Origin: a bacterium | GTDB taxonomy: Bacteria; UBA8248 | Direction: 5' to 3' | Assembly (NCBI GenBank): GCA_965207065.1 | Contig: OZ242260.1 | Span: 4,128,001-4,192,000, forward strand | Length of the DNA stretch: 64,000 nucleotides | Shown here: piece after piece, positions 1 through 64,000 of the stretch | Layout: each line of letters opens with the position of its first letter | Position numbering within the stretch: the first letter of the stretch is position 1 | Notes under the pieces: model-generated | Databases searched by the model: none | What the model saw: only the letters and a program-made list of their open reading frames with translations | What the model was told of the DNA's origin: nothing | Program-made: the position numbers and the translations under genes

Positions 1-1
1 G

Positions 2-499
2 CCTGAAGAACTCCAGAGAGCGGCGGATGAAGCGAGTATTGATTTCGGCATCGACAATGTAGCGCTCGTTCAGGAATACATCCCGCCGCGTGGAGAGCAA
101 ATTGTCCGTGTCGAGGTTTTGAATAGTAAGTTTTTATATGCGATCCAACTGGCTTTGGTGGATCCGAACTCGTTTAATCTCTGCCCGGGCAGTTATTGCC
201 GCCGCAACGAGGAAATTGCATGCGGCGTGAACGGCAGGAGCGCGTTGATTGAGAAGGTCACACCCCCTCAAGAAGTAATTGAAACGGTCGAGAAAATCAT
301 GCAAACAGCCGGCATAGAGATCGGCGGCGTCGAATATCTGGTCAGCGATAAGGATGGGGAAATATATTATTACGACATAAATGCGCTCTCCAATTTCGTG
401 GACGATGCGCAAAATGTGATCGGTTTCGACCCCTGGCCGATGATGGCCGACTTCATCCTTGATCGCGCGCAGCACCCAGCTTCTACACTAAGTGTTTAA
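2..499 (+). CDS. ATP-grasp ligase (RimK/glutathione synthetase-like), 5'-partial
   Basis: Frame is open from base 2 (PEELQRAADE...LVQEYIPPRGEQIVRVEVL) and carries ATP-grasp motifs LVQEYI, GGVEYL and YYYDINALSNF. Confidence 0.75.
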   Translation, partial: PEELQRAADEASIDFGIDNVALVQEYIPPRGEQIVRVEVLNSKFLYAIQLALVDPNSFNLCPGSYCRRNEEIACGVNGRSALIEKVTPPQEVIETVEKIMQTAGIEIGGVEYLVSDKDGEIYYYDINALSNFVDDAQNVIGFDPWPMMADFILDRAQHPASTLSV

Positions 500-551
500 C
501 GCTTTGAACCAAAGCGCTATGATGGGCCTTCATACTTCTCTATAATGTGGT

Positions 552-1448
552 GTGTTTGAAACAGCCGCCGTATACGCACTCATATCAGCAGTTCTGCTTG
601 CGCTAAGGGATATTTTCGGTCGCTTTGCGGTTCGTGGCATAGACCCCATCACCGGAACGGCCTTTACCGCCATCATCGGCCTACCCGTTCTCTGGTTTGT
701 GTCCGCTGTGAGGGGGGATTTTTCAGACCCTTGGCCGGGCTTGGGCTGGCCTCTTCTCTTCATCGCCATCGCGGGAATTTTCAGGGTCTGCTTTGCGCGC
801 ACCATGCTATTTGCCGCCACGCAACACATCGGGTCCGCGCGCACGAGCACCATCGTAGCGACGAATCTGATTTTCGCCGTAATCTTCGGCATCATCTTTC
901 TGGGAGAGGCGCTTACATTCACAATTGGAATGGGCGCCTTTCTGGTGTTTGTCGGATATCTTTTCATCGCCAGGAGCCACACCAATCACAAGCGTGGAGG
1001 ATCCCAAAATTTCCCGTATGTCGGAATGGGACTGGCACTCGGCTGTGCACTGGCCTTCGGAGCGGCCGCGGTGCTTGTGCGCCCGGCGGTGGGGTTCTTC
1101 ACCTCCGCCAACGAGGCGAACTTTTATTCCAACACTTTCGCGGTAGCGGCCTTTATGCCTTTCCTTTTCCGTAAAGGAAAAATTAACGAAATCAAAAGCT
1201 GGACTCCGAGCAACTGGAGGTTTCTCGTTCTGGCCGGTCTATCCGCGAGTCTCGGCGTTACGTTTCTATATCTCGCGCTGGCGAACGCTCCCGTCGTCTA
1301 CGCATTTCCCATCTCACAATCAAGGCCTTTGTTCGTTATTGCGATATCATGGGTATTCCTCCAGTCTGAAGAGAGAATGAACTGGCGGGTAGTGGCGGGC
1401 GCGCTCGCCATTTTTACGGGCACAGTTACCCTGATTTTCAACGGATAA
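552..1448 (+). CDS. DMT/EamA family transporter
   Basis: 298 aa, about 10 hydrophobic helices in two EamA-like halves (IFLGEALT; VFLQSEERM). Confidence 0.85.
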   Translation: MFETAAVYALISAVLLALRDIFGRFAVRGIDPITGTAFTAIIGLPVLWFVSAVRGDFSDPWPGLGWPLLFIAIAGIFRVCFARTMLFAATQHIGSARTSTIVATNLIFAVIFGIIFLGEALTFTIGMGAFLVFVGYLFIARSHTNHKRGGSQNFPYVGMGLALGCALAFGAAAVLVRPAVGFFTSANEANFYSNTFAVAAFMPFLFRKGKINEIKSWTPSNWRFLVLAGLSASLGVTFLYLALANAPVVYAFPISQSRPLFVIAISWVFLQSEERMNWRVVAGALAIFTGTVTLIFNG

Positions 1449-1615
1449 GGCATTTTCGCAGCTTCACGAACAACCTCTGGAATCAACCTTTCATTTCCAG
1501 CCGAAAATCGCATGTGGCTCCGGGAGGAGAAAAAACAAGTTGCGGAAGACCATGCCTTGGGCTAAAGTTGAATAAAAATACCTAGTTGCCCCTCCATCAA
1601 GGAGAATTCCACGAC

Positions 1616-1954
1616 ATGATGAACATTGGGGAAGAAAAAGCGGATTCTGTGGTCATCGTTGCGATTGAGGGACGTGTCGACGGCACCACCGCCCCGGAAC
1701 TGGAAAACCGGATTTTGGAAGTCGTCGATCGTGGTGATGTGAATGTCTTACTTGATTGTGCAGGTATGACATATGTCAGTAGCGCCGGGCTGCGCATTTT
1801 TCTCACTAGCGCCAGAAAATGCCAGCAGAGCGGGGGCAGGTTGATGATCTGCTCGCTGCAGCCCGATTGCAAGACAGTTATAGAAACCAGCGGTTTCCAT
1901 ACCGTCATCGATTGCCACGACAATCGTGAGGCAGCCCTCGCGACGGTTTCATAA
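1616..1954 (+). CDS. STAS-domain anti-sigma factor antagonist
   Basis: GRVDGTTAPELE and LDCAGMTYVSSAGLRIFL motifs; AAGGAG RBS upstream of ATG 1616. Confidence 0.9.
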   Translation: MMNIGEEKADSVVIVAIEGRVDGTTAPELENRILEVVDRGDVNVLLDCAGMTYVSSAGLRIFLTSARKCQQSGGRLMICSLQPDCKTVIETSGFHTVIDCHDNREAALATVS

Positions 1955-1965
1955 AGGAGTGCTCC

Positions 1966-2619
1966 ATGCTGACATTTGTCGATGAAATCCTATTGCTGAT
2001 GCTGGATGACGAGAAAGGTTCGTTCCTCCCCATTCGCGAAAGCACGATGGGATATGTGCTCGCGGGCGCCGTACTCATGGATCTGGCGTTTGCAAACCGC
2101 ATCGACACCGACCCCAGCCAGTTGATGGTTCTGGACAAAACCCCGATTGGCCACTCGCCGCATGACCGGATTCTCGAAAACATTACGACTTCCAACGAAA
2201 CCAGGGACACCAAGGCTTGGATCGAAACGATTTCCCGTGAGGCCAGTGAAATCCGCGAGCAGTCCCTCGCTAGCTTGGTCGATACCGGCATTCTGGAATC
2301 CCAGGAGGAAAAGTTCCTGTGGGTCTTCCGGGCGCGGAGATATCCGACGATCGATGGCCGCGCCGAGCGCGAAGTAAAGCTGCGCATTACGGGTGTGTTG
2401 CTATCGGATGAAACTCCGGACCCCAAAGATGTTGCTATTATCTGCCTTGCCGATGCGTGCAATATCCTGCGCGACGTGTTTTCCGAAAGGGAGATCAATC
2501 GGATCCGTCCCCGTATCGATCAGATCCGCAAGCTGGATCTCATCGGTCGTGAAGTCAGTGGAGCGATTCAGGAAATTGAACAAGCGATAATGGCGGCGAT
2601 GACGCATGCCCACCACTAA
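1966..2619 (+). CDS. GPP34 (GOLPH3/Vps74-like) family protein
   Basis: MLTFVDEILLLMLDDEKG, LAGAVLMDLAFANRID and KFLWVFRARRYP motifs typical of bacterial GPP34 proteins. Confidence 0.8.
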   Translation: MLTFVDEILLLMLDDEKGSFLPIRESTMGYVLAGAVLMDLAFANRIDTDPSQLMVLDKTPIGHSPHDRILENITTSNETRDTKAWIETISREASEIREQSLASLVDTGILESQEEKFLWVFRARRYPTIDGRAEREVKLRITGVLLSDETPDPKDVAIICLADACNILRDVFSEREINRIRPRIDQIRKLDLIGREVSGAIQEIEQAIMAAMTHAHH

Positions 2620-2750
2620 TCGTCAGGAAATTTAACCGCCTTCTGATGAGAAGGACACAGGAACTTATTTTATAGACGGTCGATGAGAAATAGGCTTTCC
2701 ATTTCACTTAACCACAAGCGTCATGCGCGAATGTGCCACGTGCCTCTTGC

Positions 2751-3218
2751 CTAAATACTTCCGTTATCCCGCCTGCGCACCAAATTCACGGAGCGTATAG
2801 AAAGCACCAGTTCATTATCCTGGTTGAAAGTCTTGAAATCCATGAGGACAATCCCGCGTTCAGGCTCCGAGCGGGACGCTCTTGTCTCGATGACTTCCGC
2901 TTCGACCCGCAATGTGTCGCCAGGACGAACGGGCTTCACCCAGCGGATGGAATCCATGCCGGGTGAACCCATGCCCGTGGTCCCGATGACGCCCGTATCG
3001 ATGAACAGACGAAACGAGGTTCCGATCGTATGGAACCCACTGGCGATAATGCCGCCGTATGGAGACTCGGCAGCCGCAATCTCATCGATATGGAACGGCT
3101 GCGGGTCGTACAGTTCGGCGAATTCTATGATTTCTTCTGCGGATAGCGTTTTTTCTTTCGTGTGAATTTTTTCGCCGACCCTGAAATCCTCAAAATATTT
3201 TTCTTCCATCAAAGACAT
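2751..3218 (-). CDS. MaoC family dehydratase
   Basis: YFEDFRVGE, DPQPFHIDE, IASGFHT and WVKPVRPGDTL motifs. Confidence 0.9.
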   Translation of the reverse strand: MSLMEEKYFEDFRVGEKIHTKEKTLSAEEIIEFAELYDPQPFHIDEIAAAESPYGGIIASGFHTIGTSFRLFIDTGVIGTTGMGSPGMDSIRWVKPVRPGDTLRVEAEVIETRASRSEPERGIVLMDFKTFNQDNELVLSIRSVNLVRRRDNGSI

Positions 3219-3233
3219 CCTTGAAGTCTCATG

Positions 3234-3632
3234 TTATCGCGAGGCGCCGGGGTATTTCTTCTCTGCTTCCTCGGCCCCTTGCGCCATGTTGTAATCTTCA
3301 TCCAACTCCCCCGTTCCGGCCGGGAATTTCACAGTGAAGAAAGTAGCTTCCCCACCGACGGCCCTGCTCCTGTGGTTCGTATACCTGGGGATGTGAATCA
3401 AATCCCCACGCTCCACGATTTTGTCTTCCTCATCGAGTATATAGTGCAACTTGCCATCCAGAATGAGCGTGAACTGCTCTTCGTTCGGGTGCATGTGCAG
3501 TGGGGGACCCTCCCCTTCCGGCTTCGTGACGATGCCGACTTTCATGAATTCGCCCACAACGCTTTTCGCCCTGACTTTGGGATTCGTTTTGCTGTTGCTC
3601 TCCTTCATTCCTTCAATTTCGTAAAAAGGCAT
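3234..3632 (-). CDS. Cupin domain protein
   Basis: HMHPNEEQ...GDLIHIPRYTNH cupin motifs. Confidence 0.85.
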   Translation of the reverse strand: MPFYEIEGMKESNSKTNPKVRAKSVVGEFMKVGIVTKPEGEGPPLHMHPNEEQFTLILDGKLHYILDEEDKIVERGDLIHIPRYTNHRSRAVGGEATFFTVKFPAGTGELDEDYNMAQGAEEAEKKYPGASR

Positions 3633-3661
3633 GCGTATTTATCTCCGTTTGTTGGAAAAAT

Positions 3662-4783
3662 CTATAATTCTTCATACTCACTGATAGACATGGGTAATGG
3701 GACCGGCTCTTTTCGTTTCGCGGAAACGTCCATCGCCATGGTGAGCAGGAGATTACTATGTCCGTCCTGCACGGTAGCGTGCGGCGTGTCGAGCCCCGTG
3801 TAAACGCGGCCGAACCAGGCGTTGGTTTCTTCCCGCATCGGGCCCCAGAGTTGCTCGAAAACAACATCTCCAGGAGGATAACTCGTCAGAAAATCCACAT
3901 TTCGCTTCACATCGGGCGTGTAGCCTGCCGGTTGCGCATTTTCACTGGCAAGAACCAAATCCCTATGCGTGTCGTCGATAGTGAGAACGCCCTCTGTGCC
4001 CACGATGCCGATTTCCAGGCTATAGACAGAGCCGGGCCAAACCGTCGGCAACGCCCATGAGATATTCATGCTCCATATCGTGCCATCATCAAAACTAAAA
4101 ATGCCCAAGGTCGCGTCTTTGGTGCCATAGGACGCGCCAAGCGCCTTATCCATAGAACGGGCATAGATTTCGACGGGCGTTTTCCCTTCCATCAGCCACA
4201 TGCAGATATCGAGGCTGTGCGTTCCCGAGACGACCATCGGCGTGAGTATGCCTCGGTATTCCGTTTTTTCCACTGTAGCGATGGGCACCAGACGGTTCAT
4301 GAAGGCTCTCGTAACGACCGTGGTGACGTCCCCCAGCTGGCCAGTGCGAATCTTTTCCTTGGCGACCAGAAATCTTCTTCTGAAACGCTGGGTATAGCCA
4401 ATTACCGCATCGAGCCCCGCATCTTCGATGGCTTTAAGTACCCGTGCCGAATCGGCCGCATTCGTAGCCAGCGGCTTTTCGATGAACATATCGTGGCCCC
4501 CATCCACAGAAGCCAAGATGGGGCCGACATGCTCGTTCTCTTCGGTGGCGATAATCGAGGCAGTCACTTCCGGCCGGGCCAAGAGTTCCTTGTAGTCCGT
4601 TGTGAAAAAATCGGCATTCGTATCATCGGCGAGTTTTCTCCCCACTTTTTCGTTGATGTCACAAAGGCCCAGCCACTCGACGCCCGGATAATCACGGGCG
4701 AATTCAGCACGAACTCTTCCGATAGTCCCGCAACCAACGATCGCCAGACCGATGGGCTTTCTTTTTCCATTTTCAGTGTTCAT
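3662..4783 (-). CDS. Gfo/Idh/MocA family oxidoreductase
   Basis: GCGTIG Rossmann motif, EKPLA, GYTQRF. Confidence 0.9.
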   Translation of the reverse strand: MNTENGKRKPIGLAIVGCGTIGRVRAEFARDYPGVEWLGLCDINEKVGRKLADDTNADFFTTDYKELLARPEVTASIIATEENEHVGPILASVDGGHDMFIEKPLATNAADSARVLKAIEDAGLDAVIGYTQRFRRRFLVAKEKIRTGQLGDVTTVVTRAFMNRLVPIATVEKTEYRGILTPMVVSGTHSLDICMWLMEGKTPVEIYARSMDKALGASYGTKDATLGIFSFDDGTIWSMNISWALPTVWPGSVYSLEIGIVGTEGVLTIDDTHRDLVLASENAQPAGYTPDVKRNVDFLTSYPPGDVVFEQLWGPMREETNAWFGRVYTGLDTPHATVQDGHSNLLLTMAMDVSAKRKEPVPLPMSISEYEEL

Positions 4784-4892
4784 TCACTACTCCCTGATAG
4801 GTACGATGAAATACTCATGATATGTGCTCCAGTCTGACTTCCTAATCAGCGGGGAAACATAACAGGCACGCAAAATCGCCATATAATCAAAA

Positions 4893-5255
4893 CTAGTCTT
4901 TGATCTCTACGCGAATTGCTTTGAGAGGTTTGTCTCCATGATTCTCGACTGCGTGCAAACCCTCTCTGCCCAACCAGAAAGGGATACCTTCTTTGCGATC
5001 TTCGCTGATGGCGCAGGGCTCGCCTTTCTCGTTGTAATAGGTGAGTTTCGGAAAACTCATGATGGTGAACACGCTCTCCCATTTGTGCGTGTGCTCTTTT
5101 TCCAGTTCACCAGGCTGAATCGTCACCCGCAAAACGCGAACCCGTTCGTTTTCGAAAATAATTTCGTGATTGTCAGGGGCCGCGATTACGGCATCCAACT
5201 CTTCAGACGTTCCGGGAATGTATGGAGGCCTACTTCCTGTAGCATTTTCGCTCAT
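4893..5255 (-). CDS. Cupin-fold protein
   Basis: FENERVRVL, EHTHKW and LHAVENHG motifs. Confidence 0.75.
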   Translation of the reverse strand: MSENATGSRPPYIPGTSEELDAVIAAPDNHEIIFENERVRVLRVTIQPGELEKEHTHKWESVFTIMSFPKLTYYNEKGEPCAISEDRKEGIPFWLGREGLHAVENHGDKPLKAIRVEIKD

Positions 5256-5290
5256 GTTCTAACCCTCCTATGAGATTACAATCACGTAAA

Positions 5291-6226
5291 TCATGTGAAT
5301 AATGATTTCGGCAGCATGGCGTGAACTCCTTTCACGCCGTTTACGATTTGAGTAACCCTCAAGTCAACGGCGAGGCTGCAAAGCGTATAAGCGTCATCCT
5401 TGCTCATGCCGCGTAACTCTCCCAGGAATTTTATCGTCTCCCGCAGCGCCATTTTGGCCGCGTTATCAAGGATCGGGTCGAACCCCATCAGGATATAATG
5501 CGTGTCGGTTTCTGCGCGGGGATTTTCCAGGCGCATGTCTTTTCTGACGATGATTTCCATCGTTCCCGAGAGGCCCGTTTCAATGGCCGTCAAACAGGCT
5601 TCCCCGTCTCCCTGGCAGCCATGTCCGTCGCCTACGGAAAACAATGCGCCATCGTTGAAAATCGGAAAATACGCTATGGAACCCGAGAGGAGTTCCTTGT
5701 TGTCCAGATTCCCGCCCCAGGCGCTTGGGGGATAACTCCCCACACGGCCTACGGCAGGTGGAGGTGCAACGCCGAAGTTTCCGAAATATGGCCTGAGGGG
5801 CACCTTGACGCCCGCACCCCAGTCTCCCGTTTGCGCTTCCAAATCGAGGTCCACGATTACGGTGCGGGTATACGGAAAATCCTCTGGCAATCCGCCCATC
5901 ATCGGCCTGATGGTGTTATATCCCCAGTCATACCGCGTCTTGACTTCATGGATGCGGACTTCGAGCACGTCCCCGGGTTGCGCGTCTTCGATGGCGACGG
6001 GACCCGTCATGATATGGGGGCCAAGCTCTTGGGGAACCCGTGCGATGATATCTCTCAAATTCTGGGACGCACGGTCCCCGAGTTCCGCCAGATATTCCTC
6101 ACGGCCCGATTCTGTATGAACCTCCAGCGTATCGCCCGAGCGAATGTTCATCACAGGCTCCAGAGAGGCGTCATAATAGCCCCAATGGATAGTGTCCGGG
6201 TTCGCAATCAATTCATGAGTCGCCAT
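5291..6226 (-). CDS. Acetamidase/formamidase family protein (copy 1)
   Basis: HIMTGPV, GGNLDNK and SVGDGHGCQGDGE motifs; ATG overlaps the TGA of the upstream paralogue. Confidence 0.9.
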   Translation of the reverse strand: MATHELIANPDTIHWGYYDASLEPVMNIRSGDTLEVHTESGREEYLAELGDRASQNLRDIIARVPQELGPHIMTGPVAIEDAQPGDVLEVRIHEVKTRYDWGYNTIRPMMGGLPEDFPYTRTVIVDLDLEAQTGDWGAGVKVPLRPYFGNFGVAPPPAVGRVGSYPPSAWGGNLDNKELLSGSIAYFPIFNDGALFSVGDGHGCQGDGEACLTAIETGLSGTMEIIVRKDMRLENPRAETDTHYILMGFDPILDNAAKMALRETIKFLGELRGMSKDDAYTLCSLAVDLRVTQIVNGVKGVHAMLPKSLFT

Positions 6227-7173
6227 CAACACACTCCTTCGTCAAGAATACTCTTCGGCAATATCGCATGAACGCCTTTTACCCCGTTCACAATCTGCGT
6301 GACGCGCAGATCCACCGCCAGGCTGCAAAGCGTATAGGCATCATCTTTGCTCATGCCGCGCAATTCCCCTAAAAACCGAATCGTTTCTCTTAGCGCCATT
6401 TTGGCGGCATTATCGAGAATGGGGTCGAACCCCATGAGGATATAGTGCGTGGGCGTCTCCGCGCGGGGCATTTTCAGACTCAAATCCTTTCGGACGATGA
6501 GTTCGATCCTTGCGGACATACCGCACTCCAGCGCCGAGAGACAACTCTCCCCGTCTCCCTGGCAGCCGTGACCATCACCTATGGCGAACAAAGCGCCATC
6601 CTGGAATACGGGAAGATAAACGCGAGAGCCGGCGATGAATTCCTTGTTGTCCATGTTTCCGCCCCAGATTCCCGGCGGAGTAGACGGAACACGGCCAAAA
6701 TCGCTGGGTGGAGCCACACCGAAATTACCAAAATAGGGCCTGAGCGGCACCTGCACGCCTGCTCCCCAATCCCCTGTATTCGCCTCCTTGTCGATTTCCA
6801 CGATTACTGTTCTTGAATACGGGAAATCCTCAGGCAAGCCACCCGCCAGGGGCCGGATGACGTTAAAGCCCCAGTCATAGCGCGTCCATATATCCAGAAA
6901 TCTCACCTCCAGGACGTCCCCGACCACGGCCCCTTCCAACGCGATGGGACCAGTGAGGATATGGCCTCCCAGGTCTCTCTTTCCTCGATCGGCGATGTCT
7001 CGCAAGCTTTGAGACGCTCTTTCCCGAATCGGAGATTCAAGGGTTCTAATCCCAGGTTCCGTGTGAATTTCGAGCACATCCCCCGAAGCTATGGTGAGAA
7101 CCGGAGAAAGACCGGCATCATAATAACCCCACTGTATGTTGTCGGGGTCTTGCGCAATCACATGTTCGGCCAC
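6226..7173 (-). CDS. Acetamidase/formamidase family protein (copy 2)
   Basis: HILTGPI, GGNMDNK and AIGDGHGCQGDGE; GTG start at 7173 chosen by alignment with paralogues and a GGAAGGGG RBS. Confidence 0.9.
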   Translation of the reverse strand: MAEHVIAQDPDNIQWGYYDAGLSPVLTIASGDVLEIHTEPGIRTLESPIRERASQSLRDIADRGKRDLGGHILTGPIALEGAVVGDVLEVRFLDIWTRYDWGFNVIRPLAGGLPEDFPYSRTVIVEIDKEANTGDWGAGVQVPLRPYFGNFGVAPPSDFGRVPSTPPGIWGGNMDNKEFIAGSRVYLPVFQDGALFAIGDGHGCQGDGESCLSALECGMSARIELIVRKDLSLKMPRAETPTHYILMGFDPILDNAAKMALRETIRFLGELRGMSKDDAYTLCSLAVDLRVTQIVNGVKGVHAILPKSILDEGVC

Positions 7174-7198
7174 TGGCGGCCCCTTCCAGAAATGGAAC

Positions 7199-8134
7199 TC
7201 ATTCGAACAATGATTTTGGCACCATGGCGTGAATCCCCTTGGTGCCGTTAACGATTTGGGTGACACGCAGGTCTACCGCCAGGCTGCACAACCTGTACGC
7301 ATCGTCCGGGCTCATGCCGCGAAGCTCACCCAGGAACTGAATCGTCTCCCGCAAAGCCATCTTTGCCGCGTTATCGAGAATCGGGTCAAACCCCATCAAA
7401 ATGTAGTGCGATTCCGTCTCCGCGCGTGGGGTCTTGATATTCATGTCCTTGCGGACGTTCATCTCGAAAGTGCCAATGAGGCCCATCTCGATTCCGTTGA
7501 TGTTCGCCTCGCCATCCCCCTGGCAGCCGTGCCCATCGCCTACTGAGAACAAGGCGCCTTCGTTGAAAACCGGCAAATAAATCGTCGAGCCTGCCGTGAA
7601 TTCCTTGCAATCCGTATTACCACCCCACTCTCCTGGAGGAGACGACGGTACACGTCCAAGCTCCGGTGCGGGCGCTATTCCGAAGTTTCCGAAAAAAGGT
7701 CCGAGTGGCACCTTGACTCCCGCGCCCCAGTCACCCGTTCCACTCTCCTCGTCAATCTCGACAAGTACGACTCTGGTATAAGGAAAATCCTCCGGCAGAC
7801 CACCCACCAAGGGCCTGAAGCCATTATAACCCCAGTCATAGCGGGCTTTGACCTCTTGAACCTTGATCTCCAGCACATCGCCGGGCTCGGCGCCCTTGAC
7901 CGCCACCGGACCCGTCATGATGTGCGCCCCGGGCCCCTGTTCCATTGTCTCCAGGATCCGCCTTAGATTTCCCGAAATTCTCTCGGGATGTTTTTCCAGA
8001 AAATCCTTGCGTCCAGATTCGGTTTTCACTACGAGCGTATCGCCGGAAGCAATCGTCAAGACGGGAGCAAGGGCGGCATCATAAAAACCCCAATGGCAAG
8101 TATCGACGGTGGTATCCAGTTCATGCGTGGCCAC
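7199..8134 (-). CDS. Acetamidase/formamidase family protein (copy 3)
   Basis: HIMTGPV, GGNTDCK and SVGDGHGCQGDGE; GTG start at 8134 or 8140. Confidence 0.9.
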   Translation of the reverse strand: MATHELDTTVDTCHWGFYDAALAPVLTIASGDTLVVKTESGRKDFLEKHPERISGNLRRILETMEQGPGAHIMTGPVAVKGAEPGDVLEIKVQEVKARYDWGYNGFRPLVGGLPEDFPYTRVVLVEIDEESGTGDWGAGVKVPLGPFFGNFGIAPAPELGRVPSSPPGEWGGNTDCKEFTAGSTIYLPVFNEGALFSVGDGHGCQGDGEANINGIEMGLIGTFEMNVRKDMNIKTPRAETESHYILMGFDPILDNAAKMALRETIQFLGELRGMSPDDAYRLCSLAVDLRVTQIVNGTKGIHAMVPKSLFE

Positions 8135-8301
8135 AAGCACCCCTCCCCTTCATTCACAGTGATACAAAAAATATCCTGGAAGGATATCGTCAGGCGTCCA
8201 ATGAATCCCCGGGCAATTATCATCCGGTTATATGTTCTGGATTCGCCGTCGACTCTATCATCCAGGGACTTGAAGATCAAAAATCCACTTGTTGAATATA
8301 T

Positions 8302-9075
8302 TCAAGCAAGAACTGCGTTCACGAGCGCAGGCAACACATTGCCCGTTTTTCCTTGAATCCGTATGTCCGCTTTGGCATCGAAGCGTGTGGGGCCTTCGTT
8401 CACGATGATGAGGCGCGCCCCTGCTTTTCTGGCGCGCTCGGGCAAGCCGCCTGCCGGCCTGACCGCCAATGAGGAGCCGGCAACCAGGAATACTTCGGCC
8501 GCTTTGGATGCTTCAACGGCTCTGGACAACTTTTCCGGGGACAACCCCTCTCCGAAGAAAACAGCATCCGGCTTCAGCAAGCTCCCACAATCTTCACATT
8601 TTGGTATCGCTTCGCCGCCCTGAACCCGCGCGTGCACCTCGGGACGAGGCAATTTCGCTCCACACCCCACACAAACACATACATGACTCGTTCCGTGCAA
8701 CTCCACAACCTTTTCCGGATCATGACCCGCTTTTTGGTGAAGCCCATCCGTATTCTGCGTCACGAGCAATTTCAGGTGGCCGTGCCAGGACAACCTCGCC
8801 AGGGCAAAATGCCCAATGGAAGGCGGGGCGTTTCGAACCAAGTTGTACCCATCCTGAGCCACCTCCCAGTAGCGCCTTCGTATGTCCTCCGAAGCGAGCC
8901 AACGACGAATTTCGAAATCCTTCGGATCGAATCGATCCCAGATCCCACCTTTTGACCTGAAATCGGGAATACCGCTTTCGGTGCTAATGCCGGCGCCGGT
9001 AAGGCACACGGTCGAGTGAGATTCCACAACCCATGCCGCCGCTTGTTCGATGAGTTTTTCCTGGAAATCACCCAA
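8302..9075 (-). CDS. Sir2-family NAD-dependent protein deacylase
   Basis: TGAGISTESGIPDFR, TQNTDGLH, ELHG, two CxxC zinc pairs, GSSL; start trimmed to TTG 9075 behind a GGGGAAG RBS. Confidence 0.9.
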   Translation of the reverse strand: MGDFQEKLIEQAAAWVVESHSTVCLTGAGISTESGIPDFRSKGGIWDRFDPKDFEIRRWLASEDIRRRYWEVAQDGYNLVRNAPPSIGHFALARLSWHGHLKLLVTQNTDGLHQKAGHDPEKVVELHGTSHVCVCVGCGAKLPRPEVHARVQGGEAIPKCEDCGSLLKPDAVFFGEGLSPEKLSRAVEASKAAEVFLVAGSSLAVRPAGGLPERARKAGARLIIVNEGPTRFDAKADIRIQGKTGNVLPALVNAVLA

Positions 9076-9193
9076 TCTTCTTCCCCGGGTTGAAATAAAT
9101 AATAGCAATAACAACAATGAGATGTGAAATTCAGCCGCCAATTGATGTATGGTACGCAAGAATAGAGCATGTGCAAACAATAAGTGATGAATC

Positions 9194-10477
9194 GTGGGGA
9201 TAAGAAAATTGTCTGACGCGAAAAAGCACTTGTTCAGATTAACAACACTCTTCACTCTTCTCGCCTTGGGAATGGGCTTGTCCGGCTGTGCCGATTCCCT
9301 TCTTCCTAAGGTGAATGAAAGTTCCGTTAAAATCCTGAAAACCGCCATTGAAGTGGAATTTACCCAACTGACCAGAGAATTCGACCAACTCGACCAAAGT
9401 GGCGATCTGGAGCTTTGCGCTCCCCTGCGATTCGGAGTAGCGCGTTATGCCGTTTATCAGGCGGTAGAGGAGAAAAGAACCGCCTCTATGGCGCAACTGA
9501 CCCGATTCATCATGAGAGCGCGGGCGGCCATCAAGCGCGCAGAAGAGAAAATGCAAAAAAAACAATGTGTCGATAAGGATGGGGATGGACTCACTGACCT
9601 TACGGAATACCGGAAATATAAAACGAAACCTGATAATTTCGACACCGATGGGGATAACGTTTCCGATGGCGAGGAAATCCGCCGGTTTCGAACCAACCCC
9701 CTCAAAGCGGATACGGATGGCGATCTGCTCGACGATGGGGACGAGATATCACGCGGCTTGAGTCCGCTCCTCGCCGATAGCGATGGGGACGGATTCATCG
9801 ACGGCATCGAAATCGCCAATGGTTCGAACGCGCGCGATGCGTGTTCTCAGCCCCTGGATGCGCAAAATCTCGACCGTCTGCGCGAATGCGGCCCAAAACA
9901 GGTTCACGCCAAACCGGTTCAAGTTCAAACACCGCAAATACGAACTCCGTTGCCCGCACCCAAAGTAAAACAAAATTCGAAGAAGAAAAGGAAGCTCAAG
10001 GCGCAAAAACCGAAAACGAAGCCCTCCCCCAAGCCTCCCGGAGAACGAGCCTCAAACATCGAAAAAGTAAATTTCAAAGAGAGAAAAACAAAACCTACCC
10101 TCAATGGCAACGGCTCGCATCCTGAACGGAAAACTCAGGTGACTCGAAACCGCCAGGCCAGCGTGGACACTCCTGCAGACAAAGAGTCTCAAAATGAGAG
10201 CATAGATGCGAAAAGAAATCATCTTCCTGAGAAACCACAGAATGCAAATCTACACATCTTGAAGAAAGTGAATGCAGAGGGAGTACAATCAATAACAAAT
10301 CCCGAAGAATCACCGAGCCGCACACCCAATACGGCTTTACTCATGGAAAACCAAGGAAAAACGGATAATCCAGCTACGGTTCCGCCGACACCCGAACCTC
10401 CAAAGCCAGCGAAGAAAAAGAACTTTCCTTCTACGCATGAAGCCTTCCCCTCCACGATTTTTTTGAGGTTATGGTAG
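9194..10477 (+). CDS. Putative lipoprotein with DxDGDG calcium-binding (thrombospondin type 3-like) repeats and Lys/Pro-rich tail
   Basis: Lipobox LSGC; four repeats DKDGDGLTD, DTDGDNVSD, DTDGDLLDD, DSDGDGFID; low-complexity C-terminal half. Confidence 0.7.
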   Translation: MGIRKLSDAKKHLFRLTTLFTLLALGMGLSGCADSLLPKVNESSVKILKTAIEVEFTQLTREFDQLDQSGDLELCAPLRFGVARYAVYQAVEEKRTASMAQLTRFIMRARAAIKRAEEKMQKKQCVDKDGDGLTDLTEYRKYKTKPDNFDTDGDNVSDGEEIRRFRTNPLKADTDGDLLDDGDEISRGLSPLLADSDGDGFIDGIEIANGSNARDACSQPLDAQNLDRLRECGPKQVHAKPVQVQTPQIRTPLPAPKVKQNSKKKRKLKAQKPKTKPSPKPPGERASNIEKVNFKERKTKPTLNGNGSHPERKTQVTRNRQASVDTPADKESQNESIDAKRNHLPEKPQNANLHILKKVNAEGVQSITNPEESPSRTPNTALLMENQGKTDNPATVPPTPEPPKPAKKKNFPSTHEAFPSTIFLRLW

Positions 10478-10626
10478 AGTCAAACCTGATGTCTCTGGTA
10501 AATAGATACGCCTTAATCTTTGCGGCCACATGATGCGTATTATTCGGCGCCGAACGTTGAAAATTATCGCATTGCGATTTGTATTGTTTTCATCAGCTGG
10601 AGAAGAAGAGAATAGGAGAAAAGAAC

Positions 10627-12318
10627 ATGACGGAGCAGAAAACAGTCCTGAACCGATTTAGCCGGCGCATTACCCAGCCACCCTCGCAGGCCGCCTCTCA
10701 GGCTATGCTCTACGGTGCGGGTCTGGATGAAATCGACATGAAAAACCCCCAGATCGGTATCGCCAGCATGTGGTGGGAGGGAAATTCCTGCAATTTTCAC
10801 CTCAATCGGCTTGCCGAATACATCAAGCAAAGCGTGAACGCCGAGAAAAAAATGGTCGGACTCATTTTCAATACGATCGGAGTGAGCGACGGAATCTCAA
10901 TGGGCACGGAGGGTATGAAATACTCTTTGCAGTCTCGAGATCTCATTGCCGATTCGATCGAGACCGTCGTCGGCGCGCAATGGTATGACGCTCTGGTTAC
11001 ATTGCCCGGATGCGACAAGAACATGCCCGGCTCCATCATGGCCATGGCGCGGCTCAACCGGCCCAGCCTGATGGTTTATGGCGGCACCATCAGCCCTGGG
11101 TTTCTGAATGGAGACAAGCTGGACGTGGTCTCCGCCTTTCAAGCCTACGGCGAATACTTCTCAGATAAAATCGACGAAGAACGTTTCCAGTCGGTCATCC
11201 GGCATGCCTGCCCGAGTGGCGGTGCCTGCGGGGGCATGTACACGGCGAACACGATGTCCTCATCCATCGAAACGCTAGGCATGAGCCTGCCCTACAGTTC
11301 ATCGAATCCCGCCATGAGCGAGGACAAGAAAAACGAGTGTCTCGACGTGGGAAAAGCCATTTATCACCTGCTCGAAAACGACATCAAGCCCAGCGATATC
11401 ATGACAAGAGAAGCATTCGAGAATGCGATCACCATCATCATGGCGCTCGGCGGCTCGACGAACGCCGTCCTCCATTACATCGCCATCGCCAAGGCTGTCG
11501 GGGTCGAATTCACGATCGACGATTTTCAGGAAATCAGCGACAGGACGCCATATGTCGCGGATTTGAAGCCCAGTGGACAATTCGTCATGGAAGACCTACA
11601 CGACGTCGGCGGCGTACCGGCCGTCCAAAAACTTCTCTTGAAAGAAGGCCTGCTTCACGGTGATTGCCTCACCGTCACGGGCAAGACGCTCGGCGAGAAT
11701 ATCGAAGCCCTGCCCGACCTCCTTTCCGGCCAGAAGATCATCGTGCCGCTTGCCACCCCTATCAAGAAAACGGGACACCTCCAGATTCTCTACGGGAACC
11801 TCGCGAGTGAGGGCGCTGTCGCCAAGATTACAGGTAAAGAAGGCGAGCGCTACGAGGGCCCTGCGCGCTGCTTCGATTCCGAGGAAGACGCTCTCAAAGG
11901 ACTGGAAGAAAACAGAATTCAAAAGGGAGACGTCGTCATCATCCGCTACGAAGGACCCAAGGGCGGCCCCGGAATGCGGGAGATGCTGACGGTTACGTCC
12001 GCAATCATGGGAGCCGGACTCGGGAACGACTTGGCCCTCATCACGGACGGCAGATTCTCAGGTGGCACGCATGGTTTCGTCGTCGGACACGTCACGCCCG
12101 AAGCCCAAACCGGTGGTCTGCTAGCTCTCATTGAAGACGACGATATTGTTTTGATTGACGCCCAGAACCGCGTCATGGAGCTTAAGTTGCCCGAGGAAGA
12201 GATAAAGCGGCGACGGCAGAACTGGAATGCACCCCCGATAAAATTCACGAAAGGTACACTCTACAAGTACGCCAAGTGCGTATCTTCCGCGTCGGAAGGA
12301 TGCGTGACGGACGAGTAG
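10627..12318 (+). CDS. ilvD: Dihydroxy-acid dehydratase
   Basis: [42 protein letters not shown] and TDGRFSGG motifs. Confidence 0.95.
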
Positions 12319-12326
12319 GCACAGAC

Positions 12327-12365
12327 CCCAAAAAGAGGGGAGTCGTTTTCTCCCCTTTTTTTGGG
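12327..12365. terminator. Likely bidirectional intrinsic terminator
   Basis: CCCAAAAAGAGGGGAG-7nt-CTCCCCTTTTTTTGGG inverted repeat between convergent genes. Confidence 0.7.
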
Positions 12366-12377
12366 ATGCAATGCCGT

Positions 12378-12842
12378 CTACGACCCGCCGCTGTTCTTAC
12401 TCCGGTTGGCGAATTCCTTAAAATACCCTCCGATGGAGGAAGCAGCCCAGTCAAAACCAATCTCCTGGGCTTTTTGCAGCACCTCGTCTCCGCTCAAGTC
12501 TTCTTCTTCGGCCAGATGAACAAGCGAGCAAATCCCGGCTCGCCCAACTCCTTTTCAGTGAACGTATACCGGACCGTCTTTCCTGGCCTCACGGAGCGCT
12601 TCATGGATTTGTCCCGATAAGGCATCATTCATGTTTGCGGCATTCACGGGAATATTCACAAAGTTCATTCCTAACTCTTGGGCCGCCTCTCGTTCCGCAT
12701 CGGGCGGCAACTCCGGTTCTTCCTCATCGGCGAAACGCAAATTGACGAGGGTTTTCATCCCATTATCCGCCAGATGCTCCAGATCCTTCCGTCCTGGCTG
12801 GCTTCCGAACACCAGATTTTCTGCCAACTCAAAGTAGTCCAT
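12378..12842 (-). CDS. Putative selenoprotein of DUF442/Blh-like (phosphatase-fold sulfurtransferase) family, Sec96 from TGA 12555-12557
   Basis: GSQP...GMKTLVNLR...ELGMNFVNIPV...GPVYVH-TGA-KGVGRAG; frame stays open 58 more codons to TAG 12378; U-X4-R matches the family C-X4-R loop. Confidence 0.8.
12524..12543 (-). promoter_or_regulatory. SECIS-like hairpin
   Basis: GCGAGC-CGGGATTT-GCTCGC begins 11 nt after the in-frame UGA. Confidence 0.6.
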
Positions 12843-12865
12843 ACCTTTTTCCCTCAACAATATAG

Positions 12866-13708
12866 TTAGATTCGTTGCACCAGTTCCCGACAACGAAGCA
12901 GGCAGGTCGCTTTTTCATCTTCTTCGTCGCGCTTATAAATTCCAAGCAGATTGTTGATCATTCTCTCCACGATACGGCGAGGAGGGGTTTCCTGTAAAAA
13001 CCGCATATCGAAATGATACCCGAGGCTCCGCACAATCGCCGCGCAATCCCCTACGCTCAAGCGCTTCCCCCTGTCGAATGGATCCAAAAATATGGGTTGC
13101 TCATCACCTTGGTATTTCACGATAAAATGTCCCGGCATTCCAACTCCGTGAAAGGGAAGCCCCAATCGAGCGGCAAGAATCAAATACAATGCGGAAAGCG
13201 ATATGGGGATTCCGAGCCTGCGCGCCAAAACGCGATTCATGAAACTGTTCTGCGCATCATAATAATTATCCCGCTCGCCATCGAAACGAAGCTCCCCGTG
13301 TAGATACTCCACGAATTCGTCGACAATGGCGTCGGCTTTAGTTATCCCCTTCAATCGCCTCCGCAAATGATTTTCCATGCTGAGTAGTTCGTCTTTTTTC
13401 ATCTCCATGTTTTCAAGCGGATGGCCGAAAGACGCCAGCAAGAAGCACGCGTCTTCCAAATTCACATCTTCCACCGAAGAAAGAGACCAATCCGAAAAAG
13501 CAGTTTCGATTTGCCCGTAATGGAATTCAATGAGCGATGGCGGCAGTATCACATGACCCGCATCACTTTTTTTCAGTATGCCCAGGAGTCTTTTTTGCTC
13601 ATCGGCCGAGAATTCCGAAACCTGGCGGTCCAAAGCTTCCGTCACGCCCGGTGAATCATCACCCAGCAAATGACAAATGGCCTCTAATTGCGAATCACTT
13701 AATGACAA
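12866..13708 (-). CDS. SirB1/transglutaminase-like domain protein
   Basis: NYYDAQNSFMNRVLARRLGIPISLS, GVGMPGHF and FLDPF motifs. Confidence 0.85.
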   Translation of the reverse strand: MSLSDSQLEAICHLLGDDSPGVTEALDRQVSEFSADEQKRLLGILKKSDAGHVILPPSLIEFHYGQIETAFSDWSLSSVEDVNLEDACFLLASFGHPLENMEMKKDELLSMENHLRRRLKGITKADAIVDEFVEYLHGELRFDGERDNYYDAQNSFMNRVLARRLGIPISLSALYLILAARLGLPFHGVGMPGHFIVKYQGDEQPIFLDPFDRGKRLSVGDCAAIVRSLGYHFDMRFLQETPPRRIVERMINNLLGIYKRDEEDEKATCLLRCRELVQRI

Positions 13709-13815
13709 AATAGCGTCCTTAGATTGAGCAATTGTCTCTCACCCTACCCATGCCTTTGAATTATGGTATTATCATTCGAACTTATCCACAATTCGCGCTC
13801 GACGGGAGTAATCGC

Positions 13816-15441
13816 ATGTCCACGTATGCCGATGTGGTGGCGGAGGTTCTTCTAGATGCGGGTATCGAATTCATTTTCGGTGTTCCTGGAAGTTTAAGTT
13901 CCGTCGAACTTATTGAGGCTGCGAGAAAGCGGAACATTCGCTACATCCTTTGCAGCAACGAGAGCAGTGCGGCCGTGAAGGCGGGCACGTACGGCATCAT
14001 GACGGGACGACCGGGAGTCGTGAGTACGGGCGTCGGGCCGGGGGCGGCTGCCGTCCTCCACGGCGTGGCGAACAATTATCTCGAACGCGCACCCTGCCTC
14101 ATTTTGACCGACCGTTTTTCAGATGAGCAGTTCCACCGTGAGGGTCGGCAAAAACTCGACCAGGATCGGTTGCTGCGCCCTATCACGAAAGCCACCATCA
14201 AGCTCGCAAAAGACAACGCCGCGGTAGCCATCAGGCGCGCACTGGCCTTGACCGTAGAGGGAAGGCCTGGTCCCGTGCATGTAGACCTTCCCTACGACGT
14301 CATGCTGGCGAGCGCTGAAGAAAACGATTTCCCCCCTAAGGAAGCCCCACAAAAATTTATCCGCCGCACCGGCTCGGCTCACCCTGGCATCGTCACAACT
14401 CTCGACGCAATCTCGGAGTCGAAAAACCCGATAGTGATAGCAGGCCTTCAGATAAACCGCTCGGGAAGAGAAGCAGAAAAGGAATTCGTATCTTTCACCG
14501 AAAAACTCGGAGCGCCCGTACTCGCCGCACCGTCAGCTAAGGGCATTTTGCCGGAAAACCATCCTCTCGCCATGGGCACCTTCCGGGGCGCACCCTCTGA
14601 GCGAGAATTGATAGACAAGTCGGACCTGTTCATTCTGGTGGGCTTCGACACGGTGGAAGTGTTCGCCCCCGGAAATTGGGAATATCCCCAGAAAGTGATC
14701 AATTTGGATGAAGTGCCGCATCTCGATGATTTAATTCGGCCGGAAATAGAAGTCGTCGCTCATCTCGCCGATATTCTTAGAGAGTTGAGCGCCTCCGTCA
14801 CCTCCAACCATGTCTGGAACACAGAGGAGATGGACTCCTATAAGAAAATGAGGCAATCCGCCTTGTTCCCCACCGGAGAAGGCTTGATGCCCGGCGCCGT
14901 CATTCGGATTGCGCGGGAATGCCTCCCCGACAACGGCATCATGACTGCTGATGCGGGAAGCCATAAAGTACTCGCCAACGACATATGGGAGACGAGGCGC
15001 CCTCTGGGTTATCTGACCTCCAGCGGGCTGGGTTCGATGGCTGTTGCAACGCCAGCCGCCATGGCCGCCAAATTAACCGAGCCGGGCACGCCTGTTGTCT
15101 GCCTCACCGGCGATGGAGGTTTTCTCATGCGGATTGGCGACATGGAAGTCGCCGTTCGAGAAAATATCCCATTCGTCACCGTCGTATTCAACGACCGCTA
15201 CCTGAACCTGATCAAAATCAAGCAGGACAACCGATCTTTCCCGCGCCTTGGCACCGAGTTCCGCGATACCGACTATTCATCCGTGGCGAAAGGACTGGGT
15301 TGTGAGGGCGAGAGAGTTACTTCTGAAGAAGAGTTGAAAGATGCACTAAAGCGCGCATTTTCATCCGATAAACCCTGGGTCATCGACGCCGTCATCAATC
15401 CCGACGGTTATGTAGCTGTAAAAGACGTACGCGCGGAATAA
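13816..15441 (+). CDS. Thiamine pyrophosphate-binding protein (acetolactate synthase large subunit-like)
   Basis: FIFGVPG, GRPGPVHVDLPYD and GDGGFLM...FND TPP motif. Confidence 0.9.
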   Translation: MSTYADVVAEVLLDAGIEFIFGVPGSLSSVELIEAARKRNIRYILCSNESSAAVKAGTYGIMTGRPGVVSTGVGPGAAAVLHGVANNYLERAPCLILTDRFSDEQFHREGRQKLDQDRLLRPITKATIKLAKDNAAVAIRRALALTVEGRPGPVHVDLPYDVMLASAEENDFPPKEAPQKFIRRTGSAHPGIVTTLDAISESKNPIVIAGLQINRSGREAEKEFVSFTEKLGAPVLAAPSAKGILPENHPLAMGTFRGAPSERELIDKSDLFILVGFDTVEVFAPGNWEYPQKVINLDEVPHLDDLIRPEIEVVAHLADILRELSASVTSNHVWNTEEMDSYKKMRQSALFPTGEGLMPGAVIRIARECLPDNGIMTADAGSHKVLANDIWETRRPLGYLTSSGLGSMAVATPAAMAAKLTEPGTPVVCLTGDGGFLMRIGDMEVAVRENIPFVTVVFNDRYLNLIKIKQDNRSFPRLGTEFRDTDYSSVAKGLGCEGERVTSEEELKDALKRAFSSDKPWVIDAVINPDGYVAVKDVRAE

Positions 15442-15508
15442 TGAAAATTTTTTGCTTGACACAATTCTCTCAACAACGCATGTTATACACTATCTCGTTC
15501 TCCAAGAT

Positions 15509-15605
15509 GGGGAAAGCTGCATTTCCCTGTGAATCAGAGCCCAGGCAGGGGGCTGGGCATGATATCCTCGACCTCTTGAGGGGTCTCCGCGCGGGAGGAT
15601 TGTAG
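15509..15605 (+). promoter_or_regulatory. Structured 5' leader of cold-shock gene
   Basis: Consecutive hairpins (GGGAAA/TTTCCC, GCCCAG/CTGGGC); ATCCTC 15564-15569 can pair with the RBS-containing GAGGAT 15595-15600. Confidence 0.4.
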
Positions 15606-15812
15606 GTGCCAGAAGGAACAGTTAAGTGGTTTAGCGACAAAAAAGGGTATGGCTTCATTTCTCGGGAAGATGGCGACGACATCTTCGTTCACTTTTCCGC
15701 CATTGTTGCGGATGGATTCAAATCACTGAAAGAAGGTGAAAAGGTCACATTCGAGATCACCCAAGGTCCTAAAGGACTTCAGGCGGCGAATGTAACCAAA
15801 CTAGAAGAATAA
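15606..15812 (+). CDS. Cold-shock protein (Csp family)
   Basis: [15 protein letters not shown] (RNP1), DIFVHFSAI (RNP2), [10 protein letters not shown]. Confidence 0.95.
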
Positions 15813-15850
15813 CTTTCCTCCTTATCATCGTACATCTTATCGGGTAAATG

Positions 15851-17206
15851 TTACTCACAGGCCTCGGTATACTTTAATATCGCCTGAGCGGCATTTTCCC
15901 CGCTTCTCACCGCACCCTCCACGGTGGCCGGCAGGCCCGTGCGAGTCCAGTCTCCAGCCAGAAAAAAACCTTCTATCGGAGTTTTCGTATCTATCCGGTA
16001 CCTTTGCTCCGCGACTCCGTTCCCCCAGGTGGCCGCACGCTCCCGCACCACCAAAACATCCCGAATGGGGTTAAGGGGAATCATGCGTTTCAGGCAATCA
16101 CGTGCAGACGACTCGATGGTCGACCGTTCTGCGGATGCGATGGAATCCTCCGCTCCGGCCAACAGACACACCAGATTCTTCACGTCTACTCCACTTGCCT
16201 CCGGACGAAACAGCCAGTCCCACTCCTCATTAACAATCGCTTCGAAAGGAGGCCCCTCATCCGGTTCTTCAAGCCAGCAATATGCGCTGGCAATAGGCCC
16301 CGGGCGCAACTTTCCCAGATTCGAAAAAGGCGCCCGCTCACCGAGTTCTCCACCCAGCAGTCTGCCAAGGGCGTCGGGCGGCACAGCGGAAATGACTGCG
16401 GCAGCACCCAAGGTCTCGCGCTCTTTCAAAATCACACCTTTGATTGTCGAATCATGGACTTCAAGACCGACTGCGGACTGCTGAAGCCTCACTTCTCCAC
16501 CGAGTTGACGGATGCGTTGAGCCGCTCTGTTCGCCCACATAGTACCCAATGCCTTCATCGGGACTCCCAGGGCGGCTCCTTTCGGCCCATCGGAGAAGGC
16601 TTCCCGAATCACTGCCTTGAACAATGCCGCACTTCCCTCCTCCAATGGCAAGTTCAACACCGCGCGCGCAAACGGCTCCCAAAACCAGCGCACCGTTTCA
16701 TCCTTCTGGCCCAGTCGCCCCAGCATTTCACTCATGGATTCATTCGGGTATTCATCATTCGAATTGGAAATAATCTTTGACAGACCTATCAGAAGATTCA
16801 ATTTCGCCCATAACCGGGGGCCTCGCCATTTGAGCAAGCCCCGGAGTTGCGCCAAAACTCCTCCATCCTCCGGAAATGACAATTGCGTCCGTCTGGGTGA
16901 CTCCTCTTCCCGAATCCGGTAACTCACCTCCAGAGAGGGTGAGAACAAAACATCATCTACGGCGCCCACCCTCTCCAGCAATGAGCGCAGCGCCGGGTTG
17001 GCTGCCATGAACAAATGCGGGCCCCAGTCCAACTCCAGGCCCGTGGATGAGTGCATGAAACTGCGTGCCCGGCCACCGAGAAGCTTCCCCGCCTCGAGCA
17101 CGATGACTTTGACCCCCGACTCGGCAAGACGCAAGGCGGCGGACAGGCCCGCTGCTCCGGCTCCGATGATGATAACCGGCCTCTCGAATCCGCCAAGCTC
17201 AGTCAT
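15851..17206 (-). CDS. hpnE: Hydroxysqualene dehydroxylase HpnE
   Basis: GAGAAGL, LGGRARSF, LDWGPH and LAGDWTRTGLPATVEGAVRSG; directly downstream of HpnC/HpnD domains. Confidence 0.85.
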   Translation of the reverse strand: MTELGGFERPVIIIGAGAAGLSAALRLAESGVKVIVLEAGKLLGGRARSFMHSSTGLELDWGPHLFMAANPALRSLLERVGAVDDVLFSPSLEVSYRIREEESPRRTQLSFPEDGGVLAQLRGLLKWRGPRLWAKLNLLIGLSKIISNSNDEYPNESMSEMLGRLGQKDETVRWFWEPFARAVLNLPLEEGSAALFKAVIREAFSDGPKGAALGVPMKALGTMWANRAAQRIRQLGGEVRLQQSAVGLEVHDSTIKGVILKERETLGAAAVISAVPPDALGRLLGGELGERAPFSNLGKLRPGPIASAYCWLEEPDEGPPFEAIVNEEWDWLFRPEASGVDVKNLVCLLAGAEDSIASAERSTIESSARDCLKRMIPLNPIRDVLVVRERAATWGNGVAEQRYRIDTKTPIEGFFLAGDWTRTGLPATVEGAVRSGENAAQAILKYTEACE

Positions 17207-19366
17207 TTACGCTTCCAGGAAACAGCGAAGCGCTTCTAGTAGTTTTTCCCTGGACTTCAAAGAGGGGCGATAATGCATGTGCCGAAAATGATTCTTCTCC
17301 ATCTCACTCAGAAGTCTCCGATAAATCCGGCCCATGATTCTGGCGGGAAGAAGATTCTCTTTTTTCTCATGGCGCAAGGCTTCATTCGCCCGCTCATAAT
17401 ATATACGCGCCTGATGCGCCAAGAACCGAAGAAGGCTCAAAACCTGAGAAGTATCATTTTTGTCTTTCAAATCGGAGACGGATACTCCATATTTCTCCAT
17501 TTCACTTCTCGGAATATAAATACGCCCCTCCTCGGCATCTTCCCAAACATCTCGCAAAATGTTCGTCAACTGCAGCGCTCGTCCCAAACAAACAGCGTAT
17601 TCTTTCGCAAATTCCGATTTCGCACCAAAAATTCCCAGGCACGCCAGCCCTACTGCGGATGCCACTTTGTCACAATATTTTTCAAGGTCCGAGAAATTTT
17701 CAAATCTGCTTTCTTCCAAATCCATCGCCACGCCATCACAAATCGCCCGAAAATGCTCCGGCGGCAAGTCGAATTTCCGCGACGCCCAAGAGAGTTCCCC
17801 GATTATCGGGTGGGATGGACTTTCCTCGCCAAACCGATCCAGCGCCTCTTTCCATTCGGCCAGCGAGGTTTTTTTGCCGGATATCTCGCCCGGTTCATCG
17901 GCGATGTCATCGGCCATGCGGCAATATGCGTAAACTGCTGTAATGGCGCGCCTTTTCTCCGCAGGTAGGCTGAAAAAAGACAGATAAAAATTCGACCGGC
18001 TCGCCCGAATGAACCAGCGGCAGTAAGCGCGGTTCAATGTTTCTTCTGCCTGCCGATCCACATTGGATTCGAGTCGATAGACCGGGCGAAACGCAGCAAG
18101 CAGTGACTTGGCCTTATCCCGGCCATTCAAAAGCGGCGAGCCTGCGCAAACATTCCAATTCTCACGGGAAACCGAGTCCAGCGCCGCCACGCCGCCACGC
18201 CAAATCGCACGAAGTTCACGGCCCAATGCGCCGCGGGTCCGGTACAAAAGGGGCAGGCCTTGCTTGAAGAGGTGCTTTGTCCTCTTTATCTGAAAGACCA
18301 GGAACGCTCGCAGTTGAGGCGTCGCTACGTCCGCGATCAAATCTTCTTCCGAGACGGCGAACCGTTTCATCTCATCCTGCGGCATGTAGACGATGCCGCG
18401 TTCGGCATCTTCTTTCACGTCTTGTAAGTGATTCGCAATCTGCAATGCCGTGCAGATGGCATCCGACGCGCGAAAGGCCTCGTCATCACGTATCCCGTGC
18501 AGCATGAGAACGATTCTTCCGACAGGATCCGCCGATCGGCGGCAATAATCGAGCAAGGCTTCATAGTTCGGGTACCGGAGAACCGTGACGTCTTGTTTGA
18601 ACGCCGAAAGCAGATCCAGAAAAGGTTTTAAGGGCAATCCGAATTGTTGAATCGTGTGGGAGAGCGCTATGAAAACATCTGTTTCAGCGACACCCTTCTC
18701 AGCCAATAACAGCTTCTCTTCCCATACATCCAGGCGGGCAAGGCGCTCATCAATGGGCCTTGTCGTATCCGCGATATCATCGGCGCCTCTGGCGAATGCG
18801 TAGACCGCAGCCACGTGCGGCCTTATCTTCTTCGGCAGCAACTTCGAGGCGACGGGAAAATTCTCGTAGTGGCCGACTACGATTTTCATGCACGTATCAT
18901 AAGCGGCGCTTAAATCAGCCTCAGAACTATTCTTAACCTCTTTGCCTGAACCCTTTATTCCCTCGCCATTCATGAGAGATTCTATCAACTGCGCATCCGC
19001 CGGCAGGAATTCAAAATCCCCCAATGAGGCAGGATTCACCCATTCATGTCCCGCCACTCCCAAATTCTTCGCCACTCCCCTTTCCCATTCGCAACCATAA
19101 AAGCGAAGATGAACATCTCTATCGGGATAACGGTGGCGGGTCTCCCAATGAAGACTGCCAACGCGCACTTCGATGCCCAGTTCCTCGCGAATCTCCCGTT
19201 GCAAGGCTTCACAGGGTTCCTCACCATCTTCTATTTTACCGCCGGGAAACTCCCAAAAACCCGGCATGTGACCGCCCGCCGGACGCTGACAGATGAGAAT
19301 ACGCCCCTCGTTCCAGACAATACCGGCGACGACGCTTAGCTCTGAAGCGGCAGCTTCGCTCTTCAT
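17207..19366 (-). CDS. Fusion: MutT-like Nudix hydrolase + squalene synthase HpnC + presqualene diphosphate synthase HpnD
   Basis: Nudix box GGKIEDGEEPCEALQREIREELG; HYENFPVAS...ARGADDIAD (HpnC); SNFYLSF...CRMADDIAD and QLTNILRD (HpnD), all in one 719-aa frame. Confidence 0.85.
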   Translation of the reverse strand: MKSEAAASELSVVAGIVWNEGRILICQRPAGGHMPGFWEFPGGKIEDGEEPCEALQREIREELGIEVRVGSLHWETRHRYPDRDVHLRFYGCEWERGVAKNLGVAGHEWVNPASLGDFEFLPADAQLIESLMNGEGIKGSGKEVKNSSEADLSAAYDTCMKIVVGHYENFPVASKLLPKKIRPHVAAVYAFARGADDIADTTRPIDERLARLDVWEEKLLLAEKGVAETDVFIALSHTIQQFGLPLKPFLDLLSAFKQDVTVLRYPNYEALLDYCRRSADPVGRIVLMLHGIRDDEAFRASDAICTALQIANHLQDVKEDAERGIVYMPQDEMKRFAVSEEDLIADVATPQLRAFLVFQIKRTKHLFKQGLPLLYRTRGALGRELRAIWRGGVAALDSVSRENWNVCAGSPLLNGRDKAKSLLAAFRPVYRLESNVDRQAEETLNRAYCRWFIRASRSNFYLSFFSLPAEKRRAITAVYAYCRMADDIADEPGEISGKKTSLAEWKEALDRFGEESPSHPIIGELSWASRKFDLPPEHFRAICDGVAMDLEESRFENFSDLEKYCDKVASAVGLACLGIFGAKSEFAKEYAVCLGRALQLTNILRDVWEDAEEGRIYIPRSEMEKYGVSVSDLKDKNDTSQVLSLLRFLAHQARIYYERANEALRHEKKENLLPARIMGRIYRRLLSEMEKNHFRHMHYRPSLKSREKLLEALRCFLEA

Positions 19367-19381
19367 TCCGTCTCCATGGGT

Positions 19382-20191
19382 TCAATACTGCGCATCTTGA
19401 CTCTGCGCATCTCCGATAATCGGTCTAAGAACGCTTGAAAATACAATAGGTTCCGCCAGGGGCACCGCTTCGGCCAATTCTTTTTCATTCTCAAAATACT
19501 CGCCCGGCAGGACCAATCCCGGCATCCGCAGCTTGATCGAATCCTCTGAAAACGGCCAAGGAGATATTTCCAGATCGTCCATCTTAGCGGTTTTCACTTT
19601 CAAGCCACTTTGCCTCAAGGGGTGGATGGCGTCATCGGGTGGGGTGATTTCCGGCGCCCGGCACGCCAATAGGGATAACGTATCGCAAACCCTCAGCAAA
19701 GACACGGAATTTTCGATTGCTCCTTTGTGCCCCGCTTCAATCAGGGGGTCCAACATTTTCTGCCGTTTCGATTCAGTGTGTATGAACCCGTTCAGTACTC
19801 TGGACACTTCACCGGGCGCACCCCTTCTCCCTCCCTCGGCGAGCGAAGAGAAGTGAATGCTGACCAGATAACCAGAAAACGGATGAAATGACGCGCAGGA
19901 ATCAATTCCCTCCGACCAAATCTCCACCGCCTTGTCCGCCGTTATGCCGAAAAAACTGTAGGGCAGTTTCGTCATTTCATCCCATTTCGGCGTAGCATCC
20001 GAGCGGCACCATCCAACGTCATGGTTATCGATGGCGAACAACACTTTTTCTCTGAGCTCATCCGGCGGTGAGGGAAGCGATTCTATTCCTATCCATTTTC
20101 GCGCAATCGTACCCGCGGCCCGGGCGTGGTCATGTTGACTGATGAGGCGAACATGGTTATCTCGCGGACAAACTATCATTTGAGACACCAA
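19382..20191 (-). CDS. DUF3891 family protein
   Basis: LISQHDHARAAG, AIDNHDVGW, LLRVCDTLSL and ISPWPF motifs. Confidence 0.7.
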   Translation of the reverse strand: MVSQMIVCPRDNHVRLISQHDHARAAGTIARKWIGIESLPSPPDELREKVLFAIDNHDVGWCRSDATPKWDEMTKLPYSFFGITADKAVEIWSEGIDSCASFHPFSGYLVSIHFSSLAEGGRRGAPGEVSRVLNGFIHTESKRQKMLDPLIEAGHKGAIENSVSLLRVCDTLSLLACRAPEITPPDDAIHPLRQSGLKVKTAKMDDLEISPWPFSEDSIKLRMPGLVLPGEYFENEKELAEAVPLAEPIVFSSVLRPIIGDAQSQDAQY

Positions 20192-20408
20192 TAACGGCAG
20201 AGATTACATTCCCAATCCGTTGAATCAACTGGTACAAGACTCAGGAATATTTTATTTCGCCGATGAAAAATGTAACAACCGCCATAACGACAAACAAGAA
20301 AAATCAAGTTAATTCATCATCCACTTGAACAAACGTGTGCAAAACACATAATTTTGCTACAAGTCAGTATATATTCTTGTCCTGGAAATAAGGAAATCGC
20401 GCCAAACC

Positions 20409-21845
20409 ATGAATCAAAAAAATTTCCCGCAGGATCCCGGTTCAGTCGGCCTCACGAAAACGCGGACCATAGCCCTTCCCGAGCCGTTTCGGACCGATTC
20501 CGGCGAAACATTGCCCGAAGTTCAGGTTGCCTATGAAACATATGGAGAACTCTCTCCCAGCGCAGATAACGCCGTTTTGGTCATCCATGCACTTACGGGC
20601 GACGCGCATGCTGCCGGCTTCCACAACCCAGACGACCCGCGCCCAGGCTGGTGGGACCCGATGATCGGTCCCGGCAAAGCCATCGATACCCGAAAATACT
20701 TCGTCGTCTCCTCGAACAACCTGGGGGGATGCTCGGGCACCACGGGGCCCACTACGATCAATCCCGCTACGGGCAGAGCCTACAACACCGCTTTTCCCGT
20801 CACCACGGTGGAAGATACCGTTCGCGTCCAAAAACTGCTTCTCGACCATCTGGGCGTCAAACGCCTCAAAACGGTCATCGGCGGCTCGCTCGCCGGGATG
20901 CAAACCCTCGAATGGGGCCTGCGCTACAGCGATTTTTGCGATTCCGTCATACCGGTCGCCGGAGCCGCGCGCCTGGACCCGATGGGAATCGCATGGGACA
21001 AAATCGCCCGCAGGGCCATCACTGCCGACGGCGCATGGAAAGACGGCGACTACGCCGCTGGAGAAGGACCACGCAAAGGTCTGAGCGCGGCGCGCATGCT
21101 GGCCCACATCACCTATCTGAGCCGAGGGATCATGTGGGAGAAATTCGGCCGCGAGATCAGGGATAAGGACAAAATGCTGGACGACATCGACTCGCGTTTC
21201 GAGGTGGAGAGCTACCTCGATCACCAGGGAGACAAATTCGTCGATCGTTTCGACGCCAATTCGTATTTATATATCTCCCGTATGATGGATCTTTATGATG
21301 CCTCCCTGGGTTTCGAGAGTCTCGAGGCGTCGCTGTCCCGGCTGAAAACCAAGTGCCTGCTTGTATGCTTCATTTCCGACTGGCTCTTTCCGCCGGAAAG
21401 AAGCATGGAGATCACTCAAATCCTCCAAAAACTCAGGCATGAAGTGGAGTTGCATACGGTGGAATCCACCTACGGGCACGACGCGTTCCTGGTGCAATAC
21501 GACAAGCTCACCGAAATCGTCGGTGGTTTTCTTGAAAGGCTCGAAAACGGAGGCCCGATCGGCATCAACGCGGCACCCATACCCCGGGGATGCAAGCGGC
21601 TGGTTCTCACTGTGCCGGGCCATCTCGTGCAGAAACCCATTTTGTGGGAACTCGGCCGAAAATACTCGTTTTCCATCAACATTATGAGAAGTGAGCTGGA
21701 TGCCCAATCCGGGTGGCAGGTATGCGAATTCGATGGAAACGAAGAGGAAATCGCACAAGCCGTGACGGAACTCCGGGAAATGGGAGTGTGGGTCGACCCC
21801 GGGGGGCATGACGCCATCGACCATGACCGCGCCGAAGTGGTATAA
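20409..21845 (+). CDS. metX: Homoserine O-acetyltransferase with C-terminal NIL domain
   Basis: HALTGD, GGSLAG nucleophile motif, FDANSYLY, YGHDAFL; extra ~75-aa NIL-like tail (LVQKPILWELGRKYSFSINI...GVWVDP). Confidence 0.9.
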   Translation: MNQKNFPQDPGSVGLTKTRTIALPEPFRTDSGETLPEVQVAYETYGELSPSADNAVLVIHALTGDAHAAGFHNPDDPRPGWWDPMIGPGKAIDTRKYFVVSSNNLGGCSGTTGPTTINPATGRAYNTAFPVTTVEDTVRVQKLLLDHLGVKRLKTVIGGSLAGMQTLEWGLRYSDFCDSVIPVAGAARLDPMGIAWDKIARRAITADGAWKDGDYAAGEGPRKGLSAARMLAHITYLSRGIMWEKFGREIRDKDKMLDDIDSRFEVESYLDHQGDKFVDRFDANSYLYISRMMDLYDASLGFESLEASLSRLKTKCLLVCFISDWLFPPERSMEITQILQKLRHEVELHTVESTYGHDAFLVQYDKLTEIVGGFLERLENGGPIGINAAPIPRGCKRLVLTVPGHLVQKPILWELGRKYSFSINIMRSELDAQSGWQVCEFDGNEEEIAQAVTELREMGVWVDPGGHDAIDHDRAEVV

Positions 21846-21921
21846 ACCGGAAAATTGCCGCCTGGATATAAGCTCGCCGGTATTTTTTAGAGATTCGTTA
21901 CAAATCAGACGGAGGCACGCC

Positions 21922-22554
21922 ATGAGCAAGTTGAAAGAACCAATCGTTGTGGTGAAATACTCAGATTACACATGACCTTTTTGTTATGTCGCCACCGTAG
22001 GTGGTACACCCGTGATTGAAGAAGACCCCGACGTCGTCGTCGAGTGGGTGAGTTGGGAGGGGAGACCACCCGGCCAGGAGTTCGCCGGCTACTCGCCTGA
22101 GCAAAAACAAGAAAGTTACGAGACGAATCACAAACCTCTCGCCGAGAAGTACAACGTGCCCATCCGGGTGGCGGGGGGCGACTACCGCACCACCAACCTG
22201 CACATGGCCACCTATTACGCCCGCGACAAGGGAAAGTTCAAGGAATTCCGGAATCGCTGCTACAAGGCCCGCTGGGAGGACGACCTGAACCTGGAGGATC
22301 TGGACGTCATCGCAGGACTCGCCGAGGATGTCGGCCTGGACGGCGAGGAAATCAAGGCCGTCATCTCCGAGGGACGCTACATCGGCGCATTGCACAGCCA
22401 GCGCGCCCAGGGGAAAGGCCTGGGTATTTACGGCATCCCCACGTTCGTGGTGGAAGGAAAGCTCTTCTGGGGCAAAGACGTCATCGACGACGTCAAGGAC
22501 GAGGTCGCGCGCGTGAAGCAAGAACGGATCGAGAAAGAGAAACAGGAGAGCTAG
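21922..22554 (+). CDS. Putative DsbA-family selenoprotein (UPFC), Sec18 from TGA 21973-21975
   Basis: GGAGG RBS then MSKLKEPIVVVKYSDYT-TGA-PFCY in frame with the 22012..22554 ORF; cis-Pro motif GIYGIPTFVVEGKLFWG. Confidence 0.85.
21987..22008 (+). promoter_or_regulatory. SECIS-like hairpin
   Basis: TGT-C-GCCACC-GTA-GGTGGT-ACA begins 11 nt after the UGA. Confidence 0.6.
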
Positions 22555-22696
22555 CCTACGCCTCACCCGTATGAATCAGGCGCCCGCTCCCGCGGGGTCG
22601 CTGAACCGCCCCGTTTCGGGGCCGGGCGGCCCGGGCGGGCGGGTTCGCCGCGCGGGGAAACGCGGGCAATTGCGAGGCTGCGAAAAAACTTTTTAA

Positions 22697-22834
22697 TTCG
22701 ATAAATTTCGATAAATCATTCATTATCTGCTTTATGTTATCCCGGTAACCGTTTGAATAAATATGAAATATAATTTTTCGTTCTATTCGATAAATTTTCA
22801 GGAATTTATCGAAAAACCCCGTGAATTTATCGAT
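22697..22834. repeat. AT-rich array of five TTCGATAAAT boxes
   Basis: Direct copies at 22697, 22707 and 22786; inverted copies at 22804 and 22825 (one mismatch). Confidence 0.7.
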
Positions 22835-23234
22835 ATTTACGTGAAATTGGATTATTTTTATTTCTCTGCCTGCCCCCGCGTCCATGAGCGCCACGGCCCA
22901 GGCCGTGTGAAGAACGCGGGGCGACGCCTCTGCCCTCGCCCGAAACAGGGCTTTGGCGAACGGCATCACGCGGTGAAGAACGCGGACAGACGCCCTTATC
23001 CTCTCTCGAATGCCCGATCCCATGAGAAAACCTCCTCTCGCCTCCGTCTCGGCCCACAAGCGGGAGAGTTCTCCCCCGCGCGGCGCGCACGATACACCGC
23101 TTCGGGGTTCGGGGGAGGACGGCAAATGCGCGCAAATGCGTGGATGCCCGGCCCCCTCGCCGAACCTCCCGATCCCTCTTGTCAGGGGGCTTTTTTGTCC
23201 CCCCGTCGAGGGCGTCGCCTTTATCCCCTGACAA

Positions 23235-23615
23235 GGGGTTGTTGAAAAAGCCGCCCCGCTCGTCCTCCCCCGGCCTTAAAAACCACTCCCCTTACCCCCC
23301 TTCATCGGGGCTGTTGAAAAACCTTCCTCGTATGACGACTGTAGGGGCGTCGAACTTCCCGAAAAGGGAAGTGCGACCATGGCCGCCCTTCGGTCATATT
23401 CACCCCGATATAGGAGGGGCGCGGGGACCTCGGACAGGCACAGGGGCCTGTCCGCTAAATGAGACGGTGCGGTTTTGTTCGTCATTCCGGCGAACTCTGC
23501 CGCATGGGCCTTTTTCAACAGGCCCTGTCGGGGGCATTGCTTTTTCCCCCCTGACAAGGGGGGGTAGGGGGGGTTGCCTTTATCCCCTGACAAAGAGGCC
23601 TTTTTCAACAGCCCC
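23235..23615. mobile_element. Nested MITE-like elements with GGGG(C/T)TGTTGAAAAA termini
   Basis: Left ends at 23235 and 23307, right ends TTTTTCAACAG(G/C)CCC at 23511 and 23601; CCCCTGACAAGGGG-type palindromes inside and around; no transposase. Confidence 0.6.
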
Positions 23616-23734
23616 TTGTCGAAGCGCTTTCAGCGGTCCCCTGCGGCGGGGTGTTTTTCGTTCGCCTTTTTGCCCTTTCATCCCCGATTCGATAAGCTGG
23701 AAGTTCTCTATCCACCATTTGAGGAGAGAATCCG

Positions 23735-25327
23735 ATGGCGCAATTCGATGGTGTTGTGATCGGTGCGGGACATAATGGCCTGGTATGCGCGGCGTATCTT
23801 GCTCGGGCGGGGCTCAAAGTCGCCGTTCTGGATTGCGAACCCGAAATCGGCGGCGGTTCGAGCACCAAGGAATTCCTGCTGCCCGGCTACCAATCGAACA
23901 TGCACGCGAATTTCTTCATCGGTCTGGATGATTTTCCAATCGTCAAAGACTTGGAATTGGACAAATACGGGTTCAACTGGCTCACGCCGGACGTGCAGCA
24001 CGCCACGTTGTATCGCGACGGCACGGCCATTCTCCTGCACCGTGACGCCGAGAAAAGCGCGGCATCCATTTCGAAATTTTCCAAGAAGGACGCCGAATCA
24101 TACGTCTACCTCCACCGGCGATTCGCCGTGGAACTCGCCCCGCTCCTGCGCAGTTTTTTGTTTCATCCGCCCCTGCCTCCAGATGAAATCGTCTCCCGGA
24201 TGGACAGCGATGCGGGACGGGAGATTTTGAGTTTTGCGAAAATGTCGATTTTCGAGGCTATCGAAACTCATTTCGAACATCCTAAAATGCGGGCCTTGTT
24301 CTTCTTGTTCTCTCACGCCATCACGGTCGAGAACGCGCCGGGTACAGGCATTTTCCTCCCGAGTCTCTTTTCCACCCACACGACGCTCGGTCTTCCGGTG
24401 GGAGGCGCGATGCAACTGCCTCTGGCGCTCGAGCGCATCGTCATCCAGAACGGAGGCGTTGTCCTGAGAAACAGCCACGTGCGGGAAGTGATACGGGAAA
24501 ACGGGCGCGCGACGGGCGTAATGCTCGATGGCGGCGAGAAGATGATGGCGACGCAATTTGTCGCTTCTAGCCTCAATGCGCCGGCATCCATCAAAATGGC
24601 GGGAGAAGACGCCTTCCCCGATGAGGTCAACGAAAAGGTGCGAAACTGGGACTGGGGTTTCCATTCCCTGAGCACGCTGCATCTCGCCCTGGCCGAAATC
24701 CCGCGGTATACCGCAGAGGATTTCGACCCGGACGTGGGCAGGGCCTACAACATCATCTTCGGGGCGGACTCTGGCGAGGAGATGGCCGAAAACACCGAAG
24801 AACGCAGAAAAGGACTCATCCCGTCGCGTCCGATGGGCAACGGCTCATGCAACAGCCAGCACGACCCCTCCTATGCGCCCCCGGGCGGTCACGTCGCCTT
24901 CTGGTGGCCGGGCGCGCCCTATGAGCTCAAAGACGGCGGCCCCCGGAAGTGGGATGAAATAAAAGAGGAATACACCGAACGCCTCGTAGACGTGTGGCGC
25001 GGCTACGCTCCCAATCTCACGCCGGACAACGTCCGCGCGGCGAAGCTCTACACCCCGCTCGACGTGGAACGCGGGAACAAGAACATGATCCGCGGCGGCG
25101 TGCGCATGGGGGCGTATATTCCCGAACAGTTGGGGATCAACAGACCCCATCCCTTACTCTCCGGCATGCGGACGCCTCTGGAGGGATTTTATCTGTGTAG
25201 TTCGAGCTGTCAGGGGGGTGGTCTGAACGGAGCGCCCGGCTATAACGCGGCCGGCGTCATCGCCGAGGACCTGGGCGTTGCGAAATGGTGGGAGCCGCTT
25301 CCTGCGCCCGCTACGCCCGCAGGCTAA
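23735..25327 (+). CDS. Phytoene dehydrogenase-like NAD(P)/FAD-dependent oxidoreductase
   Basis: GAGHNGLVCAAYLARAG, TPLDVER, RTPLEGFYLCSS and GAPGYNAA motifs. Confidence 0.85.
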   Translation: MAQFDGVVIGAGHNGLVCAAYLARAGLKVAVLDCEPEIGGGSSTKEFLLPGYQSNMHANFFIGLDDFPIVKDLELDKYGFNWLTPDVQHATLYRDGTAILLHRDAEKSAASISKFSKKDAESYVYLHRRFAVELAPLLRSFLFHPPLPPDEIVSRMDSDAGREILSFAKMSIFEAIETHFEHPKMRALFFLFSHAITVENAPGTGIFLPSLFSTHTTLGLPVGGAMQLPLALERIVIQNGGVVLRNSHVREVIRENGRATGVMLDGGEKMMATQFVASSLNAPASIKMAGEDAFPDEVNEKVRNWDWGFHSLSTLHLALAEIPRYTAEDFDPDVGRAYNIIFGADSGEEMAENTEERRKGLIPSRPMGNGSCNSQHDPSYAPPGGHVAFWWPGAPYELKDGGPRKWDEIKEEYTERLVDVWRGYAPNLTPDNVRAAKLYTPLDVERGNKNMIRGGVRMGAYIPEQLGINRPHPLLSGMRTPLEGFYLCSSSCQGGGLNGAPGYNAAGVIAEDLGVAKWWEPLPAPATPAG

Positions 25328-25725
25328 GCCTCAGCACCCGGGATCATCACCACCGCCTCGATTTCCACTATGTCGTCCTGATTCAACCGGCTCACTTCGA
25401 CAATGGTGCGCGTGGGCAGGTTCGGCCCGAAGTATTCCTCATACAGCCGGTTGATGGCCGGGCGGTGGGCATCCATATCCTTCACGTAGACGACAGTGGA
25501 TACGAAGGTAGCCAGCGACCCGCCCGCCGCCTCCGCAATGGCTTTCAGGTTCTCGAAAGTTCTTCTGGCGCGCGCCTCAATGGTCTTCTCGACGAGTTCC
25601 CCGGAATCGGGGTCGATGCCGCGCTGGCCGGCGATGAACAACAGGTTCCCCACGCGGCGCGCCTGAACGAAGGGTCCGGTGGGGGATGGGGCCTGGTCTG
25701 TCTGGATGGTTTGAGGCGACTCCAA
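25324..25725 (-). CDS. RidA/YjgF family protein
   Basis: APSPTGPFVQA, LFIAGQ, PTRTIVEVSRL and VEIEAV; start trimmed to TTG 25725. Confidence 0.85.
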   Translation of the reverse strand: MESPQTIQTDQAPSPTGPFVQARRVGNLLFIAGQRGIDPDSGELVEKTIEARARRTFENLKAIAEAAGGSLATFVSTVVYVKDMDAHRPAINRLYEEYFGPNLPTRTIVEVSRLNQDDIVEIEAVVMIPGAEA

Positions 25726-25790
25726 GGCGTCCCCCCGGTTGGCAAGCAGGGAAAAGGCTGCCCGATTGGCTTTCCTGCCGTTCGTCGTCG

Positions 25791-26015
25791 CTATTTTTTC
25801 TTGCCTTTCGGCAATTCCGCCGGAAAAGCGATTTTGAGCCATTGCTGCGTCAGTATGGTCGCGGCGTTCTCATCTTTGCCGGGAATGAACGCGATGGGTT
25901 CCTTGGGCTGAGCGCCATCCTGCTCGAGCATATAAACGTCGACGCCAAACCCATACAGATCATGCTCCCGGGTTTCGAGGTTGTATTTCACCCCATTATT
26001 CGTCAATTGATTCAT
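25791..26015 (-). CDS. Small hypothetical protein
   Basis: 74-aa ORF with AAGGA RBS, same strand as the RidA gene; no recognised motif. Confidence 0.5.
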   Translation of the reverse strand: MNQLTNNGVKYNLETREHDLYGFGVDVYMLEQDGAQPKEPIAFIPGKDENAATILTQQWLKIAFPAELPKGKKK

Positions 26016-26174
26016 CTGGGACTATCCTTTCAAGTTCGCTGGCGAAAACTCGACGATGATGATTTCGACTTTCGCTATCATAGCCGATGGCTTGAACCCC
26101 CGTAAAGTTTGGAGGCGGGCTAGAACACACCCGTTCTTGACCCTATTGGGGGCCTATGATAAACGCAAGACCCT

Positions 26175-26249
26175 GGGCCGTTAGCTCAGTGGCAGAGCGC
26201 TGCCTTCACACGGCAGAAGTCACTGGTTCAAATCCAGTACGGCCCACCA
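26175..26249 (+). tRNA. tRNA-Val (CAC)
   Basis: GGGCCGT/ACGGCCC acceptor stem, CTGCC-TTCACAC-GGCAG anticodon arm, GGTTCAAATCC T-loop, encoded CCA. Confidence 0.95.
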
Positions 26250-26288
26250 GCCAAAATCCTTAAGATGCTCGAAGATACCCTGCGGCTC

Positions 26289-27341
26289 CTAGACGTCGAT
26301 ACCTTCCAGAAGTTCTGTCATCTGTATCTTTCTTCCCGCTTCCGCCGAACGACACGAACCCTCCACCAGCGCGAGGGCATGGACGGCCTCCCGGGGGCCG
26401 GTTTCAGGCGCTGCGCCCGTGCGCGCGCAATCGGCGAATTCCTCCACCTCGTCGATTATCATGTCCGCCATTTCGGGAACGGGCACATCCGTCCAGCCGG
26501 CCTCGCCCGCTTTTTGGATCGCCAGAGTCGTCTCATCATTCGTCCGGTGCGCCAGGGTGATGTTTTCCCGGACCATCTCGAGAGAGACCACCGCCTGGGT
26601 GCCATGCAGCTTGAGGGTAAAGACGCCCGGCGTCACGAAACTTGTCATCAGGGTCGAGACAGGACCGCCTTCGTGCTCGGTGATCGTCATCGTCACGTCG
26701 TCTATCTCAGCAGGCGTGGCCAGCTTTTTGTGAATCCCCGTCACGCATACGGGATCGCCCAGGAGGTAGTTCAGCGTGTCGCAGTGGTGAATCCCCATCT
26801 GCATGAGGGGGCCGCCCGGGCATTCATCCCGGAAATAACGCCATCTGTCGGTGGTGAAAAACTGGCCCATGTGATTTGAGAACACCGCCTCCGCCCAAAG
26901 CGGCCTGCCGATGGTTCCATCTTCTATCAGCGCTCGGATTTTCCTATTCCCCGCCGCGCGGCGATAGCAATGCCCCACCGCCAGGGTCTTGCTGGACGCT
27001 CTCCAGGCTTTGAGCACCCCAGGCGTTTCGGCCAGGATGTTGGTTATCGGTTTCTCCACCCAGACGTGCTTGCCCACTTCGAGCGCGGCTATGATCTGGG
27101 CCGCATGCACCTTGTTCGGCGTGGTGAGCAGGACTCCCTCCACGTCGGGATTCTCCAGTATCGCCTCATAGCTGGGCGCCGCCTCACATCCGTGTTCTCC
27201 CGCGAATGAGGCGCGCTTCTCTTCGTTGCGTGTGTAGCAGGCGACCAGGTCTATCTTCTCGCTTCTGCGGAGGGCATCGCCAATCGGCGTCGCCCACCAT
27301 CCGAGGCCCACGAGGGCCGTTCTGAAATTTTCGTGAGACAT
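26289..27341 (-). CDS. Gfo/Idh/MocA family oxidoreductase
   Basis: GLGWWA, GKHVWVEKP and GGPLMQMGIHHCD motifs. Confidence 0.9.
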   Translation of the reverse strand: MSHENFRTALVGLGWWATPIGDALRRSEKIDLVACYTRNEEKRASFAGEHGCEAAPSYEAILENPDVEGVLLTTPNKVHAAQIIAALEVGKHVWVEKPITNILAETPGVLKAWRASSKTLAVGHCYRRAAGNRKIRALIEDGTIGRPLWAEAVFSNHMGQFFTTDRWRYFRDECPGGPLMQMGIHHCDTLNYLLGDPVCVTGIHKKLATPAEIDDVTMTITEHEGGPVSTLMTSFVTPGVFTLKLHGTQAVVSLEMVRENITLAHRTNDETTLAIQKAGEAGWTDVPVPEMADMIIDEVEEFADCARTGAAPETGPREAVHALALVEGSCRSAEAGRKIQMTELLEGIDV

Positions 27342-27404
27342 TTTAACTCCCCGTTCTGAAATATCTGATTCCTGAGAATTTGGCTCCTTTGAGGATGAAT
27401 TTCC

Positions 27405-29978
27405 TCACATCAAACTCATCGGGTCTACGTCCACCGCCAGGCGAACGGAGGAAAAGGCCGCTTGCCCGTCAAATTCCGCTGTCAGCGAAGTGACCGCTTC
27501 GCCCAGGCGCTTCGACCCTTTGGCCTTCAAGATCATGTGATACCGCCATAGACCGCGAATCCTCACGAGAGGCGCCGGCGCGGGACCCAGATATTCGACC
27601 CCTCCAGGGCCGGCGGCGCGCCCGGCGGCGGCAACGCCATGTTTGCGTAAATATGAGGCCACCCATTCACCGGCTTTCGCCGCCAAGTGCTTGTCCTTGG
27701 ACTCGAAACGAAGTCTGGCCAGACGTCGATACGGCGGATAGCCCATCCGCTCTCTCGCCGAGGCTTCTCTCTTATAAAAACCGGCGTAATCATGCGTCCG
27801 CGCGCACTGTACAGCGAAATGGTCCGGCCTGAACGTCTGGATGATGACTTCACCGGGCAAATCGGCGCGGCCCGCCCGGCCGGCCACCTGCGTCAATAGC
27901 TGAAAAGTGCGCTCGCTCGCCCTGAAATCGGGCAGATGAAGCCCGACGTCGGCCACCACGACGCCCACGAGCGTCAGTTTCGGGAAATCATGGCCCTTCG
28001 CCACCATTTGCGTCCCGATGAGGATGTCTATCTCCCCGCTGCGCATGGCCCCGAATATGCTCTCATATGCGCCTGCCCGGCGGGCCGTGTCGCGGTCCAG
28101 ACGCTGGACGCGCGCCTCCGGGAATCGTGCCTTTACTGCCTGCTCGACGCGCTCGGTTCCCACGCCGAAATATCCCACGCGGTCACTGCGGCAGGAAGAG
28201 CATCTGCTCGGCGGATGGGCGCTGTAATCGCACCAGTGGCACTGCACCCTGCCCCCGCCTTCGCGGTGAAACGTCAGCGGGATGGAGCAGTGAGGACATT
28301 GGAGCGCCTCCCCGCAATCGCGGCACAGGATCACCGAAGAGAACCCGCGCCGGTTCAGGAACAACAGCGTCTGCTCGCCTCGCTCCAGACGATCGCCGAT
28401 GGCCGCCGCCAAATCGCGCGTGAGAAGCTCGGGCGTTTTGGGGTCGGAACCGGCCTCTTTTCTCAAATCCACCAGGCGCACCTGCGGCAAGGCTCCCCCC
28501 GTGGGTCGATGCGACAACGAGCGCAGGCGGTAGCGGCCGCTTCTGGCGCTCGTATAGCTTTCAATCGACGGCGTCGCCGAACCCAGCACGACCGGAACCC
28601 CCAGATTCCTGGCGCGCACGATGCCCGTATCCCGCGCATTGTAGCGAGGGGACTCCTCCTGCTTGTAGGAGCTGTCGTGCTCCTCATCCACCGCTATCAT
28701 CCCGAGATTCGCAACCGGGGCGAAGACGGCAGATCTCGTGCCCACGACGATGGGCGCATCCCCGTTCTTGATGCGCCGCCATTCCGATATGCGCTTTTTG
28801 TCAGTATAAGCACTGTGCAGACAGGCCACCGATTGCCCGAACCGCTCCTGGAAACGCGCCAATAGCTGGGGAGTCAAGCCGATTTCCGGCACCAGAATCA
28901 ACGCGCCCAACCCATTTTCCAAGGCTTTTTGCGCAAGCTGGATGTAGACTTCCGTCTTTCCGCTTCCCGTGACGCCGTGAAGAAGCGTGACCGAAAAATT
29001 CTTTTGCTCAATGTCGGTTTTCACAAGTTCAAACGATTCTTTCTGCTCATCGGTCAGGTCCATAGAGGGCGCATTGGGCCTTGGACTCGACTCTTTCAAA
29101 TCCTCAACATCAGGGAGGAGGTCTTCTACTACTTCGACCCATCCTTTTTTCTCCAAAGCCGCGCAAGCGGCGCGCGCGCCTTTCGAGAGGCTTTCCAGTT
29201 CCCCAAGCCGCACCCGCCCATCATCCGCCTGGTCCAACAGGCGCAGGATTTCCGCCTGCCGCTTCGCGCGTTTTTCCAAATCCTGAAACTCATCCTCTTC
29301 CGGCATCCTTCGAAGGCGCGCATACTTGACCATCCGCTGTTTAGAACCACCCACCTCGTCGACGATTTTCTCCACGAAGCCCGCATCGACAAGGCGCATG
29401 AGTTCCGGGCGCGTTCCGCGCCCGAACGACGCTGCAAGAGAATGAAGGGTCCGAGGAGCTTTGCGAAGCGCGACCAGGATGCGCGCCTTGTGGCTTCCCT
29501 TACCCTCCGAGGGTTTGAGGCCGGGGAGACCCAGTCCTCCTTCTTCGAACGCAGCCTCCAGCCTGCCCGCCTCACTCAGGCGGTAACGCTCTACGGTTTT
29601 CTTCTCCCTATGGGACGGCAGCGCGAATTTGAGCGCCTCCCCCCAGCCGCAGCAATAATATTCCGCCACCCATCTGGTGAGTTCCAGAAGCTCCGGCGTG
29701 AGCAGCGGCTCGTCATCAATTATCTCCAGAACGGACTTTATGGAACTGGGCTCAACTCCGGGTGGCGGGCTTTCGCCCGGCGGACGGATGACATATCCCG
29801 TCACCTTCCGCCTGCCCAGCGGCACCAGCACGCGCAGCCCGGGCGCGAGGCATCCCACGAATTCAGCTTCCACCCGGTAGGTGAGCGGCTTTAGCTGGGG
29901 GACGCTGAGCGCAACCTCTACATACCGGCTCCCCGGTTCATGCGCTTTCACGGCCTCTTTTTTGATGACGTATTTCAC
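27405..29978 (-). CDS. priA: Primosomal protein N'
   Basis: GVTGSGKTEVY, DEEHDSSYKQ, SATPS, four CxxC pairs, GTQMVAKGHDF, DVDP end; GTG 29978 overlaps the upstream TGA. Confidence 0.95.
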   Translation of the reverse strand: MKYVIKKEAVKAHEPGSRYVEVALSVPQLKPLTYRVEAEFVGCLAPGLRVLVPLGRRKVTGYVIRPPGESPPPGVEPSSIKSVLEIIDDEPLLTPELLELTRWVAEYYCCGWGEALKFALPSHREKKTVERYRLSEAGRLEAAFEEGGLGLPGLKPSEGKGSHKARILVALRKAPRTLHSLAASFGRGTRPELMRLVDAGFVEKIVDEVGGSKQRMVKYARLRRMPEEDEFQDLEKRAKRQAEILRLLDQADDGRVRLGELESLSKGARAACAALEKKGWVEVVEDLLPDVEDLKESSPRPNAPSMDLTDEQKESFELVKTDIEQKNFSVTLLHGVTGSGKTEVYIQLAQKALENGLGALILVPEIGLTPQLLARFQERFGQSVACLHSAYTDKKRISEWRRIKNGDAPIVVGTRSAVFAPVANLGMIAVDEEHDSSYKQEESPRYNARDTGIVRARNLGVPVVLGSATPSIESYTSARSGRYRLRSLSHRPTGGALPQVRLVDLRKEAGSDPKTPELLTRDLAAAIGDRLERGEQTLLFLNRRGFSSVILCRDCGEALQCPHCSIPLTFHREGGGRVQCHWCDYSAHPPSRCSSCRSDRVGYFGVGTERVEQAVKARFPEARVQRLDRDTARRAGAYESIFGAMRSGEIDILIGTQMVAKGHDFPKLTLVGVVVADVGLHLPDFRASERTFQLLTQVAGRAGRADLPGEVIIQTFRPDHFAVQCARTHDYAGFYKREASARERMGYPPYRRLARLRFESKDKHLAAKAGEWVASYLRKHGVAAAGRAAGPGGVEYLGPAPAPLVRIRGLWRYHMILKAKGSKRLGEAVTSLTAEFDGQAAFSSVRLAVDVDPMSLM

Positions 29979-30943
29979 GGACGAGGCGTCCCGCCGCTGA
30001 GAATGATATCGAGGTGCTCGCTGGTGAGATTGCGCCCGCTCATAATTGCGGCGACCCGCTTGCCCTTCAGGTCCATTTTCATGGCGGCAGCCGTCGGGGC
30101 GGCGCCTGCGCCCTCGGCGATGACGTGTACTTCGGATACGAGCAGGCGGATGGCGTCGCACATCTCCTCCTCGCTTACGGTCACGATTTCATCCACGTAT
30201 CGTTTGATCATCGAAAATGTCAGATCGAAAGGCACCCGCGTAGCGAGCCCGTCAGCGAAGGTGTCCGCTGAGGGTTGGGGCAGCAATTCCCCTGCGTAGA
30301 AGCTCTTGTAGAAGGCGGGGGCGTTTTCCGCCTGGACCCCCACCACGTGGACCTTGGGGTTGACCTGTTTGGCGACGAGGCCTGCGCCGCAAACCCCGCT
30401 CCCCCCGCCCAGGGGGACGATGATCACCTCGATATCCGGATCAGATTCCATGATCTCGAGCGTCTGTGTCGCCACGCCCGCGATGAGACGCGGCTCGTTG
30501 GCCGAATGAACGTAGCGCATGCCTCGCTCTTCGCATTGCTCCTCGCACCACACCCTGGCGTCGTCGAAATCCTCCCCCACGAACGCGACTTCCGCCCCCA
30601 GCCTCTCGATGGCCGAGATTTTATCCGCATTCGCTCCGTTCGGGGCTGCAATCAGCGCATTGACCCCGAAAATCCGCGCGGCATAGGCGATGGACTGCCC
30701 GTGATTGCCGGTCGAGGCCGTGATGAGGCCCGCTTGCTTCTCCTCCGGCCCGAGCCTGGAGACGAGATTCACGCCACCGCGCACCTTGAACGCGCCGATG
30801 GGCTGCATGGACTCGAATTTCAGGAAATACCGGCACCCGATGCGTTCCGAGAGCACAGGCACCTCGTGAAAAGGCGTAGGCTGCAAGTAGGCGGCGATGC
30901 GTTTTTGCGCCTCCAGAACATCGTCAAACGTGGGCTCGCGCAT
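29975..30943 (-). CDS. Threonine/serine ammonia-lyase (PLP-dependent)
   Basis: GAFKVRGG, STGNHGQ, PLGGGSG, TFADGL and SGRN motifs. Confidence 0.9.
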   Translation of the reverse strand: MREPTFDDVLEAQKRIAAYLQPTPFHEVPVLSERIGCRYFLKFESMQPIGAFKVRGGVNLVSRLGPEEKQAGLITASTGNHGQSIAYAARIFGVNALIAAPNGANADKISAIERLGAEVAFVGEDFDDARVWCEEQCEERGMRYVHSANEPRLIAGVATQTLEIMESDPDIEVIIVPLGGGSGVCGAGLVAKQVNPKVHVVGVQAENAPAFYKSFYAGELLPQPSADTFADGLATRVPFDLTFSMIKRYVDEIVTVSEEEMCDAIRLLVSEVHVIAEGAGAAPTAAAMKMDLKGKRVAAIMSGRNLTSEHLDIILSGGTPRP

Positions 30944-31190
30944 GGTTCCTCCACAGGTGGGCGTTTCACATCCTCTTATATCAAAATATCCGTCCCGGAG
31001 AGTCCCCGAAAGGCAAGAAGTCCATTGTTTGCGCTATCCGTCTGAAAACCTGCGCATTACCCCCTCATCGCGAGGCGAAGGTGATGACGGCGTCCGGGCC
31101 TGTCTCGTCCAAAGACGCAGATGTTGACCCCTTTCTTTGCGCAACTTAGAATGCCCTCGACCATAAAACTTTACACCGCCGTGGAGGGTC

Positions 31191-31523
31191 ATGATGAAAA
31201 GCGCCCTGGAAATTGCGATGGAGAAAACTTCCGCCATCGGCGAGCAAGCGCGCCAGGAACTGGAAAAACTCACTCCTGAGCAAAGGGACAAGATTGAGGA
31301 AATCAAAAAGGTATACGAGGGAAAAATCGCCGAAAAAGACGTCCTTCACCAGCAGGAATTGATGAAAATGACCGGCGGCGCTCCCATCGAAGCCATTGAA
31401 GCGCAACTGGAACCCGAGGCCAGAGAGGCGCTGGGCGCATTCCGCCAGAAATTCAGAAGCGAGCGTGAGGCGCTCGAAGCGGAACGCGACGATAAGATAG
31501 AAGCCATCAGAAAGGAAAGTTAA
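31191..31523 (+). CDS. Hypothetical helical protein
   Basis: MKSALEIAMEKT N-terminus, charged coiled-coil-like 110 aa, GGAGG RBS. Confidence 0.7.
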   Translation: MMKSALEIAMEKTSAIGEQARQELEKLTPEQRDKIEEIKKVYEGKIAEKDVLHQQELMKMTGGAPIEAIEAQLEPEAREALGAFRQKFRSEREALEAERDDKIEAIRKES

Positions 31524-31529
31524 CCGCAC

Positions 31530-32501
31530 ATGAGCCGCGTTGCGATAGTCCGTTGTGAAGACTACGACAAAGAGCGCGTGAGCGATGCCGTCGCCCAAGC
31601 CCTGGAAGCCCTTGGCGGCGCCGCGCAATTCGCCACTGAAACCGATGGGCTACTGCTCAAACCCAACATCTTGAAAGGCGCACCGCCTGAGAGCGCGCTG
31701 ACGACCCATCCTGAAATACTCCGGGCGGTGGCGGAGCAGTTTCAGAATATGGATGCGCCGCCACGGATAATATCCATGGGCGACAGCCCCGCCTGGGGGA
31801 GCCTCGCCGCTTGCGCCGAGCAAACCGGTCTGTCGAGTGTATGCGAGGAACTCGGACTCCCCCTCGTCACCTTCCGAAAAGGGGTGAAGGTTCCCAATCC
31901 CGATGGGGTCGTTTACACGCATCTCACCATGGCGAAAGAGGCCATGGACGCGGACGGAATCATCAACCTGCCGAAGCTGAAGACCCATTGCCAGCTTTAC
32001 ATGACGGGCGCGGTCAAGAACCTCTTCGGCTGCGTGGCGGGAAAAAGAAAGGCCTGGTGGCATTTCAAGGCCGGGACTTTCGAGGATTATTTCCCGCTCA
32101 TGCTCGTCGAAACGGCGCGTTTGCTCAAGACGAGGCTCTCCGTACTGGACGCCGTCTTTGCGATGGAAGGCCAGGGACCCGCGCAGGGAACTCCCCGCAA
32201 GGTGGGCCTCATCATCGCGAGCGCAGACCCGGTGGCGCTCGACCGCGTCGCCTGCGAGGTCACGGGACTCGCGCCCGAGAAACTGAGAACCCTGGAAGCC
32301 GCCCGCGTAACGGGTTTCGGTGAAACGGATTTGAATAAAATTGATGTGGTGGGACTGCCACTTGAGGAAGCGAAACTCTCCAGTCCCCTGGTCGAGCCGA
32401 GGATGATACCGATAGGCTTCAGCATCCCGCGCGTCGTCAAGAGCACGCTCAAGCAACAATGGCTCACGCGCGTGCGCGAACCCCTCCAGAAAGTTTCGTG
32501 A
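31530..32501 (+). CDS. DUF362 domain protein
   Basis: LLKPNIL, TTHPEIL, INLPKLKTH, GAVKNLFGC and DPVALD motifs. Confidence 0.85.
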   Translation: MSRVAIVRCEDYDKERVSDAVAQALEALGGAAQFATETDGLLLKPNILKGAPPESALTTHPEILRAVAEQFQNMDAPPRIISMGDSPAWGSLAACAEQTGLSSVCEELGLPLVTFRKGVKVPNPDGVVYTHLTMAKEAMDADGIINLPKLKTHCQLYMTGAVKNLFGCVAGKRKAWWHFKAGTFEDYFPLMLVETARLLKTRLSVLDAVFAMEGQGPAQGTPRKVGLIIASADPVALDRVACEVTGLAPEKLRTLEAARVTGFGETDLNKIDVVGLPLEEAKLSSPLVEPRMIPIGFSIPRVVKSTLKQQWLTRVREPLQKVS

Positions 32502-32514
32502 TTCTCAGCAGGGA

Positions 32515-33288
32515 TTAGATATTCGAGCGGCTTTGCGAGCCGTCCACGTTCCAGCAGGCCCCGTGCACGAGGCTCGCTCTCGGGCTGACCATGAAGACGG
32601 CCACGGCGGAGAGTTCCTCGGGGCGGCCGAACCGGCCCAGCGGCATTTCTGAGTCGATGAAGCCCTTGAGGCCGTCGGGCGCCTCGTTCACCCGCCGCTC
32701 CCAGACGCCGCCGGGGAATATGATGCTGCCCGGCGCAATCGAGTTCACGCGAATGTTGTCCTGCGCCGTCTGCTGGGCGAGCCCCTTGGAGAAGCTGATG
32801 AGCGCCGCCTTGGAGGCGTTGTAGGTCATCGCGCCCTTCGATTCGCGCCCGTAGATGGAAGCGACGTTCAGGATGGAGCCGCCGCCTCTTTTTTTCATCT
32901 CCGGTATCACGAGGCGCGAGAGCGTCACCGCGTGATAGAGGTTGAAACCGAACCCCTCGCGCCACTCCTCGTCCGTGATGTCGAGAAACGCCTTGGGATT
33001 GCTGCCTCCGACGTTGTTCACGAGAATGTCGACGGCGCCGAACGCATCGAGCGTCTTCCGCATGAAAGCATCGGGCACGCCTTCCTGGGTCACGTCGCCC
33101 ACGAAACCCGCCGCGCGTCCACCGCCCAGCGCGTTCAACTCATCGACCGCCTGGTTCAGGCGCTCCTCGCCCCGCGCGCTGATCGCCACGTGGCAGCCCT
33201 CTCCCACCAGATCTTTCGCGATGTGGAAGCCGAGCCCCCGGCTGCCGCCGGAGATCATCGCCACTTTATCGGTAAGCATCAAATCCAT
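32515..33288 (-). CDS. SDR family oxidoreductase
   Basis: GGSRGLG, NNVGG, YNASK and VNSIAPG motifs. Confidence 0.9.
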   Translation of the reverse strand: MDLMLTDKVAMISGGSRGLGFHIAKDLVGEGCHVAISARGEERLNQAVDELNALGGGRAAGFVGDVTQEGVPDAFMRKTLDAFGAVDILVNNVGGSNPKAFLDITDEEWREGFGFNLYHAVTLSRLVIPEMKKRGGGSILNVASIYGRESKGAMTYNASKAALISFSKGLAQQTAQDNIRVNSIAPGSIIFPGGVWERRVNEAPDGLKGFIDSEMPLGRFGRPEELSAVAVFMVSPRASLVHGACWNVDGSQSRSNI

Positions 33289-33358
33289 CGTTTTTTCTCC
33301 CGAACTGGTGAACGTCGGGACACCGAGCGAACAGCCCCGCGACGCATCGCACGACGTA

Positions 33359-34543
33359 TTATGCGGGCTCGTCCAGCGTCTGGGCGGCGCGCAGCAGCGT
33401 CATCGAGTCCGTCCCGTCGCCGTGCAGGAAGGTAAGGAGGTCGCGCATCATCTTCTCCGTCGGCGTCTCCTTCATGATGCCGATGCCGCCGAGAATGTCC
33501 GTGGCGAAGGCAATCGTCTTGAGCGCCACCTGATCGCTGAACACCTTTCCGTACCGCGTAAATCGCGTGTTGTAACTCTCATCGTTCTCCACGCCCCAGC
33601 AGATGCGCCACATGAACTGCTCAGCCACCTCGATGTTCATCAGCATCTCGGCGAGTTGGTGCTGAATCGTCTGATGCTCGATGATGGGCTTGCCGCCCTG
33701 GATGCGTTCTTTCGCGTGCTGGAGGCAGAAATTATAGATGCCGCGCGCAATGCCCGTATTGCACGCCGGAAGCTCGGCGCTGCCCCGGAACACCGTGCCG
33801 AAGGTGTAAAAACCCTTGTTCACCCCGCCCAGGATGTCGTCCTTGTGGACGCGCACGTTGTCGTAATAACTCTCGGCATTGGGATACAGCCTGTAGCCGA
33901 GCTTGTCGTGCACGTTGCCGTAAGAGACCCCCTCCTGATCACCACGTACGAGAAAGCAGCTGGTTCCCTGATGAAGCGGAACAGTGGGGTCCGTTCTCGC
34001 AAAGACCAGCAAAATCTGCGCCCAACTCGTGAGAGAAGTGAACCGTTTCGCACCGTTGATGATGTAGTAGTCGCCATCCTCGACCGCCGAGGTCTTGAGA
34101 CCCAGCTCGGGGTCGGACTGCCGGTAGATGTTGTCCGAGCCATAATCGGGTTCGGTGATGACGAACGAGCCCACGCAGTCGTGATCCTCCACGAACATCT
34201 TGCCCCACTTTTCGATCTGCGCCTCCGTGCCGCATTTGAAGATCGCGTTCGATATCTTCCAGCACTGGCTCAGGCACTTGATGACGCCGATCTCGATTTG
34301 CGCGCCCGTCCAGAGACAAAGGGCCTTGGTCGTCGTGTCGGCTCCGATGCCGCCATGTTCTTCCGGAACCGCCATGGTTCGAAGGCCGAGATGCGACGCC
34401 TTGTTGAGGAGTTCGCCCGGATAGCAATCCTTCGGGTCGGGCCGCCTGTCCATTTCCGCGGCGACGGGCGCGACCTCGCGCTCCATGAAATCCCGGGTCA
34501 GATCGGCCAGGGCCAGTTGTTCTTCGGTGAATGGGTATTGCAT
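33359..34543 (-). CDS. Acyl-CoA dehydrogenase family protein
   Basis: ITEPDYGSD, INGAKRF, RIQGGKPI and LGGIG motifs. Confidence 0.9.
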   Translation of the reverse strand: MQYPFTEEQLALADLTRDFMEREVAPVAAEMDRRPDPKDCYPGELLNKASHLGLRTMAVPEEHGGIGADTTTKALCLWTGAQIEIGVIKCLSQCWKISNAIFKCGTEAQIEKWGKMFVEDHDCVGSFVITEPDYGSDNIYRQSDPELGLKTSAVEDGDYYIINGAKRFTSLTSWAQILLVFARTDPTVPLHQGTSCFLVRGDQEGVSYGNVHDKLGYRLYPNAESYYDNVRVHKDDILGGVNKGFYTFGTVFRGSAELPACNTGIARGIYNFCLQHAKERIQGGKPIIEHQTIQHQLAEMLMNIEVAEQFMWRICWGVENDESYNTRFTRYGKVFSDQVALKTIAFATDILGGIGIMKETPTEKMMRDLLTFLHGDGTDSMTLLRAAQTLDEPA

Positions 34544-34651
34544 AACTCCTCCAAATCATTGAGAAGAATTCTCATCATGAATATGTGCGTATTCCTTGGT
34601 TATCCTCTCGCGCCCATAGTGTCAACTTCAAATTGCCTGACTCTCACACCC

Positions 34652-36319
34652 TCAGGCGTTCGCATGGCGCGTTGCCGCTTCGCGTAATTTATCGGATATG
34701 GGGACTCTTTCGTGCACAGGCATCCCACCGGCCCCCATTGACACATGAATGTTGGCCAGCCAGTTCTCATCGTCACGCTCAGGATAATCAGACCTCGTAT
34801 GCGCCCCCCGGCTCTCTGCCCGCATGGACATCGCGCCCAGCATCGCCTCGGCCGTGAGGCACATGAGCCTCGCCTGCGCATGGCGCGAGACGAGCGCCTC
34901 AGCGGGCGTCAGCACCTTGATTCTTTCTTTTTGAGCGGCGATTCTCACCAGTCCATCCGCCAGCGCCTCCGAAGCCCGCTCGATGCCGCCGGCGGAAAAC
35001 ATGACGTCTCGAATCTCTTTTTCGATTTCATCGAGCTGCGCTTCACCCGCCTCATCAGCGCCATTCGCGCCCGTCTCTTTCTTCTCCGGCGGTCCGCCTT
35101 CTCCTTCGACATGAGCGGCGGCCCGGCCCGCCCGGTCACCCATGACGGCGCACACGGTGAGGCCCCCGCTCGCCAGACGATTCGCCCCGTGGAGACCCCC
35201 GCCGTTCTCACCGGCGGCGAAGAGGCCGTCCACGCCCGTCCGCCCATTCGTATCGATGATGACGCCACCCATGCAAGAGTGTGCGGCGGGAGCGATTTCT
35301 ATCGGTTCTTTTCGCACGTCGAGGCCCGCCGCCTCGAAATCATCGATGATCTCACCCATCACGTCCCGAAGTCCTTCGTAGGACACCTCCGTCAAATCGA
35401 GATAAAGACCGCCGTTTTCGGTGCCTCTTCCCTCGACAATCTCGCGGTGCATCGCGCGGGAGAGAACGTCGCGCTTGGCGTGCTCCATGTCATCGGGCGC
35501 ATAGCGGGCCATGAAACGCTCATTCAGGCTGTTGCGCAACCGTGTTTCCGGGAAAGAGAGCGCCATGCCGCCTGAGTTTCTGCCTCTGAGCTGCGGCGGA
35601 TGGGCCATCGCCGTCGGCGTGAACTGCACGAACTCCATATCGCGCAAGCGTGCGCCGGCGTCCAGAGCCGCCCCATAGCCGACGCCCGCGACGCCCGGCG
35701 CATTCGTCGTGATGGGGTACATCCCTCCCAATCCACCCATTGCGAGAACCGTGGCGCGCGCATGCACCCGCACCAAATCTCCGCTTCCCTCTTCTTGAAA
35801 ATCAGCCCCTACAACCCTCCCGCCTTCATCGCGAAGCAGTCCGATGAAGGACAGCTCCTCCAGAATGCGCGCTCCACTCTGCGCGAGCCGCGCACCCAGA
35901 ATCATCATCATCCGGGGTCCGCCGCCCGGCACGCGCGCCCCTCGTGGATAGGTATGCCCGGGGAGTTTCGTCGGCGTCATCCGCCCGTTTTTCTCCAGGA
36001 AGGGCACCACGAATGCGCGCAGACGTTCTATCGCCGCGCCCGATTCCGCTGCGACCGTACGCACCAAGGCCGGGTCGGACATAAACCACCCGCTGCGATA
36101 ATTATCCGACACCATGGTTTCCACGGAATCTTCCGGCAGGGAGAAGCCATCCAGTATGGTTGCAAATACGCCGCCCGCGCGCGCGGAATTTCCCGTCAGG
36201 CCGGCCTCACCCTTCATGGCGATGCAGACGTCCGCCCCTTCTTCGCGTGCGGCCAGAGCGGCCAGCGTTCCGGCCAGCCCTCCGCCTGCGACCAACACAT
36301 CCGTACGTATCTCTTCCAC
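34652..36319 (-). CDS. SdhA/FrdA/NadB-like FAD-binding flavoprotein
   Basis: GGGLAG, EFVQFTPT, HSCMGG, HGANRL and RAESRGAH motifs; GTG 36319 behind GGAGG (alternative TTG 36337). Confidence 0.85.
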   Translation of the reverse strand: MEEIRTDVLVAGGGLAGTLAALAAREEGADVCIAMKGEAGLTGNSARAGGVFATILDGFSLPEDSVETMVSDNYRSGWFMSDPALVRTVAAESGAAIERLRAFVVPFLEKNGRMTPTKLPGHTYPRGARVPGGGPRMMMILGARLAQSGARILEELSFIGLLRDEGGRVVGADFQEEGSGDLVRVHARATVLAMGGLGGMYPITTNAPGVAGVGYGAALDAGARLRDMEFVQFTPTAMAHPPQLRGRNSGGMALSFPETRLRNSLNERFMARYAPDDMEHAKRDVLSRAMHREIVEGRGTENGGLYLDLTEVSYEGLRDVMGEIIDDFEAAGLDVRKEPIEIAPAAHSCMGGVIIDTNGRTGVDGLFAAGENGGGLHGANRLASGGLTVCAVMGDRAGRAAAHVEGEGGPPEKKETGANGADEAGEAQLDEIEKEIRDVMFSAGGIERASEALADGLVRIAAQKERIKVLTPAEALVSRHAQARLMCLTAEAMLGAMSMRAESRGAHTRSDYPERDDENWLANIHVSMGAGGMPVHERVPISDKLREAATRHANA

Positions 36320-36333
36320 GATTCCTCCGAAGA

Positions 36334-37023
36334 TCAAGCAGCGGGATAAGGGAGCGGGTCGCGCTCCCCGATTTCATCGAATCCCTTACGCCTCAGGATG
36401 CAGGCGTCGCACGAACCGCAGGGCCGCCCCTCATCCAGCGGATCGTAACAGGTGTGGGTGAGAGAAAAATCCACTCCCAGTTCCAGACCCTTGCGCGCGA
36501 TGTCGGACTTTCGCATCGCACTCAAAGGCGTATGAATTTCGAGAGGCGCGCCCCTAACGCCCGATTTTGTCGCCAGGCGCGCCATTTGCACATAGGCGTC
36601 TATGTATTCCGGGCGGCAGTCGGGATACCCCGAATAATCGAGCGCATTCACACCGATGAAGATATCGCTCGCACCCTTCACCTCGGCCAGCGCGAGCGCA
36701 TAGCTTAAAAAAATGGTGTTCCGCGCAGGCACATAGGTTACCGGTATGCCCTCTCCGATATCGCCGCGCTCCTTGGGGACTTCGATGTCGTCCGTTAATG
36801 CGCTTCCGCCGATGGGGCGCATGTCGATGGACAAAACGGTGTGGCCGGACACGCCGATTTGCTGCGCCACTTTTCGGGCGGCCATCAACTCGCAGCGGTG
36901 TCTTTGCCCATAGTCGAAACTGAGCGCCTCGCAGTCGAATCCCTCCCGTTTCGCGATGGCCAGAACGACGGCCGAATCCATGCCGCCGCTTAAGAGGACG
37001 ACCGCCACTCTTTTCTCGTCCAT
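36334..37023 (-). CDS. queC: 7-cyano-7-deazaguanine synthase
   Basis: [25 protein letters not shown] and THTCY...[10 protein letters not shown] motifs. Confidence 0.95.
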
Positions 37024-37143
37024 GCGCAATTTCCCGTCCATGACCGCTCGGATGAGCCATTCTGCGAAAAACCGCATAATAGGGTATTCTTGGAGTTCGG
37101 CAAAGGCGAAATGCGTGTTTTTCTCAACCCAAAGGAGCGGACG

Positions 37144-37944
37144 ATGCCCGTGGCGACTGTGAACGGCGTGAACCTCACATACACCGTGAAAGGAGACGGC
37201 GCGCCCCTGGTCGCGATGCACGGATTCGCCAACTCCATATACACCTGGGAGCCGGTGATGGATGCGCTCGCCGGCCGCTTTCAGGCCTTCGCCTACGATC
37301 ACAGAGGCCACGGGGGATCGAGCAAGCGACAGGGCCCATTTGGTATCGAAACCCTCACCGATGACCTGCTCGCCCTTCTCAACTTCTGGGGGCTCGACAG
37401 GGTCCACCTCATGGGGCACAGCATGGGCGGGCGAACCGCCCTGTTATTCGCTCTCGAGCACCCGGAGAGGGTCGACAGCCTGATGCTCGTCGCCTCATCC
37501 GCCGCGGCGCCCGAAGGAGAAATGAGGGGACGATTCGAGTTTTTGCGAAAGCTGGCGCTCGATGAGGGGATAGAAGCAGCCCTTGCGAGCGAGGGGATGC
37601 AGGCGACGCTGCCCCGGGACTACGTCGACGGAGCGAGCGCGGAAGAATTCAGAAAGCGATTCCTCAAGAACACCCCGGAGGATTACGCCGCAGCGGTGGA
37701 CGCCATCCTTGACACGCCGGACATGAGGGATCGCCTGGGAGAAATCCACGTACCCACCTGGGTCTGCGTGGGCGAAGGGGACGCCGGGGCGATGGCTTAT
37801 GGGGAGATATTCGAAGAGCGAATCCCTGGTTGCGTCAGAACGATCATCCCCGCCTGCGGGCATTTTCCGATGCAGGATGCGCCCGAGGCTTTTTGCGCCG
37901 CGTTCGATGACTTCGTCGAGACGGCGATTGATGCGGATTCATAA
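37144..37944 (+). CDS. Alpha/beta hydrolase
   Basis: [17 protein letters not shown] nucleophile elbow, CGHFP. Confidence 0.9.
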
Positions 37945-37955
37945 GGAGAACCTCC

Positions 37956-38357
37956 ATGACGCATGACGAGGCGCTGGCCTTCCTGAACGAGCAGCACTAC
38001 GGCGTCCTGAGCACCCTGCTCGAGGACGGGAGATCGCACCCCACGCCCATTGTGTTCGATTACGCAGACGGCGTCGCGGAGATATCCATGACGTGGAACC
38101 GCGTGAAGGCCAGGAATCTCAAGCGCGACCCCAGGGCCACGCTTTGCGTGATGCCGCAGGAGAGCTTCTACCCCTACCTATGCGCGGAAGGCGAGGTCGA
38201 ACTCGTCGAAGACCCCGACGGCGCGAAAAACCTCGACCTCTACCGTCGCATCACCGGAAAGGACCCGGACGACCTCGACGAGTACCTGCAAGCGATGAAA
38301 AACGAGAAACGCCTCGTGGCGAGGCTGAGCGTCACGCGCATGTATCCGGTTGGGTGA
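37956..38357 (+). CDS. PPOX-class (probable F420-dependent) oxidoreductase
   Basis: GVLSTLLEDG, KARNLKRDPRATL and EYLQAMKNEKR motifs. Confidence 0.8.
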   Translation: MTHDEALAFLNEQHYGVLSTLLEDGRSHPTPIVFDYADGVAEISMTWNRVKARNLKRDPRATLCVMPQESFYPYLCAEGEVELVEDPDGAKNLDLYRRITGKDPDDLDEYLQAMKNEKRLVARLSVTRMYPVG

Positions 38358-38453
38358 GTTGGGTGGGGTGTTGTGCACTGATTATTGACATTAAAATGGA
38401 TTGTTTGAGTCTACCTGCAATCCTAAATGTAAAGATAAAGGGCTATTGAAATT

Positions 38454-39599
38454 ATGAAATACGACGTAATCACTCTTGATACAAACATATTTCGTGACAA
38501 GGGATGGAATCTTGAAGGGGGCATATTAGGGCAGTTGGCACAATTCAAGGAAGGGCCAGTCCAATTCGTCTTATCAGAAATAGTTGTCAGAGAAATCTAC
38601 AAATACCTCAAGATTGAGGCAAAAAATGCTCATGAGGCTATCGACAAAGCAAACCGAGAATCCCGGAAGAATGGTTTGTTTAGCCCTGAAATTTCAGAAC
38701 AGTTAGACAGTTTATCCAAAACGGCTCTCACGGCTGATAATGCTGCGAAACAACGCCTCCAATCATTTGCTGACATGACAGGCATGGGATGGATACCAGC
38801 AGAAAAGGCCGAAATAAAGGACCTCATTTTGCGTTATTTTAAGCCTTCCGCCCCTTTCGAAACATCAGGCAATAAAAAGAATGAATTCCCAGATGCCATC
38901 GCCCTTCTATCCTTGGAGAAATTCGCGGAGTCAGAGCAAAAAAATATACTGGCAATTTCCAAAGATACCGGATGGGTCAATTTTGCAAAAAGTTCAAAGT
39001 GGATCGAAATTGAAGAAGATATCGCAGAGGCGCTTCAGATATTGCAACAGCACAGAGAAGAAGCCATGATGATAATAGCTTCGTTGCTATCAGAGATGAG
39101 CAAAGGCAACCAATCCAACCTTTTCAAAGAAATCAGTGACGCCATGAGTGTGGCAGTTAATGATATGACTGTATATCCTGAAGCAAGTTCGGCATTCCCC
39201 ATTCAACCAGACTGGGCGTTCATGTCTTTCCAAGATTTTATATTTATCGAATTTGAAGAGGAGTACGATTTTACAGTTGTGCAAATCGGCAATGCCAAAA
39301 TTGTTGCTCTAGTTGCTGTTACTATTCAGGCTAAGGCCGAGTGTGAATTTACATTTTCGAATTGGGATTCTACTGACAAAGAATACTTTCCAATAGGAAG
39401 CACCTGTGCAGAGACCGATGTAGAATTCGATGCTGTTGCTCTCATTACATTTGAGGGCAACTTCTCACCCGACAAACTAAGAGTTAAATTGTCGAATTTG
39501 GAACTGGTAGAAACGATTGACACTGTAGATTTCGGCTTAGTGGAAATCGACTATAGCGACAATGTGTACGATGATGACTATTCGAAAAACATATTCTAA
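38454..39599 (+). CDS. PIN-domain protein (DUF4935-like)
   Basis: ITLDTNIF, EIVVRE, KKNEFPDAIAL and ISKDTGW acidic PIN motifs; AT-rich gene. Confidence 0.8.
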   Translation: MKYDVITLDTNIFRDKGWNLEGGILGQLAQFKEGPVQFVLSEIVVREIYKYLKIEAKNAHEAIDKANRESRKNGLFSPEISEQLDSLSKTALTADNAAKQRLQSFADMTGMGWIPAEKAEIKDLILRYFKPSAPFETSGNKKNEFPDAIALLSLEKFAESEQKNILAISKDTGWVNFAKSSKWIEIEEDIAEALQILQQHREEAMMIIASLLSEMSKGNQSNLFKEISDAMSVAVNDMTVYPEASSAFPIQPDWAFMSFQDFIFIEFEEEYDFTVVQIGNAKIVALVAVTIQAKAECEFTFSNWDSTDKEYFPIGSTCAETDVEFDAVALITFEGNFSPDKLRVKLSNLELVETIDTVDFGLVEIDYSDNVYDDDYSKNIF

Positions 39600-39872
39600 A
39601 TATAATCCTGTCTTGAAGCCCGATTCTTCTATGCTACTGTAATGCTAACTGTGGTCTCAGCAATATGATGCTACGTGAGGCAGTGATAAACTTTCTGGAC
39701 CATTCTCAATTATCGTTTCTAGAGTGCTTTCCTGGTCGTGAAAATTACTAACCATTCTATCCACGCCATCTCTTCTCAGTTTAATGCTATCATTCTAAGC
39801 GAATTCTTTGCGACTTGGAGGGGTATGCCTGCATCGACAATTTTAGAAATTTTATCACGGAGATAATACCTC

Positions 39873-40469
39873 ATGATGGATACGCTTACTACTTATTTGC
39901 CTACTTTCCTTGCAAGTGGTACTAGCGTAGCTCTTGTGTCATTGGGACTAGAATACTGGAGACACGGGCGTTCCCGAAAAGATCGCGTTCGCCACTTGGC
40001 ACTTAGGATAGTATTTTCCCTAGAAGGATATGCGATTGAATGTGGCGAGAAGCTAAGTGACCACAAGCTGGCTATGGACCATGACGGTAATGCTGGCAAA
40101 TATATGAGCAATGTACCGCAACCTCCGTCATTTCCCGACAGTCTCGACTATGCACTCATGAAATCCGAAATCTTGGAAGCGATCCTTGACTTTCCGCAAC
40201 GGTGCCAAATGGCTGACCGGGAGCCTGCATTTTGGTGGGATGTCATCGCTGACATTGATTGCGTGCGCAATGCGGCCTCAGAAAATACAGTCAAAATGGG
40301 AGCGCGCGCAATTCAACTCGCACAGTGTATTCGCAAGGAATACAAACTACCGGAGAGAAACCTTACCTTCGGAAAATGGGACATTGTTGAGTTCTTTGAA
40401 ATTGAAATTAGCCGAATTTCTGAGTTGGATTCCAGACGTGCTGCAACTGTACCAAATACGTCGAACTAA
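39873..40469 (+). CDS. Hypothetical protein with N-terminal hydrophobic segment
   Basis: 198-aa AT-rich ORF with GGAG RBS; no recognised family. Confidence 0.65.
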   Translation: MMDTLTTYLPTFLASGTSVALVSLGLEYWRHGRSRKDRVRHLALRIVFSLEGYAIECGEKLSDHKLAMDHDGNAGKYMSNVPQPPSFPDSLDYALMKSEILEAILDFPQRCQMADREPAFWWDVIADIDCVRNAASENTVKMGARAIQLAQCIRKEYKLPERNLTFGKWDIVEFFEIEISRISELDSRRAATVPNTSN

Positions 40470-40529
40470 TCACTTCTCAACGCTACAAAACTCAGAACGT
40501 GCAAATTGAGCTAGAGGGAACGAAGAAGG

Positions 40530-40553
40530 GTAGGTAATACCCGTGGTACCTAC
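40530..40553. repeat. GTAG-type REP-like palindrome
   Basis: GTAGGTA-10nt-TACCTAC at the right edge of the AT-rich islet. Confidence 0.4.
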
Positions 40554-40620
40554 GCAAATCCCATCCCCCGTTTCATGCTATAATCCGGCGCTAACCCATC
40601 ACACAGAGGGAGGATGCCTC

Positions 40621-40935
40621 ATGGCCGTTACCGCAGTAGTCCGCTTCCCGTTTCCCGATGTTAAAACCGAGGAGGAGTTGATCGCGTCTTTCGAGAGTTC
40701 CTCGGCCCTTTACCGCGACGTACCGGGCCTCTTGCGCAAATACTATCTGATGTCCGAAGACCGCAGGTCAGGCGGCGGGGTCTATATCTTCGAGACGCGC
40801 GCCGACGCCGAGCGGGTCCACGACGAGGTGTGGCGCGCCAGGCTGATCGAACGCATGGGAGTCGAACCCGACGTCCAGTACTTCGACTCGCCCGTCATCG
40901 TCGACAACGAAGCCAGGGCCGCCACCACGGCATAA
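40621..40935 (+). CDS. YdhR-like monooxygenase family protein (copy 1)
   Basis: VPGLLRKYY...GGGVYIFE...SPVIVDN motifs. Confidence 0.8.
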   Translation: MAVTAVVRFPFPDVKTEEELIASFESSSALYRDVPGLLRKYYLMSEDRRSGGGVYIFETRADAERVHDEVWRARLIERMGVEPDVQYFDSPVIVDNEARAATTA

Positions 40936-40946
40936 GGAGGACGTTC

Positions 40947-41264
40947 ATGGCCGTCACCGCAATCGTTCGCTTCACGCTTCCCGAGGGAAAGACCCAAGAG
41001 GAGATGGCCGCGGCCTTCGAGCACTCGGCCCCACTCTACCGCGACGTGCCGGGTCTGGTGCGAAAATACTACCTGGTGTCGGACGACGTGCGCACCGGCG
41101 GCGGGGTCTACCTGTTCGAGTCGCGCGAGGACGCCGAGCGGCTCTATGACGACGCCTGGCGCGCCGGGATACGCGAGCGCCTGGGAGTCGAGCCCACGAT
41201 CGAATACTTCACCTCGCCCGTCATCGTCGACAACGAAGTCGGAGCGATTTCGACAGCGTCCTAG
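40947..41264 (+). CDS. YdhR-like monooxygenase family protein (copy 2)
   Basis: VPGLVRKYY...GGGVYLFE...SPVIVDN; AAGGAGG RBS. Confidence 0.8.
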   Translation: MAVTAIVRFTLPEGKTQEEMAAAFEHSAPLYRDVPGLVRKYYLVSDDVRTGGGVYLFESREDAERLYDDAWRAGIRERLGVEPTIEYFTSPVIVDNEVGAISTAS

Positions 41265-41364
41265 CGTCTCGGCGATTCGCGCTCTTTTCCTAGCTCGCCC
41301 AGGGGAGGAGATACGTTCGTTCACGTTCCATTGATGGAATGTCCAATTAAAGCCGGGAGGTAGT

Positions 41365-41976
41365 ATGTTCCGGGCCAATGTGCTGACGCTCTACCTCGTC
41401 TTCCTGGTGTTTGCCGTGGGCGGGAGAATCGCGCTTCACTACCTGGCCACCGGAGATCACGGTATACGGACGGTGAAGCCAAGCGCTTCCAGGATAGCCA
41501 AAAGCGCAAGTTTCCTGCTGCTCACCTCATTCATTGCGACGTTCGCTCTCTCAATCCTCGATGCGATTGGAACGGTTCAGCCGCAAGTCGATCTCGGCGA
41601 GTCCGCGAACACGATCGGCGCGAGTATCTCGCTGGCCGGAATCGCGCTCATGGTCGTCTCGCAATACCAGATGGGAGTTTCGTGGAGATTCGGCGTCGAT
41701 CAAGACGAGAAAACCGATTTGGTGATGAGGGGCCTCTACTCGCTCGCAAGGAATCCGATCTATAGCGGCGTGTTCCTGTTCTACATCGGCCTGCTGGTGT
41801 TGCTACCCCACATATTGATGCTGTTATTTATCACCATGACTTGTTTAAGCATCGAGATGCAGGTGCGCTTCGTCGAGGAGCCGCACCTTCGTGACTTACA
41901 CGGCGCTGCTTACGAGAAATACGCCGAGCAGACGGGGCGTTATTTCCCGAGATTCCTTCGCAACTCCGGACGATAG
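41365..41976 (+). CDS. Isoprenylcysteine carboxyl methyltransferase family membrane protein
   Basis: MGVSWRFG, GLYSLARNPIY and EEPHL...YEKY motifs. Confidence 0.85.
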   Translation: MFRANVLTLYLVFLVFAVGGRIALHYLATGDHGIRTVKPSASRIAKSASFLLLTSFIATFALSILDAIGTVQPQVDLGESANTIGASISLAGIALMVVSQYQMGVSWRFGVDQDEKTDLVMRGLYSLARNPIYSGVFLFYIGLLVLLPHILMLLFITMTCLSIEMQVRFVEEPHLRDLHGAAYEKYAEQTGRYFPRFLRNSGR

Positions 41977-41985
41977 GGGAATATT

Positions 41986-42801
41986 TCAGCCCACGAGGGC
42001 TTCGAGACGCGCGTAGATATCAGGAGGAAGCGCGCCGCCGCCCGATGCCGCCGCGTTCTCGTTCATGCGGCCCGCCCTTCCAGTGGCGGGAATGACGCTG
42101 GAGACGCGCTCATCCGCGAGAAGGTATTTCAGGAGCGCCTGACCCGGTGTTCCTGAATGGAGTGCTTTCAGTTCCGGCATACGGGCGATACTGCCCCCGG
42201 GGCCAAGCAAGCCGCTCCTCAAGTGACTGAAAGGCCGCATGACGATCACGCCCAGGTTCATCTCCTGCGCCAGGGGCAGTACCTCCTCGCGGCACTGCAC
42301 CTCGCCCAGATAGTAGGGAATCTGGATCGCGTCGTAGGCGTCCGTCTTCATGGCCTCGATGAGTTCGGGGAAATTATCGGGTCTTCTGTCCGTGACTCCC
42401 AGATGGCGGATTCTGCCCTCTTTTTGATACGCCTGCATAACCGGCGTCACCTCGCGCCAGCCCGCCATGTTGTGAATCTGCAAAAGATCGATAACGTCCG
42501 TGCGAAGCCGTTTGAAGGAGCGCTCGATGCTCGCGCGGGCCGCCGATGCGCTCGACTCCCACACCTTGGTCGCCAGGACGATTTTGTCTCTGCTACCTTC
42601 CAGCGCCTCTCCCAGCACCCGCTCGGATTCCCCGTATATCGGCGCGGTGTCGAAGAAATTGATCCCGCAATCCAGGCATTCTCGGACGATCTCGACGCAC
42701 CGGGCGGGTTCGCTGCTCGCCATGTGCATGAAATTGTGCGAAGTGCCGAGGCCGATCTCGCTCACTTCAAGGCCGGTCCTGCCGAGACGGCGATGGTTCA
42801 T
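41986..42801 (-). CDS. Aldo/keto reductase
   Basis: LGRTGLEVSEIGLG, FDTAPIYG, LATK and IDLLQIH motifs. Confidence 0.9.
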   Translation of the reverse strand: MNHRRLGRTGLEVSEIGLGTSHNFMHMASSEPARCVEIVRECLDCGINFFDTAPIYGESERVLGEALEGSRDKIVLATKVWESSASAARASIERSFKRLRTDVIDLLQIHNMAGWREVTPVMQAYQKEGRIRHLGVTDRRPDNFPELIEAMKTDAYDAIQIPYYLGEVQCREEVLPLAQEMNLGVIVMRPFSHLRSGLLGPGGSIARMPELKALHSGTPGQALLKYLLADERVSSVIPATGRAGRMNENAAASGGGALPPDIYARLEALVG

Positions 42802-42996
42802 GTTTTACTCCAGGTGATTAACTCGAGCGGCACATTGATGTTTCCTATCCCCGTCCTAACCCAGTACCCAGAAAGCACACAAAGGCGAAATCCTCGACTT
42901 ACAAGCCCCCAATCACGCGTGGATTTTCTGGTGAGGATATCGCCAGGAGAAAAAATCAATAACCTAAGCTTTATCTTCAATCACCTATATAATCCC

Positions 42997-44292
42997 CTAG
43001 TCATCTTCGAAATCGAAATCAGCTTCAGAAAGACCCCTCAATATTTCCCAAACAGCCAGAAAATTGTCGTGTGCTAGATAACCGAATTTTGGCAAATCAT
43101 CACTAAAGTAGATATGATCCATACCCAAATTGTAACAATGCTCCATGTATTCTGAGAAAAGATAGCGCAGCAGACCACATACTCGCGTGCACATATTGTG
43201 ACAAGTGACGCTCTCAAGCATACTTTCTTTGAATCCGCGCCAGTTGGGGAGGCTAATCTCGGGGCTTATTTTGTTTCCGCTTCTATTTTCAAAGAATTCT
43301 TCGAATGCTTTCTGTACGATCCGAATTGCTTGTCCCTGAAACGACGAATACAGATTGTAAAACCAATCTTCTTTTTCATCGAGTTGGTCAGTAAGGGCTT
43401 GAAGAGCACTCAGACGCGATTCTTCGGAAGCACCATAGACTTCCCCTTCATGAATATCCGCATGGAAAAGGCTGAATGGATTGAGTAGACACAAAATAAT
43501 AGTATTTGGATGTGGAAAAAGCGGACAAAGCTCATTCCAGTATTGGCGAGCGTAGACGAAGCCATGAAGGCCGAGAGCCTCCACTTTTTGTGCAATGATT
43601 CCCGTCATAATTTGAAAGGCGTCCTGAGTATAGTCAGGCGGGGTTCCGTCGCCGACCTCTCCTGCATCAATCCATCCATCAATGAGGGGGAAAGAGGCCG
43701 TTACAACCGTGAATGCTTCGTCACCAACGATGGTGTTTTCAATCCAGCGGTAATATAAGTCCCCCGGATAAAACGGCGACAATGAAACAGCGCCTCCATC
43801 TATTGTTGGTGTCAAAGCCAGAATGTTCTTATGGTTTATGATAAGTTCTTGCGCCAAGGCATCTCTGATACTTCTTCCCGTCATCGGAGCTACTAAAATT
43901 GATGATAGGCTTGACTCAGATAAAGATGGAAAAAGTGTGCAAAAGTGATTGGCATAAGAAAGAAGTTGAGTAAAAGCTTGGCGTTCCGTCTGGGTTGATT
44001 TTTTGAGTTCAATGATCACAAGACCACCGTCTTCTTCATAGTGACCTAGGAGATCGATCCTTGTTGTCGTATCCCCATCGCGCACCAGACATATCTCTTT
44101 TCCGTCCAGTGACAGTAACTCCAGACGTTTTACAAAGTTACAAATTCGCTTTTCAGTTCTTATGCGCAAAAGGTCTGATATCCTTAGAAACTCATCAGTT
44201 TTGAAGGGAGCAGGATTTTGGTGTTCAATCAATTTATAAATGTTGTTTTTGTAGTTCTTGAATAAAAAATCTCTCAGATCATTCTCTTTCAT
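42997..44292 (-). CDS. Hypothetical protein with N-terminal PD-(D/E)XK (NucS-like) endonuclease motif
   Basis: MKENDLRDFL start, RIDLLG...VIIELKK...QLLSY; AT-rich gene. Confidence 0.65.
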   Translation of the reverse strand: MKENDLRDFLFKNYKNNIYKLIEHQNPAPFKTDEFLRISDLLRIRTEKRICNFVKRLELLSLDGKEICLVRDGDTTTRIDLLGHYEEDGGLVIIELKKSTQTERQAFTQLLSYANHFCTLFPSLSESSLSSILVAPMTGRSIRDALAQELIINHKNILALTPTIDGGAVSLSPFYPGDLYYRWIENTIVGDEAFTVVTASFPLIDGWIDAGEVGDGTPPDYTQDAFQIMTGIIAQKVEALGLHGFVYARQYWNELCPLFPHPNTIILCLLNPFSLFHADIHEGEVYGASEESRLSALQALTDQLDEKEDWFYNLYSSFQGQAIRIVQKAFEEFFENRSGNKISPEISLPNWRGFKESMLESVTCHNMCTRVCGLLRYLFSEYMEHCYNLGMDHIYFSDDLPKFGYLAHDNFLAVWEILRGLSEADFDFEDD

Positions 44293-44322
44293 TCCTTCTC
44301 CTTGGCCAACATTCCCTTCTTT

Positions 44323-45009
44323 TCAACCCCCCGATACTCTCGCCAGAATCTCGCGGTAGCCCTCATACACCGCCTCCCCGTAGGCAGGCGGGGCGTGGAC
44401 CTCGGTGAGCTTCCCGCCCTCTATCGTCTTATCCGAAGCGTACGGGTTGAAGACGGCTTCCCCGCCCGGGAAAATGAGGGTGGGGCTGGTCATCGGCATG
44501 TCCTCTTCGTCCCTCAGGCGCATGGCTTCTCTGTAGTCATCCATCACGCCCTCCTCGTATGCGCCCGATTCCAGGTCTGCGCGCACTTTGGAGCCATCGA
44601 GACCCGCTTCTCCCGCCATCTCGCAAAGAACCGCGTCCTCATCCACGCGTTTTCCCTCGTAGAAGAAACCGCGCCTGATCGCGAGATCGTAGACGCGCGC
44701 CTTTTCGGGGTCCTGCGCGTATGCGCTCGCGTAGGCCTGAAAGGCGCGGATGGTTGTCCTCAGGTATTCCTCGTGCGGCCAGCTTCTGCACGGCGAGAGC
44801 GGCTCCTGAACCGCTATCAGGGGCCATTCCTGATCCACGATGTAGCGCGGCGCCGGGCGGTCGTTGATGACCTCCAGCGGAAATGCGCGCCATTTGAGAT
44901 GCAGTTTGTCCTCGAACTCGGGCATCACCTTGTCCAGCCGCGCCGCGGCCATATACGCCCAGGGTCAGTGGTATTCGTGAAAAATCTCGACAACCGCCGT
45001 ATCCGCCAT
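44323..45009 (-). CDS. Putative DsbA-family selenoprotein (UPWA), Sec15 from TGA 44965-44967
   Basis: GAGGG RBS then MADTAVVEIFHEYH-TGA-PWAYM in frame with the 44323..44952 ORF; WRAFPLE and SPTLIF motifs. Confidence 0.8.
44935..44951 (-). promoter_or_regulatory. SECIS-like hairpin
   Basis: TGGCCGC-GGC-GCGGCTG begins 13 nt after the UGA. Confidence 0.5.
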
Positions 45010-45185
45010 CTCATGCCCTCACTCGCAAGAAGTCTTATGATGAAATCAGGACGGGAAGCATTCTCTCCCCTCCCCGATGATTTACACCCCGGATTCATCG
45101 AGGGCAAGTTGTTTCCCAACCACCTCTGCCTCATGCGCTCGATAAAAGCTGTGGTATCATGCCGAAAATCATGGAGACCGCCGGA

Positions 45186-45602
45186 ATGAACCCTGAGGAT
45201 CAGCTACTCGCCACCATACTCGCAGGCGCCGAGACCATCGCCGTGATCGGTCTATCGGTCGACCCCTCGCGCACGAGCCACCGAATCGCCTCGTATATGC
45301 AGGAGGCGGGTTACCGGGTCATCCCGATAAATCCCGGAATCGAATCCGCCCTCGGCGAGAAGGCCTATCCCAGCCTGGGCGAAGTCACCGAGCGCATCGA
45401 CATCGTGAACGTCTTCCGGCGTTCCGAGGAGATACCCGCTCTTGTGGATGACGCCATCGAGAAGCGCCCGCGCGTCTTCTGGATGCAAAAGGGCATCGCC
45501 CATCCCGGCTCCGCGCGCCGCCTGGAGGATGCGGGCATCACGATGATTCAGAACCTCTGCATCAAGACCGCCCACCGGGAACTCACGCAAACCCCTCGAT
45601 GA
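45186..45602 (+). CDS. CoA-binding protein (YccU-like)
   Basis: IAVIGLS, GYRVIPINP, DIVNVFRRSE and FWMQKGI motifs; start uncertain (45159-45186). Confidence 0.85.
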   Translation: MNPEDQLLATILAGAETIAVIGLSVDPSRTSHRIASYMQEAGYRVIPINPGIESALGEKAYPSLGEVTERIDIVNVFRRSEEIPALVDDAIEKRPRVFWMQKGIAHPGSARRLEDAGITMIQNLCIKTAHRELTQTPR

Positions 45603-45663
45603 GAATGGGCCGCTGCGAATCTCGCAAAAATTCCATCGCTACCTGCTCCTCGGCGCAGGCGCT

Positions 45664-46446
45664 TTGTTGGTCGTGGGAATGTTTGGATTTTTAGAGAATT
45701 TCCTGCTCTATCATCCCTACCGGGAAATCGAGGTCACGCCCAAAACCTATCGAATCGCGTATGAGGACGTCTCCTTCAACGCAGAAGACGGCGTGCGCCT
45801 GCACGGCTGGTACGTCGCGCCCAAAGACCCGGACGGTCCGGTGCTCCTGTGGACGCACGGCAACGCGGGCAACCTCTCCCACCGCGCGGAGAACATCGCG
45901 CTCATCCAGAAAGAACTGGGAGCGGGCGTCTTTATCTTCGACTACAGAGGATACGGGCAAAGCGAGGGACGACCGAGCGAGGAGGGCTTATACGCAGACG
46001 GCAGAGCCGCGTACGCGTGGCTCATCGAGCGCGTGCCGCACGAGCGCATCTTCTTGTTCGGGCGCTCCCTGGGCGCGGCCGTGGTGGTGAAGCTCGCCGT
46101 GGAAGGAAAGAAAGCGCGCGGCCTGATTCTCGAGAGCCCCTTCGAGAGCACCCTCGCCATGGGCAAGAAGATGTTCCCCTTCCTGCCGGTGGGGTGGCTC
46201 ATCTCCGCAAAATTCGACAGCGCGGCCATGATACCCAAAGTGAAGACCCCCCTATTCGTCCTGCATGGGGATAAGGACGGAATCGTCCCCTACGCGCAGG
46301 GGCTACGGCTCTTCGAGGCGGCGGGCTCAAAACACAAGCGGTTTTTCACCATCAAGGGAGCGGGCCACAACGACACGTATTACACCGGGGGCGCGCCCTA
46401 CTGGGCGGCGTGGCGGGAATTTCTGGGAAATCCCGAGTCAAGGTGA
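45664..46446 (+). CDS. Alpha/beta hydrolase (ABHD13-like)
   Basis: HGNAGN, DYRGYGQS, GRSLG, HGDKD and GAGHND motifs; true start may be a few codons upstream. Confidence 0.85.
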   Translation: MLVVGMFGFLENFLLYHPYREIEVTPKTYRIAYEDVSFNAEDGVRLHGWYVAPKDPDGPVLLWTHGNAGNLSHRAENIALIQKELGAGVFIFDYRGYGQSEGRPSEEGLYADGRAAYAWLIERVPHERIFLFGRSLGAAVVVKLAVEGKKARGLILESPFESTLAMGKKMFPFLPVGWLISAKFDSAAMIPKVKTPLFVLHGDKDGIVPYAQGLRLFEAAGSKHKRFFTIKGAGHNDTYYTGGAPYWAAWREFLGNPESR

Positions 46447-47244
46447 ATCGGGAGTCGGACCCGTCTTCCTGGCCCTGCGCCTCGATCGAAACTCCTGCAG
46501 CAGCCTTTCATGATGCACGCTCGTGAAGAAATTCTCGACGAACGAGTTCACCGGATGGTTGATGAGGTTCTCCGGCGTATCGACCTGGACGATCACGCCA
46601 TCACGCATCACGGCGATTCGGTCGGCGATCTGAAACGCATCCGTCAAATCGTGCGTCACCAGCAGGCTGATCGCCCCGATCTCGTCGTGCACACGTCTCA
46701 ATTCTTTTCTGACCTCGAGCCTCGCGACCGGATCGATGTTCGCCAGAGGCTCATCGAGAAGAAAAACCTGCGGGGGGATGGCGATGGCGCGGCCGATGGC
46801 GACTTTTTGCTGCTGGCCCGCGCTCAGGCTGTCCGGACTGCGGCGGGACCATTTTTTGCTGATCCCCAAACGCCGCATCACGTCCTGGGCGCGCTCGTTC
46901 AGGATGCCCGGCAACCAGCGGCGGATTTTGAGCGCGAAGCTCAGGTTCGAGTATTTCTTCTCGTCAAAAACCTTCATGTGCGGCCAGAGGGCGTAGCTCT
47001 GGAACACGAGCTGCACCCCGCGCCTTCCGGGCGGGATGCCGTTCAGCCGAACGCCATCGAGGTAGATATGGCCCGCATCTTCATCCTCCACGCCGGCGAT
47101 GAGGCGTAAGAGCGTCGATTTCCCGCAGCCCGTGGGACCGACGAGCACCATGAACTCCCTGTCCTCGAGCGCCAGGGAAAGGTTGTCGACCGCGCACACG
47201 TCGTCGAAATCTTTCTTGAGTCCCGTAACAGTCAGACGGCTCAT
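46438..47244 (-). CDS. ABC transporter ATP-binding protein (MalK/PotA-like)
   Basis: Walker A GPTGCGKS, signature LSAGQQQ, LLDEP, VTHD. Confidence 0.9.
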   Translation of the reverse strand: MSRLTVTGLKKDFDDVCAVDNLSLALEDREFMVLVGPTGCGKSTLLRLIAGVEDEDAGHIYLDGVRLNGIPPGRRGVQLVFQSYALWPHMKVFDEKKYSNLSFALKIRRWLPGILNERAQDVMRRLGISKKWSRRSPDSLSAGQQQKVAIGRAIAIPPQVFLLDEPLANIDPVARLEVRKELRRVHDEIGAISLLVTHDLTDAFQIADRIAVMRDGVIVQVDTPENLINHPVNSFVENFFTSVHHERLLQEFRSRRRARKTGPTPDSP

Positions 47245-47261
47245 GCCTCTCTCCGGTTCTT

Positions 47262-47618
47262 TCAGTCCTTCGGCGCGAGTTCGTTCAGCTTCTCGACGCC
47301 CGGCGTGAAGATTTCCTCCAGCACGAGCGGCCCATCGCCCGCGTTTCGCGTGGAGTGCTCCTGGTTCGGCGGAAAAACCACGACGCCGCCCGGCCCGAGC
47401 TCCACCTCTTTCCCACCGCACGTGAACCTAGCCCGTCCCTCCAGAACGATCGTCATCTGCTCGTTGGGATGCGAATGGGGGTTGTACATGTCCACGCCGG
47501 CGCGAATCGTCTGGCGAAGCACGGTCAGGCGCTCGCCCGCCACCACTCTCTGGATCCGCTCGCCGGTATCGTGCGCTGCCATCTCTTCGAAATGATAGTG
47601 TTTCACGCTCTTCTCCAC
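47262..47618 (-). CDS. Cupin domain protein
   Basis: PHSHPNEQ...FPPNQEH motifs. Confidence 0.85.
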   Translation of the reverse strand: MEKSVKHYHFEEMAAHDTGERIQRVVAGERLTVLRQTIRAGVDMYNPHSHPNEQMTIVLEGRARFTCGGKEVELGPGGVVVFPPNQEHSTRNAGDGPLVLEEIFTPGVEKLNELAPKD

Positions 47619-47752
47619 CTGAATGGATGAAACTTTACGAAAAATTTAAGCTCCGCTGCGGGAACCGCCTGATTCATCGTATAAAAGTATTTGCATCGGC
47701 TCAAACCTTCTCCTAAAGTGTACGAAGGCCGTCTTTTTACGAGGAGACCACC

Positions 47753-48277
47753 ATGAAGCGAACTCTCATATGCATCATCGCCATCGCATTGATCGCCGCG
47801 TTCTGGACCTTTCACCAGGCGGGCGCATCGGGACTCGGACCCGGCGCGCAAGCGCCCGAGCTCAAGGGCGGGCCCTGGATTGGCGGCGAGCCCGTCAAGC
47901 TCGAAGAATTGCGCGGCAAGGTCGTTCTCCTCGACATGTGGACGTTCGCCTGAATCAATTGCGTGCGGGAGATCCCCACGCTGCGTTCGTGGCACGAGCG
48001 CTATGAGGACAAGGGGCTGGTCGTCATCGGGAACCATGCGCCCGAGTTCAACTTCGACAGGAAAAAAGAAAACATCGAAGAGGCAATGGCCAAGCTCGGC
48101 ATCAAGTACCGCGTCGTGATGGACAATGACTTCACGAACTGGAACGCCTTTCAGAATCGCTTCTGGCCGACGAAATACCTGATCGACAAAAAGGGGATCG
48201 TGCGCTTCAAGACGATTGGCGAGGGCAACCACGAGCGCACCGAAGCGATGATCATGAAGCTACTCGCTGAAAAATGA
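47753..48277 (+). CDS. Putative exported thioredoxin-fold (DipZ/TlpA-like) selenoprotein (UINC), Sec67 from TGA 47951-47953
   Basis: Signal peptide, LRGKVVLLDMWTFA-TGA-INCVREIP, GNHAPEF, WPTKYLIDKKG; the two ORF-track fragments are in frame. Confidence 0.9.
47961..47981 (+). promoter_or_regulatory. SECIS-like hairpin
   Basis: GCGTG-C-GGG-AGAT-CCC-CACGC; apical loop about 16 nt after the UGA. Confidence 0.55.
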
Positions 48278-49263
48278 TGGAAACAGAAGAAACGTCGCGA
48301 CCGGAGAGCACGCCCGCCTATCCCTACTCATCTCTCCTGAGAATCACCCACTGGCTGAACGTGCCCCTCCTGCTTCTCATGATGGCGAGCGGGTTCCAGA
48401 TCTGGTGGGCGTATCCCGCATTCGGGCCTGACATGCCCAATCCCGAAGCCATCTACGAGTCGCTTCGGGGGACGGAAACCCAGGCCGACCCGCGCGCCAT
48501 CAACCTGGGCGCCGACTACAGGGTGTTCGTCCAAGGCCTTACGAAAACTTTCGGCATCGGCGGGTGGCTTGCGGGCGCGCTGCGCTGGCACTTCGCACTC
48601 ATGTGGCCCTACACCATCAACGGGTTGATCTTTCTGCTCCTGCTCCTCCTGACGGAAGAAGGGAGGCACTACCGGATCAGGAAGGCCGATTTTTCGGGCG
48701 CCAAGGAAATGCTTCTCCATCCAATCAAGACCTTTCACCATCCCCCGGGAGAGGGGAAATTCAACCCGATCCAAAAACTCGCGTACAACGTCGTCATACT
48801 GGCCGGCGTGCTATCCATCCTGACGGGTCTCGCCATCCTGAAACCTGTACAGCTCGGTTGGCTGACCTGGCTTTTCGGGGGCTACCAGCCGAGCCGGTTC
48901 CTGCATTTTCTGGTCATGCTGTTTCTGGTCGTCTTCATGATCGGTCATTTCCTCATGGTGATATCCCACGGTTGGCGCCGCGGACTCGCGCCCATGATCG
49001 TCGGGATCAAGGCGGAGCGCGACGCCTTTCAGGCCAGACAAAGGCAATTCGCCAAAAAACTCGGGCGCATCGCCGAGGAGGCGGCGATCCTGGTGCTCGC
49101 TTTCTGGCTTGGAGGCCTCGTTGCGGATATGATGAACGCGGCTTTGGGCGGTGAGGCTCATGGATTATGGTTCGGCGCGCCGGGCTACCTCCTGGTACGG
49201 CTCGGCCTCATGCGCGGACGGCGCGTCGGAGACTTCTGGCGCAAGGCGAGGGCGGGAAGCTGA
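48274..49263 (+). CDS. Cytochrome b/b6-domain membrane protein (Ni-hydrogenase/thiosulfate reductase cytochrome b-like)
   Basis: RITHWLN, WHFALMW, KFNPIQKLAY and FLHF...GHF haem-ligand His pattern. Confidence 0.85.
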   Translation: MMETEETSRPESTPAYPYSSLLRITHWLNVPLLLLMMASGFQIWWAYPAFGPDMPNPEAIYESLRGTETQADPRAINLGADYRVFVQGLTKTFGIGGWLAGALRWHFALMWPYTINGLIFLLLLLLTEEGRHYRIRKADFSGAKEMLLHPIKTFHHPPGEGKFNPIQKLAYNVVILAGVLSILTGLAILKPVQLGWLTWLFGGYQPSRFLHFLVMLFLVVFMIGHFLMVISHGWRRGLAPMIVGIKAERDAFQARQRQFAKKLGRIAEEAAILVLAFWLGGLVADMMNAALGGEAHGLWFGAPGYLLVRLGLMRGRRVGDFWRKARAGS

Positions 49264-49547
49264 TGAACACGGAAGAACGAACGGAATTCGTATTGCCGAC
49301 CCAAATGGCGAAGCGCAGACTGTTCGCGGGCAGGCTGGTTTTGAGCGTCGTCTGCATCAACGCCTTTCTGGCCCTGGTCGCCGCATATATCCTGAGCGGG
49401 CCGATGGACTGGGTAACGAGTTTTGAATTCGGCTTTCTGACGTGGGCCTGCATTCTGTACCCTACCTCTCTCGTTCTGGCCGTCCCGATCATCGCCCCCG
49501 TCGTCTTCAAGGTGCTGAAGCCGCCGCCTGAGACGCCCGGAGAGTGA
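49263..49547 (+). CDS. Small two-helix membrane protein
   Basis: ATG overlaps the upstream TGA; two hydrophobic stretches; stop overlaps the next start. Confidence 0.65.
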   Translation: MNTEERTEFVLPTQMAKRRLFAGRLVLSVVCINAFLALVAAYILSGPMDWVTSFEFGFLTWACILYPTSLVLAVPIIAPVVFKVLKPPPETPGE

Positions 49548-50362
49548 AGATGAAAAAAGGCGAAAAGCGGAATGCAAGCCCTGGCGTGGGCAAGTCGACG
49601 TCTTCGCGGCGCGGATTCATGAAAATGCTCCTAGGCCTCGCCTCCGCCTTCATGGCCGGGTGCTCGCGCCTCAATGAGGAGCCCGGCGTGCAGGCCGTGC
49701 TGAGCTGGTTCGACCGTCTGAACCACAAGGTGGGCCTCATGACGGACAGCAACCACCGTCTGGCGCGCACCTATCCCCGGAACGCCGTTCAGCCCGAACA
49801 GATGCGGCCCAACGGCTCGGTGGTCACCCCGAACTCCCAAATCATCGAGACGCCTCCCGAGGAATGGCGGCTCGTCGTGGGCGAAGCCCACCTCAGAGAG
49901 GGCCAGATGATGAAGCGTCACTGGGTCCGGGAATACACGCTGGCGCAGCTTCGCGAAATGCCCGTGCTGGAACAGACGGTGGAGCACATCTGCGTGGAGG
50001 GCTGGAGCGCGATATGCCACTGGCGGGGGGTACACCTCGCGCGCTTCATCGAAATGCACAAGCTCAGACCCGAGAGCCGCTACGTTTTCTTCCTGTGCGA
50101 CGATATGCTCGCCACCGCGAACGGGCACGAGCGCTACAGCGTGACGTTCGATCTCAAGCAAGCGATGCACCCGCAGAACGTCCTCGCGTATGAATACAAC
50201 GGCGAAACGCTGCCCCTGAACCACGGCGCTCCACTTCGCCTCGCCTCGCCCACGAACGTGGGCTGGAAGAGCGCGAAATTCCTCCGCTACGTCTTCTTCA
50301 CGAACGAGGACCTGGGCGGGTTCTGGGAGAAGCAGGGCTACCCGCGCTATTACGGCTTCTGA
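49544..50362 (+). CDS. Molybdopterin-dependent oxidoreductase (sulfite oxidase/MsrP-like), Tat lipoprotein
   Basis: SRRGFMK Tat motif, FMAGC lipobox, HICVEGWS, HGAPLRL, GWKSAK, GGFWEKQGY. Confidence 0.85.
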   Translation: MKMKKGEKRNASPGVGKSTSSRRGFMKMLLGLASAFMAGCSRLNEEPGVQAVLSWFDRLNHKVGLMTDSNHRLARTYPRNAVQPEQMRPNGSVVTPNSQIIETPPEEWRLVVGEAHLREGQMMKRHWVREYTLAQLREMPVLEQTVEHICVEGWSAICHWRGVHLARFIEMHKLRPESRYVFFLCDDMLATANGHERYSVTFDLKQAMHPQNVLAYEYNGETLPLNHGAPLRLASPTNVGWKSAKFLRYVFFTNEDLGGFWEKQGYPRYYGF

Positions 50363-50395
50363 CGACCTCCGGAACCATGGTGAACCTTGTCTACA

Positions 50396-50700
50396 GGGGT
50401 TGTTGAAAAAGTCCCGATAAATGAAGGTTCAACACGATGGGATTGTAGGGGCAGTTCGTTCGAGCTTCTCTTTCCCAGGAAGCTCGACACTCCTGCGGGC
50501 GAATGCGGTTTTGCTCGTCATTCCGGCGAAAGCCGGAATCCATTTGTTTTGCCTTTGTTTTTAGCTTCTGATTGATCCCCGTCAACGACGAGGAAATGAA
50601 AATCCTGTATATCGTCATTCTGCATTAGATTGGATTCCGGCTTTCGCCGGAATGACGGCGGTGGTCAATCCCGAGCGAGGTGTGGTTTTTCAACCACCCC
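50396..50700. mobile_element. MITE-like element with an internal inverted pair of REP/dRS3-like palindromes
   Basis: Termini GGGGTTGTTGAAAAA / TTTTTCAACCACCCC; CGTCATTCCGGCGAAAGCCGGAATCCA at 50516-50542 and its exact reverse complement at 50631-50657. Confidence 0.7.
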
Positions 50701-50734
50701 CTCCATCTACGGCTGATACCCGATTTCTTTCCCC

Positions 50735-50762
50735 TTGACAGCAACAGACTGATAGATAGAAT
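50735..50762 (+). promoter_or_regulatory. Sigma70-type promoter of TRAP operon
   Basis: TTGACA-16nt-TAGAAT about 130 nt upstream of dctP. Confidence 0.55.
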
Positions 50763-50891
50763 GTTCATTGATAAATGGAAAATAACAGTTGGCGCAGCAC
50801 AAGATTTGGGAGGCTAGGGGGCGTCTTATCGGCTTTGGAGATGGGCGCCCCTAATTTTAGAAGTGTCTAACTCGAAGGGAGGGAACGGCAG

Positions 50892-51953
50892 ATGACGATC
50901 AAGAAACTAACGACGATCGGATTTATGATCTGTGCGCTGAGCGTCGCGCTCATGGCGTCGGGTGTCGGCGAAGTGGACGCCGCGAAGCGCATACGCTGGA
51001 AAATGGCGAGTTGGTTCCCGAGCAAATTGACCCAGCTCGGCTCGATGGGCAAAGCCATGGTCGACCGTCTGGAGCGGGTTTCCGGCGGCAACATCAAGAT
51101 CAGGTTCTTCGAGCCCAACGCGCTGATCCCGGCCAAGGAGTGCTTCGACGCCGTTGCCAAGGGCTCGGTGGACGCGTGCTGGTCGACGCCCGGCTACTGG
51201 TACGGCAAGGAGCCTGCGCTCGCCATGTTCGCCGCCGTTCCCTTCGGCCCCAGAGCCGGCGAATATATGGGCTGGATTTTCTACGGCGGCGGCTACAAGC
51301 TCTGGGACGAGATTTACAAGAAGCACGGTCTGAAATCGCTGCCCTGCGGCGTCATCGCGCCCGAAGCTTCGGGCTGGTTCCGCAAGGAGATCAAGAGCAT
51401 CGATGACTTGAAGGGTCTCAAGATGCGCTTCTTCGGGCTGGGCGCGAAGGTCATGCAAAAAATCGGCGTTTCCACCCAGCTCATCGCGGGCGGCGACATC
51501 TTCCCGGCGCTCGAGCGCGGCTCCATCGACGCGACGGAATACTCGATGCCCGCGATCGACCTCAACCTCGGCTTCTACCAGGTGGCGAAGCATTACTACT
51601 TCCCCGGCTGGCACCAGCAGTCGACGGTATTTGAATTGCTGCTGAACAGAAAGAAGTGGGATGCGCTCAACGACACCCAGCAGGCGCAGATTGAGGTGTC
51701 GTGCGGCGACGCGTTCCGCCAGGGGCTCGCCGAGGGCGAGGCCATCCAGGGCAAGGCTCTGGTCGAACTCAAGAAGAAGGGCGTGCAGATCCATCGCTGG
51801 CCCCAGTCGATCCTGGACACGCTCGAGAAGAAATGGGCCGAAGTCGCAGCAGCGGACGCCGCGCGCGACGCGACCTTCAAGAAGGTCTGGGAATCCTACA
51901 GCGCGTTCCGCAAGGAATACGCGGTATGGAAGGACCTCGGATACTTGAGGTAA
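50892..51953 (+). CDS. dctP: TRAP transporter substrate-binding protein
   Basis: Signal peptide; GWFRKEI, LKGLKMR, ALERGSIDATE and YFPGWHQ motifs. Confidence 0.9.
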   Translation: MTIKKLTTIGFMICALSVALMASGVGEVDAAKRIRWKMASWFPSKLTQLGSMGKAMVDRLERVSGGNIKIRFFEPNALIPAKECFDAVAKGSVDACWSTPGYWYGKEPALAMFAAVPFGPRAGEYMGWIFYGGGYKLWDEIYKKHGLKSLPCGVIAPEASGWFRKEIKSIDDLKGLKMRFFGLGAKVMQKIGVSTQLIAGGDIFPALERGSIDATEYSMPAIDLNLGFYQVAKHYYFPGWHQQSTVFELLLNRKKWDALNDTQQAQIEVSCGDAFRQGLAEGEAIQGKALVELKKKGVQIHRWPQSILDTLEKKWAEVAAADAARDATFKKVWESYSAFRKEYAVWKDLGYLR

Positions 51954-51998
51954 TACCCGTGTGACGGCGCGCTGCGCCGTCTCGCTTGCAAAACTTAC

Positions 51999-52039
51999 AG
52001 GCGCCGGAACCGTAACGGTCACGGTTCCGGCGCCTTTTT
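51999..52039 (+). terminator. Strong hairpin plus T-tract between dctP and dctQ
   Basis: AGGCGCCGGAACCGT-7nt-ACGGTTCCGGCGCCT followed by TTTT. Confidence 0.7.
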
Positions 52040-52067
52040 CGCGTACGTTGCGCCGGGAAGCCTATTG

Positions 52068-52646
52068 ATGCGGCAACTGTTTCGAATACAAGAGTTTCTC
52101 GCCCGGATCGTGGTCAGCGTCGGGAAGCTCAGCGCCTGGCTCTCGATTCCGCTGATGTTCGTCATCATCTTCGACGTCGTGACCCGGCGCTTCCTGGTGC
52201 TGGGATCGACCAAGCTGCAGGAAGCCGAGTGGCACCTGCACGCGATCCTGTTTTTACTGTGCATCGGCTTCTGCTATATCGAGGACGCCCACGTTCGGAT
52301 CGACCTGCTTCGAGAGCGGCTGAGTTTGCGCGCCAGGGATTGGGTCGAGTTCATCGGCTGCATCATCTTCGTGATCCCCTATTGCCTCATCGTCACCTAT
52401 TTCGCCGAGGACTTCGTCGAGAGGTCCTGGGCGGTCGGCGAGGCCTCGGACTCCGCGACCGGCCTCCCCTATCGTTGGGCGATCAAGGCGGGCCTGCCGA
52501 TCGGGCTGTTCGTCCTGCTCCTCTCGGGGATCACCATTCTGCTGCGCAAGATCATCGAGTTGTTCGGCCCGGCGGACCTCAGAGAACTCATCCCCCGGAA
52601 GGAAGAACGCACGACCGAACAGATCGACCAGATCGGGCCGAACTAG
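52068..52646 (+). CDS. dctQ: TRAP transporter small permease
   Basis: LQEAEWHL and HVRIDL motifs, four TM helices. Confidence 0.9.
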   Translation: MRQLFRIQEFLARIVVSVGKLSAWLSIPLMFVIIFDVVTRRFLVLGSTKLQEAEWHLHAILFLLCIGFCYIEDAHVRIDLLRERLSLRARDWVEFIGCIIFVIPYCLIVTYFAEDFVERSWAVGEASDSATGLPYRWAIKAGLPIGLFVLLLSGITILLRKIIELFGPADLRELIPRKEERTTEQIDQIGPN

Positions 52647-52658
52647 GGACGCCTGCGC

Positions 52659-54023
52659 ATGTTCTATATCGAAGACTACCTGCCGGCCTCCATGTTCATC
52701 ACCCTGGCGATTCTGCTGTTCTCGGGCTTCCCGGTCGGATTCGTTCTCGGCGGCGTGGGCCTCGCCTTCGGCTTCATCGGCATGTATTTCGAGGTTTTCT
52801 CCCAGGTCGAGTTCTTCAACCTCGTGCTCCGCATCTGGGGATTCGCAGACAACCTGGTGCTGGTGGCGATTCCGATGTTCATCTTCATGGGGACGATGCT
52901 GGAACGCTCCGGCGTCGCCGCCAATCTCCTGTACTGCCTCCAGGTGCTGCTGCGGCGCACACCGGGCGGGCTGGCGCTCGCCGTCACGGTCATGGGCACG
53001 ATCCTCGCGGCGACGACCGGCATCATCGGCGCATCAGTGGTGATGATCAGCCTGATGGCGCTGCCGGTCATGGTCGAGCGCGAGTACAACCTGGAGCTCG
53101 CGACAGGCACCATCGCCGCCTCGGGCACGCTCGGGATACTGATACCGCCCAGCATCATGCTGGTCATCATGGCCGATCTTCTCGGGCGTTCGGTGGGAAC
53201 CCTGTTCGTCGCGGCCATCTTCCCCGGCCTGATACTATCGGGGCTTTACTTCATCTATATCTTCACCAGATGCGCTCTGAACCCCGCCCTGGCGCCGCGC
53301 CTGCCCAAGGAGATGGGTCCGCAGACGTCGGGCGAACTGCTCCTCCTATTGCTCAAGGGCCTGGTGCCGGCGGTGTTCCTGATCGTCCTGGTGCTGGGGT
53401 CGATAGTCGCCGGTTGGGCGACGCCCACCGAGGCGGCCGGGGTCGGCGCGGCCGGTGCGACGCTGCTCGCCATCGTCAACCGGCAGCTGACCTGGTCGGT
53501 CCTGAAAGACGTGGTCGAGCGCACCTCACTCACCAACGCGATGCTGTTCTTTATCTTCGTCGGGGCGACCGCCTTCTCCTACGTCTTCCGCTCGCTAGGG
53601 GGCGACGACTTCATCCAGGACGTGATCTATTCCGTGGGGACGAACCCCTGGTGGATCCTGATGATCCTGATGGCGGTGACTTTCATCCTCGGGTTCTTCT
53701 TCGACTGGATCGAGATCACGCTCATCGTGCTACCTGTGTTCGCGCCGATCCTCGCCGAACTGGATTTCGGCGACCACCTGCCCAAGAGCGAGGTCATCTA
53801 CTGGTTCTCGATTCTGATGGCGGTCAACCTGCAGACATCGTTCCTCACGCCGCCGTTCGGCTTCGCCTTATTCTATATGAAGGGAGTCGCCCCGCCCCAG
53901 GTGCGTCTCCAGCAGATTTATCGCGGGATTATCCCCTTCGTACTCCTGCAGCTCATCGGGCTGGGGCTGGTCATCGTCTTCCCCGAAATCGCCATGTGGC
54001 TGCCGAGGGTGCTGCTCGACTAG
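52659..54023 (+). CDS. dctM: TRAP transporter large permease
   Basis: AIPMFIFMG, GTLGILIPPS, ATPTEAA and TSFLTPPFG motifs. Confidence 0.9.
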   Translation: MFYIEDYLPASMFITLAILLFSGFPVGFVLGGVGLAFGFIGMYFEVFSQVEFFNLVLRIWGFADNLVLVAIPMFIFMGTMLERSGVAANLLYCLQVLLRRTPGGLALAVTVMGTILAATTGIIGASVVMISLMALPVMVEREYNLELATGTIAASGTLGILIPPSIMLVIMADLLGRSVGTLFVAAIFPGLILSGLYFIYIFTRCALNPALAPRLPKEMGPQTSGELLLLLLKGLVPAVFLIVLVLGSIVAGWATPTEAAGVGAAGATLLAIVNRQLTWSVLKDVVERTSLTNAMLFFIFVGATAFSYVFRSLGGDDFIQDVIYSVGTNPWWILMILMAVTFILGFFFDWIEITLIVLPVFAPILAELDFGDHLPKSEVIYWFSILMAVNLQTSFLTPPFGFALFYMKGVAPPQVRLQQIYRGIIPFVLLQLIGLGLVIVFPEIAMWLPRVLLD

Positions 54024-54241
54024 CGCATTTCGGCCTCCTCTGCTCCACACCCTGAACACCTCGCAAATCTGACGATTCACTGGAGAGCATGGCGTCTCGC
54101 CGCATAAACCGCGACGGATCATTTTTCTTCACTTGGCCGGACAACCCGTATAGACTTGTCCCTGACTCCCTATCCGCACGGGATATCGGAGTCATGCCGC
54201 AAATTACCGCCAATACGAAAAAGCAAAACGGGGGGCCATCG

Positions 54242-55189
54242 TTGGCTGAAAATCACAAAAAAATCCTGTTGACCGGCGCGACCGGATACATCGGGGGAAG
54301 GCTGCGCCGCCGCCTCGAAGCCGACTCGCGCGAGGTTCGGTGCCTGGCGCGCCGCCCCGAAATCCTTGAAGCGCAGGTCGCGCCGAGTACCGAGGTGGTG
54401 CGCGGCGACCTCTTAAGGCCGGAAACGCTCCCGGCGGCCATGCGCGGCGTATCCACGGCCTACTACCTCGTGCACTCGATGGCGTCCGGTGGGGACTTCG
54501 CCGCAGAAGACCGAGAGGCCGCAAAGGGGTTCGCATCCGCGGCCCGTGCTGCAGGCGTGGAGCGCATCGTCTATCTGGGCGGGCTCGGTGGCGAGGATGA
54601 ACTGTCCGACCACCTTGCGAGCAGGCAGGAGGTGGGCCGCATTCTCCGGGATTCCGGCGTGCAGACGGTCGAGCTGAGGGCCTCTATCATCATCGGTTCG
54701 GGAAGTCTCTCGTTCGAGATGATCCGTGCGCTGGTGGAGCGGCTGCCCGTCATGGTGACGCCCCGCTGGGTACGCACGCTCGCCCAGCCGATCGCCGTCG
54801 AGGACGTCATCGAATACCTTATCGCCGCTCTCGACGCGCCCGACGGGCCGAGCCTCGTCCTGGAAATAGGGGGAGCCGACCGCGCCTCCTACGGGGACAT
54901 CATGGCGGAATACGCCCGCCAGCGTGGACTGCATCGAGTGATGATCGCCGTTCCGGTGCTTAGCCCACGCCTCTCCAGTCTGTGGCTCGCGCTGGTTACT
55001 CCCTTATACGCCAGGGTCGGGCGCAAACTCGTCGAAAGCCTCCGCAACGAGACAACCGTCGGCGACGCAAGCGGCATGGGGATGTTCGATATTCGCCCTC
55101 ACGGATTGGCCGAAGCGATCAGGCAAGCGCTGGCCGACGAAGATTCGCAGGTTCGTGGAGAGAAGCGAAGAATGTCCGCGCCGGTATGA
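54242..55189 (+). CDS. NAD-dependent epimerase/atypical SDR (YbjT-like)
   Basis: TGATGYIG, YYLVHSM, HLASRQEVG and IIGSGSLSFE motifs; start uncertain. Confidence 0.8.
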   Translation: MAENHKKILLTGATGYIGGRLRRRLEADSREVRCLARRPEILEAQVAPSTEVVRGDLLRPETLPAAMRGVSTAYYLVHSMASGGDFAAEDREAAKGFASAARAAGVERIVYLGGLGGEDELSDHLASRQEVGRILRDSGVQTVELRASIIIGSGSLSFEMIRALVERLPVMVTPRWVRTLAQPIAVEDVIEYLIAALDAPDGPSLVLEIGGADRASYGDIMAEYARQRGLHRVMIAVPVLSPRLSSLWLALVTPLYARVGRKLVESLRNETTVGDASGMGMFDIRPHGLAEAIRQALADEDSQVRGEKRRMSAPV

Positions 55190-55305
55190 TTTCCGGCGCG
55201 CCCGGCAGCCTTGACAAGCCTGCGCCCGCTTCCCTATAAACCCCTTACGCTTGGGAGCCGGCGCCGATTCCGGTAGAATGCCGACTCAGGCGGAACGCCT
55301 CTCAC

Positions 55306-55380
55306 TCCGGCGTAGCTCAACGGCAGAGCAATCGGCTGTTAACCGATGGGTTGTAGGTTCGAATCCTACCGCCGGAGCCA
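55306..55380 (+). tRNA. tRNA-Asn (GTT)
   Basis: TCCGGCG/CGCCGGA acceptor stem, ATCGG-CTGTTAA-CCGAT anticodon arm, GGTTCGAATCC T-loop, encoded CCA. Confidence 0.95.
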
Positions 55381-55405
55381 AAGTTCTTTGTGGTTTATCC
55401 CACAC

Positions 55406-55756
55406 TTACGCTTCATACGCCTTCGAGACGAAATCCGAGAGCGCCTCTTTCACGAGGGCGTTCATGCTCCGGCCACGCAGGGCTGCAATGCGGGCGATTT
55501 GCTCATGAAGTTCCGCTCCCGGTCGAACGTTGAATGAACCGCTATAGGGCTTGTTCGGCGCGATTCCTTCAGTCTTGCACGTTTCCAGATAATCATTCAC
55601 TGAATCCTGAAACGCTTTCTTCAACTCTTTGGCGGTCTCAGCTTCGTACGTAATCAAATCACGCACATGGAGCACCTTGCCATGCAAGATTTCGCTTTCC
55701 TCGTCATATTCAATGGATCCCTGATAATTCTTGTACCTCAATACCGCTCCGATCAT
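55406..55756 (-). CDS. hicB: HicB family antitoxin
   Basis: YKNYQGSIEY, FQDSVNDYL and KPYSGSFNVR...LH...SMNALV motifs; start 55756 or 55801. Confidence 0.9.
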   Translation of the reverse strand: MIGAVLRYKNYQGSIEYDEESEILHGKVLHVRDLITYEAETAKELKKAFQDSVNDYLETCKTEGIAPNKPYSGSFNVRPGAELHEQIARIAALRGRSMNALVKEALSDFVSKAYEA

Positions 55757-55818
55757 CTTTGGCCCCTTTCCATCCTCGTGATCAAATCTGTTTCCCTGCA
55801 TTTCCCTTCAGATGAATT

Positions 55819-56073
55819 TCACAACAAACCACCTTCCTCCAACTTCTTTCTTACCTCGCGTATGATATATGGCTTCAACTTGTCTTCGGCATGGGGTTGG
55901 TGAAGGAAAATCCGGGGAGCCAACGAGTGAATGAACTTTCGCCGGGAGCCACCCGTTCTTCCTCCCATTGACTGCCTATAACCCAACCCCTCCAATAACA
56001 GAACCAATTCGTTCCAAGTGAAATTCTTCGGATTCTTTCTGAATTTATTCAGCAGCTTTTCGTGTTTGCTCAT
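55819..56073 (-). CDS. hicA: HicA family toxin
   Basis: FTWNELVLLL, GGSRRKF and LHQPH...LKPY motifs; upstream of hicB. Confidence 0.9.
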   Translation of the reverse strand: MSKHEKLLNKFRKNPKNFTWNELVLLLEGLGYRQSMGGRTGGSRRKFIHSLAPRIFLHQPHAEDKLKPYIIREVRKKLEEGGLL

Positions 56074-56126
56074 TGTTCCCTTGTCAATTTATCAGCAGAA
56101 CAAACATTATGACGCACCTATTATTC

Positions 56127-56177
56127 AGTTGCATTATAGAGCAAACTTGCGGGAATGCAACTATATTATCGTTGCAT
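56127..56177 (-). promoter_or_regulatory. hicAB promoter overlapped by an operator palindrome
   Basis: Minus strand TTGCAT-16nt-TATAAT; palindrome ATGCAAC-9nt-GTTGCAT at 56155-56177 and a further GTTGCAT half site at 56128. Confidence 0.65.
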
Positions 56178-56317
56178 AGATATTCAAGCGTGGATATTCA
56201 ATTTACAAATCAGGGATACTTAGACTCGACCCGGAACAACGACGAGCGCGAAAGAAAATTCTATATGGGACACTCACCCCACACTACTGGTACTTTCCTT
56301 CTTCCAGTCGATTCCCC

Positions 56318-57445
56318 TCAAACGCCGCTTTTCGCTTCCTCCAGGGTAGCGACGTTCCTCGGGTGCGCATTGCGGCGGCGCTTGTCGACGCGGATTTGCA
56401 GGCGCGCTGCATCGGTGGGACTCAGGCCCGCTTCCTTCAGTTCGCTCCGGCTGAACCCCTTACCGGGCCGCCAGTTCCCACGGCCATCTCTTACGAGAGG
56501 GAGGTATCCGTTATCCGAGGGCTCTTCCGGCTGCACCAGAGGCGCTTCGGCGGCCACCGGGCCAGCCTCCTGCGCGCGCTCTTCGGGGATATCCGGTTCA
56601 GGTGTTGTCGCCTCCACGGCGCTTTCGGCTACCTCCGAGACGGCTTCTTCGTTTTCGAGTGGTAGTTCTTCCTTATCCGGCGACTCTTCCGGCGAGGCTT
56701 CCGATTCCGTCTCGGTCAGCGTCTCGAGATCGAGTCCATCTTCCTCATACGGCGCTGCATCACTCTGCGGCAACGGCTCATGCGGCGAGACATCCTTGAC
56801 CGGCGCCTCCGGGGGTTCCTCGGCCCCCTGAACGATATCGTCCATGGCTTCCGGATCACTCTCTTGAGGAGTTTCCGTCTCGGGCGGGGAAGTCTCAACA
56901 ACGCTTTCGAGCTGGAGTTCTTCAACTTCCTGAACAGGATCGTCCGCAGCTTCCGGATCGATTGCTTGAGAGAATCCCGGCTCGGGCGCAGACGCTTCCG
57001 CTACACTTTCCGCTGCGACTGAGAGTGCTCCATCATCTTGCTCAGACGTCTCCGCCTCACCCGGCGACGCTTCTGATTCCGTTTCGGTCAGCGAATCGAG
57101 TTCGAGGCCATATTCCTCGAACGGAGCGGCTTCAAGAGATGGTTCCGGCGCATCCGGCGTCTCATCCGAGACCGGCGCCGTCAATGATTCCAGGGCGGGG
57201 GCAGGACCGCTATCACCAGCGTCCGCTCCGTTTGCCGAATCCATGCGCGGCGGCTCATCGGCAGCCAGCAGTTCCAATTCTTGATGAGAGTCATAGCCGC
57301 TGTCCTCCGTATCTCCCGCCGTATAGGGAACTCCCGGCTCGATGGCCGAAGGAGGCGGAATTTCGTAAGTTTCTTCTTCCGGCTCGGCAGAGGTGGAACC
57401 CTTGCGACGCGTCATACGGCTCAAAAAATTTTTTCTCATGATCAT
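56318..57445 (-). CDS. Acidic low-complexity protein with C-terminal ribosomal protein L13e (eL13)-like domain
   Basis: C-terminal RPGKGFSRSELKEAGLS...RLQIRVDKRRRNAHPRNVATL resembles archaeal L13e; Glu/Pro/Ala-rich N-terminus with a 124-aa-period duplication. Confidence 0.75.
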   Translation of the reverse strand: MIMRKNFLSRMTRRKGSTSAEPEEETYEIPPPSAIEPGVPYTAGDTEDSGYDSHQELELLAADEPPRMDSANGADAGDSGPAPALESLTAPVSDETPDAPEPSLEAAPFEEYGLELDSLTETESEASPGEAETSEQDDGALSVAAESVAEASAPEPGFSQAIDPEAADDPVQEVEELQLESVVETSPPETETPQESDPEAMDDIVQGAEEPPEAPVKDVSPHEPLPQSDAAPYEEDGLDLETLTETESEASPEESPDKEELPLENEEAVSEVAESAVEATTPEPDIPEERAQEAGPVAAEAPLVQPEEPSDNGYLPLVRDGRGNWRPGKGFSRSELKEAGLSPTDAARLQIRVDKRRRNAHPRNVATLEEAKSGV

Positions 57446-57660
57446 GCCGCCCTCTTTGAGGTCAAAACCCGTTACGTGGAAAAATTAACGTCCAGATATT
57501 GCAGGGGCGGTAAAAGATGGGAGCAAACCAACATTTTCAGACTAGCGATTCCAAAGACTTTGTGTCAAGCGGCGCGCGTGTGCAGATGGGCCAGGGCGAC
57601 CACACAAAAGGGGAATCAGCGGAGACCGAGCGAGCATCACTTGTTCAAACCGAATACGGG

Positions 57661-57978
57661 CTACACATCCTTTTGATAGATCGTTTGCAGGTCTCGCTCG
57701 AGATCTTCGAGGTCGTATTGCACCGGCGTTTTGCGGGTGCGCGCATAGTCCATCATTTCCCACAGGGAAACCCCCGCATCGCGGGCGGCCCGCGCGAGGG
57801 TCACCTTCCCGTCCCCGTACAGGCGGGCGTAGTGCTCCAGCTTCCACTGACGGACTGCGCTCGACAGCAGCTTTCGCAGGGTGGTCGACCGGTCGGACTG
57901 CTCCACGTTCTCGATGAGTTCCAGTTCGCGGATCAATTCCAGGGGAAGCCTCGCACCCACCATTCGTTCTTTTTTCAT
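57661..57978 (-). CDS. UPF0175 family antitoxin with N-terminal RHH-like segment
   Basis: VGARLP...DRSTTLRKLL and LYGDGKVTLARAARDAGVSLWEM; ATG overlaps the PIN gene TGA. Confidence 0.8.
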   Translation of the reverse strand: MKKERMVGARLPLELIRELELIENVEQSDRSTTLRKLLSSAVRQWKLEHYARLYGDGKVTLARAARDAGVSLWEMMDYARTRKTPVQYDLEDLERDLQTIYQKDV

Positions 57979-58490
57979 CTCTTCCCCTCTCGTGCAATTC
58001 TCAGAACTTCCGCCACCACGGACGGGGAAAGCCACAAAAATTGAGTGATATCCTGAACCGTGACTTCCAGTTTCTCCAGGTCGAGATGTCCACGCATGTA
58101 CGCTTCCAACAATGCGCCGATGGTGCCCAAGTGTTCAATTCCCGCAGCGGCGGCCACGCTGCGTGCTTCTTTGTCATCAACGAGCAGATGCAAGCTTCGC
58201 ACACTCGCAAGCGCGATGGATTCAGTCTCCCCTTGATCAAGCCGGGAACGAGCACCTAGTTGCTGCAACAGGTTCTGCTCTTCAGAAGTCAAACAAACCG
58301 TCTGCAGCCAACCATCTTCCATTGCGGCTTCGAGCTGCTCCACACCCAAGGCGCGAACAACCTTGCCGGCATCGATTGTTTCCTCCTTCACTACAGGCCC
58401 TATCAACACCTCATCGTAGAGTTCTTTCAAGAGCCTCAGCCGACCAACCTTGGCAAATACGATCAAAGGGGAGGCATCGGCTACGATCAT
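57975..58490 (-). CDS. DUF3368 PIN-domain (VapC-like) toxin
   Basis: IVADASPLI, LDQGETESIALA, LLVDDKEAR and GTIGAL motifs. Confidence 0.85.
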   Translation of the reverse strand: MIVADASPLIVFAKVGRLRLLKELYDEVLIGPVVKEETIDAGKVVRALGVEQLEAAMEDGWLQTVCLTSEEQNLLQQLGARSRLDQGETESIALASVRSLHLLVDDKEARSVAAAAGIEHLGTIGALLEAYMRGHLDLEKLEVTVQDITQFLWLSPSVVAEVLRIAREGKR

Positions 58491-58615
58491 TCTCCCTCCT
58501 GAAGGACATCACACCAAGTCATTGCAATATGATAACAAATTATACTTTTGTTTACAATATGGCTGCACACGTCCCATCCTGCCTGCTGCTCAGCAAAGCG
58601 ACTGCTCTCTCCTTC

Positions 58616-59377
58616 TCATCCCACCTCACCCGCGAGTTCCTCGGCGGTTTTGATGATGAGTTCGATGTCCGCATCCCGCGAGAGACGGTGGCCGCCGTCC
58701 TTGACGAGGGTCAGGCGAACGTCGTCGCCTTTCAAGGCCCTCGCCAATTTCAGGGAAACCTCCCAGGAGACGGTCTCATCGGCCATTCCGTGGATGAGGC
58801 GCACCGGGCATGTCACATCGATCTCGCCGCGCAGGAGCAGGTGGTTGTCCCCCTCATCGAGCAGCTTTTTGGTGACGCGGTACGGCTCCTCCCAGATGTT
58901 GGGCGCGTGCATGACGAATCCGCGCTCGTCGAGTTCTCTCCGCATCTGCTCGGTGAGCCTGTGCTTCTTGAAGCCCGCCGTGAAATCAGGGCCCGACGCT
59001 ATGCCCACCAGGCCCTTCACGCGTTCGGGTCGGGCGAGTGCGGCGAGCAGCATCATCCAACCGCCCATGCTGGAACCCACGAGCACCTGGGGACCCTGCG
59101 CGACTTCGTCCAGCACCGCGAGGGCGTCCCCCGCCCATTCGCCGATGGTTCCGTCCTCGAAATTACCCGAGGATTCCCCGTGTCCGCCGTAATCGAAGCG
59201 GACGTAGGCGCGGCCCACTTTCCGGCAATGGGCTTCGAGCGCGCTCGCCTTCGTCCCGCTCATGTCCGAACGGAACCCGCCCAGGAACATCAGGCCGGGC
59301 GATTCGCCTTCCAGACGGAACCAGGCGAGCGAAGTCCCGTTCTCCCTGTGCAGAAACTTTGATGCGGAGTCGGACAT
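58616..59377 (-). CDS. Alpha/beta hydrolase (ABHD10-like)
   Basis: GGFRSDMSGTKA, DYGGHGES, GSSMGG and GGHRLS motifs. Confidence 0.9.
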   Translation of the reverse strand: MSDSASKFLHRENGTSLAWFRLEGESPGLMFLGGFRSDMSGTKASALEAHCRKVGRAYVRFDYGGHGESSGNFEDGTIGEWAGDALAVLDEVAQGPQVLVGSSMGGWMMLLAALARPERVKGLVGIASGPDFTAGFKKHRLTEQMRRELDERGFVMHAPNIWEEPYRVTKKLLDEGDNHLLLRGEIDVTCPVRLIHGMADETVSWEVSLKLARALKGDDVRLTLVKDGGHRLSRDADIELIIKTAEELAGEVG

Positions 59378-59384
59378 TTTCGTT

Positions 59385-59918
59385 TCAGGATGAATTGTTG
59401 AGATGTTCGAGCAACTGCGCGGCGACGCCGCGGACGGCGGCTTCCGCTTCCTCGTCCACGCAACGCCCATCCTCGTCGAAGACGTTGTGGACGCTCCCGA
59501 CCGAGGCCTGGCCGGGCAGAACCTCTCCGCCGATGTGGGTGAGAATCTGTCTCAGGTGCGCGAGGGCGTTGTCCGCACCCGGCCCCATCGCCACGCCGAA
59601 TATGGCGATGGTCTTCCCCTCGAAGGTGGAGGGATAGCCCAGGTTGTCGATCGCCAGCTTGAGCGTGCTGCTGATGCTGCCGTGGTACTCGGGCGTCGCG
59701 ATGAGGATGCCCGCCGCCTCCGTGACGAGTTGCTTGAGCATATCGGGGTCTTTCGAGTCGCTCGGCTGCCCGGGCAGGGGGAGATCGAGTTCGCCCAAGT
59801 GGATGCGGTTGATCTCGAAACCACCCTTTCCCAACTCATCGAGCGCGAGCGCAAGGGCTTTATCGGTATTGTTTTGCGGCCGGCGGCTGCCGCCGAAGAC
59901 GAGTATATAGGGGGTCAT
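59385..59918 (-). CDS. NAD(P)H-dependent FMN reductase
   Basis: GGSRRP and ATPEYHGSISSTLKLAID motifs; downstream of the LLM gene. Confidence 0.9.
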   Translation of the reverse strand: MTPYILVFGGSRRPQNNTDKALALALDELGKGGFEINRIHLGELDLPLPGQPSDSKDPDMLKQLVTEAAGILIATPEYHGSISSTLKLAIDNLGYPSTFEGKTIAIFGVAMGPGADNALAHLRQILTHIGGEVLPGQASVGSVHNVFDEDGRCVDEEAEAAVRGVAAQLLEHLNNSS

Positions 59919-59933
59919 TTCAGGGTTTTTCGA

Positions 59934-61040
59934 TTACGCAGCGACGCCGGCGGGCTCGGGCAGTATGACGGGATTGGTGTCCTTGAGAAGCGGCAGGACC
60001 TCCCTGCCGAAAATTTCCGCTTCTTCCTTGTGCGGCCACCCGTTCATGATGAAGTGCCGCACGCCCGCGTCGTAATACTCGCGGATGACGCTCGCCACCA
60101 TGTCCGGCGTGCCGACGAACATCGTTCCCGCGCCGCCGCGCACCTTGTTCACGCCCATCCAGATGGTATCGGTGAGCCAGAGGTTTCCGCGCGAACCCAT
60201 CTCGTTGATGCGCATCTGGCCGGTGGATTCGGTGTTGTTCTTCATGTCGCTCCAGGTGCCCGTGTTCGAGATGTCGCTCTTGTCGATGAGCGCCTCGGCG
60301 GCGCGCACCGCCTCTTCCCTCGTCTCGCGCACGCAGACCAGATGACGGATGCCGTAGCTCAGCGGACGCTCGCGCTCATAGGCCTGCGACTCGCGCTTTC
60401 CCTCCTCGATGTCTTTCCCGACGACTTCGGGTTCTGCCGCGTACATGACATGCACGTCGCCATGCTCCCAAGCCACGCGCTTGCCCGGGTCGGAACTGCC
60501 CGCCAGGAATATCGGGGGATTCGGCTTCGTCACCCGCTCGGGGAAGATGCCCGCGTTCTCGATTTCGAAGAATTTTCCCTTGTAGTCCAGCGGGCCGTCC
60601 GCGTTCCAGAGCTTGCGCACCACGTCCAAGAACTCGCCCGTGCGCGCGTAGCGATCGTCATGCGGCATGAAATCCCCGTATCTTTTCTGATCCACGGGCG
60701 TGCTGCCCGTTACCACGTTCAGGGTGCATCGCCCGCCGGTCAGGTAATCGAGGCTGTTCGCCTGCTGCGCCGCGTAGACCGGGCCGGTGATCCCGGGCCG
60801 GAAGGCCACGAGGAACCTGATCTTCTTCGTCCGGCTCGAAATCGCGCCCGCGGCCGTCCAGGCGTCGATGCAGTGCGTGCCGCACGGCACGAGGATGTTG
60901 GCGAAACCCGCCTCCTCGGCCGCCGTCGTGACTTCTGCAAGATAACCCAGGGTGGCGGGGCGATCGGGCGTCTTCTGGTTCACCTGCGTCCCGTCTCCCG
61001 CCCGGTGGGAGCAAAGTGCCCAGATATATTCGGTGGACAT
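59934..61040 (-). CDS. LLM-class flavin-dependent monooxygenase (SsuD-like)
   Basis: AAEEAGF, FLVAFRPG, LNVVTG, HDDRYARTGEF, AGSS and VGTPDMVA motifs. Confidence 0.85.
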   Translation of the reverse strand: MSTEYIWALCSHRAGDGTQVNQKTPDRPATLGYLAEVTTAAEEAGFANILVPCGTHCIDAWTAAGAISSRTKKIRFLVAFRPGITGPVYAAQQANSLDYLTGGRCTLNVVTGSTPVDQKRYGDFMPHDDRYARTGEFLDVVRKLWNADGPLDYKGKFFEIENAGIFPERVTKPNPPIFLAGSSDPGKRVAWEHGDVHVMYAAEPEVVGKDIEEGKRESQAYERERPLSYGIRHLVCVRETREEAVRAAEALIDKSDISNTGTWSDMKNNTESTGQMRINEMGSRGNLWLTDTIWMGVNKVRGGAGTMFVGTPDMVASVIREYYDAGVRHFIMNGWPHKEEAEIFGREVLPLLKDTNPVILPEPAGVAA

Positions 61041-61274
61041 CTCTCGTCTCCTCGGCGCCTCCCACACCTGCGGGGTGCGCACATGGGAAGAAGTCCAAAA
61101 ACCTCATCCGGAACAAGTTCAACAAGATAATGCCAACGCCATCATGAATCAAGCCCGTAAACCGGCTCCGAGGCGGGGCTGTTGAAAAAGCTCCTTCTCG
61201 ATCGCAATTCACCTCCACCAGCTCAGTTGCGAGTTTCGCACTTGAACGGTATTGCCAACCGAAAGAGAGAAGAG

Positions 61275-61573
61275 AACCACTCCCCCCTTGAGGGTCGGGC
61301 ATCCCGAGGGGAATACCCGATGAAAAAGCCCCGAGGAGCGATTTTAGTTGCGAGGATGCTTTTGAAGTTCACTCCCCCCTTGAGGGTCGGTCTTTCCTCA
61401 TCGGGAAGACCGACAGTGAACTGAGGGCGTAAGCCCGAAAGTGAACTGGTGGGGGGTATAATTCGAAATGGCAATAAAACGCGTTTTACCCCCCACCGAT
61501 TCAGCCTTCGCAAATATCGCTCGGCTTCATCGTCGGTCTTCCCCGAGGGAGACCGACCCTCAAGGGGGGAGTG
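61275..61573. repeat. Long palindromic intergenic repeat element plus partial copy
   Basis: CACTCCCCCCTTGAGGGTCGGTCT (61370) ... AGACCGACCCTCAAGGGGGGAGTG (ends 61573); partial left arm at 61275-61298. Confidence 0.7.
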
Positions 61574-61647
61574 GTTGGTTGGCGCTCTGCAGAGAAGGAG
61601 TAAAGTTACATCCTTCCCTGATCGTCTCTAGACGTCGAATCATCTAT

Positions 61648-62238
61648 TCAGGGCGCTTTCTCCAGAACGACCATGTAGCGGCGCTCGCGCCTGCGCTCGA
61701 CGATGACGTTGCGGCGCTCCATCCCGTGCCCCGGCAGGCGCAGCCACATAGAATACTCGCCCGGGGCGAGGTCCGTCACCTCGATCGCCGGGGAGGCTTT
61801 GCCGTAATACCGGCTCCCGATGAAGACCTCCGCGCCCGGCGGGTCCGAGCGGACAACGAGGCGGCCGGCGCCGTCTTTCGCCAGTCTAATCTCGATGGGC
61901 GTCTTCTTCGTACGCACGTCGACTTCGACAACCTGGCCGACGTAGCCCGGGAACTCCACCCGAATCGAATGACGCCCGTAGTCCACGCCCTTGATCTCGA
62001 CGGGCCTGAGTCTATAGGTCTCTCCCCGCGGATTTCCGTTAAAGATGACGAAGGCGCCCTCGGGCTTGCTCGTCACGACGATTTCGCCCTTGCCGCTGCG
62101 CGGGGCTTCGGCGGCTTTTTTCCCCCGAGCGCACCCCGCACCCGACGCCAGGGTGAAAATGGCGAACAAAACGAGAATTGAATGGAAAAAGCGCTTCGGC
62201 GGCCAAATTGAAGCGAATAATTTGTATTGCATGCTCAT
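61648..62238 (-). CDS. PEGA domain protein, possible lipoprotein
   Basis: Two PEGA repeats (VTSKPEGAFVIFNG; VRSDPPGAEVFIG) after a hydrophobic segment ending in AGC. Confidence 0.8.
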   Translation of the reverse strand: MSMQYKLFASIWPPKRFFHSILVLFAIFTLASGAGCARGKKAAEAPRSGKGEIVVTSKPEGAFVIFNGNPRGETYRLRPVEIKGVDYGRHSIRVEFPGYVGQVVEVDVRTKKTPIEIRLAKDGAGRLVVRSDPPGAEVFIGSRYYGKASPAIEVTDLAPGEYSMWLRLPGHGMERRNVIVERRRERRYMVVLEKAP

Positions 62239-62404
62239 CCCTCCTGTCGCGCGAGTCCTGAGCCATCGTGCAATTTACCTTGTTTGGCGCATGAGGGGAA
62301 GCCGCCTCCATGGATAACCCTTCGTGCGCTTGCCGATTGCCCGCCCATGAGGAATGATGCGCATGGATTCCACAAAACTTACATCCAAGGGAGAAGATTT
62401 CAAG

Positions 62405-64000
62405 ATGCGAGGCCACCTGAGAGGACTGACGAACTATGGCGATCCGGGCTTCAGCGTTTTCGCAAGAGGCGCTTACGCACGGGGGTTCGGCCTGACGAAA
62501 GAGGACCTGGATAAGCCCATCATCGGCATCGCCCAGACCTGGAGCGAACTCAACCCGTGCCATCGCCATTTGCGGGAGATCGCCGAGGCCGTGAAGCGCG
62601 GCGTCTGGCAGACGGGCGGCCTGCCGCTGGAATTTCCCACCATCTCCCTGGGCGAGATGTACTTGAACCCCACGGCCATGTTCTTCAGGAACCTCCTCTC
62701 GATGGATACCGAGGAGATGATCAAGGGCCAGCCCATGGACGGCGTGGTGCTGCTCGGCGGCTGCGACAAGACCCTGCCTGCACAGCTCATGGGCGCGGCA
62801 AGTGCTGGGATTCCCGCCATCTGCGTGACGGCGGGGCCGATGATCGGCGGACGCTTCGAGGACAAGGTGCTGGGCGCGTGTTCGGACTGCCGCGGCACGT
62901 GGGCCGAATACCGGGCGGGCAACTACGACGACGAGCGGCTCGAAGAAGTCCAGGGATCGCTCTTCCCATCCACGGGAACCTGCATGGTGATGGGAACGGC
63001 GAGCACGATGGCGTCGCTCACCGAGGCAATGGGCATGATGCTGCCCGGACTCGCGGCTGTTCCGGCGGTGAACTCGAACCGAATCCGCCTCGCAGAGTAT
63101 AGCGGGCGGCGCATCGTCGACCTGATCGAGAAGGACATCACGCCCGACAAGATCATCACGCGCAAGGCGTTCGAAAACGCCATCCGCGTGCTCATGGCCG
63201 TGGGCGGTTCGACGAACGCCGTCGTCCACCTGCCGGCCATCGCCGGACGGCTGGGGATTGACCTTCCGCTTTCGCTGTTCGATGACATCTCACGCACCAC
63301 GCCCATGATCGGCAACATCCGGCCATCGGGCAAGAAATACCTGATGGAAGACCTGGCGGCGGCGGGCGGCATCCCCGTGGTGATGAAAGAACTTGAACCC
63401 CTCCTCCACGGGGACTGCCTGACGGTGACGGGAGAGACCGTGACCGAGAACCTCAGTAAAGTCCAAGGGGCGCAGCCCTGGCAGGACGTCATCTACACGC
63501 GGGAGAAACCGATTTCGGAAGAAGGCGGCCTCGTCATCGTGAAAGGCTCGCTCGCGCCCGATGGAGCGGTCATCAAGATATCGGCGGCAAACTCCGACCT
63601 GCTGACGCACACGGGGCCTGCGGTCGTATTCTCATCCCAGCAGGACCTCGTCGAGCGGATCGACGACCCCGACCTCCCCGCCACGGCGGAGAGCGTATTC
63701 GTGCTCCAGAACACAGGCCCCATCGGCGCGCCCGGCTTCCCGGAGGCAGGCTCCATGCCCCTTCCCAAGAAGCTGCTCGAAGCGGGCGTGCGCGACGTGG
63801 TGCGCGTATCGGACGCGCGCATGAGCGGAACGGCGTCGGGGACCATCGTCCTGCACGTGGCGCCCGAGGCGGCGGCGGGCGGCCCACTCGCCCTGGTCCG
63901 GGACGGGGACATGATCACCCTGGACGTTACCAACCGAAGGCTCGACCTGAACGTCCCCGAAGAAGAACTCACACGCCGCCGCGCCTCTTTAGAGACGCTC
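62405..64000 (+). CDS. IlvD/Edd family dehydratase (sugar-acid dehydratase-like), 3'-partial
   Basis: Not in ORF track because it runs off the window; MRGHLRGLTNYGD...NPCHRHL...GGCDKT...GTCMVMGTASTM...GGSTNAVVH...SDARMSGT. Confidence 0.9.
   Translation, partial: MRGHLRGLTNYGDPGFSVFARGAYARGFGLTKEDLDKPIIGIAQTWSELNPCHRHLREIAEAVKRGVWQTGGLPLEFPTISLGEMYLNPTAMFFRNLLSMDTEEMIKGQPMDGVVLLGGCDKTLPAQLMGAASAGIPAICVTAGPMIGGRFEDKVLGACSDCRGTWAEYRAGNYDDERLEEVQGSLFPSTGTCMVMGTASTMASLTEAMGMMLPGLAAVPAVNSNRIRLAEYSGRRIVDLIEKDITPDKIITRKAFENAIRVLMAVGGSTNAVVHLPAIAGRLGIDLPLSLFDDISRTTPMIGNIRPSGKKYLMEDLAAAGGIPVVMKELEPLLHGDCLTVTGETVTENLSKVQGAQPWQDVIYTREKPISEEGGLVIVKGSLAPDGAVIKISAANSDLLTHTGPAVVFSSQQDLVERIDDPDLPATAESVFVLQNTGPIGAPGFPEAGSMPLPKKLLEAGVRDVVRVSDARMSGTASGTIVLHVAPEAAAGGPLALVRDGDMITLDVTNRRLDLNVPEEELTRRRASLETL

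Follow-up and report, generated by a model that had tools for sequence, protein, structure and literature searches.

The window, a stretch of 64,000 nucleotides of bacterial DNA, contains four genes for predicted redox proteins (w1–w4), each with an in-frame TGA. The question raised by this locus is whether these codons are read as selenocysteine (Sec), are read as something else, or mark broken genes. We consider it very probable that all four are Sec codons, with each Sec replacing the attacking cysteine of a thiol enzyme, and that the selenoprotein genes of this genome, of which these are four, number at least 55. In the proposed mechanism, tRNA-Sec(UCA) would be brought by SelB to a SECIS hairpin located just 3′ of the UGA. 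The four genes appear to sit in four unrelated operons. Their coordinates, and those of the associated features, are given in Table 1.

Table 1. Features of the four genes in the window. Loop positions are counted in nucleotides after the UGA.
Feature	Position	Strand	Remarks
w1, putative 154-aa DUF442/PTP-fold sulfurtransferase-like selenoprotein	12378..12842	-	P-loop H-U-K-G-V-G-R; stop TAG
w1 putative Sec codon, U96	12555..12557	-	in-frame TGA
w1 predicted SECIS hairpin	12524..12543	-	stem GCGAGC/GCUCGC, loop CGGGAUUU at +17/18
w2, putative 210-aa FrnE/DsbA-like selenoprotein	21922..22554	+	motif UPFC; stop TAG
w2 putative Sec codon, U18	21973..21975	+	in-frame TGA
w2 predicted SECIS hairpin	21991..22005	+	GCCACC / GUN loop / GGUGG; loop GUA at +21
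w3, putative 228-aa DsbA-like selenoprotein	44323..45009	-	motif UPWA, second Cys replaced by Ala; stop TGA
w3 putative Sec codon, U15	44965..44967	-	in-frame TGA
w3 predicted SECIS hairpin	44937..44949	-	GCCGC / GGC loop / GCGGC; loop at +20
w4, putative 174-aa secreted thioredoxin-fold selenoprotein, DipZ C-terminal domain/ResA-like	47753..48277	+	motif UINC
w4 putative Sec codon, U67	47951..47953	+	in-frame TGA
w4 hairpin a (from the original prediction)	47961..47981	+	loop AGAU at +16
w4 hairpin b, alternative SECIS candidate	47983..48001	+	loop GGC at +37
Cytochrome b561 (PF01292), 126-aa protein of unknown function, molybdopterin oxidoreductase (PF00174)	48274..50362	+	follow w4

All four TGAs are present in frame where the original prediction had placed them, and the ribosome-binding sites and starts that it described are also found, with Shine-Dalgarno-like sequences (GGAGG, GAGG, GAGGAG and GAGGG) 7–9 nt upstream of the four ATGs. 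Up to 41 related genomes, assembled independently, supplied 145 homologues of the four genes, and in all 145 the TGA occupies the corresponding column (28/28 aligned sequences for w1, 42/42 for w2, 39/39 for w3 and 36/36 for w4). The protein is conserved on both sides of U in these homologues, at identities as low as 36–61%. In alignments with homologues of solved structure or from databases, each TGA falls on the nucleophilic Cys, in agreement with the catalytic position claimed for it. Together, these patterns point to genuine, conserved Sec codons in redox genes.

The probable nature of each protein follows from profile and structure matches made with the TGA read as U. The first, w1, would be a stand-alone DUF442/PTP-fold sulfurtransferase-like protein. 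Its U96 is spanned by Pfam families PF22741 (E 3.6e-10) and PF04273 (DUF442; E 3e-7), with scores above the respective cut-offs (39.9 vs 27 and 31.2 vs 26.1), whereas the match to NCBIfam TIGR01244 scores 47.1, below the family cut-off of 85.85. The NCBIfam Blh model NF040641 matches residues 6–135. U is aligned on the catalytic Cys of the HC..R loops of PTPs, and an alignment of 25 sequences shows no variation at H95 or R101 and very little at C96, where w1 and its paralogue L048 have U. Among the w1 matches listed (61 genomes), TGA is present in 53 of 57 and in all 22 congeners. Coding potential in w1, as estimated with a Markov model, is weak (7.6 bits before the UGA, −0.2 bits after it).

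Both w2 and w3 match the DSBA family PF01323 (E 3.2e-28 and 2.1e-14, respectively), and all 41 family genomes contain both. The U of w2, predicted to be FrnE/DsbA-like with a UxxC motif, lies on the first Cys of the CPWC motif in FrnE (5cnw). In w3, a DsbA-like protein with a putative UxxA motif, U falls on the first Cys of the same motif and Ala on the second. Similar proteins are known from the GOS survey: w2 resembles DsbA 1 (PF01323 with UxxC), and w3 resembles DsbA 3 (UxxV), in which U is likewise followed by a non-Cys residue at the fourth motif position, although that residue is Val in DsbA 3 and Ala in w3 (PMC2398784).

The fourth protein, w4, would be a secreted thioredoxin-fold protein with a UxxC motif, similar to the C-terminal domain of DipZ. 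It matches AhpC-TSA (PF00578, E 1.4e-13) as well as PF08534, and its U falls where the CINC motif of DipZ (2hyx, E 2.6e-41) has its first Cys. Orthologues are present in 36 of 41 family genomes; in the remaining five, Cys-type paralogues alone matched w4, and Cys occupies the U column in three paralogues. It is comparable to Prx-like 1 and Trx-like proteins of the GOS survey (PF00578 with UxxC), although its closest relationship, to the DipZ C-terminal domain, is unnamed in the survey's table (PMC2398784).

The hairpins described in the original prediction were found as stated, with the loops given in Table 1. Their folding energies are no better than chance when compared with shuffled sequences (z = −0.16, −1.33, +0.08 and −2.61 for w1–w4), and the mean minimum free energy (MFE) over the genome is nearly the same at Sec sites (−18.27) and at Cys-codon controls (−18.17, n = 1500). 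Geometry and conservation, by contrast, do depart from chance. We counted a hairpin as conforming if the MFE fold placed a loop 13–38 nt after the UGA, with a G among the first two loop bases and a stem of at least 5 bp. Such hairpins follow 42 of 54 Sec codons. In the controls the rate is 30.5% at Cys codons (n = 1500) and 23.7% at TGA stops (n = 957), which gives a Fisher p of 3e-12, a significance that is overstated because paralogues are not independent. The loops at Sec sites in this genome are mostly GGUC, GUN or GGN, 16–21 nt after the UGA, and presumably resemble the element of E. coli fdhF. The claimed fit to the general bacterial SECIS model, represented by bSECISearch (reference 12 in PMC13326102), is therefore borne out genome-wide by these 42 of 54 sites. 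The shared features are a hairpin right after the UGA, an apical loop 16–37 nt away and a G early in the loop. The accompanying suggestion of a sequence-divergent SECIS does not hold, since GGUC, GUN and GGN loops follow that same model.

A lineage with a divergent or novel recoding signal, in place of the ordinary bacterial SECIS, is accordingly a very improbable alternative. It could account for the 12 of 54 Sec codons with no model-conforming hairpin in the MFE fold, and for the two candidate hairpins of w4, the nearer of which (hairpin a) loses the loop G in two orthologues (AAAU in L174 and ACAU in L185). However, a hairpin missed by one MFE fold may still exist, and the loop sequences of the conforming majority are typical of the general model. 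A canonical SECIS is itself reported for just 87.4% of BSepDB entries (PMC13326102, section 11), which might also be taken to favor variant signals. Against such a divergence, SelB matches TIGR00475 over its full length (positions 1–580).

Constraint at the nucleotide level gives further support to ordinary SECIS elements in the first three genes. In w1, each of the 28 sequences keeps all six stem pairs canonical, with a single A-U/G-U switch among them; the hairpin codons have a synonymous diversity of 0.074, compared with a gene mean of 0.410 (1 of 112 windows as low). The w2 stem is invariant in 42 sequences except for the terminal pair, while the third loop base varies freely (0.177 vs 0.397; 5 of 203 windows as low). 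In w3, none of the 39 sequences departs from canonical pairing at the five pairs (0.072 vs 0.458; 2 of 203 windows as low). Hairpin a of w4 is weakly constrained (0.230 vs 0.332; 20 of 115 windows as low), with its inner three pairs kept in 34–36 of 36 sequences. Hairpin b has seven pairs that are canonical in 35–36 of 36 sequences, with pair 36-48 occurring as U-G, C-G and U-A (0.223 vs 0.332; 17 of 124 windows as low). The two are conserved about equally, and either may be the SECIS of w4. No compensatory two-sided stem changes were found in the homologues of w1–w4, which display only invariance and one-sided G-C/G-U and A-U/G-U changes; the structural evidence is therefore one of conservation, not of covariation.

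The machinery for Sec insertion is complete. Searching the genome for selABCD, as the original prediction proposed, located tRNA-Sec (selC) at C1:690478-690570 (Rfam RF01852, 75.9 bits, cut-off 47), which ARAGORN calls as tRNA-SeC with anticodon tca, together with SelA (TIGR00474, 579 bits), SelB (TIGR00475, 386 bits) and SelD (TIGR00476, 334.5 bits); each of these three proteins exceeds the cut-off of its family. The SelD gene itself carries one in-frame TGA, and its product is thus predicted to contain Sec. Reassignment of TGA as a sense codon, as in tables 4 or 25, was ruled out, as had been argued from the start: TGA is the commonest stop codon, ending 1368 of 2926 ORFs of at least 300 aa, and it also terminates w3 and w4.

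These observations also bear on the possibility that the UGAs are read with no selenium involved, by a near-cognate or suppressor tRNA or through Cys mis-loaded on tRNA-Sec, giving Cys, Trp or another residue. The inserted residue cannot be named from sequence alone, which leaves some room for this reading, but it is highly unlikely given the intact selA, selB, selC and selD, a UGA-containing SelD, the use of TGA as the main stop codon and the restriction of the sites to catalytic Cys positions in families with known Sec forms. Insertion of Sec at w1–w4, with the corresponding enzymatic roles, is the reading most consistent with these data.

Least probable, to the point of being negligible, is that the genes are pseudogenes whose Cys codons became TGA through nonsense mutation or assembly error. 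TGC and TGT are each one base change from TGA, and two other read-through candidates do look broken: L028, an AEP-TOTE primase, and L036, an MMPL transporter with Gly at the TGA column in its paralogues. However, every homologue in the independently assembled genomes retains the TGA and is conserved in protein sequence beyond it, the nucleotides 3′ of the codon are constrained, and independent DNA contigs from two other runs (X7, X3) span the w3 codon with no change there among the differences listed. An identical 271-nt contig from an RNA library (X18, 47858-48128) crosses the w4 codon.

Returning to Sec as the preferred reading, w1 is the gene that may be new. Its closest known relatives are the DUF442/BLH_phosphatase proteins (PF04273; the TIGR01244 sulfur transferase; the Blh N-terminal domain, NF040641; PDB 2f46), with which it shares the stand-alone architecture of ∼150 aa and an H-C-x4-R P-loop in which His and Arg do not vary. 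Unlike these database proteins, in which the U column holds Cys (22 cases of 23) or, once, Ser, w1 and L048 would have Sec. A full-text literature search combining DUF442 with selenocysteine found no paper, and a Sec-bearing DUF442 protein was not found in the accessible published selenoprotein lists, a comparison to which the BSepDB family list (Table S2) did not belong. It is conceivable, at somewhat less than an even chance, that w1 and its paralogue form an undescribed family of stand-alone DUF442/PTP-fold sulfurtransferase-like proteins with Sec as the P-loop nucleophile (H-U-x4-R), occurring as two paralogues per genome, confined to one family of a Nitrospinota-labelled lineage (61 genomes sampled) and ending at 95 aa in public annotation. 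A Sec-bearing PTP-fold sulfurtransferase, if confirmed, would extend the use of Sec to another catalytic fold. The prediction that standard ORF calling breaks such genes is well illustrated here, where 26 of 27 database relatives of w1 are stubs of 84–95 aa, most of them ending exactly at the TGA.

To place the four genes in context, selenoprotein genes were counted genome-wide by combining coding potential, Pfam matches and a paralogue scan, with filters of our own. From 88 candidates examined (84 fetched regions and the four in the window), 55 were accepted; 33 candidates taken for gene junctions were left out of this examination. A Pfam match spans U in 47 of the accepted genes; eight rest on NCBIfam or on U/U or U/C paralogue evidence. 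The selenoproteome is thus at least 55 genes and as large as had been anticipated, ranking among the largest on record. The occurrence of four genes within 36 kb, to which the original prediction attached significance, matches chance at this gene density: when 53 genes were placed at random in 4.48 Mb, 1638 of 5000 trials had at least four in some 36-kb window.

The finding as a whole is mostly known: the richness of the lineage, as opposed to these four loci, has already been published. Relatives of the genome are labelled Nitrospinota, and the organism, an uncultured bacterium, probably belongs to the lineage filed by BSepDB under GTDB phylum UBA8248. Three UBA8248 genomes, with 54, 50 and 48 genes, are among the ten richest bacteria in that database (2026; PMC13326102, Table 2), whose list is topped by 63 genes. 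They share Nitrospinota/Nitrospinae NCBI labels with the relatives of this genome and are of the same size class (48–54 vs at least 55 here). The accessible text of that paper lists counts rather than the w1–w4 loci, and the present count comes from an independent scan. The Olavius algarvensis delta-1 symbiont, with 57 selenoprotein genes (PMC1976440; 63 in BSepDB), all of them mis-annotated, is comparable in being an uncultured bacterium of symbiont type whose very large set is rich in thiol-oxidoreductase homologues with UxxC/CxxU motifs. However, its set is led by FrhD (12) and HdrA (10) (PMC1976440), whereas the leading families here are AhpD-like (14) and UGSC (8), followed by OsmC-like (5), DsbA-like (5) and Prx-like (4) proteins.

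The census set contains no Sec formate dehydrogenase or hydrogenase; no NiFe(Se) hydrogenase was found in the genome at all, and TGA occurs in none of the 11 molybdopterin-oxidoreductase matches. The selenoproteome consists almost wholly of small thiol-oxidoreductase folds, suggesting that redox homeostasis, rather than energy metabolism, is what depends heavily on selenium in this organism. Dozens of redox genes in this lineage are split in two by gene callers and, as a result, metabolic reconstructions and protein catalogues miss its main thiol-redox inventory. One of these genes, w4, would head a cytochrome b/Mo-oxidoreductase operon, with its TGA stop overlapping the ATG of the next gene. 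The cytochrome b561 and molybdopterin oxidoreductase that follow (PF01292, E 8.6e-18; PF00174, E 9.7e-28) presumably resemble MsrQ/MsrP (YedZ/YedY).

Read with TGA as selenocysteine (Sec, U), four genes in the window, designated here w1 to w4, encode intact proteins, and the in-frame TGA codons that had been predicted are all present (see the table). Each reading frame opens with an ATG preceded at 7–9 nt by a Shine-Dalgarno-like purine run, in agreement with the predicted ribosome-binding sites and starts. Protein w1 (154 aa) carries its U inside Pfam matches to PF22741 and PF04273 (DUF442/BLH_phosphatase), and its residues 6–135 are matched by NCBIfam Blh NF040641. Pfam also assigns w2 (210 aa) and w3 (228 aa) to DSBA (PF01323), with E-values of 3.2e-28 and 2.1e-14, respectively, while w4 (174 aa) matches AhpC-TSA and Redoxin. 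The placement of U at catalytic cysteines is likewise confirmed by alignment to solved structures. In w1, U aligns with the cysteine of the PTP loop, whose signature is VHC..GVGR; in w2 and w3 it occupies the first Cys of the CPWC motif of FrnE (5cnw), with an Ala opposite the second Cys in w3; and in w4 it matches the leading Cys of the CINC motif of the C-terminal domain of DipZ (2hyx, E 2.6e-41).

Coordinates of the recoded genes, their neighbors and individual census loci (positions are in the window unless prefixed by G000:C1, the genome contig)
Feature	Position	Strand	Detail
w1, in-frame TGA	12555-12557	-	U96
w2, in-frame TGA	21973-21975	+	UPFC
w3, in-frame TGA	44965-44967	-	UPWA
w4, in-frame TGA	47951-47953	+	UINC
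431-aa gene next to w3	42997-44292	-	no Pfam family
Genes following w4	48274-50362	+	cytochrome b561, 126-aa unknown, molybdopterin oxidoreductase (PF00174)
L028	G000:C1:335829-336314	-	AEP-TOTE primase domain
L036	G000:C1:766662-768941	+	MMPL-family transporter
L054	G000:C1:1639612-1640214	+	AhpD-like; TGAs at 1639846 and 1639855
L081	G000:C1:3021183-3021932	-	CoA-transferase-like; TGA at residue 76
L263	G000:C1:4122330-4122470	-	46-codon ORF
L265	G000:C1:2640084-2641529	+	amidase ORF
L070/L086, L071/L085	G000:C1 ~2.34-2.36 and 3.18-3.20 Mb		F-type conjugation sets

Conservation of these TGA codons across relatives rules out sequencing errors or pseudogenes as their source. Among the matches to w1 listed from 61 related genomes, 53 of 57 carry the TGA, the other four being partial or weak; it is present in 22/22 congeners, as well as in a second paralogue clade at 36–48% identity. 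Both w2 and w3 occur in all 41 genomes of the family (9 genera), and w4 has orthologues in 36 of the 41, the remaining five having Cys-type paralogues only. When the fetched loci were aligned, U occupied the identical column in every case (w1, 28/28; w2, 42/42; w3, 39/39; w4, 36/36), and protein conservation extends to both sides of U in the homologue alignments of all four. DNA contigs from two other public runs cover the w3 UGA, with no difference among those listed. A 271-nt contig from an RNA library, a type of library that can hold DNA, spans the w4 UGA and is identical to it. Two small RNA-library contigs overlie w4 and none overlies w3, with DNA carry-over possible in such libraries.

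The window occupies positions 4128001-4192000 of the genome contig C1. The genome, a single contig of 4,476,866 bp with 59.5% G+C, encodes the Sec components sought: a tRNA-Sec gene (75.9 bits; anticodon tca by ARAGORN), SelA (579 bits) and SelB (386 bits), whose genes are near each other, and SelD (334.5 bits), which itself carries one in-frame TGA. Since TGA terminates 1368 of the 2926 ORFs of at least 300 aa, as well as w3 and w4, the genetic code is standard, and a code reassignment, already discounted in the original prediction, does not account for the recoded sites. On the two points on which that prediction was staked, the presence of tRNA-Sec and SelB and a TGA rather than TGC or TGT in reads, the outcome favors Sec.

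A large selenoproteome had also been predicted. In a genome-wide scan, every in-frame TGA was scored on both sides with a fifth-order periodic Markov model trained on the genome, and candidates were searched against a six-frame read-through database. Pfam scanning of 84 regions, together with the four window genes, gave 88 candidates, 55 of which were accepted as selenoprotein genes, with 56 Sec codons. The number is a floor, because 33 gene-junction candidates stayed outside the tested set; the genome thus has at least 55 such genes. A listed Pfam stretch spans U in 47 of them. The other eight were accepted on different evidence: an NCBIfam match spans the U of SelD, the matching Pfam model stops just before U in GrdB and three PrdB/GrdB-like genes, and two AhpD-like genes and one rhodanese were accepted from U/U or U/C paralogue alignments. 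The accepted genes are AhpD/CMD-like (14), UGSC (8), OsmC-like (5), DsbA-like (5), Prx-like (4), deiodinase-like (3), PrdB/GrdB-like (3), glutaredoxin-like (2), rhodanese (2) and DUF442-like (2), with one gene each for GrdA (L083), GrdB (L084), DsrE, Trx, DUF3179, ArsC and SelD, the first two being glycine reductase genes. Across the whole genome, no Sec formate dehydrogenase was found (TGA in 0/11 molybdopterin-oxidoreductase matches), nor any NiFe(Se) hydrogenase. One AhpD-like gene, L054, has two TGAs three codons apart and reads G-G-U-Y-G-U, a UxxU motif; its paralogue L079 has CxxU.

Several candidates were left uncounted. The CoA-transferase-like L081, matched by PF01144 over residues 3–197, has a U aligning with a Cys of a 53%-identical paralogue and, from this alignment, may be a 56th selenoprotein. 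L028 is probably a broken defense gene: a TGA splits its primase domain (PF22548, E 2.4e-64) inside an SGNG-x-HVW motif, away from any Cys position. The TGA of L036, in a column that is Gly in five paralogues, probably arose by nonsense mutation. Judged by Pfam, a junction between genes, a toxin-antitoxin pair or a normal stop explains each of L033, L038, L043, L050, L053, L055, L058, L060, L067-L071, L073, L080, L085, L086, L089, L091, L094, L098, L100, L102 and L264-L266. Two diverged F-type conjugation sets (TraL, TraN, TraF; L070/L086 and L071/L085) gave spurious U/U pairs where gene junctions are conserved. The amidase ORF L265 ends in ...P-P-M-C-G-G-TGA-F-S-TGA immediately upstream of L076, the Sec-rhodanese gene; its first TGA was taken as the normal stop, a C-terminal CGGU tail being the candidate alternative. 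The census Pfam scan found no family match for L025, L029, L046 and L263. The last of these, about 5.5 kb before the window, contains ...A-C-P-T-U-V-G-G... and adjoins the Sec-DsbA-like gene L101.

The hairpins downstream of the four UGAs have the geometry described in the original prediction. Folding stability is no evidence for SECIS elements: z-scores against chance are non-discriminating (-0.16, -1.33, +0.08 and -2.61 for w1 to w4), and MFE averages -18.27 over 54 Sec sites and -18.17 over 1500 Cys-codon controls, in effect the same value. Rfam at gathering thresholds detected two tRNAs only in the 64-kb window, with no match at the four sites. Because the four hairpins have almost no common sequence and their stems hardly vary, we relied on synonymous-site and geometry tests. 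The geometry criterion called for an MFE-fold hairpin with a stem of at least 5 bp and a loop of 3–10 nt located 13–38 nt past the UGA, with G in the first two loop places. Such hairpins follow 42 of 54 Sec codons. Their frequency is 30.5% in the Cys-codon controls and 23.7% among 957 TGA stops, which gives a Fisher p of 3e-12, a value that is too small since paralogues share hairpins. Thus, hairpin position and loop sequence do discriminate Sec sites. The loops across the genome are mostly GGUC, GUA, GUG, GGC or GGG, at +16 to +21, which is the ordinary bacterial pattern, and the proposal of a divergent SECIS is unsupported. They presumably resemble the E. coli fdhF element.

Synonymous diversity in the hairpin codons is well under the gene mean in w1 (0.074 vs 0.410; 1 of 112 windows as low), w2 (0.177 vs 0.397; 5 of 203) and w3 (0.072 vs 0.458; 2 of 203). 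The stems show no true covariation, as they are invariant or altered on one side only. For w4, the hairpin originally proposed (a, loop AGAU at +16) is weakly constrained (0.230 vs 0.332; 20 of 115), with AAAU or ACAU loops in two orthologues. An alternative (b), whose GGC loop is at +37, is conserved to a similar degree (0.223 vs 0.332; 17 of 124), with one pair appearing as U-G, C-G and U-A. Either hairpin could be the w4 SECIS, and both are candidates.

While the observation and its main interpretation hold, the divergent SECIS and the weight placed on four genes in one window do not. When 53 genes were placed randomly, at least four fell in some 36-kb window in 1638 of 5000 trials, and clustering was rejected as a feature.

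Novelty is low except for w1. BSepDB places three genomes of GTDB phylum UBA8248, labelled Nitrospinota/Nitrospinaceae, among the ten bacteria richest in selenoprotein genes, with 54, 50 and 48 (list maximum 63; PMC13326102), so the richness of the lineage is already in print; a literature search for selenoprotein with Nitrospinota or UBA8248 returned BSepDB alone. Earlier records were 39 in Syntrophobacter fumaroxidans (PMC5029168) and 57 in the Olavius delta-1 symbiont (PMC1976440). The GOS survey lists DsbA 1 (UxxC), DsbA 3 (UxxV), Prx-like, Trx-like, UGSC, AhpD-like, OsmC-like and deiodinase-like selenoproteins (PMC2398784), and w2, w3 and w4 therefore belong to described families.

The w1 family is absent from the selenoprotein lists compared, a comparison that excludes the BSepDB family table; "phosphatase" is absent from the BSepDB main text, and no paper came up when full texts were searched for DUF442 together with selenocysteine. 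A Sec version of this fold is about as likely to be undescribed as to be known already. No NCBIfam model reached its cut-off on w1. Among 1.84 billion representatives, HMMER detected 1552 relatives (E up to 0.001). In the set of 27 close database relatives, 26 are stubs of 84–95 aa, and one bears only the name "sulfur transferase domain-containing protein". Of 23 relatives aligned from the HMMER search, 22 have Cys in the U column and the remaining one has Ser, and His95 and Arg101 are invariant in the alignment of these with w1 and its paralogue.

The genomic contexts of the four genes differ from one another. A transglutaminase-like gene lies upstream of w1, with ilvD convergent, and a MetX-like acetyltransferase gene lies upstream of w2. 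The 431-aa gene after w3 is in the same frame, 30 nt past the w3 TGA stop. Gene w4 heads an operon, its stop overlapping the start of the cytochrome b561 gene, in a layout that we take to recall MsrQ/MsrP, preceded here by a secreted Sec protein of the thioredoxin fold.

Follow-up and report, generated by a model that had tools for sequence, protein, structure and literature searches.

A predicted selenocysteine-containing relative of the DUF442 phosphatase-fold sulfur transferases in a UBA8248 bacterium

Does a short bacterial gene end at its TGA codon, or is this codon read as selenocysteine (Sec) in the middle of a longer protein? The question is raised by a stretch of DNA of 64,000 nucleotides, here called the window, that comes from a bacterium of the UBA8248 lineage (assembly GCA_965207065.1, contig OZ242260.1, positions 4,128,001 to 4,192,000); unless stated otherwise, coordinates are those of the window. 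On its minus strand, a table-11 open reading frame at 12555..12893 has ...GPVYVH as its last residues and then meets a TGA. The initial annotation of the window proposed a hidden selenoprotein at this place.

The reading frame and its in-frame UGA

When TGA is translated as U, the gene begins with an ATG at 12842 and forms a coding sequence of 154 amino acids (12381..12842, minus strand), with a TAG at 12380-12378 just outside it. A Shine-Dalgarno-like GAGGG, seen on direct reading of the sequence, lies 8 nt 5' of the ATG (12851..12855, minus strand). The predicted Sec codon is the in-frame UGA of codon 96 (12555..12557, minus strand), a position at which homologues have TGA and relatives have Cys, and the reading around it is ...D-G-P-V-Y-V-H95-U96-K-G-V-G-R101-A-G-I-C105-S-L.... 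Residues H95 to R101 make up a P-loop of the form H-U-X4-R (12540..12560, minus strand), which is recognized from its conserved residues and its C-X4-R spacing. Nine residues past the Sec is Cys105 (codon 12528..12530, minus strand), which is invariant in 57/57 Sec forms. The frame holds 58 codons past U96, among them LSGDEVLQKAQEIGFD. At this level the initial annotation stands: the coordinates and letters of the frame that ends in ...GPVYVH at the TGA hold, re-translation agrees with its readthrough of H-U-K-G-V-G-R-A-G plus 58 codons in a 154-residue product with Sec at 96, and the shared terminator that it described was found by a terminator scan on both strands, as a bidirectional terminator-like hairpin (12336..12356) shared with the convergent ilvD gene.

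The codon is far from being a peculiarity of one genome. A six-frame search of the genomes of the window's phylum found matches in 35 of 51, all within a single family; in this family, leaving out the window's own genome, 34 of 41 genomes matched, and in the other three families of the phylum none did at E up to 1e-5 (0/9 genomes). The matches to relatives are full-length with one in-frame TGA, and an in-frame TGA is present in every match listed. Extraction from the phylum genomes yielded 58 places, comprising 57 intact genes and one decayed copy, and in all 57 intact homologues the TGA is codon 96. Such agreement is more than chance would give, and it disposes of the concern, raised at the outset, that the TGA might be private to this assembly. 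U96 and R101 are invariant among these genes, and H95 is found in 56 of the 57. A word-indexed search among 5.8 billion proteins returned 27 matches, almost all of 84-95 aa; the public gene calls of the homologues are cut at the codon-96 TGA, and one of them is named as a sulfur transferase domain-containing protein.

Two of the extracted places stand apart. At L034 (G023:C5, gene 1567-1959 and beyond), a second in-frame TGA occurs in place of the TGG of an invariant Trp132, and the conserved reading goes on past it; this second TGA could reflect an error in the assembly, a recent nonsense mutation or another site of recoding. L074 (G024:C10:131044-132119), which lies between Transglut_core2 and ilvD genes, is a remnant of the gene that has decayed and carries an early TAA. 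The genome concerned retains another copy, linked to an OsmC-like gene, and L074 provides a picture of what a dead copy looks like.

The sequence past the TGA has the character of coding DNA. An alignment of 28 of the 57 sequences, which are 37-89% identical to the window's protein, has seven invariant positions past the UGA, namely R101, A102, G103, C105, S106, L107 and W132. In 20 genes of the window's locus from the genus of the window's genome (g1), the dN/dS ratio by the Nei-Gojobori method is 0.11 for codons 2-95 and 0.22 for codons 97-147, and in 22 genes of a second locus, described below, it is 0.17 and 0.18 for the same two segments. L034 was omitted from the genus-g1 set, and gene pairs whose dS was saturated were excluded (leaving, for instance, 180/190 pairs). 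To judge from these ratios and the invariant residues, purifying selection is acting on the sequence past the TGA, and the lack of downstream conservation that the initial annotation named as a danger to its own reading is not what is observed.

The RNA around the codon is constrained as well. A predicted SECIS hairpin (12523..12544, minus strand), identified from its pairing and frozen codons, has a 7-bp stem (GGCGAGC/GCUCGCU) and an 8-nt, G-rich loop, CGGGAUUU. Counted from the U of the UGA, stem columns 14-20 pair with columns 29-35, and the hairpin starts 10-11 nt past the UGA, where the initial annotation had placed a GC hairpin 11 nt on. Both this spacing and the richness of the apical loop in G conform to the rules for bacterial SECIS elements. 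All seven pairs of the stem are standard in 57/57 sequences. The sole frequent change in the stem is one-sided and affects one pair, which is A-U in 22 sequences and G-U in 35. Double compensatory changes are absent from the stem among the 57 sequences, and the evidence for the hairpin is therefore one of invariance and not of covariation. This invariance extends to synonymous sites: a single codon is used in 57/57 sequences for each of Ala102 (GCC), Gly103 (GGG), Cys105 (TGC) and Ser106 (TCG), whereas invariant residues elsewhere in the protein use two to six codons each (four for Gly13, six for Leu45). The dS of codons 100-107 is 0.16 in the genus-g1 set and 0.05 in the second-locus set, compared to 1.16 and 0.58, respectively, upstream. 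This constraint at the RNA level is common to lineages that are only about 43% identical in protein, and the freezing of synonymous sites is what a SECIS would give. Rfam gave no match to the hairpin at E up to 1. The fold of the 91 nt around the UGA has a z-score of -0.44, shuffled sequences folding equally well, so that only the local hairpin and the codon freeze are informative.

Used as a DNA pattern, the TGA together with the hairpin was found at 54 places in 185,579 species genomes. In 52 of the 54 the genome is a metagenome-assembled genome (MAG) titled Nitrospinota, Nitrospinaceae, Candidatus Tectomicrobia or only "bacterium". The two other places, in Microbacterium and Xanthobacteraceae, were rejected as chance matches, the protein being absent from them.

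A UGA can be decoded as Sec only where the machinery exists, a point on which the initial annotation had made its case depend. The window's genome, a single contig of 4.48 Mb, contains selA (517 bits), an adjoining selB (386 bits) and selD (334 bits), all above curated cut-offs, the last with an in-frame TGA of its own, and ARAGORN finds a tRNA-SeC with the anticodon tca. The plainest alternative is that translation really ends at the TGA and that the gene encodes a 95-aa fragment or is dead. It has on its side that every public gene call ends at the TGA (84-95 aa) and that the real stop of some relatives is a TGA. A product of 95 residues, however, would end short of the nucleophile and the Arg and be without three helices of the modeled fold, and termination is at odds with a downstream dN/dS of 0.18-0.22, with a codon common to 57/57 genes and with the frozen synonymous sites of the hairpin; the sole decayed copy seen, L074 with its early TAA, looks quite different. 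We therefore hold termination to be very improbable. A slimmer chance still attaches to the idea that a standard residue, be it Trp, Gly or Cys, is inserted at the UGA, either through a changed code or through near-cognate suppression. The conservation, which shows readthrough as such, agrees with this idea, but TGA serves as the stop of many genes here, 12 of the 57 homologues among them, which means that the codon is not generally reassigned; the full Sec machinery is present; and the position is occupied by Cys in 134 of the best 150 profile hits described below. The UGA of codon 96 is thus very probably decoded as Sec, and the gene is predicted to encode a real selenoprotein.

Family, fold and cysteine-containing relatives

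The protein belongs by sequence and by predicted structure to the DUF442 branch of the phosphatase fold, in line with the DUF442/Blh-like assignment of the initial annotation. It scores 31.2 bits with the Pfam family BLH_phosphatase/DUF442 (PF04273; cut-off 26.1), covering profile positions 4-99 of 110. Three DSP-PTPase families of Pfam reach scores at least as high: PTP-NADK with 39.9 bits, Tc-R-P with 34.1 bits and PTP-SAK with 33.3 bits, each against a cut-off of 27. The NCBIfam Blh model NF040641 matches residues 6-135 at E 1.3e-17 over model positions 3-130 of 423; the score of 63.8 bits is below this two-domain model's cut-off of 625, and there is no ETHE1 domain in the 154-aa protein. 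With TIGR01244 the score is 47.1 bits, below a cut-off of 85.85. These two models were the only ones returned in the comparison with NCBIfam, a check that the initial annotation had suggested, and none of the NCBIfam selenoprotein models matched at E up to 0.1. No Pfam match to a Rhodanese domain was found in the 154-aa protein. An AlphaFold2 model built with the family alignment (pLDDT 93.6, pTM 0.89) has a strand at 92-95, then the P-loop and then a helix at 100-113. In a Foldseek search of the PDB, ranks 1-3 are taken by the DUF442 structures 2f46 and 3gxh/3gxg, and true phosphatases come after them. The TGA aligns with the Cys of the H-C-X4-R loop in DUF442/BLH_phosphatase relatives, as the initial annotation had said of the family's catalytic Cys.

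A profile of 28 sequences was compared with 1.84 billion representative proteins, giving 7,733 hits at E up to 0.001, of which 1,359 are at E up to 1e-10. The pairs of Cys and TGA that the initial annotation had advised looking for are plentiful: among the best 150 of the 7,733 hits, the column opposite Sec96 holds Cys in 134, Ser in seven, Asp in two and Gly in one, and is absent from six, these six being truncated gene calls of 94-112 aa. The preceding His is found in 147 of the best 150 and the Arg of C-X4-R in 139. A Cys at position 105 is seen in only seven of the best 150, as opposed to 57/57 Sec forms. Metagenome Cys homologues, including P0029, P0033 and P0037 and the fused P0031 and P0034, match the profile over its full length (E 6e-56 to 1e-30) and have Cys at the Sec position; unlike the Sec forms, they mostly have no Cys at 105. 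Of the full-length hits, P0029 (E 6e-56) is the closest; its sequence, VFVH-C-KAIGRAGVCS, keeps G-R-A-G-V-C-S and with it Cys105. An atlas look-up of P0029 led to clusters named BLH_phosphatase and TIGR01244 sulfur transferase, and a scan of metagenome DNA with P0029 gave only two distant loci, of 33-34% identity.

A quick maximum-likelihood tree was made that combines 56 Sec forms with 58 Cys hits of the stand-alone kind (proteins of 140-165 aa among P0029-P0110); L034 and L074 were left out, and the tree has a midpoint root only. In it, a single clade (SH-aLRT 99), set among the Cys forms, holds all Sec forms together with P0029, which branches inside it. This grouping is consistent with Sec having been acquired once and with a single reversion to Cys, in P0029. 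Some Cys relatives are parts of larger proteins: P0034 consists of a metallo-beta-lactamase domain, two rhodanese domains and a DUF442-like domain, P0031 of two rhodanese domains and a DUF442-like domain, and P0072 and P0167 of a metallo-beta-lactamase and a DUF442-like domain. Such fusions recall Blh, a bifunctional sulfur transferase/dioxygenase.

Genomic settings and RNA-seq contigs

Upstream of the selenoprotein gene is a gene of 280 aa with a Transglut_core2 domain (PF13369; 12866..13708, minus strand; Pfam E 8.8e-42), the stop of which is 23 nt 5' of the selenoprotein ATG. This neighbor is kept: the Transglut_core2/ilvD setting recurs at all 20 other genus-g1 genes of the window's locus and also in other genera that carry the gene, and the Transglut_core2 gene is likely to be an operon partner. 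On either side of this unrelated two-gene insert are branched-chain amino-acid genes, namely ilvD (10579-12318, plus strand), convergent with the selenoprotein gene, and a thiamine diphosphate (TPP) enzyme gene of the acetolactate-synthase type (13732-15441, plus strand).

Genus g1 has the gene at a second locus too; in the window's genome this second Sec copy, of 150 aa and 44% identical, has the same hairpin (C1:1354407-1354859, or L075:5407-5859; plus strand). The gene 22 nt before it is OsmC-like and has an in-frame TGA of its own, in the context GFULLT (G000:C1:1353755-1354384, or L075:4755-5384; plus strand); we take this OsmC-like gene to be of a known selenoprotein type. It has a hairpin with a GGUA loop past its UGA, and with the second copy it makes up a pair of selenoprotein genes. 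By tblastn, an OsmC-like neighbor stands beside 23 second-locus homologues. Upstream of this OsmC-like/DUF442 pair, at L075:2539-4169 (plus strand), are two adjacent genes of the metallo-beta-lactamase fold, with weak ODP and Lactamase_B hits, and a gene of the glyoxalase fold.

Public RNA-seq data touch the window's locus. Contigs from two runs, belonging to two studies, cover 12365-12607 and so run across the UGA, with the TGA unchanged and two differences nearby. A third study contributes contigs from two of its runs; these span 12689-13000 and with it the junction between the selenoprotein gene and its upstream neighbor. Contigs from the RNA libraries end at 12365-12367, near the terminator-like hairpin. 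These contigs are assembled and of low depth, DNA carry-over being possible and the gap between them uninformative, and they give a weak hint of transcription across the UGA and the upstream junction and as far as the terminator.

Proposed function, novelty and known systems

The reading that we favor, and regard as moderately probable as a whole, is that of a UGA-encoded selenoprotein of the DUF442 type, with an H-U-X4-R loop that passes on sulfane sulfur. In this scheme SelB would read the hairpin as a SECIS and the UGA of codon 96 would be decoded as Sec. The H-U-X4-R loop would then accept sulfane sulfur, or selenium, and pass it on via an enzyme-Se-S intermediate, with the invariant Cys105 perhaps resolving the Se-S adduct, and the selenoprotein would work together with the upstream transglutaminase-like protein. 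We infer that Cys105 is kept as a resolving cysteine, by the constraint on the RNA, or by both. With thiosulfate as the donor, the DUF442 domain of Blh has been found to pass sulfur to cyanide or to glutathione in vitro (PMC5823870), and it is because of this activity, and of the fusion of Cys relatives to sulfur-enzyme domains, that a sulfur-transfer reading is put forward. Sec-containing rhodaneses, which are listed in Table 1 of a 2026 review (PMC13188914), make Sec-dependent sulfur transfer plausible. By analogy with these systems, assignment as a Sec-dependent transferase of sulfane sulfur, and possibly of selenium, has somewhat better than even chances. Beside the window's gene there are no sulfur-oxidation genes.

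The fold does not by itself fix the chemistry, since NMA1982, the DUF442 protein of structure 2f46, reportedly has a weak phosphatase activity. One rival reading keeps the selenoprotein real but makes it a phosphatase or arsenate-type reductase, the P-loop of which works on a phospho- or arseno-ester in the manner of classical PTP/DSP or LMW-PTP-type enzymes. The cut-offs of PTP-NADK, Tc-R-P and PTP-SAK are all passed, Foldseek lists many true phosphatases at TM 0.7-0.75 (Tk-PTP, TpbA and VHR), and the second invariant Cys, C105, resembles those of the thiol cascades through which arsenate reductases work. On the other hand, the C-X4-R loop is one residue short of the C-X5-R of TpbA and RPTP sigma, and in the 28-sequence alignment no acidic residue is invariant in the segment that probably corresponds to the general-acid region of the DSPs, between the strand at 60-63 and the helix at 73-89 or, more narrowly, at positions 64-75. 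The nearest solved structures and the nearest fused relatives are, moreover, of DUF442 and sulfur-enzyme types, and we consider a phosphatase or arsenate reductase unlikely. A mainly redox role, in which a Sec96-Cys105 selenenylsulfide cycle reduces peroxide, a disulfide or the OsmC-like partner, would fit the presence of C105 in all 57 Sec forms and in P0029 as against its scarcity in the best 150 hits, as well as the OsmC-like selenoprotein gene that precedes the second copy and is a neighbor of 23 second-locus homologues. Yet the TGC of C105 is part of the hairpin's 3' arm and could be preserved by constraint on the RNA alone, and the window's own copy is without a redox neighbor; this role, too, has only a small probability. 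Sulfane-sulfur transfer by the H-U-X4-R loop thus remains our preferred reading.

The suggestion in the initial annotation that the protein is not among the commonly listed bacterial selenoprotein families is borne out by Table 1 of the 2026 review, where the family is absent from the 119 families and subfamilies (PMC13188914); the BSepDB database may still list it. Six PTP and DUF442 Pfam accessions are likewise absent from that review. A full-text search of the literature found nothing that pairs selenoprotein with DUF442 or selenocysteine with TIGR01244, and the deep-Sep paper makes no mention of phosphatase, sulfurtransferase or DUF442. The GOS paper mentions phosphatase 26 times, in connection with a PP2C fusion that is unrelated to the present family. 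The lineage itself is known as rich in selenoproteins, as Table 2 of BSepDB gives 54 selenoprotein genes for a MAG that shares its isolate name with one of the homologue loci. The protein is thus apparently a Sec variant of the DUF442/phosphatase-fold sulfur transferase family that is uncatalogued, in a fold that is new for Sec. A bolder statement, which we put just on the probable side of even, is that it is the founding member of an uncatalogued family and the first case of Sec in a P-loop of the PTP superfamily, with a single origin in a selenoprotein-rich lineage labeled Nitrospinota and duplication there, that its partners at the two loci are, respectively, a transglutaminase-like protein and an OsmC-like selenoprotein, and that it operates an Se-S relay with Cys105.

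Most characterized selenoproteins have thioredoxin-like folds, according to the 2026 review (PMC13188914), and the present protein would add a family outside them, one more among more than a hundred selenoprotein families. A natural Sec/Cys pair in a P-loop of the PTP superfamily would allow a test of what selenium gains in persulfide, perselenide or phosphoryl transfer. The family also corrects a systematic annotation error, the public gene calls seen all being cut to 84-95 aa, and it offers a way into the sulfur and selenium metabolism of a lineage that is uncultured and rich in selenoproteins.

Among known systems, the DUF442 structures come closest. In HMMER alignments, the C-X4-R of 2f46 (YCRTGTR) and 3gxg (HCLANYR) is spaced as in the Sec family, an N-x-R-x3-E region is shared with that family, and the Sec protein resembles them too in standing alone at around 150 aa. 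The nucleophile in DUF442 and Blh proteins is Cys, whereas it is predicted to be Sec in the present family, and 2f46 has C-S-L directly after the Arg, where the Sec family has three extra residues (A-G-I) before C105-S-L. Blh, as found in Xylella and Agrobacterium, is further distinguished by a fused ETHE1 domain, which the present protein lacks. The classical PTPs and DSPs, such as TpbA (4r0s), Tk-PTP (5z5a) and VHR (1vhr), share the same alpha/beta fold, with the nucleophile N-terminal to the helix that follows the central strand, but they are only 15-21% identical to the Sec protein by Foldseek, and the HMMER alignments show the loops of TpbA and RPTP sigma to be longer than that of the Sec family by the one residue mentioned above. 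Finally, forms 1-5 of the rhodanese-like selenoproteins (PF00581, NF041203 and NF045694) are described in Table 1 of the review as having Sec in place of the persulfide-carrying Cys (PMC13188914), but they belong to another fold and another family, and they have the motifs UxxS, UxxG or CxU, whereas the motif of the present family is H-U-X4-R-A-G-x-C.

Follow-up and report, generated by a model that had tools for sequence, protein, structure and literature searches.

Locus layout and conservation

The locus occupies positions 47753..50362 on the forward (+) strand of the window (the whole 64,000-nucleotide stretch of DNA that was analysed) and consists of four tightly packed genes, all on that strand, for a thioredoxin-fold redoxin (gene 1, 47753..48277), a cytochrome b (gene 2, 48274..49263), a small membrane protein (gene 3, 49263..49547) and a molybdoenzyme (gene 4, 49544..50362). 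The overlapping stop and start codons described in the initial annotation can be read at all three junctions (ATGA at 48274-77, TGATG at 49261-65 and GTGA at 49544-47). The operon is real and is conserved across an uncultured bacterial family, the four-gene order being kept in 28 of 36 family relatives; no paper on this four-gene operon turned up in literature searches. The overlap between genes 1 and 2 is kept in 27/29 loci (gaps of 7 and 10 nt occur in two relatives, G034 and G030), and that between genes 2 and 3 is not conserved (7 of 22 intact relatives, the rest having gaps of 1-4 nt). By a rough count, -4/-1 overlaps are frequent in this genome, at 268 of 975 close ORF pairs (27%).

The operon can also come apart. 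Five relatives retain genes 1 and 3 but no working genes 2 and 4, and one retains gene 3 alone; the genomes that have the redoxin but lack genes 2 and 4 are G023, G028, G031, G035, G007 and four class-level ones. In two class-level genomes, genes 1, 2 and 4 are dispersed over three separate loci.

Alignment of upstream regions points to a predicted sigma-70-type promoter (TTGCAT-17 nt-TAAAGT, 47691..47719, + strand), which a consensus scan did not list: TTGCAT is present in all 10 aligned genus sequences and in several other genera, and a TAAAGT-like hexamer follows 17 nt on in most. The ECF16 (SigF) pattern, the motif looked for as a sign of SigF-type regulation, was found in 0/21 upstream regions, and the operon promoter looks like a housekeeping one. 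The locus itself has neither a Met-rich peptide nor SigF/NrsF nor a two-component system. In RNA runs, only 5-12% of the sampled words were present.

The predicted Sec-redoxin

Gene 1 is preceded by a Shine-Dalgarno site (AGGAG, 47742..47746, + strand; duplex -8.9 kcal/mol) and comprises 174 codons with a single in-frame TGA (47951..47953), codon 67, which gives WTFA-U-INC, that is a U-I-N-C motif with Sec67 and Cys70. The product matches PF00578, PF08534 and, with an E-value of 2.6e-41, Mycobacterium tuberculosis DipZ (2hyx), and the TGA aligns with the first Cys of the DipZ CINC motif. All 40 orthologues, down to ~51% identity, have the TGA with an open frame downstream, a conservation far beyond chance. 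The genome carries selABCD, namely selA, selB, selD and the tRNA-Sec gene selC, and selA occurs in 27/28 family genomes.

In bacteria, the SECIS hairpin lies directly 3′ of the UGA. Two hairpins in this position (47961..48001, + strand; 47961-47981 and 47983-48001) are a candidate bacterial SECIS: the folding z is -2.6, and the covariation figures (91.4% of cells paired against 35-57% in slid controls, 15 both-side changes, 0/500 shuffles as high) are striking but possibly inflated by relatedness and protein constraint. What is expected of a bacterial UxxC selenoprotein is therefore in place, i.e. (i) a TGA at the catalytic Cys, (ii) the sel genes and (iii) a SECIS-like hairpin 3′ of the UGA. 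The signal peptide and U-I-N-C motif that the initial annotation attributed to gene 1 both stand, with the qualification that the signal peptide was judged from the sequence (hydrophobic residues 5-23) and not by a predictor. Gene 1 thus likely encodes a selenocysteine-containing exported redoxin, although we infer both the selenocysteine insertion and the localisation of the gene products.

The cytochrome b and molybdoenzyme pair

Gene 2 (329 aa) encodes a predicted four-His di-haem cytochrome b of the hydrogenase/FdnI-like b561 class (PF01292, E 8.6e-18), in which His26, His106, His211 and His225 are invariant among 14/14 homologues. Both the haem-b His motifs and the extra C-terminal helices noticed earlier are borne out; the helical extension, about 80 residues past residue ~250, is lineage-specific, being absent from rhizobial homologues and from a 266-aa class-level homologue, and an Atlas search with it gave no usable match. 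The top matches of a moderate-confidence structural model are hydrogenase-1 cytochrome b (E 0.025-0.035). Gene 2 has no ribosome-binding site of its own (Shine-Dalgarno energy -0.8 kcal/mol).

Gene 4 encodes a predicted Tat-exported lipoprotein molybdoenzyme of 272 aa with a sulfite-oxidase fold and PF00174 as its sole domain (E 9.7e-28). As had been claimed for the Tat motif, the lipobox and the Mo-ligating HICVEGWS, R22-R23, G39-C40 and C150/E152/G153/W154/S155 are invariant in 18/18 aligned homologues; the codon of the Mo-ligand Cys150 lies at 49991-49993. Translation may start instead at ATG 49550, where the Shine-Dalgarno site is stronger (-6.6 vs -2.7 kcal/mol).

The structural model of gene 4 best matches E. 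coli YedY/MsrP (1xdy/1xdq, E 9e-9), but the protein fails the MsrP model NF003767 (70.5 bits vs a cut-off of 207) and falls outside the MsrP clade with 100/100 support. BLAST gives 97-162 bits to the C3567 type vs 70 or less to MsrP. With UPEC C3567 (26% identity, E 8e-29) and the rhizobial enzymes (35-38% identity), gene 4 shares the CVEGWSAI motif and a Tat+lipobox leader. In the tree, from which the out-of-frame row G000_2069k was left out, the lineage's molybdoenzymes form their own branch (83/99 support), and the group 1B type is not a single resolved clade (open forks). The SorA/SorT/SoxC sulfite dehydrogenase models of NCBIfam are failed by a wide margin (32-45 bits vs cut-offs of 420-600). 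A single Mo domain in a protein of ~30 kDa (the size given for group 1B in PMC7759655 section 11), a Tat signal, no dimerisation domain, a PF01292 cytochrome b encoded upstream and greater nearness to the C3567 type than to MsrP agree with the YedY-like group 1B. Genes 2 and 4 are accordingly classed as a group 1B/YedZ1-YedY1 pair (UPEC C3566/7): the MsrPQ-like pairing of cytochrome b and Tat molybdoenzyme recognised in the initial annotation holds, but the pair is not MsrPQ itself.

The group to which this core pair belongs has been described (UPEC C3566/C3567; PMC8550376, PMC4436054, PMC7759655). C3566/C3567, whose transcript also includes a Met-rich peptide gene, give protection against peroxide (PMC8550376). 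Counterparts are known from Azospira and Brucella (PMC4436054, PMC8315932), and the literature read calls the group-1B enzymes putative Msr, on genetic evidence only. Of the SigF/NrsF-MrpX-YedYZ system for hypochlorite scavenging, the locus has neither an adjacent Met-rich peptide nor an ECF16 sigma/anti-sigma pair or promoter.

The small membrane protein

The 94-aa product of gene 3 has two hydrophobic segments, in line with the two transmembrane helices initially proposed, and is restricted to the family (28/28 family genomes, 0/18 others). There is no Pfam or NCBIfam match; among 1.84 billion proteins its relatives form 4 clusters and none further, ESM Atlas matches are below 0.9 and unnamed, and 80 metagenome loci contain no homologue. 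The gene has its own ribosome-binding site (-8.2 kcal/mol). A role as a minimal CcdA/DsbD-like carrier acting through two transmembrane Cys was considered and rejected, since neither Cys is conserved outside the genus. Without a conserved redox residue, gene 3 probably does not encode an electron carrier.

Neighbourhoods elsewhere and other repair genes

Canonical msrP lies within ~2.3 kb downstream of the short Sec-redoxin in 15/56 metagenome loci (two of the 15, L201 and L202, being identical) and in 9 of the 14 loci with at least 3.5 kb of flank, compared with 0/24 Trx-NHL control loci. The neighbours tested passed NCBIfam cut-offs (MsrP 4/4, MsrQ 2/2), and the msrP-linked redoxin copies are spread over three distinct regions of a quick tree. 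A window search found Met/charge-rich peptides just 5′ of the Sec-redoxin in 13/43 loci, against 0/43 on the opposite strand, 0/21 control loci and 1/1500 random windows. As the redoxin family is found beside msrP and Met-rich peptides, with control loci at zero, envelope methionine/cysteine repair is its likely role, as judged from gene context. Most short metagenome redoxin loci have no Msr neighbour, often through too little flank. In 2/6 plasmid loci read, a Cys-type DipZ lies between msrB and msrA.

Of five rhizobial/Variovorax group-1B pairs inspected, two follow an MXKDX Met-rich peptide and have genes for a sigma factor and for NrsF/DUF1109 alongside. No DipZ-type redoxin was found beside the group-1B pair in 15 loci outside the lineage, and the two are unlinked in all 13 genomes that hold both in a 301-genome sample. 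For group-1B pairs in these samples, this agrees with the statement of the initial annotation that such pairs normally occur without a thioredoxin. No paper titled on a periplasmic link between MsrP and a selenocysteine thioredoxin was found, nor one joining DipZ-like thioredoxins with methionine sulfoxide.

The genome also encodes CcdA (its only PF02683 gene, away from the operon), an MsrA with a signal peptide and a separate canonical MsrP. An orthologue of the exported MsrA occurs in 16/22 genus relatives and was not found in three near-complete genomes with an intact operon (G001, G009 and G020); it is therefore not the redoxin's only client. PF01794 (MsrQ) was not found in the genome and occurs in 3/28 family genomes. 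Orphan msrP genes are present in G026, G038 and G043, where the Sec-redoxin was not found, and no other ORF family lies beside orphan msrP in more than 4/10 loci.

A probable two-arm envelope repair operon and its alternatives

On balance, we consider it probable that the operon repairs oxidised envelope proteins through two arms that are likely co-expressed and work separately. In the first arm, the di-haem cytochrome b of gene 2 would draw on the quinol pool for electrons and hand them to the Tat-exported, lipid-anchored gene 4 product, which would reduce methionine sulfoxide. In the second, the gene 1 redoxin would receive electrons from the CcdA encoded away from the operon, a link suggested by analogy, and would in turn reduce oxidised cysteines of envelope proteins or regenerate thiol enzymes, the exported MsrA among them. 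We infer these electron routes and substrates. The arms are separable, as shown by the relatives in which genes 1 and 3 remain although genes 2 and 4 are not functional or are missing. The case is weakened by the low identity of gene 4 to the studied enzyme, C3567, and by a locus with a housekeeping-like promoter and none of the Met-rich peptide, SigF/NrsF or two-component genes. That the redoxin is itself an Msr, by analogy with plant SOQ1, is weakened by the report that Msr activity belongs to the SOQ1 C-terminal domain and not to its Trx-like domain (bioRxiv 10.1101/2024.11.01.621559).

Instead of repairing protein methionines, genes 2 and 4 might serve to reduce an S- or N-oxide of small size or to remove some other oxidant, and the redoxin, expressed along with them, would then be a general reductase of the envelope. 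The earliest description of E. coli MsrP was as a DMSO reductase of weak activity, and a homologue in Campylobacter plays a part in nitrosative stress (both PMC7759655 section 11), the lineage's enzymes sit on their own branch in a genome that has a separate canonical MsrP, and the locus is without a Met-rich peptide; but in other genomes Met-rich peptides or msr genes accompany the redoxin family as well as the group-1B pair, and the sulfite dehydrogenase models are far from matching, so that we regard this reading as unlikely.

A second question is why the layout is kept. If selenium controlled the repair genes, ribosomes short of selenium would stop at UGA67 and gene 2, without a ribosome-binding site, would not be re-initiated. 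The Shine-Dalgarno energies (-0.8 kcal/mol for gene 2 vs -8.9 for gene 1, -8.2 for gene 3 and -6.6 for gene 4) and the persistence of the gene 1/gene 2 overlap against the rough genome background of 27% speak for such an effect. Treponema primitia offers a precedent, in that selenium acts there through translational coupling to control the transcription of fdhF-Sec (PMC3892789). The effect would be limited to gene 2, because genes 3 and 4 each come with a ribosome-binding site, and to that extent selenium gating is plausible. As the reason for the layout it is doubtful: the overlap is replaced by gaps in G034 and G030, redoxin-to-msrP gaps in other lineages are ~30-60 nt or hold a two-component system, so coupling is not general, and the same by-product would be expected of any operon headed by a selenoprotein.

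The initial annotation combined all four genes into a new selenium/haem/molybdenum electron-transfer module. This is not supported, either as a four-part unit or as a single chain, given the relatives that keep genes 1 and 3 without the working pair, or gene 3 alone; the two class-level genomes that split genes 1, 2 and 4 speak against the unit, and the want of a conserved redox residue in gene 3 against the chain. A narrower form, in which the Sec-redoxin exchanges electrons directly with the cytochrome b, or takes them from CcdA and delivers them to the Mo centre of the molybdoenzyme, is improbable. Quinol-fed haem b is ill suited as a donor to a dithiol of thioredoxin potential; the redoxin occurs without genes 2 and 4 in the genomes given above, orphan msrP occurs where the Sec-redoxin was not found, and the group-1B pair has no redoxin neighbour in the 15 outside loci and is unlinked to it in the 13 genomes with both. 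In its favour are the ties of the redoxin family to two different Mo-Msr types in different lineages, the conserved gene 1/gene 2 overlap, the lineage's msrP, which with no msrQ found must have an unconventional donor, and the electron relay to an Msr domain by the related xINC domain of SOQ1 (bioRxiv 10.1101/2024.11.01.621559). We attach a similarly small probability to the broader proposal that the exported U-I-N-C redoxin is a third Mo-Msr component, recruited repeatedly beside MsrPQ and YedZ1-YedY1, which would pass CcdA electrons straight to Mo enzymes and explain MsrP without MsrQ, UGA read-through tying the cytochrome b to selenium. Finally, that gene 1 is a pseudogene ending at the TGA is hardly credible, as its presumed read-through fits a TGA in every orthologue, an open frame beyond, the Sec machinery and a covarying hairpin.

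Significance

Under the preferred two-arm reading, the operon connects envelope methionine repair, as performed by two distinct molybdoenzyme systems, with an exported selenoprotein that is widespread and that gene callers would truncate at its TGA. The redoxin family would gain a testable function, and the little-studied group-1B Msr-like pair is extended to an uncultured lineage. Should the redoxin reduce the Mo enzyme directly, a thiol/selenol route would lead into an enzyme class for which haem and quinol are regarded as the sole electron sources. Gene 3 aside, every part belongs to a known class, and the surprise for a specialist is moderate.

Comparison with known systems

Catalogued UxxC selenoproteins include a 'Prx-like thiol:disulfide oxidoreductase' (PF00578; PMC13188914), which has the same domain and motif as gene 1; that review does not mention DipZ in its text, and its operon section contains no Msr-linked selenoprotein operon.

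Canonical MsrPQ (E. coli YedYZ, group 1A) shares the sulfite-oxidase fold, Tat export and C-V-E at the Mo ligand, is the best structural match, and is the model for the quinol-fed MetO reduction presumed for genes 2 and 4. However, gene 4 fails the MsrP model, has a lipobox and is without the C-terminal segment of MsrP, and gene 2 belongs to PF01292, whereas MsrQ belongs to PF01794.

Closest is UPEC CFT073 C3566/C3567(+C3568), where a PF01292 gene likewise precedes that of a Tat-lipoprotein molybdoenzyme of ~30 kDa that carries CVEGWSAI. Counterparts, likened here from their published descriptions, are YedY1Z1-MrpX of Azospira suillum and BcrXQP of Brucella. Relative to these group 1B systems, a Sec-redoxin heads the operon, gene 3 stands between the pair, the cytochrome b is ~80 residues longer, and Met-rich peptide, SigF/NrsF and two-component system are missing.

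The DipZ thioredoxin domain (PDB 2hyx/5cyy) shares the xINC motif with gene 1, which in its 174 aa has neither the fused CcdA-type membrane domain nor the C-terminal domain of DipZ and stands alone with its own predicted export signal. In pneumococci, a CcdA-fed exported thioredoxin reportedly serves an Msr enzyme (CcdA-Etrx-MsrAB2), and DipZ and such CcdA-fed thioredoxins resemble the present family in their linkage to msr genes (msrB-dipZ-msrA loci). Gene 1 differs from them in its likely Sec in place of the attacking Cys, and in adjoining Msr genes that are Mo-dependent, not thiol-dependent.

Operon layout and conservation

The four genes were located where the initial annotation had placed them, and genes 2, 3 and 4 are open frames. 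Gene 1 (47753-48277), the exported DipZ-type redoxin, contains a single in-frame TGA, codon 67, which gives WTFA-U-INC; it is followed by the cytochrome b gene (gene 2, 48274-49263), by the gene for a small two-helix membrane protein (gene 3, 49263-49547) and by that for a Tat-lipoprotein molybdoenzyme (Mo enzyme; gene 4, 49544 or 49550 to 50362), whose ATG at 49550 has a better ribosome-binding site than 49544. A housekeeping promoter (TTGCAT-17-TAAAGT) is predicted ahead of the operon. All three junctions are as described, but just 7 of the 22 intact relatives show the overlap of genes 2 and 3. The flanks hold a divergent cupin gene and ABC ATPase upstream (46438-47618) and a TRAP transporter (DctP) downstream (50892-54023), with a tRNA-Asn at 55306-55380.

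The proposed linkage of the redoxin to the cytochrome b/Mo pair holds within the family, where the 1-2-3-4 order survives in 28 of 36 relatives (21 of the 22 from the genus, with one truncated at a contig end, and seven from other genera, including a broken one), but its parts are separable. Only genes 1 and 3 are present in four of the 36, these plus remnants of genes 2 and 4 in one, and gene 3 only in another, and genes 1 and 4 were not found by search in two. In the relative G007 (L080:6210-6814) genes 1 and 3 are intact and genes 2 and 4 are short remnants, and in G033 (L065) the frames of genes 1, 2 and 4 are broken, with U-I-N-Y as the motif. At class level, six of seven genomes encode the Sec-redoxin and two of the six carry genes 2 and 4 as well, every gene at its own locus. 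After a run of genes that we take, from their motifs, to be rpiB-glyA-nrdR-like (L072, L076, L078), the Mo enzyme is found in G039 and the Sec-redoxin in G041 and G044, which hints at older linkage followed by differential loss.

Gene 3 was found in 28/28 family genomes and 0/18 others, forms four clusters among 1.84 billion proteins, and conserves neither of its two Cys. In G020 (L083:5560-6645) genes 3 and 4 form one frame of 362 aa with no stop, through either a genuine fusion or loss of the stop codon. The small-genome relative G026 (L269:4403-4666) keeps just gene 3, opposite the same cupin gene, with genes 1, 2 and 4 absent by search.

Probable selenocysteine and translational coupling

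Gene 1 matches PF00578 and PF08534 in profile search and aligns with the thioredoxin domain of M. tuberculosis DipZ (E 2.6e-41), its TGA falling on the first Cys of CINC. As first read from its sequence, it is very likely a selenoprotein: the TGA is kept in 40/40 orthologues (61 genomes searched), tRNA-Sec, selA, selB and selD are all present in the genome, and 27 of the 28 family genomes have selA. Two hairpins lie 3′ of the TGA (z -2.6); among 24 distinct sequences paired cells make up 91.4% and 15 changes affect both sides, and the pairing exceeds 500/500 shuffles and every slid control, a test weakened by kinship and coding constraint. No TGA occurs in any of 41 matches from a 301-genome sample (phylum of an Acetobacteraceae MAG). 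The selD gene (L267, G000 C1 542.9-544.5 kb) has its own in-frame TGA, with a second msrA directly after it.

Genes 3 and 4 have their own ribosome-binding sites. Gene 2 is without one (-0.8 kcal/mol) and at 27 of 29 loci it overlaps the gene 1 stop (rough background, 27%), so that its translation is likely to be mechanistically coupled to UGA read-through. That this coupling is a selected selenium control would be a less likely, and rather improbable, reading, as genes at the msrP-linked redoxin loci are not overlapped and selenium-dependent coupling has been described before (PMC3892789).

The cytochrome b and the Mo enzyme

Gene 2 encodes a cytochrome b of family PF01292 in which four His are invariant, and its moderate predicted model (pLDDT 64) weakly matches hydrogenase-1 cytochrome b (E 0.025). 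Gene 4, a PF00174 enzyme, is below the MsrP model cut-off (70.5 vs 207 bits) and below those of the sulfite dehydrogenase models, and its predicted structure (pLDDT 66) best matches E. coli YedY/MsrP. An oxide other than MetO as its substrate is a less likely reading. In the Mo-enzyme tree, read with one mis-framed row left out, MsrP is set apart with 100/100 support and the remaining branches are unresolved. The genome also has a canonical msrP (L090:5170-6174, G000 C1 about 3.795 Mb; NF003767, 415 bits), with msrQ absent beside it and by search of the genome. PF01794 was found in only 3/28 family and 0/7 class-level genomes, and G028 has a true msrP-msrQ pair without genes 2 and 4.

The redoxin outside the lineage

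No DipZ-type neighbour was found beside the cytochrome b/Mo pair at 15 outside loci, and in the 301-genome sample (Mo enzyme in 40, redoxin in 38) none of the 13 genomes holding both has them at one locus. A metagenome pattern scan for the TGA-containing motif returned at least 120 stretches, of which 40 short ones were excluded and 80 with flanks analysed; by motif, with five assigned by hand, these comprise 56 of a short, exported type, most of which share 44-57% identity with gene 1 among the matches listed, and 24 of a Trx-NHL type. Genes 2 or 3 were found at none of these 80 listed loci. Among the matches listed, 15 of the 56 short-type loci (two identical; a 16th recognised by eye) have a canonical msrP no more than about 2.3 kb downstream, including 9 of the 14 with at least 3.5 kb of flank; three more have a short non-Tat relative there, and 0/24 Trx-NHL controls have a Mo gene. 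All MsrP (4/4) and MsrQ (2/2) tested from metagenome loci pass NCBIfam cut-offs. The msrP-linked redoxins sit in three parts of a quick tree, for which support values are not given. At L178, L185 and L193 the place of msrP, after the redoxin and two-component genes, is taken by a short sulfite-oxidase-family gene that lacks a Tat signal.

Among the matches listed, 13 of 43 redoxin loci have a Met- and charge-rich peptide no further than 900 nt upstream, vs 0/43 on the opposite strand, 0/21 control loci and 1/1500 random windows; of four candidate peptides one scored weakly against TIGR02953, below cut-off. Moreover, Cys-type DipZ is flanked by msrB and msrA in 2/6 plasmid loci. Methionine-repair genes of three different chemistries are thus found beside members of this redoxin family.

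The second-type U-I-N-C thioredoxins (L146, L149, L153 and 21 more of the 80 listed loci) are typically about 500 aa long and show no obvious export signal. The one tested contains NHL repeats, and PDB matches suggest that the group is a bacterial selenocysteine version of human NHLRC2 and plant SOQ1.

Proposed mechanism

The operon probably serves two arms under its one predicted promoter, with electron routes that we infer throughout. In the first, electrons would pass from quinol through gene 2 and gene 4 to MetO; in the second, cytoplasmic thiols would feed CcdA, and the Sec-redoxin would hand the electrons on to oxidised cysteines in the envelope or to thiol Msr enzymes. The genome encodes both CcdA and an exported MsrA; the latter was found in only 16/22 genus relatives. 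A direct route from redoxin to Mo enzyme would account for their recurrent gene linkage and for the lineage's msrP without msrQ, and SOQ1, whose Msr activity lies in another domain, sets a precedent for a relay role (bioRxiv 10.1101/2024.11.01.621559), but the direct route is quite improbable, since redoxin and Mo-pair genes are lost separately and orphan msrP is present in genomes where the redoxin was not found.

Comparison with known systems

Literature searches, with Haft and Tolstoy 2025 outside their reach, found no paper on a redoxin-Mo/Msr link. Gene 1 belongs to a UxxC selenoprotein class catalogued in PMC13188914. Rhizobial and Variovorax enzymes (35-38% identity) and UPEC C3567 (26%) share CVEGWSAI and the Tat+lipobox leader with gene 4, whereas MsrP gives partial 25-32% matches. 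Published work describes a smaller 'group 1B' of YedY-like enzymes with a different cytochrome (PMC7759655), peroxide protection by UPEC C3566/C3567, co-transcribed with a Met-rich peptide (PMC8550376), and, as similar by description, Azospira YedY1Z1-MrpX and Brucella BcrXQP (PMC4436054, PMC8315932). Genes for an MXKDX peptide, sigma and NrsF/DUF1109 precede 2/5 plasmid pairs examined. On the minus strand of G000 C1, at about 2.2178 Mb, lies the gene of a predicted lipoprotein with a Met/Lys-rich N-terminal stretch, which may be an oxidant sink like MrpX or a substrate of Msr. Genes 2 and 4 form a pair of known kind that has been studied; what is new is gene 3 and the overall combination.

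Follow-up and report, generated by a model that had tools for sequence, protein, structure and literature searches.

An eL13-like domain at the end of a polyacidic bacterial protein, and its relatives in DruH-like proteins encoded next to DruE-like helicases

Why would a bacterial gene end in a piece of the ribosomal protein eL13? In ribosomes, the core of eL13 binds rRNA, and to our knowledge the protein is absent from the ribosomes of bacteria. The question is raised by a locus of a Nitrospinota bacterium, lying in a stretch of 64,000 nucleotides (here called the window; contig OZ242260.1, positions 4,128,001 to 4,192,000, assembly GCA_965207065.1). An initial annotation, made from the DNA letters, had noticed an L13e-like domain in the last 62 amino acids of an open reading frame on the reverse strand, and the frame encodes exactly the residues that were quoted. 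In window coordinates, the gene and its parts are:

56318..57445, minus strand: whole gene, 375 codons plus stop, from the list of open reading frames.
57439, minus strand: second in-frame ATG of the gene.
57386..57445, minus strand: basic N-terminus, aa 1-20, with 6 K/R and no D/E, from composition.
56516..57385, minus strand: polyacidic, proline-rich disordered arm, aa 21-310, from composition and family motifs.
56318..56506, minus strand: C-terminal domain with predicted eL13 fold, last 62 aa plus stop, from HMM, phmmer and predicted fold.

The identity of the C-terminal domain was examined with sequence profiles as well as with structure prediction. The whole protein matches the Pfam family Ribosomal_L13e (PF01294) with 33.9 bits (E 3.7e-8; gathering threshold 24.9), which bears out the domain assignment, and the last 70 aa alone give 37.9 bits. 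The match is formed by aa 325-361 (56363-56473) and profile positions 62-98 of 180. The archaeal L13e model of NCBIfam, PRK12277 (NF008914), outscores the mainly eukaryotic Pfam model, reaching 48.8 bits (E 3.9e-13) over positions 27-73 of 83, which is below its equivalog cut-off of 96 bits. Only the core of eL13 is matched, and the N-terminal region and C-terminal extension with which the full-length architecture wraps rRNA are not present. The domain carries the signature R.G[KR]GFS..EL..AGL...A..L.I.VDKRRR..H..N, as does the eL13 core. With phmmer, 70 distinct PDB sequences were found at E<=1, led by 6rm3_LL0 (5.7e-7) and the archaeal chain 9e6q_AH (9.2e-7); the best 60 of these 70 are eL13 chains apart from two IcmE/DotG rows that lack a qualifying stretch.

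An AlphaFold2 model of the last 72 aa, built from a 13-sequence alignment, has a pLDDT of 81.5 and consists of a beta-hairpin and three helices. All 50 Foldseek matches listed for this model in the PDB are eL13 chains from ribosome or pre-ribosome entries (TMq 0.57-0.72). When the model was compared with 48,161 representative PDB chains by VIA-align, ranks 1-8 were all eL13 (Z 7.1-9.1), followed by a Z of 2.4 at rank 9. Superposition on eL13 of Pyrobaculum calidifontis (9e6q_AH) gave a Z of 8.8, an rmsd of 1.7 over 64 residues and 39% identity. Since a predicted model and not a solved structure of the domain was used in these fold comparisons, the last 60 or so amino acids are best described as predicted to have the eL13 core fold. 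With this short archaeal form of eL13 the domain would have in common both the beta-hairpin plus three-helix core and the signature G[KR]GFS..EL..AG....A..L.I.VD.RR...H..N. It differs in that only a core of about 45-60 aa is present, placed at the C-terminus of a strongly acidic protein of 375 aa, and in that it occurs in a bacterium, in one genus, outside a ribosomal gene cluster and with a score under the archaeal equivalog cut-off.

The remainder of the protein has a composition of its own. The arm contains 87 D/E against 4 K/R, giving a net charge of -83, together with 41 Pro, in agreement with the earlier description of a basic domain attached to a long acidic disordered arm. It opens with the conserved block EIPPPSAIEPGVPYS, and the motif [YF]G.[DEGH][LFI][DE].L occurs in 1-4 copies in 75 of 76 full-length family members, whose N-terminal consensus is M..KKNFLSRMTRRK. 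Family proteins are 230-541 aa long, and the length of the arm differs among orthologues. No family match was obtained for the 310 aa preceding the C-terminal domain, and an ESM Atlas search with the whole protein gave no usable match. Tandem Repeats Finder detected in the gene only one 12-nt repeat of 2.3 copies; in the DNA, the repeats of the protein have diverged too far.

Three further features lie in the neighbourhood of the gene:

55306..55380, plus strand: tRNA-Asn (GTT), identified with ARAGORN; one edge of the variable interval containing the gene.
55406..56073, minus strand: HicB/HicA toxin-antitoxin pair (HicB 55406-55801, HicA 55819-56073), between the tRNA-Asn and the gene.
57661..58490, minus strand: UPF0175 protein (57661-58035) and an overlapping 171-aa ORF (57975-58490), upstream of the gene.

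The first pair is recognized by Pfam with 62.9 bits for HicB and 37.5 bits for HicA_toxin, and a HicB orthologue is present at 3 of 5 syntenic loci. Across the HicB/HicA stretch the GC content drops to 0.43-0.51. On the other side, the UPF0175 match scores 38.8 bits and the 171-aa ORF gives a weak DUF3368 match (17 bits, under the cut-off of 27.3); these two genes probably form a second toxin-antitoxin pair, which would place such modules on both flanks (HicA/HicB and UPF0175/DUF3368-like). There is no ribosomal-protein operon around the gene, its neighbours being genes of the toxin-antitoxin type. The wider surroundings, with tRNA-Asn, tRNA-Val (ARAGORN) and the TRAP genes DctP, DctQ and DctM, are bacterial, as had been noted before. 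An AGAGGG stretch resembling a Shine-Dalgarno sequence lies 4 nt 5' of the first ATG, and it is conserved, being visible as '(K)EGG' ahead of the start in the majority of 13 orthologue open frames. A scan for promoters and terminators was of no use: near the start, the sole promoter-like site coincides in part with the start codon, and one weak terminator-like hairpin was found at 56284-56263.

The initial annotation had raised the possibility of a mis-assembled or chimeric segment. This worry can be dismissed: a contig from a different study covers 56308-57900 unbroken, and the open frame is found in syntenic position in congeners. Independent contigs thus cover the gene, and the exact 375-aa protein is present in public collections, within a 90% cluster of nine members. 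The short form, as we call this protein without an Ig core, occurs in 17 of the 22 congeneric genomes searched besides the window's own; it was not found in 4 of the 22, nor in any of 28 genomes from 14 other genera of the phylum. Synteny is kept at 5/5 loci compared, with DctM or an NAD-binding gene on one side and genes for an alpha/beta hydrolase, an FMN reductase and a luciferase-like protein on the other. The single-contig, 4.48-Mb genome of the window has two copies, and the neighbourhoods of paralogous copies have no gene in common; in another congener, G011, additional copies lie in apparently truncated open frames of only 115 and 149 aa. Median dN/dS is 0.22 in the core of the C-terminal domain (78 pairs), as compared to 0.71 in the preceding 12 codons (74 pairs), and 33 columns of the domain are invariant among 13 sequences of the genus. 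The domain is under purifying selection, and the gene is real and conserved, being neither an assembly chimera nor a recent import. That it is also a functional gene, inherited vertically in this one Nitrospinota genus, forms part of our joint best explanation, for which the chances fall a little short of even.

In its stable, syntenic, genus-wide occurrence, the gene resembles a housekeeping gene more than a typical defence gene.

These data bear on the reading to which the name of the domain invites, namely that the protein is a ribosome-associated factor, with the domain docking on bacterial large-subunit rRNA and tethering the arm, and with a role as an accessory protein, a hibernation or stress factor or an RNA chaperone. 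Such a role would be in line with the preserved fold and signature, the close superposition on archaeal eL13, the strong, housekeeping-like conservation with synteny throughout the genus, and the name 'ribosomal protein L13e' that NCBI's pipeline has already given to family members. Against these points, both profile models are matched only in part and the equivalog cut-off is missed, the gene lies outside a ribosomal-protein operon, and a net charge of -83 is atypical of ribosomal proteins. Furthermore, the patchy occurrence, with the gene not found in 4/22 congeners and 28/28 other genomes of the phylum searched, implies that it is not part of the conserved ribosome. Together with the nature of its nearest relatives, which are tails of DruH-like proteins beside helicases instead of ribosomal proteins, this makes a ribosome-associated factor unlikely.

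Those relatives were obtained by searching 1.84 billion representatives with a profile, which gave 704 matches. The matches outside the family that come nearest in score are proteins of 689-971 aa that carry the domain at the extreme C-terminus; overall, the long proteins measure about 660-970 aa and are built from Ig-like domains. In a tree of the domain, a split with an SH-aLRT of 80 separates the family and the long proteins from 52 of the 56 small stand-alone proteins of L13e type, in an alignment of 71 columns that leaves most forks unresolved and the root arbitrary. The small proteins are unnamed records, 10 of which were compared with the archaeal model. When proteins of 39-125 aa were searched by word index with the domain (71 aa), only four fragments were returned, all from the same family, and no named archaeal L13e was among the results. 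Short and long families have in common the invariant residues R, G, GFS, E, D, RR, H and N. The domain had originally been described as horizontally acquired or repurposed; repurposing fits this evidence, whereas the weakly resolved tree does not speak for a direct archaeal or eukaryotic donor. Judged from sequence relationships, the domain may belong to a bacterial branch of eL13-like domains, which is a second part of the joint explanation and has a slightly less than even probability of being correct.

At all five loci examined, from five phyla, the long protein is encoded directly upstream of a compact DruE-like helicase. Its stop overlaps the start of the gene for this helicase of 1404-1425 aa at 4/4 distant loci, the records of which are labelled Rhodothermales, Thermodesulfobacteriota, Gammaproteobacteria and Ca. 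Multivoraceae, and likewise in the congener G007. Two scanned helicases, L041 and L042, match the PADLOC model DruE1 at E 5.6e-153 and 6.5e-160, and that of L041 contains the Pfam domains DEAD, Helicase_C and MZB. The other helicases are 64-72% identical to these two, and the one of L043 reads as two overlapping ORFs. The long proteins start with an amphipathic helix, followed by a disordered region of acidic or polar character, some six Ig-like domains in a row and finally the eL13-like domain; the core of a long partner is predicted (pLDDT 89) to be a chain of beta-sandwiches resembling six-Ig fragments. This layout agrees with the one given for E. coli DruH in a recent preprint (bioRxiv 10.64898/2026.05.12.722862), according to which DruH binds ssDNA between Ig5 and the C-terminal domain. 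The combination of DruH with a compact DruE without PLDs corresponds to subtype III-B, as defined in a second preprint (bioRxiv 10.64898/2026.05.13.724758). The pairs described here, with their compact, PLD-less DruE-like helicases, would be antiphage pairs of a Druantia III-B-like kind. PADLOC models gave no match for any of six long partners scanned, tblastn with a long partner found no match among 72,556 plasmids, and the partner from C. butyricum has no similarity to a long partner.

E. coli Druantia III-A DruH (annotated 'STY4851/ECs_5259 family protein', L047:3501-6860) allows a more direct comparison. Like the long relatives it is encoded directly upstream of DruE and contains Ig-like subdomains that lead to a C-terminal domain (bioRxiv 10.64898/2026.05.12.722862). 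At the sequence level they diverge: E. coli DruH has no sequence similarity to a long partner (best BLASTP E 0.10), gives an hhalign probability of 0.07% against the profile of the C-terminal domain and has no L13e Pfam match. Outside the family, the C-terminal domain has its closest relatives in the DruH-like partners themselves (L041-L044 and L049), which share its invariant residues and have a layout like that of the window protein, with an N-terminus that is basic or amphipathic, disordered sequence of acidic or polar composition and the eL13-like domain at the end. What the window protein lacks is the multi-Ig core of about 450 aa and a DruE, either adjacent or elsewhere in the genome.

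Indeed, no match to DruE was found in the window's genome, and a long partner of 930 aa matches this genome only via residues 859-926, which form the C-terminal domain, with no Ig core. The window protein has no PADLOC match at E<=0.01. DruE-like genes occur in 2 of 23 genomes of the genus, neither of which has the short form; the genomes are related, and this is not a statistical result. Homology of the N-termini of short and long forms was considered and dropped, the N-terminal 45 aa giving an hhalign probability of 1.8%, which leaves the layout alone alike. Even though DruE is absent, the C-terminal domain is the most conserved part of the short form, and this indicates that the ligand of the domain is not DruE.

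The absence of the Ig core and helicase could also mean that the gene is what remains of a Druantia III-B-like system in decay, namely a DruH-like gene from which both have been lost and which has residual or no function. The C-terminal domain and end-to-end layout common with the long partners would be explained in this way, and so would the truncated-looking extra copies in G011 and the wide range of lengths. In G007, moreover, the interval that holds the window gene, between tRNA-Asn and the orthologue of window ORF 58616-59470, contains an intact pair, which directly follows the tRNA. The DruH-like gene of G007 and the window gene have opposite strands relative to tRNA-Asn, so a simple origin by deletion in situ does not fit. 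The frames are intact in 17/22 congeners, the N-terminus, the arm motifs and the Shine-Dalgarno-like stretch are conserved, no sequence trace of an Ig core is left, and the invariant columns and low dN/dS of the domain are not those of a decaying gene. We regard a remnant as distinctly improbable.

A different function, directed at a eukaryotic host, may be considered for an exported protein in which the eL13-like domain or acidic dileucine-like motifs mimic eukaryotic proteins or sorting signals. The arm motifs ELELL and LDLELL presumably resemble such signals, acidic-hydrophobic motifs are repeated in the arm, the family of the domain is otherwise one of archaea or eukaryotes, and the occurrence is restricted to one lineage. 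The N-terminus, on the other hand, has no visible hydrophobic stretch like that of a signal peptide, the archaeal model scores higher than the mainly eukaryotic Pfam model, and the domain groups with the tails of cytoplasmic bacterial DruH-like proteins and not with eukaryotic eL13. We regard a host-directed protein as very improbable.

The explanation that we favour is that the protein could act as a stand-alone nucleic-acid-binding anchor on a polyanionic, motif-bearing arm, and not as a constituent of the ribosome; by analogy, we consider this nearly as probable as not. The C-terminal domain would bind the phosphate backbone of a nucleic acid, as the eL13 core does on rRNA, an idea that draws on the likeness to eL13 and to the C-terminal region of E. 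coli DruH, the latter without detectable sequence similarity. In the short form of this genus the domain stands without Ig core and DruE, its usual place being the tail of DruH-like proteins. The arm and its short linear motifs might fold onto the basic domain and serve as an autoinhibitory mimic of nucleic acid, or might draw partners to the bound nucleic acid or keep them away from it. HMGB1 and SSB are examples of nucleic-acid-binding proteins in which an acidic tail is autoinhibitory. These similarly combine a small basic nucleic-acid-binding module with a polyacidic segment; their fold is unrelated, and autoinhibition is hypothetical in the window protein. A role linked to phages or mobile DNA is more likely than one as ribosome constituent, because the nearest relatives of the domain adjoin DruE-like helicases; the presence of one such pair in the tRNA-Asn interval of G007 and the toxin-antitoxin modules beside the window gene point the same way.

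More broadly, we propose, tentatively and at clearly less than an even chance, that the eL13 core, hitherto regarded as a domain of archaeal and eukaryotic ribosomal proteins, is also a widespread bacterial module that serves as the nucleic-acid-sensing tail of an undescribed DruH family accompanied by compact DruE in at least five phyla, and that it became detached onto an acidic arm in one genus of Nitrospinota. Our literature search yielded no paper connecting L13e or eL13 with Druantia or DruH; the domain might already be listed among the III-B DruH proteins tabulated in supplements to the Druantia papers. On present evidence, the name 'ribosomal protein L13e' is misleading for these bacterial proteins. 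The eL13-like tail of the multi-Ig proteins is a candidate, open to experimental test, for the sensing end of a Druantia subtype that has yet to be characterised. The short form of Nitrospinota provides a natural experiment, in which the domain occurs without Ig core or helicase and yet is under purifying selection, and it should reveal what the domain binds alone. If the proposal is true, an archaeal and eukaryotic ribosomal protein and a bacterial antiphage sensor share an ancestral nucleic-acid-binding module, which would have a bearing on the origin of ribosomal protein eL13.

The eL13-like sequence from which the initial annotation had started, the last 62 aa of a predicted protein, is found unchanged at the end of a minus-strand open reading frame of 375 aa (56318..57445), and both profile and structure searches agree with its assignment. 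Pfam Ribosomal_L13e matches aa 325-361 with 33.9 bits (cut-off 24.9), and aa 324-370 align with positions 27-73 of the 83 positions of the NCBI archaeal L13e model (48.8 bits, E 3.9e-13), a score that does not reach the equivalog cut-off of 96 bits of that model. No family other than L13e was matched in Pfam, NCBIfam and PADLOC scans of the protein. The matches listed in a PDB sequence search are eL13 chains, with a microsporidian eL13 (E 5.7e-7) and the archaeal eL13 9e6q_AH (E 9.2e-7) at the top. AlphaFold2, given a 13-sequence alignment, models the last 72 aa as a beta-hairpin followed by three helices (pLDDT 81.5); all 50 Foldseek matches listed for this model are eL13 chains. In a structural scan of 48,161 representative chains, ranks 1-8 are all eL13 (Z 7.1-9.1) and the ninth has a Z of 2.4, the archaeal eL13 superimposing with an rmsd of 1.7 over 64 residues at 39% identity. 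The L13e match is far past chance. That the gene encodes a host-directed, eukaryote-like protein is a reading to which we give very little credence.

The description of a basic domain carried on a long acidic arm also holds, as the charge distribution of the protein illustrates:

aa 1-20, basic N-terminus, charge +6, family consensus M..KKNFLSRMTRRK
aa 21-310, acidic arm, net charge -83 (87 D/E, 4 K/R, 41 P)
aa 311-375, basic C-terminal region, charge +6

The arm starts with a conserved EIPPPSAIEPGVPYS block, and of 76 full-length family members 75 have a [YF]G.[DEGH][LFI][DE].L motif in it, present one to four times; the members range in length from 230 to 541 aa by gain and loss of repeats. 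It is the quickest-evolving part of the protein, and short acidic-hydrophobic motifs are nonetheless kept. An AGAGGG stretch lies 4 nt upstream of the first ATG, and '(K)EGG' is read immediately ahead of the start in most of 13 orthologue open frames.

Mis-assembly or recent import is excluded as the source of the gene, and with it the possibility, raised at the outset, of a mis-assembled archaeal fragment: a contig of a different study is unbroken across 56308-57900 (38 differences), and this short form of the family occurs in 17 of the 22 other genomes of the genus, besides the window's own, according to a domain-profile search. In 5/5 congeneric loci the gene lies, as in the window, between a TRAP transporter/NAD-binding gene and a block of alpha/beta hydrolase, FMN reductase and luciferase-like monooxygenase genes. 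In the same search, no short form turned up among 28 genomes representing 14 further genera of the phylum, and scanning 41 relatives with Pfam led to an agreeing distribution. The window genome is a single 4.48-Mb contig with a second gene copy 1.9 Mb away. This second copy (G000:C1:2263984-2264193; L014:7982-9136, minus strand), a paralogue of 384 aa in an unrelated neighbourhood, is 47% identical to the window protein over 391 residues and 67% over the C-terminal 72 aa.

Among 13 genus sequences, the last 60 codons show a median dN/dS of 0.22 (78 pairs) and the 12 codons preceding them 0.71 (74 pairs), while 33 of the 72 columns of the C-terminal alignment are invariant. The eL13-fold domain of the short form is under purifying selection, and it is improbable that the gene is a decaying remnant. 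One congener, G011, has three copies, two of them in short or split open frames of 115 and 149 aa around the domain (L020:6440-7562 and L021:5586-6859), which may be decaying duplicates.

A search of 1.84 billion representative proteins with the domain profile gave 704 matches at E<=1e-3. Classification of the best 150 of these, together with the matches of one further search, yielded three kinds. Besides the Nitrospinota family there are small basic proteins (~55-130 aa) in which the domain is close to the N-terminus, and many larger ones (~580-970 aa) that carry it at their very C-terminal end. All 10 small proteins tested match the archaeal L13e model (56-121 bits), one of them above the cut-off. 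A quick maximum-likelihood tree was calculated from 158 domain rows, of which 56 were small, 77 long and 25 from the family (drawn at random from 102, with the other 77 left out). It has only 71 columns, and most of it is unresolved. The family, with three long rows inside, stands beside a cluster of 64 long rows and 4 small ones (SH-aLRT 80), and 52 small and 10 long rows lie on the opposite side. By distance, the closest rows outside the family are the long proteins P0093 and P0094, and the family-invariant R, G, GFS, E, D, RR, H and N also vary little or not at all in 48 long proteins. As judged from these sequences, the domain of the short form is akin to the tails of the long proteins, which we call DruH-like for reasons of position and architecture.

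Four distant loci were obtained from a scan of species-representative genomes; the records that contain them are labelled Rhodothermales, Thermodesulfobacteriota, Gammaproteobacteria and Candidatus Multivoraceae. In 4/4 of these the domain terminates a protein of 764-930 aa, and the stop codon overlaps the start of a ~1400-aa protein. With a locus of the congener G007, five two-gene modules were obtained, in each of which the gene of a multi-Ig, eL13-tailed DruH-like protein overlaps that of a DruE-like helicase:

L041:3487-10393, distant locus
L042:3382-10381, distant locus
L043:3847-10374, distant locus
L044:3901-10429, distant locus
L049:~5000-11202, G007 locus

The helicases are compact (1404-1425 aa). 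In the downstream protein of L041, Pfam detects DEAD, Helicase_C and MZB and finds no PLD, and the two downstream proteins scanned match PADLOC DruE1 (L041, E 5.6e-153; L042, E 6.5e-160). Identities of 64-72% between helicases from records labelled as four different phyla and from the Nitrospinota congener suggest horizontal spread of the modules. The L043 helicase (6170-10374) is read as two overlapping ORFs (6170-6874 and 6799-10374), which may reflect a frameshift or sequencing error. An IS66-family transposase gene (L041:712-2043) lies ~1.4 kb upstream of the pair in the Rhodothermales-labelled record.

From N- to C-terminus, the long partners comprise a short segment that is amphipathic, basic and aromatic, an extended low-complexity region of acidic or polar character, a core and, last, the eL13-like tail. 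The core is predicted (pLDDT 89) as a chain of beta-sandwiches resembling six-Ig fragments of titin and contactin. This layout agrees with that reported for E. coli DruH, in which a globular N-terminal domain is followed by six Ig-like subdomains and a C-terminal domain, and ssDNA is bound between the latter and Ig5 (bioRxiv 10.64898/2026.05.12.722862). Druantia subtype III-B is described as consisting of DruH and a compact DruE without PLDs (bioRxiv 10.64898/2026.05.13.724758). No sequence similarity was found between the long partners and either E. coli DruH or a C. butyricum DruE neighbour, E. coli DruH has no L13e match, and a PADLOC scan of the long partners matched no model. The name 'DruH-like, Druantia III-B-like' therefore denotes position and architecture, not membership.

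The region of the window in which the short gene lies is organized as follows:

55306-55380, tRNA-Asn gene
tRNA-Asn to the hydrolase gene, interval with HicB/HicA, the short gene with its eL13 tail (56318..57445, minus strand) and a UPF0175/DUF3368-like pair
58616-59470, alpha/beta hydrolase gene
59385-61082 and 61648-64000, FMN reductase and luciferase-like monooxygenase pair, PEGA-domain protein and a dihydroxy-acid/6-phosphogluconate dehydratase running past the window end, all ordinary

Two toxin-antitoxin-like pairs (HicB/HicA; UPF0175 with a weak DUF3368 ORF) thus surround the gene within 55306-58490; they occur in only some congeners. GC content falls to 0.43-0.51 over 55400-56400. In G007 (3.0 Mb, one contig), which is without the short form, a gene pair begins immediately after a tRNA-Asn(GTT) gene: a DruH-like open frame of 660 aa with an eL13-like tail, 42% identical to the L042 partner, overlapping a DruE-like gene of 1425 aa that is 69% identical to the L042 helicase. 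Orthologues of window genes 44302-48277 are found on the upstream side; on the downstream side come an M48 peptidase, a nucleoside transporter and then the orthologue of the window hydrolase. Because the flanking tRNA-Asn and hydrolase orthologue match, the short gene and the DruH-like gene occupy one variable tRNA-flanked interval in different members of the genus, although their strands with respect to the tRNA are opposite.

DruE-like genes occur in only 2/23 genus genomes (G007 and G009), both without the short form, an exclusion that is descriptive only since the genomes are closely related. The G009 locus (L050:4742-11498) is not beside a tRNA; the 796-aa upstream partner of its helicase has a similar N-terminus, lacks the eL13-like domain, has an acidic tail as its end and is separated from the helicase ORF by a gap of ~200 nt. 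Searches of the window genome gave no DruE and no trace of the Ig core. The short form is a conserved stand-alone gene, independent of DruE, and as its domain is conserved where DruE is absent, we infer that the ligand of the domain is not DruE.

The domain would bind nucleic acid via its invariant R/K-rich loop and RRR segment. Two roles of the arm are conceivable: as a tethered polyanion it could be autoinhibitory, competing with nucleic acid for binding to the basic domain, or it could be a flexible platform, recruiting partners to the site where the domain is bound or excluding them from it. In ribosomes, the eL13 core binds rRNA and is buried in the large subunit. The genomic setting favours a role tied to foreign or mobile DNA over one in translation, and we regard a ribosome-associated factor as unlikely. 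The variable tRNA-adjacent interval, the flanking toxin-antitoxin genes and the Druantia-like pair in the same congener interval lead us to favour, tentatively and with somewhat less than even confidence, a putative nucleic-acid-binding domain with a regulatory or recruiting arm in a role tied to foreign or mobile DNA.

Public annotation already calls family members 'ribosomal protein L13e' (P0017, P0020, P0076, P0228), so the bare domain observation is not new, and functionally this name is probably wrong. For one of these four the source is given as a MAG labelled Rhodospirillaceae, perhaps through inconsistent binning or labelling. Full-text literature searches for Druantia with L13e and DruH with eL13, the coverage of which does not extend to supplementary tables, returned no paper, and one on 'Ribosomal_L13e' alone returned a single, unrelated paper. 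What appears to be new in the searchable literature is the recurrence of the eL13 core, in several phyla, at the C-terminus of a family of DruH-like proteins whose partners are compact DruE helicases, and the possession by one Nitrospinota genus of a minimal, DruE-independent form on a polyacidic arm.
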